Shown: positions 1 through 64,000 of the stretch, in pieces
Position numbering within the stretch: the stretch's first letter is position 1
Layout: the number at the start of each line of letters is the position of its first letter
Assembly: GCA_039621445.1 (NCBI GenBank)
Contig: CP154954.1
Coordinates: 16,770,589 to 16,834,588, forward strand
DNA: 64,000 nt
Direction: 5' to 3'
Origin: Euglena gracilis
Lineage: Eukaryota
The notes under the pieces: generated by a model
Told to the model about the DNA's origin: nothing
Seen by the model: only the letters and a program-made list of their open reading frames with translations
The model's database searches: none
Translations under genes and position numbers: made by a program

Positions 1-19
1 GTATCTTTCGCTGGTGTGA

Positions 20-117
20 CCGATTCAAAAGCATTCCCGCTGGCGCTCATGGGTCCGTCCACCCTTGCAAATTTGTCAGCCAGCAATGCCTCCTGCCACG
101 ACGAGAGTATGATGAGC
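20..117 (-). CDS. Putative exon B of unknown multi-exon gene, copy 1 (LIILSSWQEALLADKFARVD...); 3' end uncertain
   Basis: On the minus strand it follows the pyrimidine-rich acceptor ...cccccgctctccgtcttgcag|, which is identical in the paralog at 37520. The paralog reads LITLTWWEGALLAYKIARVG in the same frame. Confidence 0.5.
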
Positions 118-659
118 CTGCAAGACGGAGAGCGGGGGCAGGCCACAATGTCGGTCAGCGAAATGTTGCTACCAACCCCTCTGCCGTAGAGTCTCCCGGA
201 TGGAATTGGCTTGTTGTGGGGTTGAGCCAGGCATTAGAAGAATATCGAAACTGAAGGGAAAAAAGCCATCTGCAAATCATGTAAAAGAAATCGATTTTGA
301 CCAATTTTTGAGCTAGGCAGGCCATATCCGACCGATTCTTACAAAATTTTCCCCGTTTGCCTCGTTTTGACCCATGCACTTTGCATTTGAAGAAAAAATA
401 CACTACACTGCAGCCGCCCTTCGGGGGTTGGACAGAGATTAAAACCGGGCTATACAGGGGACGGGGTCCGAGGCTGGGAAAAGACGCTGGCTGGCTGGCT
501 GGACACGCCGGGGTCCAGCAAAAGTTCCCGTGCCTCTCCAATCAATATCACAAAACCGGGTTTCTTCCCCCCATGTGCATGGTCAAGATTGGATATGAGG
601 CCAGGGGATGAAGGCAACTTCACAAGGTGGCAGGCAACGATCTTCAGGGTCTACCGCGT

Positions 660-802
660 GATGTGGTCTGGGCGCAGTCCGAGCCGCTTCGGAGCCGCGC
701 AGCTGCAGCCACAGGTCGGACTTGCCGGGGAGCTGCTGCAAGAGGCTGAACGGGGCGGCCATATTTGGGAGGCGGGCCGGGGCAAAGACTTGCCGGAGAA
801 CC
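660..802 (-). CDS. Putative exon A of unknown gene, copy 1 (VLRQVFAPARLPNMAAPFSLLQQLPGKSDLWLQLRGSEAARTAPRPH)
   Basis: Acceptor ctctcttctgacag|. The paralog at 38668-38802 encodes MAAPFSLMQHLPGKSDLWLQLRGSEAARTAPRPH with many third-position synonymous changes (gcg/gct, gct/gcc, cgg/cga, gcg/gca, aga/agg). Donor site not resolved. Confidence 0.65.
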
Positions 803-864
803 CTGTCAGAAGAGAGCAGGCGTTCATCTGGGGTTTCTGTGGAAGCCGACACGCTGGGCACAGC

Positions 865-1173
865 AAGGGCGGTCCTTAAGCAAATATAAAAAAACTCCGC
901 TGAGCCAGCACACTGAGTGAAAAATACACAGGAAAATGGGCGAAATTTTGGCATTTACAGTGAGAACAGGTCGACATCAGGCAAAAAAATGATTCCTGGC
1001 ACCCTTGGACCATCGTCCATCCCCCAAATCATCAAAAACTGTGTTTTTTGACTGTTCAATTTTTGTCCCCGTTCAAGTCCCAGTCTGGCCCTTAGCCGGC
1101 CCTTTGGCTGAATGGGAGGCGGTCCTTAAGGAAATAAAAAAAAAAACTTTCCTGTCCCTTAAGGACCGCCCTG
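865..1173. mobile_element. hAT-type MITE, TIR (C/A)AGGGCGGTCCTTAAG, 8-bp TSD GGCACAGC
   Basis: ggcacagc(857-864)|aagggcggtccttaag ... cttaaggaccgccctg|ggcacagc(1174-1181). Confidence 0.85.
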
Positions 1174-1319
1174 GGCACAGCACCCAAATCGCATCCTGTG
1201 CACCGATTTTCCAGGTCAGGTCCAGGACCACAATCCAAAAACGTGGATTTGTTCCTACCAGTGCTTTGAGCCAAAGGTCACCACATTGATGTACTTTTGC
1301 ACAAAACGTACCCTTACTT

Positions 1320-2930
1320 GTGAAGAATTTACTTATGACCCTCAACCAGACCTCACAGACCCTGCTGGCGTATTCTCCCTCGGTGTCCGCTGCCGCATCA
1401 TCGCCTACGTACCACGCTCTTCGACCGCGAGGAGGAGTCCCCTTCCATACCCCAAGTGAGACACCACCGACCCCGCCCGCAGCTTGGTGCGGTGCTGATG
1501 GGACGCTTCATCGCAAGCTAGGAAAACATTCTCCCACATGCGGGACTTCAAAGAGAGCATCGCCAACGTCGCCCTACCCTGAGAAACTCGATTGTTCGGT
1601 CTGGAGCTGCTTCCTGCAACGCCGGTGGCAGGCCTCCGATGTCCGCTCCAAGGAGTTCCACAACTGGTTTCGGAAGATGCTTCAATACCTGCGCTCCCAA
1701 GGGTCAGCTCATGCCCCCAAACCCCAGGTACCCATCCCCACACATCAGGCAAGCCAACAATCCATTGTTCTGGCAGACCTTTGTCCCACACCGACCACAA
1801 CCCCCGCCCCCGCAAATCCCCCCAGTTCCACCTCCAAGCAGTCAAATGAGCGATCTCAACTCGTGCCTGAACACCCCGGCGGCCATCCCCACACTGCCTC
1901 TCGGAGCCCCCATCGTCAAGGTTGTGGAGGAGGAGGTCCACACCTAAGAGCCGCACAGTACACCACAGGCACCAGGGGCCGACGACGCACCATTGCCGGG
2001 GCGGTCCGTTTTGTTTCGGAGGGTTTGCAGCCATTTCCCAAACCTCCAACCAACATCCAGCTGAACACAGCAGAGGACCCCCGTGAGGCCTCGAGCAGCC
2101 CCCCTCGTGGAGCCGGAGCCAATCTGGAGGGTGCCGAGGGGGACGCGTCCAGCCCTATCAACCGCGTTGTGATCCAAGAGGGTGCCCCGGTGGCAATGCG
2201 TAGCCCTCCCCCCTGTGCAGGTGCCGTCCCAAGTGTTGCCGTTGAGGCCTTCACCCTCATGCAAAGTGCTATGCAGAAGGATGCCCCGGAGGCCGTGTCC
2301 AGCCCTCGAAGGTGCCACCGAGGCCTTGACCAGCCCTCCCTGCGCAGGCACCATCCCGGAGGGTGCCTCACAGGTAGGAGCGCCAGAATTCAATGGGGCC
2401 CACCGATGTGTGTTGGAAAGGCCAGTGCTGGTGGACCCATGCCCGTTCCGGTGCAATTGCCCATGCCCGTGCCAGTGCCAGTGCCAGTGCCAGTGCCGGT
2501 GCGGGTGCTGGTGCAAGTCCCCGTGCCAGTCCACGTGCGGTCACCTCTAGACCAGCCAAAAATTGGACTGCAGGCTGAGCAGGGGGTGTGGAAAAAGAAC
2601 AAAAAAATATACACAACAGAAAAGGCACATCAAAATTTCACCCCTGAGCCTCAAACTGGTGAGGTTCACCGGCCGAGTGTACCCCTCCCCAGTGAATGTT
2701 CATTGATGACTTTACTTGGGAGGTCCGGGACCCCTCCTTCCATCTGCCTGACCTCCTCCGGGCCAATATCTTGGTTCATTTCTGTGGCCCAAATCGGCCA
2801 CACCCCCCCAGCCGGGGGATTTGCCCAAGCCATGATTGAAAGGGGGGCAAATTGCATACTGGGCGCTTGGCCCCCGACTTGGCTGCGCTTGTCCCAAAGG
2901 TTGGAACCCTGGCCTTGCCGTCAATTGTGA
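1320..2930 (+). CDS. Long Pro/Ser-rich ORF (536 aa) of unknown identity; possible exon or retroelement ORF relic, antisense within a putative intron
   Basis: Longest ORF in the window. GC-rich core at 1340-2550 includes a (CCAGTG)n tract giving a PV repeat. No recognisable domain; GTG start. Confidence 0.3.
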   Translation: MKNLLMTLNQTSQTLLAYSPSVSAAASSPTYHALRPRGGVPFHTPSETPPTPPAAWCGADGTLHRKLGKHSPTCGTSKRASPTSPYPEKLDCSVWSCFLQRRWQASDVRSKEFHNWFRKMLQYLRSQGSAHAPKPQVPIPTHQASQQSIVLADLCPTPTTTPAPANPPSSTSKQSNERSQLVPEHPGGHPHTASRSPHRQGCGGGGPHLRAAQYTTGTRGRRRTIAGAVRFVSEGLQPFPKPPTNIQLNTAEDPREASSSPPRGAGANLEGAEGDASSPINRVVIQEGAPVAMRSPPPCAGAVPSVAVEAFTLMQSAMQKDAPEAVSSPRRCHRGLDQPSLRRHHPGGCLTGRSARIQWGPPMCVGKASAGGPMPVPVQLPMPVPVPVPVPVPVRVLVQVPVPVHVRSPLDQPKIGLQAEQGVWKKNKKIYTTEKAHQNFTPEPQTGEVHRPSVPLPSECSLMTLLGRSGTPPSICLTSSGPISWFISVAQIGHTPPAGGFAQAMIERGANCILGAWPPTWLRLSQRLEPWPCRQL

Positions 2931-3110
2931 TGGCAAGGCCGGGAGGGCCAACTTAGGGGGCCAAGTTTGCATGTTAAGAATTTCGGCATGCACAAAATGG
3001 GCCAAAAACCTTAAAAAATGGGCGGCCAAGGTGGCAAGGGAAGGCTGAAGCCCAACTTTAGGGGGACAGGTGCACATGCAAGGAGGAGTGGAGCCAAGCG
3101 CCTGGGGCTG
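2860..3110. mobile_element. Dispersed MITE-like family (core GGCCAAGTTTGCATG..AGGAGGAG, ends GGGCGCTTGG/CCAAGCGCC); related copies at ~6205-6410, 8420-8595, 10385-10560(-), 11790-11970, 13261-13440(-)
   Basis: Shared core motifs in six places within 11 kb, in both orientations, with degenerate inverted ends. Confidence 0.65.
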
Positions 3111-4337
3111 GGTTGGGAGTGCTTGAACCCATTGGTGGGTGCAACAAAAAACAGCTGCCGTGATATCTTCACCATCAATTTGTTTTGACTGCCATTTTAA
3201 TTCCCCCTCTCAAAACTGGTCTGTCTCTCAAAATTGCTGTTGGTGGAAAAGAATCCAGCTGTTTTCAGGAAGCTCGGGTCGCTGGTTCTCCTCCCAACTC
3301 GTTCCGCAATAAACACACAATCCGACAACAAAGCCCACGCACACATAGTTCTGTCGCAGACCACATTGCAGGGGCTGCAGCGCATCGGGATGCCTGCGCA
3401 TGACGGACATCCACTCGCCATCCACTTGGGAGGCAAGGAGTGGGGCAGGGAGGGGCCCTGTGGCCCTGTGTTGCGGGTGGAAGCCGTTGGGGTTTTTGGG
3501 CCAACTGTCCCCTCTCTGGGCTTGTGGCCAAGCCGCCATATCAACATCAACGGGGCCACACCGAAACGCCTGATGGGTGGGGGGGTGGTCAGGTACCTCC
3601 AAGCCAGAATGGGGGGGGGGGTGAGGGCCCCCAGCTATTCCTAAAGTTTGCATGAAAACATTGGCCTAAAAATGTGTGCCTTGGGGAAAAATGGAAAAGT
3701 GGGGGGACACCCAGATGGGGGGGGGGGTGCAAAATATCCACACGGGCAGGCAAAAAAAAAATCACTGTATAAAACCGCACACAAGTACACACAACTGCAA
3801 AAAGGCATGCACTGACACATACTGACTTCTGGAAGAAGAAAAAACAGATTGTCAACATTCTGCTGTGACGGACTTTGGAAAAATTTGCTTCTTTGCCAAA
3901 AGAAAGTTCTTGGCTCAGGTGTGAAGGGTTCAGGGAGGTTGGACTCAAAAATAGAGTTACCCAAAAGTGGGTTTTCTCCCCCGAGGAGAAGAAAAGCTTC
4001 TGAGCCAGGCATCGAACTTTGAAACAGCAAAAATCTTTGTAAGAAAGGGGGGGGGCAAAAATGGTATTTTGAAGATTTTGGCCATTATACCTCTAAGTTT
4101 TAGCTGGAAACCCCCAAACCAGCCTTTGCTGGATTTTCGGTGGCCGGTTCCAGCTGGATGGACAAAGGCATACCATTCGCCCACTTTGATGTAGCCAGAC
4201 TGGAAAAAAATTCCAAAGGCAAAATAAAGTCTTTTCCCTGAGGGTCATGCAAACCCTCTGACCTGCAGCCTTGAGTAGTGGTCACAGGGATCCACTGTTT
4301 TTGGCACTGTTGGGCGACCGTGCCCAAAGGTTCTGTC

Positions 4338-4644
4338 CATGCTTGTGCTTACCAACCGGGGGGGGGGGGGGGAGGGGGGGGGTGGGTGCTATAGGGTGCC
4401 TGCCCCTAGCAGGCACACCCCCCCGGGGGGGGGGGGGGGGATAGGGGTCCGGGCCGGACCCAGAAAATTTTCATTGAAAATAGCCTTTACCAGGCCACCG
4501 GCGCCTTCGGTGCCGGGGTCGGAGGGGGGTGCCTGCTAGGGCAGGCACCCCCCAAAACCCTACTCCCCCCAGGGGGGGGGGGTCGGATCGGGTGCTATGG
4601 GGTGCCTGCCCCTAGCACCCACCCCCCGACTAAGCACAAGCCTG
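4338..4644. mobile_element. hAT-type MITE, TIR CA(G/T)GCTTGTGCTTA, 8-bp TSD GTTCTGTC
   Basis: gttctgtc(4330-4337)|catgcttgtgctta ... taagcacaagcctg|gttctgtc(4645-4652). Internal hairpin ccggcgccttcggtgccgg at 4498-4516. Confidence 0.9.
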
Positions 4645-4789
4645 GTTCTGTCCTGCTGATATGCTTTGAGTTGTGTAACCCATCAAAAGCCTAAATGAAA
4701 TGAGTCAGAGGATTGCTGAGGGACCCAGGGGTCAATAAAAACGGTGCTGGTTAAACTGGAAACCAAAGAATGCCCCAAATCAGAAGCGA

Positions 4790-4919
4790 GCAGGCCGCTC
4801 TCCCCGACCGCTCCCACCAAAGCAGGCTCGGTTTGAAATAGTAATAAACTTCCTTGATATATGCATTGGGTTTGGAGAGGACGGCGAGAACCCGCTTTTG
4901 GCTTTGGTGGAGGCAGCCG
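4790..4919 (-). CDS. Putative exon C of unknown gene, copy 1 (GCLHQSQKRVLAVLSKPNAYIKEVYYYFKPSLLW)
   Basis: Homologous to 47325-47432 (GCLRLNQSGVLAVL.../SYIKENYNYF). Same order and strand as exons A and B in both copies. Preceded by a T tract, but the acceptor reads CTG here versus CAG in the paralog. Confidence 0.5.
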
Positions 4920-5472
4920 CAGCAAAAAAAAAAAAGACAAACAGACAAAACGCCAACAACGAAATTTTCGGCAAATTTGGTCAAAATGTCATTTTTGATA
5001 ATGGTAGGTCTCAAGACAATGATAAAAAATCAGTTTTTGGGTGGTTTGCAGCCGAAAAAATTGTCCCCGGTGGCTTTCAGTTCTCCTCCTGGGGGGGGGG
5101 GGGTATAACCCCTGGGCCTGGGGGGCTGGAGGGCTTCCCCTTCGGCGACCTCTTCTGTGAGTTGATTTTCGATGATGGGTCGAAAATTCGGGCTTTGTCC
5201 CAAAAACAGGAAAAAAAAACCCCCTTCCAGCACCGGGCACCACTTTTTTTTTTTAAAAAACGCCTTTGGTAACTATGTGCATTCTGTACGTACACCTGCT
5301 ACAGGGCATTGAAACTAATTGACTGCCATTGACTGCCATTGAAACCGATCGACATCTGCCAAACATGATATCAATGACCAAGGAGGGGTGCATCCCCCCC
5401 AAGCTGAGCGATGGTGCATCCCCCCCAAGCTGAGCGATGTAGACCATACGTGGACACCTTAAATGTGTGGTT

Positions 5473-5815
5473 CATACCTCCCCCCCCCTTGTCGTTGACA
5501 CGCCAATGTTCCAGAAAAGTGTCGTTGACACGCCGTGTCAACGACACAGCACCTAAAAAAAAATCGACCGCACCAGTAACAATGAATGACCCCGTGAATG
5601 CATGTCCGCCACACTGTGGCCGGTGCGAATGGGGATGACATTCAAAGCCATGGCTGGAAAGAAGATTCAACCCATTGTTGAAATGTCCTGGCTGAAAGTT
5701 GTCAGAAACTGTGGTCAACGCAAAAGAAAAAAATATGTTCCAGGAAAGTGTCGTTGACACGGGGGGTGTGTCAACGACACGCCGTGTCAACGACAAGGGG
5801 GGGGGGAGGTAACTG
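5473..5815. mobile_element. MITE-like foldback element with ~30-bp inverted ends and GTCGTTGACAC/GTGTCAACGAC subterminal repeats; relatives at ~28255-28295, 29430-29720, 50600-50640
   Basis: tacctcccccccccttgtcgttgacacg ... cgtgtcaacgacaagggggggggggaggta. No clean TSD. Confidence 0.75.
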
Positions 5816-6670
5816 TGGGGGGGTTGCGCTTCAACTGGAGTCTCAACAAATGCAACAGAACAAAACGCAAATAAACAAATAAAGCCACAAAAAACACAAA
5901 GAATGGGAATTCGACAGGTATGAATTCCAAAAAAAAATTGCGCTCTGACTTCGACAAATGCAATTTGTTGGCTAAAAGAAATTCAAAAATGAAGGAAAGG
6001 CAATTGGCAAAAATAAAATAAAGTAAAGTAAAGTAAATGAAATGATATAAAGTCAGAAACTTGGTCAACGCAAAAGAAAAAAAAAAAAAAAATTCTGTCA
6101 AATTCATTTTTGCAGTTAAGGAACAAAAAAAAAAAAAAAAAAAAAAACAAAGGAAACTCAAATGGAGTTTGAGTTTGAGAATGGAGAATGAACTCATCCA
6201 TCCATCCCTTCCTGGGCGCTTGGCACGGGCCACAAATGAAGGTACGGCCCCGAGGGCAATTTGGGGGGAAAGTCGAGTGTTAAGAATTTAGGCCATGACA
6301 AATAAGCCAAAAAAGCCTAATGGGGGGACAAGGTTGCACGGCCGAAGGCCAACTTTTGGGCCAAATTTGCATGTGGAGATTATGGGGGCCAAGAGTATGG
6401 AGGGGATCCAAAGCTGTTGAAACTGACTGCAAAAGGCCACAGACACTCCAACAACAGCCCAAATAGCTTTTTCGGCACCTTTGGCCTTTTCACTTTGGCA
6501 CCTTTCGCAATCTTACATCATCCCTTCCCAGGACCCGAAGTGCTGGTGTAAACAGCAAATATCAAAAAAGCACATCCAAAAATAAGATTAGATTTGAGCA
6601 ACCAATCGAAACAGTGGACCTGGGTCTTATTGGGGGGGTTATTATTCTTATTTTGCCTTCCAATTATTTT

Positions 6671-7760
6671 GCAGAATTCTGCACAATCCACATGTTTTAA
6701 ACCCCCCTAATAAGTGCACGGGTGCGCGCATTTTAAGGACGTAGTTTCGGACCCCATGGGTGCGAAATTAGGGCAGTGCGCACTTTTTAGGGCAAAGCCA
6801 AAAATACTGACATTACCCCCACTCTTTTTCAGTTTTCCCCCAACTTTGTGATTTCGCTATGAGTCAAGTGATTATGTGTCAAATGTGTCAAATTGGGCTT
6901 GGACGATGAAAGTATTTGGAATGAGAAGGACAGTTCTGAGAATTGTGTGTGTTTTCAGACCTGAGATATGACAATGATTTCTTTGGGGGGTGCGCGCATT
7001 TTAAGGAGGTAGTTTCGGACCCTTGGGGGGTGCGCACTTATTAGGGCACTGCGCACAATTAGGGCAGTGCGCACTTATGAGGGGGTGGGGTTAGACTGAT
7101 TTGGACCAATTTGATCATTTTAGTCCCTTTCGTAAATTTAGGGAAATCACAAAAATTGATGCAATTGAGGGAATTGATGCAAAAAAACAGCCCAAAACTT
7201 AAATAACAAAAAAAAAAAATTGCAGAAAGAAAAAAAAAACCCAAAACAAAAAAAAACCCAGCTAAACCAAAAAAAAAAAGAAAAAAACAAAAAACCTCCC
7301 AAAAAAAAGACCCCGAAAAAAAAAAAGGGTGAAAGCTCCCAAACGAAGTGCAAAAAAAACAAAAAATATTAAAAAAGCACCAAAAAAAAACAGAAAAAAA
7401 TGGGGGCACCGCAAACACCTGCAGAATTCACAATCCACCATGTTTTAAACCCCCTAATAAGTGCACGGGCGCGCATTTTAAGGACGTAGTTTCGGACCCC
7501 AAGGGTGCGCACTTATTAGGGCAGTGCGCACTTTTAGGGCAAAGCCAAAATACTGACACTTTTTCACCCCCCAATCAAATTTGCTTGTTTCCTAGAAGGC
7601 GTTGAGTGTGTGCTTTCCGACCTGATATGACTTGGGGGGTGCGCACTTTTTACTTGGGGGGTGCGCATTATTAGGGCACTGCGCACAATTAGGGCAGTGC
7701 GCAGGGGTGGGTGTTAGACTGATTTGGATGATCATTTTAGTCCCTTCAAAATTTAGGGAA
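6671..7760. repeat. Two direct copies (~6671-7150 and ~7421-7760) of an element with GGGCAGTGCGCAC repeats, separated by an A-rich tract
   Basis: gcagaattc..cacaatccac..atgttttaaaccccctaataagtgcacggg at 6671 and 7421. Both copies end ...gttagactgatttgga...atcattttagtccctt...aatttagggaaatca. Confidence 0.8.
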
Positions 7761-9452
7761 ATCAAAAAAAAAAAAAACCAAAAAAAATAATAATAATAAT
7801 AATAAATATGTGCATTGTGAAAAAATCCGAAGATGGAAAAAAGGGCTGGGTAATTCCCTTTGGGTCAGTTTTGGCAGACAGCAATCTTCTAAAATGCTTT
7901 CTAGCCTTGTTCTTGTTGTCCCCTGAAAAATTATCATGCAGATTATATGCAAAGTTGTTGTTGTTGTGTGTGGTTGTTGTTGTTGTTGTTGCTGTGGTTG
8001 TTGTTGTTGTTAAAGTTATTGCAAAAACTATGCAAATTATGCGGAATTATGGAGGATTATGCCTCCCACCCCCAACCCTGCCTTAATGCTTCAATTACCC
8101 CTCCGAAACACATCGCCTCAACCATGTCCCCCCCTCGGGGGCATAACCTCCCTTAAAAGAAGCACAGGGTCCTGCAAGCGCAGTGTCCACATAAAAATGC
8201 ACCCCCCCACCGCCGGTCCACTACGAGCGCACCCGTTCTTCTATTTGTGGGTGGGTCAGGAATGGGACATCAATGCAAATTGCGGAGGACCCCGTGTGCA
8301 AGCACAATGCATTTTGTGAGGACGCTTTCTCCCGTTAGTCTCCTCCTGGCTAGTTCCAAACACACACAATTGATTGGATGAAACTGTCACACGACTGGAT
8401 TGAATGTTCCTCCACGATTGACGGCAAAGCTGGGGTGCCAACTTTAGGGGACCAAATTGCATATTAAGAATTTCAGCAGTCCAGCACAAAATTCAAAATT
8501 GGCCAAGAACATTAAAGGGGGGGGCAAGATCGCAAGTTAAGGCCGAAGGCCAACGAGTTTGCATGTAAGGAGGAGAGGCTGCCAAACGAGGGGGCAGCGG
8601 AGATACCTGCACATCAAATGCCTGGACCCTTCCACACAGATGGGCTGAAAAAAAAGCGGGTTGAGCTGCGCTTATGGGGAACTGGGGTGAGGTCAGTTCG
8701 GATTCCTGGCACTTCCAACAGCAGCTGTGCGTGTTGTGAGGGGAGTCGGTTCAGTGAACACCACAGAACACTCCCTGGCTGGCAAATCATTTTCCAATGA
8801 CTGCCGCCTTGCCAGCCCCAAACCGCATTGGCCCGCCGATCTAAGCATTGGAAAATATGAATCAGAGTGGTGTTGCCCGCACAAAGAGGAAGTACGAGTT
8901 GGAAAGATGGACCATAAAACGGAATGAGAAACCTCCCTTTTTCCCCTTCAAAAAGAAGAAGTCAAAACCACAAAAACTCATTTGAAAAAATTTGAAAAAA
9001 TTTGAAAAAAAGTTTTTGAAAAAAGACGATATGTTTAATGGGACTTTGGTTTATTGCCGAGCTGTAAAAACACAAACTTAACTAACCTTGAAACCTTTGA
9101 TGCGGTTTGATTGCTCCAGGAATGTCGCTTTGACACGGGGGCAGGGGTGCAACGGAATGGTAACAATAATGAAAACAGCAAATAACCAGGAAAGGGGTGA
9201 GTGTCAACAACATGGCGTGGACGGGATAAGGTGGAGAACTTCCAAAATTTCCACAACTGGGGATGAAACTCATGAACTGGGGTCCAGGGAGATTCAAGCT
9301 CAGTACAACCTTTATCAGGAAAGGTGGTTTCAAAAGCAGGAAGCCCCTAGCTCGCAAATCATTCCCCAGCTGGCGACCCCCAGAACCCCAGAAGGGAGGG
9401 CGGATCCACAAAAAATTGCTCAACCACCCTGGCAATTGGGGAGGGGGTCCAC

Positions 9453-10159
9453 CAGGGTTTGATATAAGGACAGGTGGGGGGGTCGGGACAATACAATTGC
9501 CCACAACCCCCGGGGGGGGGGGGGGGGCCCCCCCCCCCCCGGGGGGGGGGGGGTCGGCCACTCAGAAAAACGGCCACTTTCCAGTCACTTTAGGTCATTT
9601 TAGGCCCAAAAAAATTTTCCGGCGCCTTTGGCGCCTCGGGGTCACTCAAGCCACTTTTGCCCACTCCTGGCCGCCCCCCCCCCGGGGGGGAGGGGTCCGG
9701 GCCAAAAACCAGTCAGTCACTCTGAAAAAACCAGTCACCCACCCCCCCGGGGGGGGGTCGGTCAGTGCTTAGTGCTTAAGCAATTGTCTGGTCCGGACCC
9801 CCCCCCCGCGGACCAGGAGGGGGGGGGACACCCCCCACCTAAACAATAGCGCGGGCCAGGTGACCGAAATTCAGCCGCGCGCAAAGCGCCGAACCGAAAA
9901 ATTTTGATACCCCAAAACGACCAACAGTGCCATTTTGGTCATTTTTTGTGTAAAAATTTGCAAAAAATGCAAAAAATTTTCGGCGCAAAGTGCCGGAGGA
10001 AAAAAAATTGACCCTTCTTGGGTGTGTCCCGGGTACCCCCCCAGGGTCGGTCCAGACCCCCCTGGCAGGTGGGGGGGGTCCGGACCCCCCTGCGGGCCAG
10101 GAGGGGGGGGGGAAACCCCTGCACCTAAACTATGTACGCCCTCCTTGTATCAAATCCTG
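9453..10159. mobile_element. hAT-type MITE (outer), TIR CAGG(G/A)TTTGATA(T/C)AAGGA, 8-bp TSD GGGTCCAC
   Basis: gggtccac(9445-9452)|cagggtttgatataagga ... tccttgtatcaaatcctg|gggtccac(10160-10167). Confidence 0.9.
9490..9790. mobile_element. hAT-type MITE nested in 9453-10159; same family as 39952-40303
   Basis: gtcgggac|aatacaattgc ... ttaagcaattgtctg|gtccggac (7/8 TSD match). Interior is near-identical to 40030-40303. Confidence 0.85.
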
Positions 10160-10749
10160 GGGTCCACCCTCCCACCAAACAAAAATTCGGCTGGAAGTCT
10201 TTCAAAAAAGTTCCGGTCTGGCCTTCGGTCGGGACAGACTGGCCCATGGTGCACCTCCCCCGCCCCCACCCCCTGGTTCTTGAAAACCCATCTGTCCCCT
10301 GGAGGCAGGTGTGGGGTGAAATGCGGTGGCACTGCCAGTGGCACTGCAGGCCGTTACACCACTTGTCTTTTTTTCCCCTTTTTAACTTGGCCTTGTTAAA
10401 GTTGGCCTGCAGCCACAACTTGCAACCTTGGCCCCAAAATTATAATATTATGCACCAATTTGTGCACAGCCCCGAAATTCTTACCGTGCATACTTGGCCA
10501 TCCATTGTGGCCCCAACAAGTGTTGCCACCCGGGGGGGGGGGGGGGGGGCAACGCTTTGGTCTGAGGGGATAGTTGCCTCCACCACCTTGTTGGGTCGGT
10601 GCTGCTGGTTCCCTCTTCAAATCGTTGGCATAAAATTAATTTGCCAAGATACTGCCAACATTTCTTTTCCCAAAAAAACTCTCTGTTGACCATTGCAAAG
10701 TTGTACCCCAGTCCCTGTGTCAACAGAAAGACAGCCTGAATGGTTCCCC

Positions 10750-11505
10750 CATGGGGGGGGGGGGTTGCACATCGGGGGGTCAAAAATTGCAGTGCAAAAA
10801 AAGGAACAAAATGCAGAAAATTGCACAAAATTGCACATACTACGAGATTACATTGGATCCCTTGTAACGAGCATGCACACATGCACCTATTGGAGAATCA
10901 TCTTGATCTATTGTCAAGAACATCCAGAAATGACAGCGCGGCACAGCAAAACAAGTGAAGCCTGTTGGACAGCAGTCCGCCGCAGTCAGACAAAGCGGCC
11001 TTCAATGTCACCATTGAATAGCATCATAGTGGACAGGCAGTTGCAACACAATCAGCCGTGGCAATATGCGGCAATGCTTACGCCACTTATCCTGAATTCG
11101 TTCATCATCCAGCGGAAGACGCAACATGTCATACATAGAGGCTGCAATGGGGCGGAAATGCTCGACAAATAGTTCCCTCCCTGCCGGTGCAATACCTGCT
11201 CGGGGCAGGTTGAGAAATTATCAAAGACACCTGGGCAGGGGACTCAAGCTAGGGTTTGCACACTGAGTAAACCAACAATAAACAGCCTTTGAACGGAAAT
11301 TTTCACTACGCACATCAGTTTCCCAGCAAAAAAAAACCGGTAAGTTCTCAATTGCATCAAAAACTGACATTTTCCAAAAAAAATATCCTGGGCCATGTGC
11401 AATTAATTGCACAAAATTGCAAAAAAAAATTGCACATTTCAGGAAAATCGAAAATTGCACAAAATTGAAAAAAAAATTGCACGGTGCGATTTTCTCCCCC
11501 CCCTG
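10750..11505. mobile_element. Non-autonomous TIR element with AAAATTGCAC subterminal repeats and a ~450-bp unique core
   Basis: catggggg...ttgcacatc left end and gtgcgattttctcccccccctg right end. Flanks gttcccc and gttcgccc resemble a degraded TSD. Confidence 0.6.
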
Positions 11506-14500
11506 GTTCGCCCCCATATGCCTGTTACGATTCGTCCAAACGATCCATAAACCTGAAATCAAAATCAAATCAAAAAAGACCTCAAATGACCAAAAAAAGG
11601 TTCAAAAATGACCAAAAGCGGCCAAAGCGGCTAAAAACAGTGTGGCCGAATGTGGACAAAATGGCTGAAAAGGCCAAACAATAGCCAAAAAAATGCCGAC
11701 ATCGCCTTGCATTGCCGTGCATCCCCAAAATCAAGAACCTCACCTTACACTCCACAATTACTGCATCGCCCTGCACCATCGAAGGTGGTTGCCCCCCCCC
11801 AGGCGCCCTGGACTCAATTGAACGTTAGGCCAGGGTGCCAACCATACGAAAAATAAGCCAAAGCGCCCGAAAATTGGGCGCAAAGTTGCAAATTAAGGCT
11901 GAAGTTTAGGGAGGTCAAGATTGCATGTGAGGAGGAGGGGGGGGCCAAGCGCCCGGGGGGGGGGGAGGGGCGAATGACCGAGGGGGGGGGGGGTACCAGC
12001 ACCCAAGGATTTCCAGCCAAGCCATGCAAGGAACCTGTGGGGCGGGCGATCGAGTCTTGGCCCGCAGACGCGAGAGCCAAAGCTATTACACACGCAACGC
12101 AGAGGACAAGCGACACGCGACTCGCAAAGCTTGCAGAGCTTCCGAGCTATAGAGCTTGGAAGCGTTATAGCTTCCAAGGCGCTACAAAAACAAGAGCGCG
12201 AAAAATTGGGGCCCTTGCTTCATCGGATGGGAACGCCAACAGAATGGTCCCGGGGCTTGGCCCGCGCCTGCAACTGCGAGTACTGCAGAACACAAGCCAC
12301 AAATGTGTCACCGGGGAAGGGCAGGGGAAAAAAAATGAGCGGGGACAGGGGTAGGACTGGAGCGTGTGTGGGTCGGACCCTCCAGCCCACTGTACAAAAA
12401 AATTTTACAGCTCTTTGCACCAGGAAAAAAAAAACTGGGCCTTGAAAAAGGCCAAAAAAGCGCACTTTTTGAAAAATTGGTCAAAACATACGGAGATAAT
12501 TTCATTTTCCCGGCGAGAAGCGCCGGAAAATTGTTTTTGGTTCCTGGGGAGGGATTTTAAAATGATCCTGCACTTGTGCAGGACCATTGGACATTTTGAA
12601 CAAAAAAAATTTTTTGCCTGTCCCACTAGATAGTTCTTGTAGGACGTCCCACTACTTATTACCCCCACTTAAGGAAGCACATTTCACAGTGATTCCGAAA
12701 ATGCACCCGAAACTTTCGGGTTTATCCCAACCCCCCACCCGCCCCCCCCCCCACACAGCCCCCACCCCCCCCACAAAGGCTAGTGGGGTGCCAATTTTTC
12801 CAGTATATGACATTTGTGGTCGAAGATAGGGGGTGTTTGTTGGGAAAAAGTTTCGTTGGGCCACCGGTGTCACTTTCGGTCATCTGGCCTCCCCTGGGGG
12901 GTGTAGAGCTCAAAAAAAAACCAACCTGTTAATCTGTAATCACCCATGGTGTTGAGGGGGGTGATAGGTTAGGCAGTGAGGAATCGTATGACTTTGTTGG
13001 CATCAAGATTGACATCAGGATCAAGCAGTTTCGTGACACCTTTTTTAAACCATCCACGACTTCTTCTCGCAGCCACGGTGAAAGCCCTGGGACCTCGAGG
13101 ACAATCGAGGTTGGGGATGGCGTTGCTTGCAGGCTGTTGTCCTTTTGAAAACACCGTTGGATTGCTTTGGCACTGAAGGTTGCTCGCCTGGAGGGGAGCA
13201 TCGGATATCTGCCAGTTGAGACACCCACCCAATTGTTTTGAAGAAAATGTGCCGGATGCACAGTACCCCTCCCCCCCCGTGCGTTTGGCCACCCTCCTCC
13301 TTACATGCAAACTTGGCCTCTGTAGAGATGGCATTTTGCACATGGCTGCCAATGTTCTTCACATGCAAACTTGGCCCCCCCTAAGGTTGGCCCCCTGGCC
13401 TTACCTTCCTTCATGGCCTGGGCCAAGCGCTCGGGGGGACAGCAAGAAGCAAAATTTGGCTAGACTGGCCGATGGTCCTGTCAGCCATTTCATGCAAAGT
13501 CTGTGTTGATGTGGTCTCGATGCTGCCAAAGCCGCAAAAAGCATCAAGTGTGTGTGTGTGTGTGTGTGTGTCTGTGTGTGCGTGTGTGTGTGTCATGAAT
13601 TTCACCGTTTTTGAATTTTTGATAAACAGGAACCGTTGAAGTCTTGAAGTCGTTCAAACGTTGAACTTGTGTTCCGTTCCTGGGGATTTGAAAAAAAAAA
13701 ACAGCCTTTTTGCAAGTCGCTTTAAAAATATGTGTGGTGTCGTTGTCAGGGAAACGGTGCCCCAGATAAGCCAGAGGGCAGCTGGCGGCAGACATGTATA
13801 CAAAATAAGCGACGGCAAGGCTCCCCGTCAACCAGTGCGACATGCGCAATGTGAAAATATCTTTCGCTGGTGCAACCAGGGGCTCAGAGGCGCAAGGCTC
13901 AGTTTCCACAAATGATCGCACACACACACACACACACACACACACGTATCAGCCATAAATCACCCTGGTAAATACTTTCAAGGTAAGCGAATGGTGGCGG
14001 GGAGGGGGCAAGGTCTACAACAAGGTCTTCGCGGTTTCTACCATTTTTGGAACTTTGGAACTTGTATTTTTTCAAAAAAAAATGCCAAAATAAGGGAAAA
14101 TGCAAGTTTCGGGCACCTGCTTCCTGGAAAATATTCAGGGCCTCTTTCGGCCATTTTCGATTGCTTTTGGCCACTATTGGCGTTTTGGCCACTTTTGGTG
14201 CATTTTTTGGCCACGTTTTCCTTTGGCCACTTTTAACCCATTTTGGCCATTTTAGGGACAAATATGTAGATCCATATTATGGATCAACAACTATAAGCAG
14301 CCAAAAGTAGCCAAAATCTGCCAAAATGGTCAAAGGCGCCCAAAGGGCCAAATATATCTAAAATCAGCCAAAAAAAGGCTAAAAATGCCAAAAAAAAATG
14401 CCCCCAAAAATGGCCGAAAATGGGTCAAAAAAAAAAGAACGACAAAGGCCAAAAATAGCCAAAAATGAACAAAAAACGGCCAAAAGTGGTGAAAATGGCT

Positions 14501-15319
14501 TAAAATATCGAACGTTGACAGAAAAAAAAAATCCGTTCATCACCCTGCCGCCTGCAACAGAACCCAAGCTTTGGCCCAAGCTTGGGAGATGCTGCATCAT
14601 CAAACGTGCTTGGTCGGGAGGGATGCGCCTCCAGAGGGGTGATATATGTGCCAAAGATCCAGCTGAACAATCATCTCTAAGGTTATGACAGTCCCCTTTC
14701 TGTCAAAACAACGTTCCAGAAGCCAAAAATTTCAAGTCTGGACGATTGATGGGTGGGTATCCTCCTTTCCATCACTCTTAAGCTTTTCAGAAAGCCAGAA
14801 GATCTACCGCCACAGAGTGTGGGCCGAGAGGTGCCTTGGGCTGGTCATTCCAGTGTGGTGGAACAGCTACACAAAGCCACCTGGCATCCAGAACACACAC
14901 ACGCACGCACGCACGCACGCATGCGCGCGCACGCACTCGCACTCGCACACCATTGACACACACCAGCACAGGGAGCAACCTGCAGTGTGCACACATGCTG
15001 CTTGTCCGGGCTGCACAAGTGTCCGCTGCCCCAACCTTGTGCATTATCCATTATTTCTCAAATTATGGGCAATTTATACACTGATTTGTTTTTTTTAATT
15101 TTAATTTTTCAGCTTGAGTTTTCTGATGTGAAAAAAGAGCAGATATGGAAGCATAAACGCCTGAATGGCCAAGCCTTCACAAGGGCCCCCCAGAGGGTGG
15201 GTCGAACTGAACTGGCACTAGCTGGAAAGCCTCGCTGGAAACAAAAATACTTCAGAGTCGCAGCTGGCTGCAAAAAAAAAAATTGTTCCTGGTGGTCGCA
15301 ATAAAAAAACATAACAATG

Positions 15320-15810
<491 letters not shown>

Positions 15811-16979
15811 TGTTCTGATTGTGCAAAAAAATGTATGGTTTTGCACAATGAATCATGTTATGTGTACGTTTGGGGGGGGGGTCGTGCTGAGTGAACACCC
15901 TGCTGGAGGCGGGGTTCTCATCTACTTTTGCCTATTTTCTCTGTTTGCAATAAAACTGGGTTGAAAAAGTGACTAAAATGAGGAGAATGCAAATTCTTGT
16001 AGGAACTGGGGGGGTCAGAACTAGGGGCGAGCAACAATTGCTCCCCCCCCCTGGCAACCGTAGTACCGTTGTTTTCCTCACTTTTTGTCTTCCACGCTTG
16101 CAGGAAGGCGAAAAGCGCAACAGGACCCTCAAAAAACACGATGCAAATAAATCAAAAATAAACATAAAAAATGCAAAAAGAAACAAAAATTGCATGTAAA
16201 ATCCTTTACAGAGCTCCGGAGCTATGGAGCTCCCCCCGAAATGCAATTTCTGCTTGAGGGGCTCAATTTCAGCTTCGTCGGGGCAAATTTTTCATTTCGC
16301 ATAAGGATACGTTGGCCAAAAATTGCAAAATTGGGAAAATTGGGGGCAAAATGAGGAATTTTTCATTGTCCAAAAAAATCCATCAAAATCGAAAAAACGC
16401 TTCAAAAAAAGGAAAAAAAACACAAATTTTGTCAAAATCAAAAAACACAAAAGAAAAATGCAAAAAAAAGCATTCCCCTCCTGCACAATTGAAAACGAGC
16501 ATTGGGTGACCAACGTTGGGGTGCTTTACTTACATTCACAATTCTCAGCGGGTTATGTCCAAAAAAAAGCGTCAAATTCAAATGGCCCAGGGCAAGGTTG
16601 CACTTTGAGGTCACAGCGTATAGGGACGTCAATTTTGCAAATGCAAATAACCAATTGACAATTCTCCGGAAAAACCTGTTTTTTTTGCGACAACCTTAGA
16701 TGTAGAAAATGAAGACCTTTTCTGCATTTAAATCCCGGCCCCAATGCGTGCTTTCAACCGAATTCTTATTCACAATTAAAATTTAAACTTCATAACTGGT
16801 TGTGCATGCCAAAATTTGGCAAAATCGACAGAAAAACTTCTGGAAATTTGTGAGATACACCAAAATATTTGCAACGTGAGTACGGGTGAGGGAGTCATGT
16901 CGCGCGTTCTTTAAAGACTGGGGAGGGGGGTCCCCTGAAGCATCCAATCTCCCCCCTTTTGGGAGGCAATCCGCCTGGA

Positions 16980-18760
16980 GGTGTACCTGGTCTGACCACA
17001 TTCCGCACAAAGGGCCACTCAGTAAACCTGCCTCACCACACTATCTGCCCAACGTCGAAGACGCCTGGATAACGCCACTGCTTTGGTGCGTCTTCATCGG
17101 TCAAACAGGAAGGCAGCACTTTGCAGGCCACAGGCAGCTGTAGCGGACACCAGGAGGGGGGTGGGAGAGGTTTGGTTTTGGGGTGCCACCGAGGGCGACG
17201 GGAAGGTAATGCGGGGCCAGCCATGCCAACAAACCGGCGTCCCAGTTGCCCAGGCCAGGTGACTGGCATGGATTCACCCACCTTCCCCTTGAGAGGGTGG
17301 GATTTAAACTGACCCCCTGTAAAATTTCTGGACCAATCTTTTTTGGCACCTTGGCAGTATCCAAAAAAAAAATCATGGATCAATTCAACGCGCTTTGTGG
17401 AAAAAGCAATTTGGTGTCAAATGGCTTCTATTCAGAGGACAACAAAAAATTATAGAATTTCGGATCAGAGTTGCCCATCAGACTTTTTGGAGGAAACAGT
17501 TTGTCAAAAAAAACAACTAAAAAATTGCTGTGAAAAGCCAATAGGGAGAATCTGTCCAGTTTGGTGGGATCTCTGGGTATCCTGTGGGATTTGATGCAGG
17601 TGATGGTGTCTGAGAAAGAATCCTGTTTGGGTCACTGAACCCCCCCAAGACTGAGGTGCACTCAGGGTCAATACAGTCGGGCCGGAAAGAATTCCGATTT
17701 CAGACAATTCATTTTTGGGGGGGGAGTCGATGTCCCCGAGGAGTTGCGGAGGTCCGTAGAAACAACCTCACATTGATTTTTCCACGGACACTATCTGCAT
17801 CTGCCTGGTGGCATGGACGACCGATCTACCTTCTCTACCTTCTCCTTTCCTCCAAAAAAAAACTGACCTGCTGATTTTGCGCAATTCTGATGAGAGGCTT
17901 TTGATACCCCCCCCCCCGTCAACTTTGCGACGGACACAAACCCAAGGTATCGCAAGGCCCCACTAGTGCCTGATACTAAATGCCTGACCTTGCCTGCGGT
18001 GGCCTGACTACCGTGTCGACATGGTGGTGCCCTGTTTTATGTTGGTGTGACATAACAAGTGTGGCCCACACTGTCCATCGGATGGGGAGAGGCCAAAAGC
18101 AAGTAATCGCAGAAGGGAGCCAACGTTGCTGCCCAGAATCCTCGGAAAGGAGATTTCCCCTGCAGATTCGAGCCCTTTTCCGTGACCCTCCATGAATTTC
18201 AATTAATTTCCTTTTCAGGAAATGGGAGGATCCCTGTGTTTTTACGCTGTTGAGAAACGATTCTCTTCGTTTCACATCATCACCAAAAAGGAAAAATTAC
18301 TTTTCCTATTACAAATCACATCACCAGAAAACTTAAAAACGCATGGGGGTAGGCGAAAAAGAATTAGCCTCCTCTATAAAAAAACTGGTGACTTAATTCT
18401 GAGGACATTCGGAGGAATCGTTTCTGATTGAAGCGAGCAATGCTTCCGCGTGAGCAGCGTTCAGTGGTGGTCCTACCCATCTCGGCATGCCAACTGTAGG
18501 TTGCGTGCTGGTCCGCTTGCATGGAGGCAAAAAAAAACAGCGCACGAACGTAGAAATTGAACATCACAAGTATTAGCAAAACCTTTTTCGTAATTGCTGA
18601 TGAGTTGGGGAAAGACTTCAGATCGGGTGGCTGATGTTTCTTTGGGTGAACATATGGAAAAGAATTTTCATTTTCGCCGAAATTCTGGTGACACCACTTT
18701 TTAGAAAGTACACTGCCATCGTCCAGAATCAAATATGTCATATCCGAAGAATTAAAGCAG
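16980..18760 (-). pseudogene. Degenerate hAT-like transposase relic interrupted by MITEs (duplicated at ~20780-22570)
   Basis: Minus-strand peptides occur in hAT order: PARNLQLACRD (~18480-18510, resembles CxxHxLQLA), VDTVVRPPQARSGI (17979-18020), VVHATRQMQ (~17800), SPYWLFTAIF (~17530) and LPVACKVL (~17120). Stops and frameshifts present. Confidence 0.5.
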
Positions 18761-18814
18761 ACAACACGCCATTCCTTTCCCCGTCCAGCCTCACCCCTGT
18801 GAATGGAACCCGAA

Positions 18815-22615
<3,801 letters not shown>

Positions 22616-23329
22616 AGAGCAAATCCAGGAAAACCAAACACTGTCAACAGTCCAGACAAGGGGACAGTTGGTGCAGCAAAAGCGTTAAAAAACCACCGGC
22701 CGTGCCATCCACAAGGGGGGGGTTTCAGGCCAGGAGACAGCATTTTGCAATCTGGAGAAGCAACCCTGCCATCCTCTCTCTCTGCCTGTGGTGTGAGTTG
22801 ACCGAGTCACAATTGGCCAAGGGGCCAAACTGTGCGACTGTGTGTGTGGTGACTGCAGGCGAGAGGGCTGCGAAGTGCCCGCTAGGCGGGAACCCCACGC
22901 CAGTTAATCCTAACCAGGCCACTGAGGCCCGGGTTTGGCTGCGCAGGGCAGGCTCCAGACCGTTGGGCAGGGGGGTGCTTGACCTGGGTTTGGGGGGCAG
23001 GGGGTGGTGTTGGGTGCCGGGCAATCCAGACTCAGTCGACTGGGCCAACCCGGAACCCGGAGGCAGTTGGAAATTCAGTGCCAAATACATGCACAATTTC
23101 TGAGGCACAATGGTGCTGTAGCAAACCCCTCAGTGTGCCTCAGGTGGAGCCCAGGAGCTTGATTCTGACCAACCCTGGGGTGAGGATCAGAATTCCGGGT
23201 GCTGCCAGGGAGGCACCCCCCCCCCAGTTGCACCTTCTACCTTCTACCCCTTGAAATTTGAACGCCAAAATATGGGTGAAATGCAGCCAATAAGACGCCA
23301 GTAAATGAAGGCTTGCACCTTAATGTCGA

Positions 23330-25480
23330 GCCTGATAATAAATTTGGCTGTGGGAGCATCCAGTTGTTCAAATTTTCAGCAGTCATTTTTCTGGCCCACG
23401 TTAATGTCCTGACGTGTTTCAGTTCAAACCAAAACAATGGATAAAAAAATTCCCGCAGACAGAAGCCATCACTTCAGCATGGGGGAGGGTGACAAACGAG
23501 TCAGTCGCTCAGGGATTTAAAAAAAAAACTCGGTCAGCCACCTCCCTCACGTGAAAATACCCAGTTGAGAAAATACACCCCAGGGTGGGTGGGCTCGCAG
23601 ACAGCCTGAGGAAGCAAGCCTCAGCAAGCTGGAAAGCGTTGGGAGGATCTCACGCCATCCTTTCCTGCCCCTTGGTTCCACCTTCACCCAGCCTCCCCAC
23701 CCCGGAAACTGTCCCCGGACAAATCAGCAAGCACCGATGTAGGAGGCAGGTCGGCAAATACGGAGGGGGGGGGGTGGGGCTGGGTAAGAGGGAAAAAAAA
23801 AGTCAAAAAGACTTCGACCGCCGGCAGAAAGAAAGTCCGACAACAAAATTTTTCGCAAGTTTGGGATAAGCTTGAAAGCAATGTTCGGAGTTTTTTTCAA
23901 CTCAGGAATCTGCTTCTTCGACAAGAAAAAAGTGAAAGATTTCAAACAATCGTTCGGAGACAAGGTGCGGGGAGAGAAGGACAGGTGCCCCCAATAAAGA
24001 CAGGTTGGCGAATATGGAGGGAAGAATATAGGATCCCTGGGGGAATCCAACCTCAGATTCTTTCAAAGGAACTTCATTGAATTTTGACCTCGACATGTTG
24101 GCCAGTACCTGGGGACCTGGCAGTTTCGCTGGTGGGCTGCTGACAGGTTTTCGGTCATGACAGCTTACTGAGAAGGTGGTGGCAGTCAATTCTTCGACGC
24201 ATTTCTAGAAGCGTCTTTCTGCAACCAAGCACCAAAAATTTGGAAATTCTGCATCATTCCCTTGCTTCAACTTTACAACTTCAACCCTGAATGGGTTGGT
24301 AAAAAAACCTCACGGACATTTTTTCTGCAAAACCGCCCACCGCCACCCCCATTTCAGGTCTGGTTGAAAGGAAGGAGGGCGCTTAAAAGGCATGGGAGAG
24401 AAAACATATAACAGGGCCATGACAGGCATGCATGTGAATGAGCCGCGCGTCAGGGAGGGGTTGAACATTGTACAGCAGCTCTCCACTGGACCAGGTGTAA
24501 GCTACATCCCCACAGGGAAAAATTAGGGGGGGGGGATGGGAAATTCCGGGCTGGGGGGTTGCGATAGCACAACCCACCCCAAAACCTAACCCCGAAAGTG
24601 CCCTACCCCTCTGCCTGCCCAGAGCAACCCCCGGGGGGGGTTCGTCCTGTTATAAAAAAAAAAGTGCTTACCTGTACCAGTGGGGGAGGTCAGGAGCACC
24701 TAGCCAATTTTATTGCAGAACTACTCAACCCAGGCGCTGTCGGAGCTGCAGCATAGTGTAGACGAATCAAAATACCTGACCTAGCTTGAGCTGGGATGGT
24801 GTCAACTTCTGCCTCAACGCTAGTGTGCCGGCGTCTATTTTCTGTTGTTGTGTTGTGTATTGCCTCTTCATTGACGAATGACCCTTCCAAAATTTTTCAA
24901 GGAAGCTTGAACCTTCCCCCAGGGGGTGGGTGGCACGGGGTGGCATGGCAGGGGGTGGGCGATTTTGACGGTGTCACAATTTGGACCTTACACTGGCATC
25001 GATTCTGTGTCTGTTGCAGGAGGATCAAAGGAGCTTATGCATAGTGCGTGGGTGAAGAGCAAGAAAAAAACAACTTTCTGTTTCATTGGCCTCACAATTA
25101 CGGGATGCGATCAGAACAGCAATGGGTTTCTTCTTTCACTAAAAGCTGGGTTGAACAGACTGACTATTCATTTGCAACTGAACCACTGCGGAAATGCTGC
25201 ACGACTCACCTGGTGCCACGTCCAATCTTGACTGCAAACCATCCGGCACCCTTTGAAACCTGGCACGTGTACTCCACCACTGTTTTGTCAAAATGCTCGA
25301 GCTTCTGTTGTTAAAATCATTATTTGGGGTTGCAACGAGTAGATTTTTTTCCACGCATCCTGAGTAATTGTCCCATCATGCAAATTAAGCTGAGATGGTG
25401 CCAAGTCGAACACTCTTATTCTGTTGTGTCGGCAAAAGTTCTCTGATGCGATAAAATCCATGTTCCTTTGCGCAATTGCG
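23330..25480 (-). pseudogene. Degenerate hAT-like transposase relic spanning the first catalytic-D region to the C-terminal dimerisation region, split by insertions
   Basis: Minus-strand motifs in order: GTITQDAWKK and NLLVATPN (~25330-25380), FTHALC (~25045), VDTIPAQARSGIL (24768-24806), KKQIPELKK..IAFKLIP (~23865-23930) and ELKHVRT...RKMTAENLNNWML (~23350-23428). Confidence 0.6.
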
Positions 25481-25554
25481 CAAAGAACATACCACAAACA
25501 TTCTAATAAGAATATACAATTGTTAAACTAACACACTGAACTACTTGCTGTTTG

Positions 25555-26400
25555 GGCACTGCAAATTCGGTAATGATGTCGCAAGGCAGCCAGTCCCGCC
25601 GTCGTGGTATGTGGCCTACTGCCTCTGCCAAAATGGGGAAGATCCTGGGCAAATGCGTCCAGGACCACTACGTGGAGAGCTGTGAGGTGTTCGTGGCCAA
25701 TGCCCAGATGACCCCTGCTGAACGTAATCATCCAGATGCCCACCCGGGTCCTGCGGATTACCAACGGCGCCTGCTGGGAGCACCTGCTGGTGGGGTTGTG
25801 ATGGCAGCCGTGACTCCACCGGACAGAGTTGCTGCTGCGGGATGCCCAGGTCCTGTACCGCAGAGTGCGCCACCACAATTGCCGTATGGTGCAGCAGCCT
25901 ATCATGGCCCCTGAGGACGGCCAGTGCAGATGAAGGAGTCTATCAGCAGATACCTGAGTCCCAGCAGCATCCACCCGACTGAGCCTGACTGAAATCGGTG
26001 GTCACGAGGAGCGAGCGGACGGATGTGTGGTGGAACTGCAGCAGCAGATGGCGGGGAAAGCCTGCGTGCTGTGGTACGACAACTTCTGGAAGCACCAGAT
26101 ACTGTCCAACCCTTTCAAAACCATCCACACCCAGGACTGCACTGCCATCGTGGACATCGTGCAGCCAACCCTGCTGGCCATCCCGGAGTACCCAAAGTCC
26201 CCTCTGTGGGGGGGTGAGCTGTGCTGCATCCCGCTTGTGGCCAGGCGCCTGGTGCAGTCAGTCTGGCAGACTTCGTGCTGCATCACCAACAACGCATTGT
26301 GCCTGCTGGATGAAAAAGCGTGGACGCTCCCAATCCGCAGACTCAGGACTGTTTGTTTCGTCTTTCTCCTGCTGTGTGCCGTGAACACAATGATTTTCAG
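25555..26400 (+). pseudogene. Degenerate coding-like segment (..KACVLWYDNFWKHQILSNPF..), probably a transposon ORF; may continue at ~28440-28720
   Basis: GC3-rich coding-like composition with broken frames. Bracketed by the palindrome TTTGCGCAATTGCGCAAA at ~25467 and ~26448. Confidence 0.35.
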
Positions 26401-29400
26401 TGGATTCTAGCAGAATTGCAGATGGCAAGCTTTGTGGTATCAATTGGTTTGCGCAATTGCGCAAAGTCTTCACAGGCACCGTTTGTGTAATTGCGATTTC
26501 TAATATTCAACAAGTGTTAGGGTTACGGTTAAGGCAACAGTTCAGGTAAGGGATAGCTCCACAACAAAATCTGAATCCTGCCATTTTGGTTGCCTCCGCG
26601 GAGCCCCCATGTAGGCTCCGGGTAACCAGCCTCCGTGAAGACTCCAAGTAACCAGCCTCCACAGAGGCTCTGCAGAGGCTCCGCAGAGGATCCGGGTAAC
26701 CAGCCTCCGTGGAGGCTCAGGTAACCAATTTGCCAGACCATGGTAGGACATGGAAATGAACGGGGAAAAAAATGAAAAAAAACTGGCACACAAAAAATAC
26801 ATTTGAGCCTTACCTTGCACAGAATAGCGATGTCATTTTTATTTGGGGGGGGGTCCGGGGGGGCCACTCTCCCAGGCGAGGCCGTTGTCAAAAAATGACG
26901 CAAAAAAGGTGCCCACAAAAAGTGATTTGTATGCCAGAAAAATGGCATTGATTGAGGTCCAAATGTGGGGTGTCAGGGGGTGACAGGGGAGGGGTATGTG
27001 GGGGGGGGGGCAGTAGTGGGGGGGATGTGAGGTGTGGGGGGATGTGGGGGGGGGGGGTACTTTGGGTGATCCACTTTACGCCATCTCTCACTTTGCGGTA
27101 AAAAAAATTTTCGCCTTCGACTTCGAAACTTCGAGCCAAAAATAATAATAATAAAACAGCAAAAAAATTCCCTCAAGGGGGTACCCACTCGGCCAGACTC
27201 TCCCTAAGGGGAAATGGGTCCGGCGGACCACCCTCCCTGAGTCCAATCTTCAAAAAAATCCCTGATTTAGGAACGAAGCCGAATTTACAACCCGCCCTGC
27301 AGCCGTCCAAATTCAACTTGCCAGCTGGTTTCTGAATCAGGGTGAGGATGATTATGCCATGGATTAGATAGAGTAAATGTGGCGTCGACCGACAAGCCTA
27401 ACCGTAACCCTAACCCTGGCTCAAACCAAACCCTAACCCGCCTTAAGCCAGGCCGCCTCCTGCTGGTGATGATTAATCGCCCTTTTTCTGCAATGGAAAG
27501 CAATACTCTTCCATTTACTTGGAAAATTTCTTCCACTTTTCACGCTTTTTTGCCTTTGGAAGAGTTTTTCATTTGCATGGTCTTTTGTGTTTTTCCCTTT
27601 TATTAATTTCCCCCATTTTTTCATTTTTTCGTTTTTTGCATTTCTTAATGATATTATTTTGAATTGTTTACCTCAAGATTTTAGAACACCTCTGCACTCT
27701 TTTTTTAAACACAGGCCCAATGAATTATCCCTGAGGACGTCCAAACAGGCAGATACAGACACCCAGACACACATGTTAACAAGCAAACATCCAGCCAGAA
27801 ATGTGAAAATCCGTGACTTTTTTTGGGGGGGAATAATGGTCAAAATGGCATTCATTATTTCATTATTTCATAAAAATTGCAAAAAAAATCAGTTTATTGT
27901 GATTTTGCAAGTACTAAAAGCCTTCAGAGACCCCCTAACAGAGATGGGGAGCTTCATAGATCAAGGTTACAATGGGGGGGGGGGGGTGACGCCCTCACCA
28001 TAGCTAGAATGGACCGCACATGGTGAGAGCTGCCCTAGATTCACCATATGCAGTGTGTGTTTGTGTGTTGTGCGTGTGTGTGTGGATAAGACTCCTTGGC
28101 AGCAACCATCCTGTGGCTGCCGACTCCTGCTGGCGATCAGGGATGGGACAATCCAAAGCAAGAGCAGACCCTGAAACAAACGAGGAGAGTGGGGCAACCT
28201 GTGAATGTCCAATGCTCTCGTGCAATAGGGGCTCCTTAGGAGTGAGGAGCGGGGAGTGTCATAGACCAGCCGTGTCAAGGACAAGGGGGGGGGGGGCAGG
28301 GGATAAAAAGTGGGGGGTTCACAATGAAGTTGACAGGTTCCTTTGAAGACAGGTTTGCGGGCCCAGAGGGTACAAGGCAGTTTCCTGGGTTGGTGCACTA
28401 ATGGCTCCCCACCTTCCACACAACCATCCCAAATCGCCTCTCAGACTTGAGAGTGGTGGAACGACGCTTTGTCAGGCAGTTGCGACTGCTCCAGGTAGCG
28501 CCACTGCGGGATTACAGAAATATGGTTTGGCATCGAATGATACGATATAAAAATGCTGCGATGGAACGCTTTTGGGGCGTATTTCATTGGCCTTCTCACA
28601 AATGAAATCCTGGTGAACTGGTGGCCGCATCCACTGCGAACACTCTACTTGAACCTCATTGAGCATGCGTACCAGTTGCGGACGTTGAACCGCGAGCAAG
28701 TATTGGCAGGCTGAAATGCAGGTACTGGATGGGCTTCTTTGGGGGGGGGGGGTAGACCCTGGGGTTTGACATGACCTGACTCTCAGGCGGTGCTACTCAG
28801 TTCTAAGCAGTCGCAAAAGCCTGCCCAAGCGCTCCACCAGTGCTCGCAACTCTGGGAGGTGCGTCGGCATGGTTCTGTGGGGTGTGGGGTGCCATTATTT
28901 TTCCCACGATTTTCAGGAGATTAAAATTTTCTGGGCACGTGGGTATGAAAATTACCAGGCACACTGGAGACAATCACATAGTTTGCCTTTTTTTTAATTT
29001 CACGATTTAATAATAATTAATAATTAATTAATAATGATTACTGTTTTAACCTCGTTTTTTCAAAGTATTTTTGGCCTCCAAATATGTGATTCCGGCTTTT
29101 GTCGACACCACCTATCCTTTTCTCAGGCCATTTTTTTGCTCAGCCAGTCTTCTACAACTCCAATTTTCCACGCCTGGTATGAATTTTTGCGAAAGAGCAC
29201 CCAACTCCCAAGCAAAGTAAGCCACGATAGATGCTAAGATGATGTGGGACTTTTGCAGGTGACCAGAGCTTTGGGTTCAAAAAACTAGGTTTCCACAAAC
29301 CTGGTGCACCAGGAGGCCTTCAGATGGAAAAACACGATTCCAAGTAATTGGTCAAAATGCTAGTAATTGTGGGACCCCCCCACAAGGACCAGTGAAAAAA

Positions 29401-31687
29401 AAACACTCTCGATGGGCATTAACAGGTACTGTTGACAGGGGGGGGGCAATGGCACGCTGTGTCAACGACACGGTCCTATAATAATGCTTTTCTCACTGCG
29501 GTTTGGTGACCCAACAACCATGGCCTCCACAATTGTACCATTTGACCTCTCATATTGCACCAAATCACCAAACTCAAAGGGGAAAACATTCGAAGCAATG
29601 GCTGGGAAGATGTCACACAATTGCCAAATGCCTTGACTGAATGACCCTAAAAATTTTGGCCAACACGAGAAAAAAATTATGCTCCAGAAAAATGTCATTG
29701 ACACGGGGTGTCAACGAGAACGTTGTGCCTTGGAGAATGGGGGGGGGGCGTAAATCAATTAAAAGGGGGTCAACCCCGTCTCCAACGTCGAAACCGACAG
29801 GCCATGAAAATTTTTGTTCTTTGGCCAGTGAAAGGGTCAGATATCAAACCAAAAAACACCTCATTTTTCTTTGAAAATCAATCAAAATTGCGGATTCTTG
29901 TGAATTCCTTGAACTTTTTCACATGAAAAATACCCAAACATCAAAAAGTGCTCTGTGCTTTAAAGTGAGGGAGAAAAGAGTTTTTGGACTTCCTTGACGT
30001 GTCAGTGCAGGAAGCTTTTTTCGCTATTTTTTGGAACCTTCCAAAGAAGGGTGGGGTTGGGTCCGAACCCTCCCCCACATCGAGGGGGGGGTCCGGACCC
30101 GCCTCCCCTTACCACCTTGACTGCATGCACGTCTCCACAGAGAGTGAACTGCGTGCACGTCCCTTATGTGCAGGCGACAACCCAAATCGCCACCACCTGT
30201 GTCTGGGACCCAAGGAGGCCCCATGGACCCCCCAGGCTGCCATGGGCCTTGCGCTATCGGGGGCCACTTTTCACCTGACCAAACCTAACCTATAACCTTG
30301 ACCCCCAGGGGGGAACTGGTCGGAACCCCCCCCTACAACAGCTTCCAATTGATCCCTGGTTGGGGGGATGCTATTTGGGAAAATTCTTCAACCCCAAAAA
30401 GCCCCCCCCCCAATGAACATCTAACATAACTTCTGAATATTGCACATTTTAACATTTTAACAGATGCCGATGCTGCTTCAAATTTGGGCCCCTCAATCTG
30501 GTGAGTTTTAGGTAATGTCGATGGTTTTCCGCCTTGCTCTGATTTCCCTCTTCGCGGAGGGAGGGCTATTATTGCGGGGGAACATTCTTTGGGGGGGGGA
30601 TTTATATAAGATGGTGGCTGCCCAATTGCGCAGATGCGCATGAGGTGTAGCGAGGGAGATAAAGATGATTGTGCGCGCTATTGGTCCTTGAACTCGATCA
30701 TGAGGTCGCTTGGACTACATATTGAGGGCCGTCGCAAGGGTCCCCGGGCCTGGCTGGGAAACGAGTAAGAGCCATTGGCACTTAATTTTGGAGGATACAA
30801 AAAAAGCAGTTTCCTTGACATGAGGCGGCGCTGTGGTCCTCAATGTGTAACAGGGATTGGCAATTCTAGCAGACAATACCCAATTCATTGGGTGAAAAAA
30901 ATCCTATGAATTAAAAGAACATAGATTAATTGAATAGATTAATAGAATAATTGAATGGAATAGATTAATTGAATGGATAGATTGAAATGGTGATTCAGGA
31001 AATGAGCTTCTTTTGACAATGCCTCGGTTACTCTGCAATTTGTTTGAAAACCCTCTGTGGATTGCCCTCCGTGGTATCACAGTAAATTGTGTATGGCCCA
31101 AGGACCTTCAAAGGAGTAGGGATTGTGCACCATATGGTAGGCTGGCATATTCCTGGGTGACATAGGGGAAGGTAATTTGGGACCCATCAGAGGGGGATCA
31201 GGGGCAGGCAGACCCTCACTGCGGCATCAGTTCCCCATCTTTCAGAGCATCTGCCTGGCCGCCATGTACCTGATGCAACAGGGGTGTGAGAGAAGGGGCC
31301 ACGTCAGTTGCAGCTACAGCAATACTGTGCTCTGCCCGAGGTCCAGTCCCATCCATGCAGTTGCCAATTGGTGCAGATTGGTGCTCGCGCCCACTCATGC
31401 CCAGGCCCAGTCATGTCACAGGTGTTTGGTGGGGTTCTCCCTGGGAGAGGTACAAAGGGTAAACCAGATTGGGGACAAAAATCCAAGACCCTACCCCCCC
31501 CCCGGACAAGAGAAGATTTTTGTCCAAAGGGGTGAGAGTTCAACAAAAAAGGCAGCCAGGAGGGGAGGCGGAAATAAGCAGCGTTGCATGTCCCCACATC
31601 CGACTGCATAAACCAGGGATCGGCGGGCGAGTGGAGCCGATGGGAACGCAACGTAGTCAACCCAGGTGTCCCTGGAGGGGGCCCATT

Positions 31688-32203
31688 CAGGGAATTTCTT
31701 AAGGACCCCCCGGGGGGGGGGGGGTCCAGCCTCCGGCTGGCAAAAAGGCTGCTGGCTGGATTTGAGCTGCTGGCTGGACCCCCCCCCCGGGGGGGGGGGT
31801 GGGGGGGGGGGGGGGGGTTCCGGGGCTGGAGCGGGCTGGGCTGGGCTGGGTCGAGGAAAAACAAAATTTTCTAACACATTTTGGCCATTTTCGACATTTT
31901 GATGGGTGGAGCTAGATCAAGGCTGGGGGGCTGTGATGGAGGGGCTGTGATGAGGGGGAAAAATGCATGGATAAGTGAGCTGGACAGCCCAGTTGGCTGG
32001 CCGGCCTGCGGCCGGCTGGGCCGGCCTTCGGCCGGCTGGCCCGGCCTCCGGCCGGGCTGGACCCGACTTTATTTCACTCGACCCCGGGGGGGGGGGGGGG
32101 GGCTCCCAGCCCGAATTTGGGCTGCTGGCTGGATTTGAGCTGCTGGCTGGCTGGACCCCCCCCCCCGGGGGGTAGGGTACCCTCCGGCTTAAGAAATTCC
32201 CTG
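31688..32203. mobile_element. hAT-type MITE, perfect 16-bp TIR CAGGGAATTTCTTAAG, 8-bp TSD GGCCCATT
   Basis: ggcccatt(31680-31687)|cagggaatttcttaag ... cttaagaaattccctg|ggcccatt(32204-32211). Confidence 0.92.
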
Positions 32204-32211
32204 GGCCCATT

Positions 32212-32482
32212 CAGGGAATTTCTGAATGACCCCCCTCTGGGGGGGTCCAAACGGCTGGCTGGAAACAGCGTTGACTGGAAAAAGGTGCTGGCTGGACCCC
32301 CTCATTACTTTGTTTTACTTCATTACCACTCGACCCCTGGGGGGGGGGGGGTCGAGCAGTGACAGGCTGGGAGATTCTGGCAGGCTGGCCGGCCGGCTGG
32401 CTGACTGGCAGGCTGACCGGCTGGCTAAGCCGGACCCCCCCCCCCCGGGGATAGGGTGGGGTTCAGCTTAAGAAATTCCCTG
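32212..32482. mobile_element. Second MITE with the same TIR type, abutting the previous one across a single TSD
   Basis: ggcccatt|cagggaatttctgaat ... cttaagaaattccctg|cgccattt. Confidence 0.8.
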
Positions 32483-35400
32483 CGCCATTTGCGGTGGGCC
32501 GCTGTCCAGCACCTCAGGGGCTGTTGGCTCTGGGGAGGGGAGGGAGCTGGCAGCCCTGTCCTCCAAAGGTGAGCGCCTGCAGCGAGGCTGCTAACCCCCC
32601 ACGGCACAGAAATGATCCAAGAATGTACGTTGACACAGGGGGGGGTTTGTCTTGTGTCAGACAAGGGGGGGTCCTTAGGGATGGGGAGAGTCGAGAGCTC
32701 TTGGAATTCTAGGGTAAGATTTTCACCACATGGATTCTGGGTTCCCTGGTACCGCGGTGCGGTGAAAAGGAAAAAAAAATAAGAATAAGAATAATCAAAC
32801 TTTGAGAAATCTGAACGGCGGCAAGAATGCTTCCATATTCCATGCTTTCCAGGGGAAAGCAGTTCCCACCACAGAAAAATTTCACAGGGCTTTCTCTGTA
32901 CAATAAACTTTTGCGACTCTTAAACTTTGACTTGTGATGCCCACGCCTTGTCCAACGGCTACTTATGTTCGCCCCCGCCCACTCCCCTTGGGTCAGGTGT
33001 GATCTTTTTGGATACAATGTTGGTTCCATAAATGTGGGAAGGATTGTGAAAATTCATTTTATCTCGAAACTTTGACTTCAGCAAAACAGTGAAATCCACA
33101 ATAAAACAGCTGAAAATGCAAAAGATGGCAGCTGACTCCGACAGACCCCGAAAACTGGTTGCACATGTGCAAAATGGCTGAAATTGACGTAAATTCTCAA
33201 AGGCATTTTTCAAAAGCGGGTTGAAAGGGTTTGGGCGGTTTGGGTTCGAGCGGCTTGAGACTCACCGCTCCTACCCATACCGCTCCTACCGCGGGAGACC
33301 GCGGGCCCCACTGTCAGCAATGTGCTTGGTGCAGCCTCCGTCACCTCCCCTCATGAGGGGGTCGGATACTCTAATCCATGACTGCGGCAGCTTCCTACGA
33401 ATCACCCACTGCCAGGTTCAGCAACTCTAGTGCGGCGACGCGCGGGAATCCTTGCATCTTTACGCGGAAAGGGCTTGGCCACTCTGCTCCAGAGCTGCAA
33501 TGGCCTCCTTCATCGTCCGCCGCGTTCGGCTACTCAAATCCATGCCGTGCACCCCCCCCCCCCCGGCTCCCCGATGTAGGCTGGGGGGGTCCTGTTGGGT
33601 TGACCGACCCAGTCAGTCGACCCAACAATGAGGGGATGGACTGAGTCGGTCGACCCAACAGTCTAATGTATCAAGTCGGTCCTCACGATGCTTGGTTGCC
33701 TGCACAGCAGCAAGGCGGGAGTGAACCTCCCCTGGAATGCTCCGGTCTGTGGCTGAGCCACACTTGCGTGTGAATTCGCTCTTCCAAATCGGTATCTCTT
33801 GTCTGTCATTGTACTCCGTGATGTGGGCGGGGCATGGGGGTGTGAACAACTGCGCCGTGCAATTCTGGGGGAACATGGAATGTGACCTCAGGATCACTGC
33901 AAAATTCTCGCTTCTGAATCGGTGATACTGGGGGAACTCCTCGGGGGGAACTCCTTCCGACAAGCTATGTTGGACTGGCAGCTGGGCGGGCATCGTCAGG
34001 ATCAGGGGCGACAACCCTGCCAACCCTTGTCCCGGACCGAGTGCTGAGTGACTGAGTGACTCGTGCTCTGCTTCACCCTCCTGGGATGGGGGAGGGGATT
34101 GAAAAAGCAGGGGGAGGGTCGGACCCTCCCTGCGTTCAACAAGAAAGTCCAAAGCCGAATTCCCTGTGCTTTTGTGCTCCCCACTGGAGGTCCTGGACAA
34201 ATGTGTAATACCTACTGGCATTCCAATTCCACGTTTAGGGTTAGGGTTTTGGGTTATTGGTGCAGGATTGGGTTAGTGTTCAGGTTAGGAGGGTTGGGGT
34301 TAGGATTCATCCTGTTACGACTAAATTTCGATGAAAATTGGGCCTAATTCAGCTAAATTTAGGGCTTGGCCTTATTTAACGGGGGGGGGGGGGGGGGATT
34401 GGGGCTAGATAAAATTAGAACCGGCAAAATTGGAAGCCGAAAAAATTTGTGCCAAACCTGAAAACGGGCCCGGAAAAAATTGGCAGGATTTTTTATGTGA
34501 AAACGTCCAGTTATGGCAAAAGTTCTTTCATGGCAACCAAAAAATTGGGGGGAAATGGGAAAAAATTGGCAGGATTTTCAAAAAAGGGCCAGAAAAAATT
34601 GGCAGGATTTCTATACGCCAATTTTTTCGCAAACAATTTTTTGGGCCTCCAATTCCCCCCCCCCCCGGTAACTTTAGCCCTCTTCTGAACGACAATTGCA
34701 GCTCTAACCATCGAAAGTCCCGTCAGTTTGCGGAAAATGGAAAGTACCACGCCAAAGTCCTTGGACTAAATCGTTGTGACGGAGTCAGCAGACTGTCTGG
34801 GGCTGGTGTGACCAATCTTTGAGGGATGGCAGCGGATTTAGCCTATTTTGCACAACTGCCGCCAGGTTTTGTTGTTAGACCCCTGGCCACAGCAGGGCTG
34901 AGCAGGACTCCCAGCATTCCTACGGCCTGGAAACTGGGGTGGGACCCCATCCCCAACAAACGCTTTGAGGGGGTGTGGCCGCATGCCTTCCATCTCAGCC
35001 ATTTCGGAATCGTGTCACCCCCATCCGTCAATTAAAAGACAGATGTATACCAGGAACGGCAGCTCAAATTGGGTACCCCAACCATTTACACCGACGTCTT
35101 GCTACGTCACTTTCACTTGAAAGCCTGGGGGGAAGTTAGTTTAAATGGGTCAAAATGCTCGTCTGGGGGGGGGACGAAGCGACCTGCATATGTCCTCTCC
35201 CCTGCAGAGATGTCAGAATCTCTCAGTGATGTTCCATCTGTGCATGTTTCGCCAAAAAGTAGACACTGGGGTGAGCCTGAACGCTCGTCTTGTGTTTTCT
35301 ACGACCTTCTTGCGCTTTGCTGTGCTTTACCTCGGTGCGCACTGGATGCGGGAGAGGGGTTTTTTCAACCCCTTTTTCAACCCCTGGGGGGCAGGGGTGG

Positions 35401-37424
35401 CCTGGGCCGTCTGGCGCTCAGAGGAAGCTGCCGCGGGTTTGCCTCTCTGTTCTGAATGGGCCTAACTGAGGGCACACTTGGGTCGGAAGGAGCTCCCCCC
35501 AGGCTCCTTCCGACCCAAGTGTGAGTGCTTGTGGGGAAGTGTGTTGTCAGTCTGTGTTGCGGCTCCGCCACAAGCTGGCAGGTGGGGTATCATCAGGGTC
35601 GATGACCTTGCGACCGTCGTCGTGTGATACGCGCTCTGCTGCACCCTCCCCCGGGGATGGGGGAGGGGTGGGGCAGAAAAAAATGAGCCCAAAAACAAGG
35701 CAACCCGGGGAGGAAAAATGTCTCCACTGTGTAGGGCTGCGCCCTCCGGGACACCACCCTTTGGGGAAGGCTAACCAAGGCCCTTCCAGTTGCAAAAACT
35801 TTGCAATTCAAGAAAACTCCAGGTGAAAAAATGATTTCTAGCATCCTTGGGGCAATACAGCTGGTCAGTGAAAAAATAGCCACAGGAAGGGGTATATGGT
35901 CATTTTTTGGCTGTTTTTGGCCTTTTTTTTATTTCAACCACTTTGGCAGCTCCTGACTTAAGCTGGGGGTGGGGGGGGGATTGTAGTCAACCAGTTAGAA
36001 AAGCCGAGTCTCTGGCTCGGACCATGTGAACTTCAACTAATGGCGTAAAGTGGAGCCCCCACAATACCCCACAGTACCCCACAGTACCCCACACCCCCCA
36101 CACATCCCCCCGCACCCCCCCCACTGCCCCACACCCCCCACACCCCCCCAGATATTGACAGGCGTCTCTGCACATATGGCATAAAGCGGAGCCCCCACAC
36201 TTATGTGCGGGGTGTGGGGGGGGGGGGGATCGGCCAGGACTCGCAGAAAACCAGAAACAGCCAGCCTCAAGGGCTGATATCGGGGCCTGCCAAAGGTCCC
36301 CAACGGAGGAAAGGACTGAGAGCCGTAGGGGGACTTGGGGAAACGACGAGGGGGAAGAGGACCCCTCTGTTTGGATGGGTCGGGATTGGGTGCAGTGCTG
36401 GGCACGACTGATGCCCTCTGGCAGACTCCGAACCCAACCCCCTGCCAACAAAGAGCCGTCTGTCGTCTCTAACAGGGCTGTGTGGGGGTCCAGGGTCCAG
36501 TCCCTTTGGTTTCATGGAGGGGAAATCCACACCAACGAAACAACGGATGATCATTCCGACGGGCGTTCAGCACTGGTCCGAAACATAAAAAAAAAATATC
36601 GCTGAATTTCTTTTCAAAAAAGCAGTTCAGACAAGCACCTAAACACCGAAGTGTTTAGGTATTTTGGAAGGGGGGGGGGACACTTGCTTCCGCAACCCCT
36701 CACTTTTGGCTGCTGCAGCTGAGCAGAACCACCCCACCTCATGCATTTGTTGCCATCAGGTTCAGCGAGCAACCTTCCCAGCCAGCTGAAGGACCCTCGC
36801 CTTTTGTCTTGAGGGATCCATAACCGGAAGCGTGGACGGTACGAGGACCAGGAACGCCCTGGGATAGGTCAAACTTCTTGCACATTTCGCATTTAAAAAG
36901 TAAACAAACGTCCTAGCCTAAGGTTTGTGGCTGCCCAGAGCTGGGCTTTCTCAGTTTATTCGAGCACATTGCAACTGAAACCTCAAAAAAAAGACACTCC
37001 AAAATAAGCCTCCCCCCGAAAATAGACCCGGTGCAGCTTTTCAGCAAAAAAAAAAACTATCCTCCTCTTGGGATTTTTGAACCGCCCTCTGAAACGGTGA
37101 AAATGCCCCAAAATGGGCATCCATTTTTTTTTGAAATTTTTCTATTTTCACACATTTTGAATGTGTTAAAATTGGCACTTTTTGAGGAAATATTGAAAAA
37201 AAACTTGGAAGATTTTGGCTCGTGGCCCTAAAATGGGCAATTTTGCGTGGCCCAAAATTGCCCATTTTAGGGCTACCTCCCGCGGGATGGCTTTTTTAAC
37301 AGAAATGAAAAAAAATTGGACTCCCAAAAAAAAGCACACACCCCAGGGATTTACAGCAACGGACCCAAAAGGAGACCTGGGTTTCATTTGGGGGTGGGGT
37401 ATTTCCAATTGACTGCACTGGCGC

Positions 37425-37520
37425 AAAGCGATTCAAATGATTCCCACTGACGGCCGCGAGCCCACCCTTGCAATTTTGTATGCCAGCAATGCCCCCTCCC
37501 ACCAGGTGAGTGTGATGAGC
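37425..37520 (-). pseudogene. Exon B paralog (copy 2); frame appears shifted or terminated downstream
   Basis: Acceptor region identical to 118-147. Reads LITLTWWEGALLAYKIARVG, then an indel relative to copy 1. Confidence 0.5.
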
Positions 37521-38667
37521 CTGCAAGACGGAGAGCGGGGGCAGGCCACAGGATAGCATCCCCAACAGTGCGTCCCCACCGGGGGGGGGGGGGGGTCCAG
37601 CTCAAGAGGCTGGAAAGGTGGAAAAGCTTCGTCCAGGCTGCTGGATCAACCCCCTGAATGAGGTCTCCTGGCTGGAACTGGGCCTGACTTGGGGTCCAAC
37701 TGGGCTCCTCAAAAAAAAATTAATAAAAAGCCTGCAAATCAGCAACTATTCAAAAAAATCGATTTTTTGATCCCAAGTTTGAGGTACGCAGTCAATTCTT
37801 GGCCCAGTTTACCCATGTTTTCACCCGCGTGTGCACCCTCAAAGGCAAAATACATTCGGAGGGGCTGGACAAGAATGAAAACTCTTAATGATGGGGCCAA
37901 GGGGAGATCGCGAGCTGGAAAAAGGCTGCTGGCGGGGAAAAGGCTGCTGGTTGGCTGGGGTGGGGTCCCCCTCTGGCTTCATTGACCCCCTGGTGCCAAA
38001 ACCATGCAACAGTTGCTTGCAAGCATCATCACAAACCCGGCATTCCCCCCCCTTATGCGCTCGGTGTGGGGACAAATTTGGGGGGCACCTTCAAATGAAA
38101 GGACCAAAGGCCAGATGCCAGAGGAGAGGGAGAAAACAGAAGGGAAAAAAACATTTCCCATTTTTGTGTGCCTTCCATCACCTACAACTGAATGCATAAT
38201 GAGGACCTTCTGGAAGACTCTAAGGCACAACTTATAACCTCCCCCCCCCCCCACAAATGGCCCTCCTTTTGAGCCGACAAAAAAACGTACAGGTCCTAAA
38301 ACCAACCAAAGGACGACCCGGGCGGAATTTGGGTTGTGGAGAAAATATCCTGGAAATGGGGATCCCAAAACCTTCAAAATGAAACCTTTCCTATTTTTTT
38401 AGAGTTATTTTTGCCCTCCCACTTGGAATGCTCAAATACCCCAACGGATACATAGGGGACAACAATTGTTGTTGGAACAGGAGTGTTTGTTGGCAAATGG
38501 TGTTCATTCAATACAGTGAGGGGACACAAAGGCCACATAGTTCATCAAACCCCACCAGAGAGGACATTTCGGACAAGCCGGAATTCTGCTCAAAGAAATC
38601 GACTGTTTGCTGAGAACTGGTGGGAGGCGGTTGAGATGAAAAGTCATGGTTTGGGGAGTACCATAGT

Positions 38668-38802
38668 CATGTGGCCTGGGTGCAGTTCGGGCAGCTTCGG
38701 AGCCGCGCAGCTGCAGCCACAGGTCGGACTTGCCGGGGAGATGCTGCATGAGGCTGAACGGCGCCGCCATGTGGTTTGGGGGGCACGGAACGCTGGAGAA
38801 CC
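38668..38802 (-). pseudogene. Exon A paralog (copy 2); 1-nt frame discrepancy at a G6 run (pseudogene or homopolymer error)
   Basis: Acceptor ctctcttctaacag|ggttctcc. Encodes MAAPFSLMQHLPGKSDLWLQLRGSEAARTAPRPH. Confidence 0.6.
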
Positions 38803-39951
38803 CTGTTAGAAGAGAGGTGGGATGGGTGGCGGGAAGGCCAGGGATTAGATTGAGACCTCTGGACCTTCGGATGATCAGACGTTGGAGGCGGATCGCCTCC
38901 AACCGGGTGGACCGCCTCATTTTTGATATCAAAAAAGGTATACGATTCAAGCGTGATCAAAGAAACAATTCAACAAAAAAAGACACAACGCACACACTGG
39001 GACACGCATGTGTGCGAAGGCACAACCACTGCCAAATCGCTCGAGGAGCACATTTTGCCTCCCACGATACCCCCCAGAGGCCCATGGGATAACTTTCTCG
39101 GAATGGGCAGGATGTGTCCTAAGACCTCTCACAACTTGTGCTGCATGCGCACGTTTACAACATTTTACAACCCTTTGGGGAAAAGTAGTACTAAAAAGAA
39201 AACCCTCTGAACACGTTCATGAATAGGAGAGAATCTCATTCATAATTATTTGTGGTTGTTTGGGTCATTTGATCATTCGGCGTGACCATTTGGATTTTGA
39301 AAAATTCCCAAAATTGTGCTAATTCATGATTCGAAGGAATCCCCGGTACCTAACGAATGAGCATACACATCTTTCAATTAAGATTTTCCCAACATCTTTC
39401 ATCTTTTTTTCCTGTCTTTCTCCCCATGCTTCCAAATTTGCACTTTTTCATTATTGCGAAACAGACAATTTGGTGTTGGACACCAAAAAAAAAGATGGGA
39501 GCAAGAAAAAACACAGCTGTCCAAACCTTCAAAAATTCAGCTACCAAAAGAAGGTTGGGAAACCGTGGATTTGGGACCAATACTATTGTTAGTTGGGATT
39601 TAAAAGAATGGGCCTTGTGGGGCTGTGCTCCTCCACCAAATCCACTGTTTGCCGTCCACATTAACAAAAGAGACTGAAAGTGATCACCTGAATGGCTTCA
39701 GTTGTTCGCAAAAAAAAAATTGTTGTGCAACAGAATTTTTCCCATTTCAGGCCACGTTAGGCAATTTTAGGCCATTTTAGCTATAAGTGCCTAACTTCCA
39801 CTGCCCCCCACCCCTGAGGAGTGGGCCCGGAACCAAGGTTGCCTGTGTTTTAAATTTGTTAGGTTTGGGGAGGTATTGCAAAAACTGGAGCCTTCACTAG
39901 ACATTTATCCCCACCCCCTTCCACACCCCCCACACCCCCCACACCCCCCAC

Positions 39952-40303
39952 CATACAATTGCTTACCGACCCCCGGGGGGTCACTCCACTTTTTTAAAAA
40001 CCAGTCAGTCACTCATTTTCAAAAAACCAGCCAGTCACTACCCCCCGGGGGGGGGGGGGTCGGCCACTCAGAAAAACGGCCACTTTCCAGTCACTTTAGG
40101 CCATTTTAGGCCCAAAAAAATTTTCCGGCGCCTTCGGCGCCGGGGTCACTCAAGCCACTTTTGCCTACTCCTGGCCGACCCGCCGGGGGGGGGGGGGGGG
40201 GGGGTCGGGGCCAAAAACCAGTCAGTCACTCTGAAAAAAACCAGTCACCCACCCCCCGGGGGGGGGGGGGGGGGGGGTCGGTCAGTGCTTAAGCAATTGC
40301 CTG
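39952..40303. mobile_element. hAT-type MITE, TIR CA..CAATTGCTTA, 8-bp TSD CCCCCCAC
   Basis: ccccccac(39944-39951)|catacaattgctta ... taagcaattgcctg|ccccccac(40304-40311). Hairpin ccggcgccttcggcgccgg at 40125-40143. Confidence 0.88.
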
Positions 40304-40560
40304 CCCCCCACACACACTGGACCACCCCTCATCGATGGCCGTATGTATTGCAAAAACGGAGCCCCAGCGATGCCATAAATAGCTATTTTTCCTTTTGGAG
40401 TTCGCCATTTTTTGATTTTTCGATTTCATTTTTGCTCGGATTTCGAAAAATCTTCCGGTGGCCGCATATATTATTATTATACATATATTATATATAATAA
40501 TATATATAATATATAATATATATTATATTATATTATTATTACGGAGCCCGCACTGCCCGC

Positions 40561-41521
40561 CAAGCACCTATAATTGACCCCCAGATTTTCGGCATTTTCG
40601 GCCATTTTCGGCCATTTTCGGCCATTTTCGGTCATTTTTTTCCTATAGGTGGGGGGTAAAGCTGCCTTAAAATTCCTTCATACCAACAATGCATTTTGAT
40701 CATTCAGTCAACATGAAAGCAGTCGTGACAAGCAAACGCATCCAAGGAGGTCCGTTTGGAATGGGTGCTCAGGGATTAAAGAGGTCAAAGAGTTTTTTGT
40801 TGCAATATGCAAATGCAAGGTTTTGGGAATAGGCTTCTTTTTTCCTGCCAGAGAGACTCTTATCCACTTTGGTCTTTTTTTTTGCTGGGGGTTCTTGGGA
40901 CGCTTCATGAGAGTGGTTGGCACATGACATATTAACCACAATGGTGGATGGCAACACCAAAGATGTTGCTTTTCTCTTCAAGCCCCTAGGCATGGATGCT
41001 TTTCACAAACAACTTCCCCTCACTTATTCCAACTTGATACCCCAAGCAACATTGTTTGATGGTGGCACTGTTAGATCCCATCCACTTGTGTGCAATAAAC
41101 CTAATGCAGGAATCACACCTTCAACGGAGAAAAAAACGTTTCACATACTTTGCCTGGTTGCAGCTTGTCACCACAATTTTCTGAAATGTCGTCAAAACCA
41201 TCGGCTTTGGCCCAAATAACCCTTTCGGACGTGGTTCTTTGAGCAGCATGTGTTGCAGGGCCAGGCATAATTACAAAGAAGAGAGGCTGCACAGAGACAA
41301 GAATCAGTCACACTGAAAATTGCCTAGAAAACTGAAAGGAAAAAAAAACTCGAAAAATTTGCAAAATTTTTTCTCATTTTCGGCCATTTTTGGCCGTTTT
41401 TGGCCATTTTTGGCCATTTTCGGCCATTTTCGGGACCCCCAAGGAAAGAGCACAAAATTTCATTTTCGGCCATTTTCCGCCATTTTCGGCCATTTTTGGC
41501 CATTTTTACTATAAGTGCTTG
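40561..41521. mobile_element. Internally deleted TIR element, TIR CAAGCAC(C/T)TATA, with TTTTCGGCCA subterminal arrays and a ~650-bp coding-like core
   Basis: ctgcccgc|caagcacctata ... tataagtgcttg|ctgacccc (6/8 TSD match). 10-bp GGCCATTTTC arrays at both ends. Confidence 0.75.
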
Positions 41522-41754
41522 CTGACCCCCCTCCACCTCCCCCCCCCCGCACCCTCCCATTATCACTAACCCCCCCACCTCCCTCCCCCCCCCCTTACCA
41601 CCAACACCAGGTTTTGAATAGTGCTGAGCTCTTAATAAGCGCGCACCCACCCCGTCATTGACCCCCCCCCACATAAACCGGCCCACCCCATGGAACTCTT
41701 TTGACTGAGATGCAAGGGTTTTGTGCCTGAAACGGGGCGCTGGGGGGGGGGGTC

Positions 41755-42160
41755 AAAAAACGCTCGTCTTTGGCTCAAAAAACACCTTTTCTGGGTCCGG
41801 GAAGCCAAAAAACATCGTTTTGGGCAAAAAAAGTTTTTCGATTTTTTTCGACTTTTTTTGACCCAAAAATGACCCTAACTGCTTTGGTTTCGGGCCCAAA
41901 ACGGGGTGGTGGCAGGTCCAAAAACGCTCATTTTCGGCTCAAAACCAGTTTTTCAGGGTCCGGGAGGCCAAAAAACATCGTTTTGGGCTAAAAAAATGTT
42001 TCGATTTTTTTCGACTTTTTTGATCCGGTTTTGACCCAAAGTCAATGGGTTGCCGGCCCAAAACAAGGCGCCGGGTCAAAAAACGCTCATTTTTGGCTCA
42101 AAAACAGGCTTTCCGGGTCCGGGAGTCCAAAAAACATCGTTTCGGGCAAAAAAAAATTGG
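41755..42160 (+). repeat. About 2.5 tandem copies of a ~160-bp unit
   Basis: aaaacgctc..ttt.ggctcaaaa...gggtccggga..ccaaaaa.catcgttt.gggc recurs at ~41757, ~41921 and ~42080. Confidence 0.8.
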
Positions 42161-42818
42161 CCGAAAACGGTGTCGAACAGTGGAAAAAGTGTACAAAATG
42201 GCCTAAATTGGCCGAAAAACGGCCGTATCTCGGGCTGAGCGGGGAGTTGCGGGGAAACCAAAATCCCAGCAGATGGGGCGTTCCAAGGGCTTCAAATTAG
42301 GTCTCTGGACATTTCCTTTGATTTTGCTTCATTTTGGAGATATTTTGAAAATTGACATTTTTTTTGGCCGAAATGGCAGAGTCCAAAGGGGAGGGCTTAT
42401 CCAGGGGGGGGGGGCCTCTCTCTGCACTGTTGTCAATCCAGTAGCACCACCAAGCTTTGGCATCATCGCCGCATCGCTTTTTCGACCCCCCCCCAAACCA
42501 TTTCCCGGTGAGAAATTGCAGCTGGACCAAACCGGCAGCAGCTTTTTCCCCAGCCAGGTTGCAGAGCACCCTCCCTCCCACCCTGGAAGTCGACTGAAAT
42601 ATTATCCAACCCGACTGGAATTGCCTGCTTTTGGGTGCCAACTGAGAGCCAGCAGTACCCTTGGACCCCCCCTCTTCTTAGACGGCCAAAGTGAAAAATA
42701 AGGATTTCTCCAAAGAAATCGAAATTGTCCGCGGAACTTGCAGTGTATGAAAGCACGAGCCCGGAACGACATGCGCACGCCACACGGCACGATTGCGCGC
42801 ACTTGCGCACGTAGGGAT

Positions 42819-43245
42819 CAGGCTTTTGCTTAAGGACCCCGGGGGGGGGGGTACTGGCTAGCCAATCGGCTAGACACTGGAAAAAGTGGACTAGCTAGAC
42901 CCCGGGGGGGGGGGGGAGTCCGGGGAACCCCCGGACTGGAAAAAAAAAATTTCTTCCGGCGCTGTGCGCCGGAGGAAAAATGAGGTTTATAACAGGTTTT
43001 GGGCTGATTTTGTTCCAAAAATTCCCAAAAATGGCCAAAAACGGGCATTTTTGGCCATTTTGGGGGGTCCCAAAAAAAATTTCGGCGCTTCGCGCCGGTC
43101 ACTGGAAAAAAAATTTTCCACTAGCTAGCCCTGCTAGCAAACCCCCCGGGGGGGGTCTGCTAGAAAACCCACTAGCCAAATTTGGACTAGCTGCAGTCCA
43201 GCCCCCCCCCCGGGGGGGTACTGCAATCCCTTAAGCAAAAGCCTG
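42819..43245. mobile_element. hAT-type MITE, perfect 17-bp TIR CAGGCTTTTGCTTAAGG, 8-bp TSD GTAGGGAT
   Basis: gtagggat(42811-42818)|caggcttttgcttaagg ... ccttaagcaaaagcctg|gtagggat(43246-43253). Confidence 0.95.
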
Positions 43246-43636
43246 GTAGGGATGCCCCCCCCCCTTCTCGGGCGCAGTTGCGCCCGTTTTGGCCCCACAA
43301 TCGCGCGCATTTGCGCACGCTTTGACGGTAAGTTCAGGCGCAACTGAGCGCGATCCGACCCCTCCTGTGTGGCGTGCGCCTCGGCGCTGAGGACCCCAGA
43401 ACGAGCGGTGACACTGAGAGAACCAATGGGGACATGCAGTCTTCACCACCAACCCCCCGGGAGCTGCAGAACAACAAGTCGGCCGCCGAAAAACTGCGGA
43501 ACACACGCCAGGCAACAGGACCTTGAGCCCTCCACCGCCCGTGTTGGAGACCCCGAACCAGCCGAACCAGAGGGAAAAACACCCAGCACCGAATCGCGCG
43601 CACCTGCGCCTGTGGACGTAGACACTCCGTGCGCAC

Positions 43637-43946
43637 CAGGGGCACGGAGTTTTTTTTTAAAGACCGGGGGGGGTCCCCCCACCACCCATCCCCTGGGGGG
43701 GGGAACCACAAAAAAATGGCCGAAAAATCGCGAAAAGTGCTAAAAATAACACTTTTCGGCGCCTTCGGCGCCGAAAAGTGTATCCCACCCCCCCCCCCCC
43801 CCCGGAGGGGGGGGGACCCCCCCCCCCCCCGCGGGGGGGGGGGGGCGGGCCAACCCCCCCCCCCCACCGGGGGGGGGGGGGGGGCTCGGCCGGACCCACC
43901 CACCCTACCCCCCCCCAGGGGTCCACAACTTAAAAAAAAACACCTG
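43637..43946. mobile_element. hAT-type MITE, 8-bp TSD GTGCGCAC
   Basis: gtgcgcac(43629-43636)|cagg...tttttttttaaag ... cttaaaaaaaaacacctg|gtgcgcac(43947-43954). Perfect 15-bp hairpin at 43749-43781. Confidence 0.85.
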
Positions 43947-46900
43947 GTGCGCACTTGCACGCGATTGAGGGCTGGATGAGGGAAGTTGTGACCCGGATGA
44001 AAACCCAGGCAGAGTGGTGATGCTGAATGCAAGTGTTGTGTGCATCTGGGCGCGTTAGTCATCCCCCAGCTCTTCGTCTTCATGGCCCCTATTTTGAAGC
44101 CCCTGCCAGCAAACACTACACAGGACGGTTTGAAAACGTACTAAACGAGGGGGTTAAACCTCATTGAGCTGCATGGTGAAAACGTCCCGCACGCTTGGTT
44201 CTGACACGCACCCAAAACGCCCCGATTCATTGCGACGTCTGACAACTGGTACCGCAATGGGCAGGTCTGATTCTGAGATCCCGGAAATACCCCCCTCCAC
44301 AGACCCAGTTTCCGGATTACACGCAACGTCAAAACTAGTCGAAATCGGACTTGCCAAAAAAAAAGAGGGCATCCTGGACCCAAATTCAAAAAAAAAACGA
44401 GGACTCACCAATGTAATTTTCTTTTTGAACAGGCGTACCGCTGCCAAAAACAGTCATCATTTCTCGTAGTTTTTGACCCGGGAGAAGATGCACCGCGCCC
44501 ACAAACAGTGCACCTTGAGGCGAGGGTGAGGGTGTCTCCATTCCCTAAACAACAGAGGGCCACTGCACACGGACACAGCTGCGTACGCATGCAGGCGCAC
44601 CCTGCAGGCGGCCCACCTCTAATACACGTGGCGTCAAAGACCTCTGTGTGCAAGCACACTGAAGATTTCTGAGGGGGGGGTCGCGACAGGGTTTTACAGA
44701 CGAGCCTGTACACAACCATCACATTGGCAAACTTTTGTTCCCAAATCGCTTGGGTTCGAGTGCAGGTGCGTCCGGGCCTGCGGACCAAACAATATATCGC
44801 CTCCGGATATAAGCCCTAGGGTACCACTTCTGGATGTCAACGTCCATTCCCTTGATAATCCTCTAACGTTCTAAGACCAGAGGTAGTGCCTCCTCCTCCT
44901 CTGTCTCCCAGCGAAAGCAAAACCTCTGCCTAGCGCAAACAGCCATGCCATCTAAAGGTTCTCCTGCCCGAGCCCGTCACACCGGCAAGCTAAATGGAGG
45001 GCACACCCCTCACTTTCTAAACCCAACACCGTCGGGTCTGTGGGCGCATCTGCGCGCGCCTCATGTACCAGTGTTATCCACTAACGTTTGGCATCGGGGT
45101 CTGGAGAGGCTGCAGGAAGACTTGCACACCTTTCTCACGAAGAACCGCAACCGTCGCCTCACCTTGGCCATGCTCACGGGGCCGGAGGCCGCACCCCCTC
45201 TCTGCGGCAAAAGCCCCCAGTTCGTGCGCAGATGCGCGCGCTTGTTGTGTTCAAACGGGCGTGGATTGGCTGGTGGTACACACTCTGCTTACCCCACTCC
45301 AAACCACTGGCTGGGCATTTCCCCATCTCACATACCAACCGCGTGCAGAAGCGCCCGTCAGGAGGTGAAAGGGACTGTACCACGGCAGGGATCACGCATC
45401 TCCTCCCGCCAGCATGTACACACGGCGTCGCCCAACGCTGCAGCACATCACCACACCCACTACCGCATGCATGTCCGAATGGCCTCCCTGATCATCCGTA
45501 CACCCTTTGCCCTATGACACCGGCAGCTCCCAATGCTCCAACCCTGCACCCTGCACAGCACACCCCACGGCTTGCACGGCTTCGGCGGCACCGAAAATGG
45601 CTGTTTTCGGACGTTAAAGCTTTGTCTCAGATAGTCACCAATGGGGCGCACATGCGCGCGACCCCGCCACTGAAGACCCCTCTTCTGCCGCTGACGTCTG
45701 GCCCTCTACCGCCGTTTTCAAAGCCGAGACATGAGTGATTTTTCAATTTTGCTTTCGCTGGCCAAGGTTTCAAACCCTAGCCGTGACGACCTCTTTTCGT
45801 GTCAAAAAAATGTCAATCAGACGCACTTCTCGGGGTTCACACCGCGAGACACCACAGCCATGCGCTCGCAACACGTCCGAGGGTCACCGCCAGCCGTAGT
45901 TTCAAACACGGCAAACGAAAGGCGACGGACGCGTCGCAAGTTCACGCGCAGTTGCACCCAAATCGGCAAAAAATCTTAAGTGCCACTTTGACCGTCTAAT
46001 TCCTTCGGAAGGGAAGGGTCCAACCAGCACGATTTTCATGCCAGCACCTTTTTTGATATTCCAGCCGGCTGGCTGGACACCGGGGGGACCTTAAAAAAAA
46101 ATCCCGGAAGGGTGAACAGCTGCAGCCCACCCACCAGCCCTTCCTGTTTTTCTAGGGGCACCAATTTTAGGCTAAAGTTTTAGAAATTTTCACCGAAATG
46201 ATCAAAAATCTTCAAAAAATTTTCCAGCCAAAAGGTGTGACATTTCAAAAGATTCTACCTTTTTTTTCACAAAAAAGCCTTTCAAGGCATTTTAACCCAT
46301 TTTAAGGTCTTTTGTAAAAAAAAAAGTTTCAAAGCATATTATACCTGGTGATCGGCCCCCCCCCACAGTTGGCCCTGCAGTTTTTTTGGCATTGGTTTTC
46401 AATTTCGATTTTTTTGCACCTCAAAAATTTGGGCATTGTTGAAAAATTCAAAATAAAATGCACCGACAAGAGGGACTTATATATGCTTCCAATTATCGAT
46501 GCAGCAGTGTTGGTTGCTGAAGGAACAGACGGCAAACCATATTAATGCAATATTCTTCCATCTGGCACATTAAACCTTTGAATTTTTATTTGCAGCCACC
46601 AGACACTGAAATGTTCCTACCTAGACTTCCTTCCAACTCGCAGGAACCCCCCGATCCAGGGGGTTTGAGTAGGTGCCCCACTGAAAGTTTCACAATAAAG
46701 GAGAGCCACCAAGGGTGGGGGGGCACCTTCCAGGGGGAATGGGCGGGTAGTTTTTTGAGAGTGGGTGGACGGTGGCTGGGCCACTTTACCCCCTCTCCCC
46801 GGGGGGTGGAGTGCACCTTGGGCCAGACCAACCGGGCGCTGTGTTTTCTTTGGAAGTAGCTGGAAGGCTGTTTGCAAAAGCGCATAATCGCTGGGTGGGT

Positions 46901-47324
46901 CCTTTTGCTGCCCTTCCCTTGGGGCTTCCTGTTGTGGGTTTGGTGGTGTGTGGTGTGATAGACGGCGCTGATTGTTATTCTTTCTACCCGGGCACCCTCA
47001 CCCTCACCTGCTTGGTTCCCCACCAGATGCACAACTCGACGATGAAGCCCACGCGCATCGCTTCGTCATGTACCGCATTGGGCGTGCACGACGGACGTCA
47101 GCTTGCCACGGAGAGGCAAGAAGGGGCAAGAGGCCGCTATCTGCACTGGCAACTGTTAGGGGTTTAGGTATGCAGTCCTGAGGACCCCCCCCTCAAAGAT
47201 GCGAAGTCACAGGTTGGACTAAGATTGATTATTCTTGGCTCTCACTTTGTGGGTCTCTAGGCAACTTTCTGTGACCGAGAACTGCCTCAGAATGGAGGCG
47301 TCATGTGCAGCATTGCAACCGCTG

Positions 47325-47432
47325 CCAGACAAGAACAGGCTCCGACGAAATAGTTATAGTTTTCCTTGATATATGAAGCAGGGTTGAGGGAGGACAGCGA
47401 GGACCCCGCTTTGGTTGAGACGGAGGCAGCCA
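47325..47432 (-). pseudogene. Exon C paralog (copy 2), +1 frameshift relative to copy 1
   Basis: Acceptor tctttgcgtttgcag|tggctgcctcc. Shares catatatcaaggaa with 4851-4864. Confidence 0.5.
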
Positions 47433-48230
47433 CTGCAAACGCAAAGACCCCCTGTGCTCGTTGAACTGGAACCAAGCAAAGAATACTTCAAAAATCGCTG
47501 ACCCAGGCCAACAAATTCCTTGAGTGCAATTCTGTGCCGTTTTTTTCGGGGGTCAAGAAGTTCTGGGTAGTTTCTCTTGCAAAAATAACCACAGTTGGTG
47601 TCGGCTCAACCCCACCCTCCCCCATCTTTCGGGGGGGTGGTCAACAAGGCGTTCCCGTACAGCCCTGCATCTGAGTTTTGGTGCAAATTGCCAGTTGTCC
47701 CCCCACTCATTGTCATTGATCCAAAACGAAAGCAACTGAGCAACAGAGCAAAAGGCGTGGCTTTCCACTTTCGAATGCAAGTCAATCAACCTTGGAAAAG
47801 AGCGATGGTCACGAGGGGTGTTCGGACCCCGGGGGGGGGGGGTCCTGCGAGCCGGCTGGAAAAAGGTGCTGGTTGGACCCCCCCTAAGGGGAGAGGTCCG
47901 GGGGGGGGGGGGGTCTTGCCAGCTGGGAGGCCCCGGAGGGTTCCCAAAAACTGCCCAAAAAGCCCAAATCCAGCTGGGTTGGCTTTTCAAATTTGGGTGT
48001 TTCAGCCAAAATTTGGAGGTGGACACCCAAAGACCATCCAAACCGTCATTTTGGGCCATTTTTGACCCCTTTTCCAAAATTTTCGGTGCTTTACACCGAA
48101 AAATTATCGGCCCAGCCCGCCTTCTCCGGGCTGAACTCAACTCAACTTCAGCCGACACCGGGGGGAGTCCGCAACCCGGGCTGGCTGGAAAAAGGATGCT
48201 GGCTGGCGGGGGGGAGGTCCAGCCAGCCAG

Positions 48231-49463
48231 CAGGCATTATTATTTTTTAAGGCGCCTTAAAAAACCTTAAAAAACCTTAAAAATTTTTTTGCCAAAATGC
48301 CTTAAAAAACCTTAAAAACCCTTAAAAAACCTTAAAAAACTCACCCCGGGGAAGTTTTTCTTCCCCGTGATGACCTTAAAAAACCTTAAAAATTTTCCCT
48401 GGGAATTTTTTTTCTTGGAAGGTGTGAAAAATGGGGGTTTGAGGGAGTTTAATGGCCATTTTTTGAGGAAAAAGTTCTAAAGTAATTTTTTGTCATCAAA
48501 AAGTGACGTTTTTAAATTTTTCCAGACTTTTTTTTTGTTGAGTTTTTTTTATTTAAAAAAAACACATATTTTTAAAAAACTTGTTTTCTTTTAAAAAATT
48601 TATTTATAAAAAACTTGTTTTTTTAAAAAAAAGTTTTTTTAAAAAATATGCTTTTAAAAAAAACATTTTTTGTTTCAAAAAAAACAAGCAGTCAACCTTG
48701 GCAAGCACCTATGGTCAAGCCGCAAAATTTCCCCATTTGAGGCCATTTTAGGCCATTTAAGGCCAACAGGCAAGCAAATGTCCTGAATAGGGTCAGAAAT
48801 TTAAAGTAATTGCAATGAAAAAAAATGGATGGTTTCGAGTTTCGAGTTTCGAGGTGACCCACTCTGTATCCCATGCAACAAGGTTTTGAGCAATGTGTGG
48901 CGCACTGCATGGGCACGCATTTGGTATTGCTCACGTGAAAAAGTTGGATTATTGTGTCAGTGTTCATGAGGCTATCCGGTGTGGGTGCACGGGTCAGGGC
49001 GGTCCATCAGGGACAGGATTTTTTTTTTAGTTAACTGCCCCTTAAGGACTGCCCTTCCAGGGCAGTTTTGGACCCGAAATAATTTTTCCAGCGCCTTCGG
49101 CGCCGGGTGTTTTTTTTGACCCATTTTGGGACCCATATGCAGGAACCCATAGCTAAAATGGCCTAAAATTCCTAAAATGCCTAGAATGGCCTAAAATTCC
49201 TAAAATGCCTAAAATGGCAATAACTGTCCCTCGTGGACCGCCCTGATCCCATGCTTCGCCCGAGGCTTCTTCCTTGGGCGTTCCGAAGCCACAGGAGTCT
49301 GAAGCCATCGGGCCATCTTCGGGGTCTGAGATTTTACCTGAGGAAAAAAATGCCTTAAAAAACCTTAAAATTTTTTAAAATTCCTCAAAAAAACCTTAAA
49401 AAACCTTAAAAAAACGCCTTAAATTTTTTTGAGAAATCTCGCCTTAAAAAAAAATAATGCCTG
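48231..49463. mobile_element. TIR element CAGGCATTATT..TTTTTTAAGGC with CCTTAAAAAA subterminal arrays; contains nested MITE 48995-49245 and sits inside another element (~47813-49502)
   Basis: ccagccag|caggcattatt ... aataatgcctg|gcagccag (7/8 TSD match). Inner element cagggcggtcca ... tggaccgccctg. Confidence 0.85.
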
Positions 49464-52400
49464 GCAGCCAGCCAGCCCCTCCCCAGCTCGAGAAAACCCC
49501 TGTTCGTCCCTTATAAAATGGCTCTAAATCAATGAATTTTGGCGGATTTTTCAAATCCAAATTCTTTGGTGCGAGACAGCAATCGGTGGTTCGGTCGTTT
49601 TTGGCCGACCTCACCCACCCCCTGGGGGGAGAGGAGCCAAACAGCACTCCGAAAACCAGTCAGCAACCCCGGTGGAAGGTGGGGAACATACTAAACAAAG
49701 TCTGGTCAAAGGGGGATTTTCTGGGTGTGCAGGGTTCAAAAAACCATTTAGGAAAAAAACTCACAGAAAAGAGCTTAAAAGTGCAAAATTAACAAAAATG
49801 AAACCCTTCCAACGCAAAAAAACCCATGGAGGCAAGGGTAAAAACGATGCCACACAATAATGAAAAATAAATTTGAACACAACAATGAAAAAAGAGTTGC
49901 CTGCAAAAGGTCAATGAGGAATAAGTGCTAAATCCTAAACCCTAAATCCTAAATAAATAATAAATATAAATTATAACTAATAAATGATTAATGATAAATA
50001 ATAAATAAGAATAAATAAATAATAATATTGTCTTTAAATAATAACAATAAAATAACAAAAACCTCCCGCTTCTTGCCCTCTTACCCCTCGCAAGCTTGCA
50101 GCACCTCACCTCGCCCCCAAAAGCAAAAGCGGTTGCAGATGGGCCTCGTGGATCAGCACACTGCCTGTCCCAAGGCGGGGTACACAGGGAGGGGCATGGG
50201 ACGCTGGAATAGGCACCCGGCCGGGGGGGGGGGGGGGGGAACCCTCCGTTGCGGCGTGGAGGCGGGCGTGGGAGGGCACACTGAAACGGAGCTGGAAGTA
50301 AACGGCCGCCCAGCATTGGAATGCGCGCAGGGGACTGTCTGCCCCTGGACCTCAATGATGATGGGTGTCCCTAAAGTTAGCAGTGAACAAACAAAGTGAT
50401 CAAACCATCCGCCGCAGGCTGCAGAAATGCGCAGGACAAACAAAACGCGTGTCAGATTCTCCGAAGTTGCGGAAAACAAAAAGAATTGGAATAAACACAC
50501 AAACCGGGGGAAATATCCCAGCAGCCCCAGCCACATCGACCCTGAAGACCCAAGAGACCAGAGGGTGGTTCACCCCCAGCCAAGGCATGGCACAGATCTT
50601 GGCCCGGGGGGGGGGGAGGGGGGTCAACGACACGCTGTGTTGGGGACAAAGAGGGGAGGGGGTTTTGGGGGGCACCATCACAAATGGTGCAGGAATGCAC
50701 TAAGAAACGCAATGAGAGGACGCTGATGCTCGTTGTTTTCCCCTCGAATGATTCGGTTAAAAAAAACACACACTGAGTGCAAAGTCTGGGGCCCTTCCAC
50801 GCAGATGGGTGGAAGTACAGCGGGCTGAGCTGCGCTGATGGGGAACTAGGATGAGGTTGGCTGGGACTTGTGGCACGGCACTTCCAACAGCAAAACTTTG
50901 CAACTTTTCAAAAAAAAATTGATACAAAGTGCCGTACGAAGAAAAGTGACCTTTCGGGGAGTCCTTGTTCCCTTGGCAGGACGGACACGCAACATGAAGG
51001 CAGGGAGACACCCCATCGGTACCTAACTAAAAAAAAGAAAATCCTGTCCCAATACACTTCAACCGAAAAACAAGGATTTTTTACATTCAGGCGTCACTCT
51101 CCATCCACTCCGCAATGAGAAGTGCCCCCGACTTGTGACCAAGGGTGCAGGATTCCCGCCTTTGATAAAGAGTGGTCCTCAGGACGACAAAAAATAGGCC
51201 ATGCGTGGGGGATGTATGACCGTTTTTGGCTGGTTTTGACCATTTTTGGCTGTTTTTGGCCATCTGTGGCCCTTTTTGACCATTTTTTTGGCTACTTTTC
51301 ACCATTTTTGGCCACTTTTGAGCGTTTTGGGACATTTTCGGCCAGTTGGCCTGACTGTTTGTCACTTTTTGGCTACTGTTGGCCATTACTTTTGCCAAGA
51401 GTTAACCGAAATGGCCCAAAATGGACAAAAATTCCGCCAAAGAAGTTTGGCCAAATTTTGGCCAACTTTGACAATTCTCCACCTTTTGTTGCAACCTTGC
51501 ACATCGTTTTTGGTAAATTTTTTGGAGTCAAAATTGAGGGGCTTGTGGTTTTTTGAGCCACTTTGGGCATTTTCAGCCAGGTCAACCCCAGGTCAACCCC
51601 AGCTGCAAAAAAAAACAATGTGCAAAAGAAAAAAATTGTTCCTTATGGGCCAACATTGTTTACAAAAAGATCGCATCTGGGGGATCCTTGGACAAGCCCG
51701 GTCGCTGGACAAGGGGCCCCCACCCCCCGGAGAGGGAACTCTCAAAACTAATTTTTTGAGAAAATGTTGAATTTTTGGAAGGTGTGAAAAAATGGGGGTT
51801 TGAGGGGTTTTTGGGGGGACCTCCCATATGGGTTCCAAAATGGGTCAAAAAAACACCTGGCGCCGAAGGCGCCGGAAAAAAATTTTCGGGTCCATTTTTT
51901 TGGGACTATTTTGATTGAGGGGGTCCTTAAGGGGCGGTCCTTAACTAAAAAAAAAAAATCCCGTCCCTTACGGACCGCCCTGCCGAGAGCCAAAATGTGA
52001 CGCCTTCCTTGTGACAGACCGCGGTGTGGGGTGTGTGTTCCAATAAACAAATAATATGGGCAGAACCAGGGAGTGGTGCTTAGACAAGGAGGACTGACTG
52101 GAATCCTCCACGCCGCGCCGAAAGTCGTAATTTTGCTTCATCTTTGGCATCTTTCGTAGAGGAAACGTTCTCCCAGGAAGATGACCTGTCAAAAGATGAC
52201 TGAGAACCAGGGAGTGCTTAAGGCAAGGGTGGAGGGTGGTTCGTTTTGGTGGTTCTTGAGGGTACAGGGACATTTGCCTCCATCGGGGGGGGGGGGGGAT
52301 TTGAACAGGAGAAATGTGCAGGATATTGTTGTTGGAAATTGTTGTGGGAAAAACTGTGGCCAAAACTTTGTCCAGGATTTCCCCCGCCGTTTTAAGAATC

Positions 52401-53399
52401 CGCCATTTTCCTGGCAGATTTGAGAAAAATACAATTTCCTCCAATGAACGCCCAAAGATTTTCTTTGGCACTTTGCGCCAATTCTCGGAATGCATTTTTT
52501 GTTCACCTGTTGGAAGGTGCACTGATCATCCAAAGAAAATGTGTTCTTCGCTTTATTTTGCAAAATGGGTTCGAGATACTTTTTTGTCCAGAATTTTTTG
52601 CACCTTCATTTAAGCATTGGTCCAAGATTTTCCCTCACGGTGATTTCCCCAACAGCAGCTGTCCATGTCAACCTTTTCCCCCTCTGGCACCAGCACCTAC
52701 AGCCACTACCCATTTTGGTGCTCTAGTCAGCCCTGGTCGGCCCTGGCCGGCAGGTAGTCAGCCATAGGAGGGAGTGTCAATAATGGGCCCACATAATGCA
52801 CTTATAAGACACTTTTGCCGCCTTTTGGCCGCGTTTAGCTGCTTTTGGGAGGCTTTTGAGGACGTTTGGCCATTTTGGGTTGCTTTCGCCCATATTTAGC
52901 TAATTTTTTTTTGCGACTTCTGGCTAGTTCAGCATTTTTTTTTTGGCTGCTTCAAGTTGCTCTTTGTCAACTTTTATGCTATTTTAGGTCCTGATTGCTT
53001 TTGGCCGCTTTTGGCAACTTTGGCCGCGTTCGGGCAATGTTTGGCAACTTTGCAAACTTTTGGTTGCTTTTGACTGCTTTTGAGCGCCTTTGGTCAATTT
53101 TGGTCACAAGTGGTTACGTTCGGCCAATCTCGGCCACTTTTGGTTACTTCTAATTGCTTTTTAGCCAATTTTGGCCACCTTTCAGCCACTGCACACTTTG
53201 TGGCCACAATTTTTGGTGGCTTTTGGCAGCTTATGACAGCCTCTGACTGCTTTTTGCCACCCTTGTCACCCACATCAGTGGACTTTATGCCCTCGGACTC
53301 CATGTCATGTGTGCATGAGCAGCCAACTGTTTACCTGGGTATCCCCCCCCCCGACTCATACTCATATCTTCCAACCCAGTGCTCAGACCCAGGGAGTTG

Positions 53400-55130
53400 A
53401 CAATTCTCATTTGCCATTTAAGTTCAGAGAGTAGCATAAAAAATGACGCTGTACGCATTTGCAAACATCGACGAAGAAAAGAGCTTAAGTGCGAGATGCA
53501 CTGCCCAAGTGGATTGCCCCCCAACCTAAACAGGGACATGGCCAAAATGAACAATTTGAGGTACGGTGCAGAGTGCTGGGCCGAAAAATCCTTTACCCAA
53601 ACCGACCCAAGGTGCAACTTTAGCACTTTGGGCGATCGGGTCCCCCATTGTGAGGGGGACCCGATCAGGAAGACAAGCACCGGGGAATATTCCCCTGGGT
53701 TCGTGGGGCAACCGTGTATCAGCATGTCACCAACTCAGCCTAGCATCCCACCGCCGATGGGGGGGGGGGGGGGGACTGGAGCTGGCGGTCCATTTGTTCA
53801 TTGTGTTGGGTGCTTCAAAAAACAAAAGGGTGAACCTGCCACCCCACCTCCACAACACCACCTGGGGCTGGCAGTTGTCATACAGGGGATGAGGGGTGGC
53901 GGTACTGGGGTTTTGGTGGTTTTTTGTCGGTGTTTTTCACTTTGGGGGGATAGGTCCGGGGGGTTGCGTGTCATTCCGACCTCAAAAACAGCAAAAAAAC
54001 ACGTAATTCCCAAGAGCGGTGCCCAAAACGAGGGACCGCCCGTATTTTGTCCAACCCTGCTCCCTCTCGCTCTCACCCCTTGTAACGCCGGTGCTCAAAT
54101 TGGTTTTTTGTCGGTGTGTGAAAATGCGCACATCGACCAAAAAAAAAGCTTAAGTGCCAGATGCACCGCCTAAGATCCTTCCCAGTTGTCTTGTCCATCT
54201 TTTCTGGTTCTTACACCAGGGGAGGGGGACAAAGGCCACCAGAAGATGCCAAGGGTGGCAGCATCTTGATAAAGAAAAAAAGCCAGTGCCTGCAGATGGC
54301 GTGGTTGCGTAGAAATTTCTGTGGCTCCACCTTCCTCCTGGCATCCTGCTAACCAGCACGGGGAAATACTCGCAAGCGCTGGTGGCTGTCTGCTTTACAA
54401 GATGGCTCTTCCTGAGCAAGATTGTGCCGATGCCACAACATAAAATACTCACCCAGAAATATGTTTACCCTTCCAGCCACCCCCTGAAGGACCAGGAACT
54501 TCAAGGAGGGGGGGCTGTTCAAGGAGGCCGGGAGGGTGGGCCCAACCCCCCCCCTCCCGGGAGGTGCGTCGCCCCCCCCCCACCATAGCAGTTCGCAAGG
54601 AATGTTTTGACCTAAAACCCCCCAAACACCACCCACAGGGTTGCGGGAATTCCCGCACAGCTCTGGGAACCAACCACAAAAAAGTGAGCAAAAAGACCAA
54701 CTATTTGCCTGCAATGAACCCTTCGGATTGGAGCAGTCAGGTGTGGGCCAACACGCACACATGCAAGCCCGAGCTGTTTCGCAAGCAGCGCAGAGGGAAC
54801 GCGACGCACGATCCGGAATACTTGCAGAGCCTCCAAGAGCTTTCGAACCAAGAGCACAACAAAAATTGGGGCCCTTGGTTCAGTGAGCAGGGAAATTGAC
54901 AGAATGGTCCATAGGCTTGGCGACGCCTGCAAATGCCAGACAGCGTGGAAGGCAGACCGAACATTTCTATGTCTGACAGCAAAGGTTTCCTAGATGAGTT
55001 CTTTCTTCATTTGCACCTCGACCACAGAAACTGCGAAAAATGGGGAGGTTGAAGTATATGCCTTCATAGGGAGAAAATAGAACGCACTACCAGATGGTTT
55101 AAACCCCCCATGGTGACAAACATATTATCA
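53400..55130 (+). pseudogene. Plus-strand degenerate relic of the same ARSGI transposase-like family, interrupted by MITEs
   Basis: ICKHRRRK...NNLRYG (~53455-53570) resembles FCRHNRIR...LNLHDG of the 25.4-kb relic. Also KYSQALVAVCFT (~54365-54400) and DARSGIL (54803-54823). Confidence 0.45.
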
Positions 55131-55179
55131 TACAATTGCCACTATACGCAATCGAAGGATGAAACTAACGCCAAAATAT

Positions 55180-55279
55180 GAAATATAATATATATATAAT
55201 ATATATATATATGTATATGTATATATATGTATATATATATATGTATATATATACATGTATATATATAAATGTATGTATG

Positions 55280-55314
<35 letters not shown>

Positions 55315-55340
55315 ATATATGTATATATATGTATATATAA
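55180..55340. repeat. (TA)n/(TATG)n microsatellite
   Basis: Directly visible. Confidence 0.95.
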
Positions 55341-55607
55341 GAAGGGGCCAAAAAGGATCCAGGAGAGGATGGCTCGATCAACAGAAATCTGGTGTGTATT
55401 ACACAAAATAAAAGGCATATCAAAGTCATTACACAAATCAAAGCATATCAAGAACATGTGAAAAAAGAGAATATTGGAGAACAGCATCATTCTGACGAAT
55501 GCTAGAAAGAAAATCTGAAAATTAGAACGGGGAAAGCGGTGGGGGTGCCACAATAAAAAAAGAACATGCTGTTTAAAACTGTTGTATCCTAAATTCCCCT
55601 GGGTGGA

Positions 55608-56963
55608 AAACGTGATGGGCGTGTTAGTGCGCACATTTGCGCAAATAATAATAATAAATAATAATCACAATTGCGTTTGTTTGCGCATTTGCGCAAATGC
55701 GCAAATAAACATTTAACAAACCGCTTCGAGATGATGTGTTTCAGCGAGCCTTAACGCACACAAACAATGTTTGTTTATTTGCGCAAATGCGCAAATAAAA
55801 AACATGAGTTGTGTGACACCATCTCCTGCTCTGTGACAGCTGGCGAACGCAATTCCTCACGCCAACCATTGAATTGCACCACGATTACATGGCGATGAAA
55901 TTTGTGGTGAGAGGTAGTGTGTAATGCTCACTGGAACACGGCATGTGACGGGCCAAAATTTGCCTGCCTTATGTGTGCACATTTGCACTGCTGTTACCCG
56001 GCCCACACGACCTGTTCCTTTGGCATCATCTGTTTGGCAGTTAAACGTCATGAACTGATGACGTGCAAACTACCTGTGTCTGTTTGACACCTTTTCTGCA
56101 ACAGTACTGCGTTGCAAGAAGTCAAAATTTGGCATCTGAAATGCCCGGGATGCGTCGGGCCGGAGTCCGTTTTATGGTTTTTCTCCACCATTTTCCCCTT
56201 GAAAAACGTAAAACACACCAGTTTTTGTGCATAATTTGGGGGGAGTGAGTCCCACCGCTTTGAGGCCACCAATCCAGTGGTACACGTTCACCACTTCCTT
56301 GCACCCAAAGTAGCGGGTGTTTGAGGGCTGTCTCTCTCCGGCCGCTGGTTGCCATGCACTGGCACCACGTTGTCCCCCCTATCAAACCCTGAGCCCAGGC
56401 CGCAGGTCAGCGGCAGGGCCCTTGGGACCCGAAAATGGGTGCCGGTGGACGTGTACCATTACTGGGTAGTTGCACTCACCTTCAGGAGATCCTCTGTCTC
56501 CATCTTTTGTGGGACCTGTCAATGGTCCAAAAACGGCCCCATACCACCATATGCCAGAGGAGACGGTGTGGTCACTTGGTTGAACCCATTCAGAAGCCAC
56601 TAAGGGTAGCTGTAGGAGGGCCAAACGAAATCGTTTTTACTTCTCCATTGGTTGTTCATTTGCGCATTTGCGCGCATCACGTTGTTTTGGGCGCAAATGC
56701 GCAATAAACCAGATGTAAATTGTGCAGTTTCTTCATGCAGTTTATTTGCGCATTTGCGCCCACAAACAACGTGATGCGCGCAAATGCGCAAATGAACCAC
56801 ATCTGCTGCTGGTGTTTGACGGTTGTGTTTCCGTCACACCGTCCTTCTTTGTGTTTATTTGCGCATTTGCGCAAATAAACAAAGAACATGTTTGTTTGCG
56901 CATTTTCGCAAATGCGCGCATAAACATAATTTGTGTTGGTGCGCATTTGCGCCCATAAGCTTG
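55608..56963. mobile_element. TIR element with TTTGCGCATTTGCGCAAAT subterminal arrays flanking an ~800-bp unique core
   Basis: Arrays at 55630-55800 and 56655-56955. Degenerate inverted ends atgggcg..tgcgcac and gtgcgca..cgcccat. Confidence 0.65.
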
Positions 56964-57249
56964 CGCCGTCGACAAACAGCGTGACAGACCCACTAACTGG
57001 ACGGCCCGTTGGTCTGCGCACTTGCTTGCGCACAGCTGCTTTGTCACGCCGTTTATCAATGGCGTCAGTTCATGGGTGCCAAAGCCCAATCCTTGAAGGA
57101 CATGTTTATCTTTGGCGGCACGAATTGCCCAACCAAATTTTGCGTTTTTTTGACGTTTTTTGGCTGTTTTGAAAACCCCCTAAAAGGGCACAAAATTCTG
57201 GGTTGAGAGGGGTGTGTTGCAGCTTTGGGCCAAAATTTTCTGGAAGTGG

Positions 57250-59940
57250 TTTTGCGCGGTAATCCGCTTAAACGATTTGCGATTGTGTGTGAACTGAGTG
57301 AGTTGGGGGTGCACTAGAAATGTTTGAAATGGCTGGGAAAACACCGACTTTGAATGGGTGTGACACGGGGCTGTGTGTCAGTGGTTTATGTTAATAACGG
57401 TATTTGAGAAACAAATGAATATTGCAAGCGTACGCGGATAACCGTGTATATTGAAACAAGAGGTGTCAGACGACGGAGTTAAACGTTTAGGCGGATATCC
57501 GTGCAGAATAAACTTGTACGCGTATATTACCGCCTAAACGAGAAAACAAAGCATGGTACACGGATTACCGCCTAACATAACACAAACAGTTGATGACTGG
57601 TAGGAGGGAATCCGCCTGCTGTATATGTATAAGTGGGGAGTGTATGGCGAACTGGTGTAGGCGGGAATCCGTCTGGGAGTAAAGAAGAAACAATGGTGGT
57701 GTCCTGGTGGTGTTGATCTCACCCCCCCCCCCGTGAGACTGGCATAGGCCAGGTGCTGGGGTCTGCTGGGGTCTCTGGAATGGGGGACAGTAACATCACG
57801 GCCAATGGTAGCTGGGGAACTCCCTGACGACGTGGGCAAGTGCCACCTGACGATATCCTGCCCTCCCCAACGCACTTGGATAGAAAAAGGTTCCTGTCCA
57901 AAAACGACCCAAAAACAAAAAAAAGAGAAGAAGTGACTGACTTATGAAACTCTGCACTCGCAGCATCCGGTATGAGCCAAAACCCACAAAATCTTTCCCC
58001 CCAACAACAATTTTGTTTTAGGCGGTTAACCGCCTGACCATTTCCACAATAATTTCAAAACACCATTGAGGAGTTGGCATGGGGTTGGGTGGGGACCAAG
58101 AGACGACGTGGGCAGTTATCCGCTAAAAACAAAATACAGAGTGCCCGCTCAGGAGGCCAACGGCTGACTTGTCACACTTGAGCACTGAGGCCTGGTCTCC
58201 TTTTACGAGTTCGGATGGAAACGGGGTTTGCACAAACAAAATATATGAGATGGAGGGGGGGGGGGCATACCAGCTGTGAGGTCAGAGAAGTCAGGCGGGA
58301 AACCGCCTGGCCGGGTTAAGGGTGGGTGGGAAGAAAAAGCAAAGCATTTGTGGACGATGGGGTGGGGGTGGAAGATGGAAACCGCCCTAGAAATGAACTC
58401 TGCTGGTTTGTTTGCAAAGTATTGCCAGTCACAGGCGTGAAACTTTGCAGAGTACACGGACGACAGACTTTGTTGCCAGGCTGCCAGGCAGTTTGCAACT
58501 GAATGGTGTCTGGCATGTTGTGGTGAGTTTGAGGGGCGGAGGTTTATGGAAACCAGGGAGAGGAGATTGCACCAGCAGGGTTTAACCAAACGAGGAGAGA
58601 CGGCCAGCCCTTAAACTTGGGCACTCAGCGCAGGGGTGGTTTCCAAAAGGACCGGACACATTTGTGCTGAGGCTGATTACATGGATGGAAGCCAAATGCA
58701 CCGGTCAAACATCAACGCGGCATTGGTTGAGAACGACCGCCTTCTGGTTTACCCCCCCTTCCACGGGTTTCTAACTGTGGAGACCACGGTTGCCTCCTCC
58801 GGAGGCATGTTGCCGGACCCGAAGGAGGAAGAGCCAGAAAAAAAGAGGTGCTTTGGGCATTTTGTCTGAAATTCAGCAAAAACTGCAGCTTTTCAAAGGA
58901 AAAATGTTGTAAAGCTCCTTCAAAAAACAATTACAATGGCCTTGTATTTTTCAGAACTTGGAGGACTCCTTCCAAAAAACCCACAAAATTTTTTGATTGC
59001 TGCCACCAACTGCTGAAACAGGCGTTTCTCCGTCCATATCTTGAATCACTTCTTCGTCAGCATTCCACAAACCATGATTTTGGACCACAAACGCCGTTGG
59101 GTTCCAAGTGGAGGGCCCTGGGACGGGCTTTTGTTCCTCCTGAGAAATCAACCTCAGCATTTTGGCTGTTTTTCGGGGACAAGTAACAAAATATCACCTC
59201 CACCGCAGTTCACCCGGCCCGGCAACTGACATATGTGTTCCACTGCTCTCCCTGCACACGACACCTTCACCGCTAGCCAGGGGGAACATTACCGCCTCCT
59301 CATTGGAGAGGAGGGTGTCCACCTCCTGCTCAAATGCCAGGCGGGTTTCCGCCTGCTCGGGTGCTTGCTGTCCCGCCGCAGCAGCCACAGCTTCCTTTCA
59401 ACCTGTCCCGCCCAACTTTCAAACATTGTGCCGCCGACACCGACCACCGACGCAGACACTTCGGGACCAAAAAAAAAACAGACACAACCCATCACAACAG
59501 CAACAAGCTCCACGCAGGTTTCCGCCCAAACCTCATCTGGGCGGAAGCCCGCGCAAAATAAAAATGAAGTAGGCGGATAACCGCCCACTGCTACCATTCA
59601 CCAAAGTCTCAAAATCACCTCCCTCTCCCCCAAATTTGTTCATTAACAACTTCACATGATGACCCACTTCTGGAGGTTTCAGCGCGTTCCCACTTGCTGC
59701 TCCCATATGTCATCCACAAACTAGAACGCTTCTCATTTCCAAACCCTTCTGCGCGGGTTTCCGCCTAAAGATCTCCAACTCACCCATATCAATCATTTGC
59801 CGTGTGTGACACCCCACCCCGACACAGCACCATCCACCACACAAAATGAAAATCCAACACGCCCACTCATTCTGGTCAGCTGTGCATGAAGCTTTCTAAC
59901 GTTTCATGCATTGATGTGCACGGAGATCCGCCTGAAAAGG
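57250..59940. mobile_element. Old larger element marked by dispersed AGGCGGA(T/A)/ACCGCCT motifs
   Basis: aggcggat, taccgcctaa and tccgcct recur throughout, densest at both ends. Termini not resolved. Confidence 0.4.
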
Positions 59941-60009
59941 GTCTTACAAAAACTTCCCAAAAAAGTTTTGTTCTGTTTCCGCACCGCCTCAAACAAAATT
60001 TTTAAGCAT

Positions 60010-60545
60010 CTCCAGGGGGGGGAAATGCGCTGGATGGCCCTCGGAAAAAATGCGCAAAAATGCGCAAAAAAAATGCGCAAAAAATGCGCTGAGTTTGTGA
60101 CATTCCTAAGGGAAAAAGGACTTAGACAAATTTCCAACAGTAAACCCAAAATTAAACCAAAATCACCAAAAAGAGCTGAAATGAAGGCATTTTGGCCAAA
60201 AAAGTGCGAAAATGGGTTCGTTGGTTACAGAAATGGGTCAGTTGAACGTGGGCAAAATTCGGTGAGCATGTGATTTGGGTGGAAAATGTGCAAAAATGGC
60301 AAAATGTGCAAAATTGGGCAAAAAAAGGCGCAAAAAAGGCGCAAAATTGAAAATGTGCAAAATTGGGCAAAAAATGCGCAAAAAAAGGCGCAAAAAAATG
60401 GACAATGTGCATGCAAAAATGGGGGGGAAATTTGCAAAAAAATGCACAAAAAAATGCGCAAAAATGCGCAAAAATGCGCATTTTTGAAAAATTGACAAAA
60501 ATGCGCAAAAAATGCGCAAAAATGCGAAAAAATGCGAAACGCATA
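60010..60545. repeat. (AAAAATGCGC)n-type minisatellite or subterminal array of a TIR element
   Basis: Starts cagggggggaaatgcgc, followed by repeated aaaaatgcgc/aaaatgtgc units. Confidence 0.8.
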
Positions 60546-61460
60546 TGGACTTATTTTTCTAAAAGCTGCTATTCCTTCTGGATGTTTGTACATGTTGTGC
60601 ATGAAGATTGTGATAACGGCCAAAAGTCTCCCAAAAGCTGGGCAAAATGGCCAACGGTGACTAAAAAATGGCAAAAGCGGCCAAAGAATGCCAAGAAAGT
60701 GGCCAAAGTGGCTGAATTTAGCCAAAGACAGTTGGGGAATAATGATGGTTGTTGGACGAGGGGTGGGGGGGTTCAGAATTCATCACTAGTTTTCCCCTGG
60801 AAGGCATCGAATATGGGAAGCCTTCTCCCCGCAGTTCTGCTTCTGCAGTTCTGCTACCAAATGCTTCCAGCAAACGAACCCCCCAATATCGGAGAAGCCA
60901 CCCTCCCTGGCATTCTCGGCCAAAGTTGACTTGAGCATTGCCTGCTTTTGGCGTCAGGGAGCCCAGGCTGCTGGGGTGCAAACCTGCCCCGTCGATTCCA
61001 ACAGCTCCCCGACTGGGTTGTAGACCCCCCCCCGTATCAACGGCATATCCCTGGAACGTTGTTGGGCTGTGCTTCCGGGGAGGGGGGGGGTTAGGTATCG
61101 CGTTGCGCTGCAGGCATGCGACTTCGGAGGACAGGGCTGCGGCCCAGTGCACAGCGGATTTCGGCCCGCCGGGAGCTGACTGGGCGGCGGGCCTGTCGGC
61201 GCCACTCGCCCGCCCATCCCTGCGCCATGCCATTGGATGTGGGGACATGCAAGGTTGCTGGTGTGTCCCCACCCCCCGACTGCTTTTTTGTTCTGTTGAC
61301 TTGGGGAAGCCCTCAACCCCTTTTGGCAAGGCGATTCTTGGTCTCCTCTTGTCTTTTTGGGGGGGGCTTGCATTTTTGCCTAAACTTGTCCATCGTACCT
61401 CCTCAAGGAGTGCCTGCCACCAAATACCTATGAAATGACTGGGAGTGACCGACATGACTG

Positions 61461-62833
<1,373 letters not shown>

Positions 62834-64000
62834 AGGCAGAGAGGCAGGCAGAAACAGGTAGAGGTGTTTGTTAACGAACAGTTAAGAGATTAGTGTTAAT
62901 GCAAATGAACAAATGCCTGGGGGGTATCAACGAAAAATTCAGGCTTTTCAGGAAGGTCACACCCTCTTTTGACCCCCCCTCCCAAAGTTCCCTCTTCCCC
63001 TCCCTACGGAGTTGTAGAGCCGCACTGATACTCCCCTTACACCTCAGTGGGGTACTGCTGTGCCATATGTCCACCCCCTCCCCCCGACGCGCGGCTCATT
63101 TCAGAGGCAGTCCTGTTGTGGGCCTTGTTATACGATATCCTCTCCTGCAGAGCAGAGAACGGCGGGTGGGCAACCCAGCACGCCATTGGGCTCTCCTGCC
63201 CTGAAGCCAGACTTGACTGGGAGCAGTCTATGGAATGGTGGCAGCACTAGCGCTAGCCACCCACAATTCCTTCTGCACCCGCACGCACGCACGTATGCAC
63301 GCACGCACGCACGCACACACGCACGCACGCACGTACGCACGCACGTACGCACGCACACATGCATGCACACACACACACATTTGGTTTTGCCAGACCCCCT
63401 CCCCCCTGGGAGCACCCCAAGGTAGGGTTCAATATAAGCAATATAAGGAGGGTGTATGGGTTCAGGTGGGGGGTGCCCCCCCCCTTGGATTTGAGTGGGG
63501 GTCCAGATCCCCCCATCTTCCAAGGGAGGTTCAGACTGAATGCGGGGAGGGGGGCACCGGGGACCCCCTTAAAAGATCAAAATTTTCCATCCAGTGCTTT
63601 GCGCCATTTTTTTTTTGCATTTCTGCAGGGGTAAATTGATATCTGCAATTTTTCCACAATTTCCGATTTTTTCCGAATTTTTTTTCGCATTTTTTTCCCT
63701 TTCTGCAGTTTTTCCGTATAAATCTAAAATGGCAAAATGAGTTTCGGTAACGTACAAGGAACCCTGGTGTTCTTTTCGTTATTTTGTTGCAAATTTGCCA
63801 ATTTTTAAAAATTTTGTCAAAAATTGGCAATTTCTGGCCTTTTAGATCTCTGCCCAATTTTTGCTGGAAATAATTCCCACAGAAAAAACATCATATCTTC
63901 GACCAGATTTTTTCCAAAGGCGCACAGTTTTTGGGGGTGCGGTGCTGCTACTGCCGGGCAAAAAAACTCCAGGAAATGATGACCTTTTTTTTGGCATCCT

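Follow-up and report, generated by a model that had tools for sequence, protein, structure and literature searches.

The 64,000-nucleotide stretch of DNA analysed here (the window) carries a swarm of elements with inverted ends of the form CAG...CTG, and raises two linked questions: what these elements are, and whether they could be a source of the nonconventional (NC) introns of euglenids. A sequence-only reading had listed ten element starts, and all ten coincided with genuine element termini, each flanked by target site duplications (TSDs). Our analysis indicates that the window very probably holds about twelve non-autonomous cut-and-paste DNA transposons (MITEs) with 8-bp TSDs, putatively of the hAT superfamily, as plain insertions in repeat-rich DNA.

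Elements, target site duplications and shared ends

The elements ranged from 251 to 1233 bp (Table 1). The 8-bp TSDs were exact in seven of the ten listed elements, while two matched at 7/8 positions and one at 6/8. In the elements at 42819 and 39952, the direct repeat stopped at 8 bp with no extension, and the CA/TG of the element ends belonged to the inverted repeat, not to the direct repeat. Eight base pairs of target were duplicated at each insertion. Position 1 of the TSD was G in 7/10 elements (P = 0.0034) and position 8 was C in 7/10 (P = 0.0032); across positions 1 to 8 the column preferences were G, G/T, C/G, C, C, n, A and C, and the target preference leaned to G(T)nnnn(A)C. Both end triplets were intact in five of the ten listed elements (CAG and CTG in 6/11 in an 11-element tally), and the first triplet was mutated in five.

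Table 1. Transposon-like features of the window, with coordinates counted from its first letter
Feature	Position	Strand	Length (bp)	TSD or flank	Ends	Remarks
MITE	865..1173	.	309	GGCACAGC at 857-864 and 1174-1181	AAG..CTG	Terminal inverted repeat CAGGGCGGTCCTTAAG
Reverse-transcriptase-like retroelement fragment	1342..1784	+				Outside the swarm; read across three frames, with 2 or more frameshifts
MITE	4338..4644	.	307	GTTCTGTC both sides, exact	CAT..CTG	
MITE	9453..10159	.	707	GGGTCCAC both sides, exact	CAG..CTG	Hosts a nested insertion
MITE nested in 9453 element	9490..9790	.	301	GTCGGGAC/GTCCGGAC (7/8)	AAT..CTG	Same family as 39952 element
MITE	31688..32203	.	516	GGCCCATT, exact	CAG..CTG	16-nt perfect inverted repeat
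Related MITE	32212..32482	.	271	Right flank CGCCATTT (5/8)		Absent from the sequence-only reading
MITE	39952..40303	.	352	CCCCCCAC both sides, exact	CAT..CTG	
MITE, older	40561..41521	.	961	CTGCCCGC/CTGACCCC (6/8)	CAA..TTG	Internal ATTTTCGGCC arrays
MITE	42819..43245	.	427	GTAGGGAT, exact	CAG..CTG	17-nt perfect inverted repeat
MITE	43637..43946	.	310	GTGCGCAC, exact and palindromic	CAG..CTG	Indel in inverted repeat
MITE, A+T-rich	48231..49463	.	1233	CCAGCCAG/GCAGCCAG (7/8)	CAG..CTG	
Copy inside 48231 element	48995..49245	.	251		As 865 element (CAGGGCGGTCC, 11/11)	Absent from the sequence-only reading

Elements were found nested within and adjoining other elements. Besides the insertion in the 9453 element, the 32212 element lay in tandem behind the 31688 element, beginning right after the right TSD copy of the latter, and this TSD copy was common to both. 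The copy at 48995 had no matching TSD at its flanks. Two copies look recent because their ends and their TSDs are perfect, and the element at 31688–32203 looks young.

The element count was compared with chance expectation by two screens. A strict screen, which called for CA..TG ends, an inverted repeat of at least 10/12 and a TSD of at least 7/8, with low-complexity sequence excluded, returned five matches in the window; 30 second-order Markov sequences averaged 0.4 matches and never exceeded 2. The end motif CAGGNNNTTNCTTAAG, with at most two mismatches, was matched 19 times against 5.87 ± 2.35 expected, and none of 100 shuffles reached 19.

The interiors had been described as mostly unrelated, which was borne out at the level of BLAST, where the sole similarity between elements joined 9535-9790 to 40041-40303 (88.7%). 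The lack of resemblance did not extend to the ends, which have one consensus, or to short internal words, which several elements have in common. Over 24 termini, the consensus was CAGG-N6-CTTAAGG, and its first four bases (C, A, G and G) were present in 22, 24, 19 and 21 termini, respectively; GACCCC and a C-run/G-run palindrome often came next. Six of the ten tallied elements contained the word AATGGCC, with 21 occurrences in all and an enrichment of about 11-fold, and eight contained GACCCCC, which occurred 28 times. Interior sequence sorted the elements into at least seven groups, and two families had two copies each in the window (9490 and 39952; 865 and 48995). About half of the words sampled from positions 1-10000 were present in every sequencing run of the same organism, which is the one hint on genome-wide copy number. 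The common terminal consensus and internal words suggest that one transposase, or a related set encoded elsewhere, would move all the element groups.

Superfamily assignment and coding content

Inverted ends of hAT elements are short and begin with (C/T)A(G/A), CAGG(G) being the classic start of Ac-type ends. The transposase that mobilises them combines a BED finger with an RNase-H-like DDE core and a hAT dimerisation domain. The elements described here are short, have inverted repeats and TSDs, and yielded no Pfam family in the scanned frames over them. Their TSDs are of the hAT length, and short ends of the (C/T)A(G/A) type were found across the 24 termini. The superfamily is most likely hAT; since the window holds no transposase, this call is based on just three features, namely the TSD length of 8 bp, the short ends of CAG type and the bias in target choice. 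No BED-finger, DDE or hAT-dimerisation domain was detected in the scanned frames.

The TSDs of Hermes, a hAT element, are 8 bp long with the consensus nTnnnnAn, and GTnnnnAC is seen at many of the targets listed for it (PMC2803484). Set against this consensus, TSD position 2 was T in 5/10 of our elements (P = 0.058) and position 7 was A in 6/10 (P = 0.03). The elements resemble hAT MITEs (Ac/Ds of maize, Hermes, hobo and their miniatures) in the 8-bp TSD, the short inverted ends starting with CAG, an apparent nTnnnnAn/GTnnnnAC-like target bias, the varied interiors with common subterminal words, and the nested or neighbouring insertions. They differ in that no linked transposase was found in the window, T at TSD position 2 is weak, and the ends carry an extra conserved CTTAAGG block together with C-run/G-run palindromes. 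We know of no earlier description of this block and these palindromes at such ends.

Frame and Pfam scans of the window found no recognisable coding sequence around the elements. No Pfam family passed its cut-off in any of the 233 frames of 90 aa or longer. Of the 488 frames of 50-89 aa, 299 were scanned and likewise gave no family, so a small exon among the other 189 could have escaped. In-silico excision of the elements produced no unusually long frames: the junction-spanning frames measured 85-252 codons, and random positions gave frames with a median length of 136 codons and a 95th percentile of 268. We infer that the window copies are plain insertions in repeat-rich DNA without recognisable genes, in a large eukaryotic genome.

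Comparison with nonconventional introns of euglenids

The sequence-only reading had proposed that these MITEs are ready-made NC introns. We consider it possible, on a tentative footing, that the host is a euglenid whose NC introns derive from these MITE families or related ones, the elements being living members of the families that seeded its hundreds of thousands of such introns; this would add to the transposon explanation and is compatible with it. The NC machinery would cut at fixed distances, 3 nt upstream of CAG and 5 nt downstream of CTG, and an intragenic insertion together with one TSD copy would thereby leave the RNA without a scar. The NC splicing code would then be a ruler matched to an 8-bp TSD, and the junction rules would be the footprint of a palindromic transposase target, filtered by the need for a purine first in the exon.

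The published facts on NC introns fit this idea better than the sequence-only reading had cited. The geometry on which it relied, with CAG at +4..+6 and CTG at -8..-6, is in print in three papers (PMC4770533, PMC11282704, PMC12501133). In one of these, knock-in experiments probed both spacers, of 3 nt and 5 nt: the 5' spacer was strict, whereas on the 3' side +1 was tolerated and -1 weakened splicing (PMC12501133). The arithmetic by which 3 + 5 = 8 equals one TSD therefore holds for experimentally tested spacers. The sequence-only reading also noted an earlier proposal of a transposon origin, and both a MITE origin and TSD-like repeats are indeed proposed in two papers (PMC3935182, PMC11282704).

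Direct repeats at the junctions point in the same direction. A strain-specific, recently gained NC intron of E. agilis gapC carries eight-nucleotide direct repeats, although its authors explain the repeat by double-strand-break repair (PMC4770533). An intron of L. spirogyroides has nine possible positions (PMC3935182), which we read as an 8-nt repeat, and direct repeats are found at the junctions of 84.4% of E. agilis introns. According to the published junction rules, exon -1 and intron -1 are Y, intron +1 and exon +1 are R, and exon +3 is C; these rules would follow from a cut between positions 5 and 6 in two copies of one TSD. Exon +3 would correspond to TSD position 8, which is C in 7/10 elements here. 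A TSD that starts with G and ends with C is expected of such transposons in any host and is uninformative on taxon. In some introns +2 and +3 are published to pair with -4 and -5, and a palindromic target would permit this pairing. In RNA folds of our elements, the end triplets were fully paired in 6/11, one of which has CAA/TTG ends.

Several observations argue against the intron source. No window copy lies within coding sequence recognisable in the scanned frames. Under the published splicing code, a mutated CAG triplet abolishes splicing, and CAG is mutated in half of the listed elements. Only 5/10 TSDs have a purine at position 6, and only 3/10 read Y|R across positions 5|6. What stood of the MITE-as-intron reading were the elements, their TSDs, the geometry and the 3 + 5 = 8 relation, whereas the mutated triplets, the low Y|R count and the lack of coding context count against it.

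The window elements and the NC introns of Euglena gracilis and E. agilis are alike in CAG...CTG ends that may pair, and exon +3 C would correspond to TSD position 8 C; cuts at 3 nt and 5 nt would remove an element with one TSD copy, and a new intron in that group has 8-nt repeats. They differ in that the window elements are known as DNA alone, and an end triplet is mutated in half of the listed copies. MITE-like introner elements (Micromonas, Aureococcus and others) are likewise inverted-end DNA transposons whose TSD enables scar-free removal from RNA. Introners, however, make spliceosomal introns with GT/GC-AG sites and have 3-nt TSDs in Micromonas (PMC11282704), whereas the window elements have 8-bp TSDs and would depend on the NC machinery. 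Our literature searches found no paper that links hAT, or a TSD of 8 bp, with NC introns, and the euglenid intron papers covered named no transposon family or superfamily as a source; one stated in 2014 that euglenids had no known transposable element at the time (PMC3935182).

A retroelement fragment at 1342-1784 was also recorded. It has about 77 distinct relatives, of which three proteins are organism-labelled, all three from the euglenid Rhabdomonas costata. These relatives suggest a euglenid host, which would favour an intron source. The fragment is the only taxon clue within the window.

Alternative origins and biological meaning

That the MITEs belong to another superfamily with 8-bp TSDs, P or Merlin, instead of hAT, appears unlikely. 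P elements have an 8-bp TSD, CA.. ends and a GC-rich target GGCCAGAC, which the TSD columns found here resemble, and they fit about as well as hAT on TSD, end and target grounds; the CAGG(G) start, classic for Ac-type hAT ends, argues against both P and Merlin. Merlin elements with 8-bp TSDs, the length seen here, have been reported from a euglenid, Euglena gracilis, but Merlin inverted repeats have a conserved terminal 5'-GG and the reported copies have a DDE transposase (PMC8101967). In contrast, the window elements have CA ends and no gene: C is the first base of 22 of the 24 ends, and A is the second base of every end. Homopolymer runs and palindromes are abundant in the window, and an AT microsatellite near 55.2 kb gave several spurious pairs, but it is highly improbable that the elements are inverted repeats arisen by chance or artefacts of assembling low-complexity DNA, given both controls (0.4 against 5; 5.9 against 19), seven exact 8-bp flanks in complex sequence and two families represented twice.

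By itself, the window is a case of ordinary transposon biology. The relevance of the elements lies in the 30-year-old question of the origin and cut positions of NC introns in euglenids, for which "MITE-like" sources have been proposed in papers since 2014. If the host is a euglenid, these families would be concrete candidate sources of NC introns. With the relation 3 + 5 = 8, such an origin would predict that junction repeats have their limit or mode at 8, that young introns belong to families and that cut offsets are fixed, and these predictions are open to public genome and RNA data.

Termini, target-site duplications and shared anatomy

To characterize the miniature inverted-repeat elements (MITEs) of this stretch, each named here by its start coordinate, we focused on their ends and the flanking 8-bp target-site duplications (TSDs). 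All ten starts (865, 4338, 9453, 9490, 31688, 39952, 40561, 42819, 43637 and 48231) proved to be true element ends, and each element has inverted repeats at its termini, with 8 bp of flank repeated directly on the two sides. The TSD was exact in seven elements (865, 4338, 9453, 31688, 39952, 42819 and 43637), matched at 7/8 positions in 9490 and 48231, and at 6/8 in 40561. The 42819 and 39952 TSDs did not extend past 8 bp, several others had a further matching base on either side that left their register ambiguous by 1 base, and a TSD length of 8 was compatible with all ten. The right end of the 43637 element lies at 43946 and had been missed by an ungapped search because of an indel in the inverted repeat. 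The sequence-only reading had given the ends as CAG...CTG, some with one mismatch; both triplets were intact in 5 of the 10 elements, and in the other five one or both ends read AAG, CAT, AAT, CAT or CAA. One element was inserted inside another (9490 within 9453). Additional copies and neighbouring features are listed in the table. In the tandem pair, the younger element seems to have inserted at the TSD of its older neighbour, and the three lone ends are probably broken copies.

Features of the window (blank cells, no strand given)
Feature	Coordinates	Strand	Remarks
Open frame, 546 codons	1290-2927	+	contains retroelement homology at 1342-1784
Tandem segmental duplication	14885-18814 / 18815-22615		~3.9 kb; 97.7% identity across 2.7 kb; long arrays of (TTG)n and of (CTG)n in both copies
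Inverted pairs of TTGCGCAA / ATGCGCAAATAA	25476-26456 and 55690-56870		repeated palindromic word
Frame within one such pair	25958-26407		third-position G+C 0.74
Tandem of two related elements	31688-32482		exactly one 8-bp TSD copy between them; right-hand element with decayed flank
Additional copy	32212-32482		begins directly after right TSD copy of 31688 element
U4 snRNA 3'-half match	43004-43082	-	inside 42819 element; 24.3 bits against gathering score 46
ARAGORN tRNA-Gly(CCC), 80 nt	43796-43875	-	inside 43637 element, among long C and G runs
Additional copy	48995-49245		within 48231 element; ends of 865 family; no TSD
Lone ends matching shared terminal motif	49041-49056, 49487-49502, 51967-51982		no recognisable partner
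(CCAA)n array	61461-62831		1.37 kb, ~344 copies; related 4-base arrays alongside

The interiors had been described as mostly unrelated, and this was borne out by self-comparison, which gave a single interior similarity between elements (9535-9790 vs 40041-40303, 88.7%), so that speaking of several families is fair. The results also revealed a consensus common to 24 termini, CAGG(C/G)ATTT(G)CTTAAGGACC, with C1 in 22, A2 in 24, G3 in 19 and G4 in 21. The word AATGGCC occurred 21 times in 6 of 10 tallied elements, about 11-fold over the remainder of the window, and GACCCCC occurred 28 times in 8 of 10. Palindromes of a C run followed by a G run numbered 14 vs 1 in the reverse order, and 13 of the 14 lay inside elements (exception: 24628-24640). 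Such shared ends and words are the pattern expected of non-autonomous elements that retain only the binding sites of a common transposase.

To estimate how often such structures arise by chance, we applied strict criteria (CA..TG ends, inverted repeat of at least 10/12, TSD of at least 7/8, low-complexity sequence excluded) and obtained 5 matches in the window; 30 second-order Markov sequences averaged 0.4, and none exceeded 2. Allowing for as many as 2 mismatches, the end motif CAGGNNNTTNCTTAAG was found 19 times against 5.87 ± 2.35 expected, a count reached by none of 100 shuffles. In the window scan, CAG..CTG stems without a TSD stood at chance level outside microsatellites, and a TSD-length scan was dominated by an AT microsatellite and TTGCGCAA palindromes and was discarded. 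Searching metagenomes with the end pattern gave eight loci, all lacking both a second end to pair with and a TSD match; they were therefore rejected as chance matches. The same pattern found nothing in the viral contigs searched.

Target preference and superfamily

The TSD columns were non-random, with G1 in 7/10 (p=0.0034), C8 in 7/10 (p=0.0032), A7 in 6/10 and T2 in 5/10, giving a target of the form G(T)nnnn(A)C; the TSDs GTGCGCAC and GTCCGGAC were perfect palindromes. We are confident that these elements are a swarm of MITEs flanked by 8-bp TSDs, which most likely belong to hAT, and that they reflect ordinary transposon biology. The features of P elements match these MITEs roughly as well as those of hAT. 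The target G(T)nnnn(A)C can be compared with that of the hAT element Hermes, which makes 8-bp TSDs with the consensus nTnnnnAn, many listed targets being GTnnnnAC (PMC2803484). Merlin is present in E. gracilis with 8-bp TSDs (PMC8101967), but its defining terminal GG is missing from these ends.

Sequence surroundings of the elements

Next to the 865 element we detected homology at 1342-1784 (+) to a retroelement, outside the MITE swarm. A word-based search with the enclosing open frame found nothing, and a full HMMER scan returned 19 relatives, every match falling at residues 84-207. By tblastn the homology was spread over three frames, which implies at least two frameshifts. Relatives of up to 1245 aa have 400-940 extra N-terminal residues without a match anywhere in the window, and the retroelement is therefore judged truncated and decayed. 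Reverse-transcriptase matches below the Pfam cut-off were obtained for 1/19 and 7/10 relatives tested, an IDD motif was present in relatives, and a profile search enlarged the family to 66 proteins. Only 3 of ~77 distinct relatives carried an organism label, all three the euglenid Rhabdomonas costata, the others being metagenome contigs; no named relative came from the well-sampled plant, animal and fungal collections. These labels are a genuine though modest clue that makes a euglenid host likely, short of proving it. Judged by this homology, 1342-1784 is what is left of a reverse-transcriptase-like retroelement, broken up by frameshifts. The remainder of the frame (1785-2927) had no relatives and a flat G+C over the three codon positions. 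Interruption of the retroelement by the 865 element was rejected: in-silico excision did not lengthen the profile match across the junction, and the long relatives had no match upstream.

Coding sequence was sought across the window. In the 233 frames of 90 aa or longer, Pfam gave no family at cut-off and four sub-cut-off matches only; none was found in 299 of 488 frames of 50-89 aa, a set that spans both element clusters and takes in all but 189 frames, which lie between 19.8 and 31.2 kb or past 51.7 kb, with one exception. No Rfam match attained its gathering score, and E<=1 brought up weak noise only; a word-based protein search with frame 39901-40494 found nothing. After in-silico excision of each element with one TSD copy, the longest junction-spanning frames measured 85-252 codons; at random positions the median was 136 codons and the 95th percentile 268. 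From the Pfam scans and excision frames, nothing suggests that the elements lie in coding exons.

Two RNA-like matches fall inside elements. The U4-like match, which includes a AAUUUUUGG stretch resembling an Sm site, is probably a chance product of the element words AAAATGGCC and GGCCATTTT; the tRNA call is most likely spurious, and Rfam found no tRNA there. The TTGCGCAA / ATGCGCAAATAA pairs may be another repeat family, and the frame bracketed by one of them had no relatives in Pfam or Atlas. Over the whole window, observed/expected dinucleotide ratios were 0.58 for CpG, 0.46 for TpA, 1.5 for AA/TT and 1.3-1.4 for GG/CC, and homopolymer runs of 7 bases or more numbered 96 for G and 60 for C. 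Towards its end the window is strongly skewed to A over T, owing to the (CCAA)n array. This composition is compatible with a euglenid host. The E. gracilis genome spans 2.37 Gb with 58.8% repeats, one third of these unclassified (PMC11252322), and is heavily cytosine-methylated (PMC12455990).

Proposed relation to nonconventional introns

The sequence-only reading had proposed that a CAG...CTG MITE with one TSD copy is removable as a nonconventional (non GT-AG) intron. The most conserved features of these introns are indeed CAG at +4..+6 and CTG at -8..-6 (PMC4770533, PMC11282704). Nonconventional introns make up 71.8% of 649,158 in E. agilis (PMC12501133). In knock-ins (PMC12501133), a single change in either triplet abolishes splicing; the spacer of 3 nt in front of CAG cannot be altered by +1 or -1, whereas that of 5 nt behind CTG accepts +1 and gives weaker splicing at -1. 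Synthetic sequences of 50 bp that follow these rules, with a downstream exon starting with a purine, were spliced. From these positions and spacers it follows that the published code would remove a CAG...CTG element lying between 8-bp TSD copies with exactly one copy, so the arithmetic of 3+5=8 holds. [quoted passage not shown] Two TSD copies cut between positions 5 and 6 yield exactly this arrangement, exon +3 being TSD position 8 (C in 7/10 here). In some nonconventional introns +2/+3 are reported paired with -4/-5, which follows from a palindromic target.

Published introns carry comparable repeats. PMC4770533 describes gapC intron 4 of E. agilis ACOI 323 as strain-specific and recently gained, with eight-nucleotide direct repeats longer than those of other introns, which its authors ascribe to break repair. 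An L. spirogyroides intron has nine possible positions (PMC3935182), which we read as an 8-nt repeat, and junction repeats occur at 84.4% of E. agilis introns (PMC12501133). A transposon origin had been said to be an earlier proposal, and a MITE origin has been in print since 2014 (PMC3935182) and again in 2024 (PMC11282704) and 2025 (PMC12501133). The word 'hAT' was absent from the texts of PMC12501133, PMC11282704 and PMC11170887, and its sole word-start match in PMC12621601 was a reference-list entry. Within the literature searched (few subscription journals, no supplements), we found no paper that connects nonconventional introns with hAT or with TSDs of 8 bp.

Against the link, a triplet is mutated in 5 of the 10 copies, which by the published code would prevent their splicing, and no coding sequence was seen around the elements in the Pfam scans and excision frames of the window. 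TSD position 6 was a purine in 5/10, and Y/R at positions 5/6 occurred in 3/10, about background, as expected for copies outside genes; this lends the link no support. By the published code, splicing would be predicted for only three copies, were they transcribed in Euglena, namely 31688 in either direction, 32212 in the minus and 42819 in the plus direction. The literature check strengthened the proposed connection of these MITEs to euglenid introns. That nonconventional introns are linked to such MITEs is a hypothesis with a good foundation that lends itself to sharp tests, and we hold it to be somewhat less likely than not.
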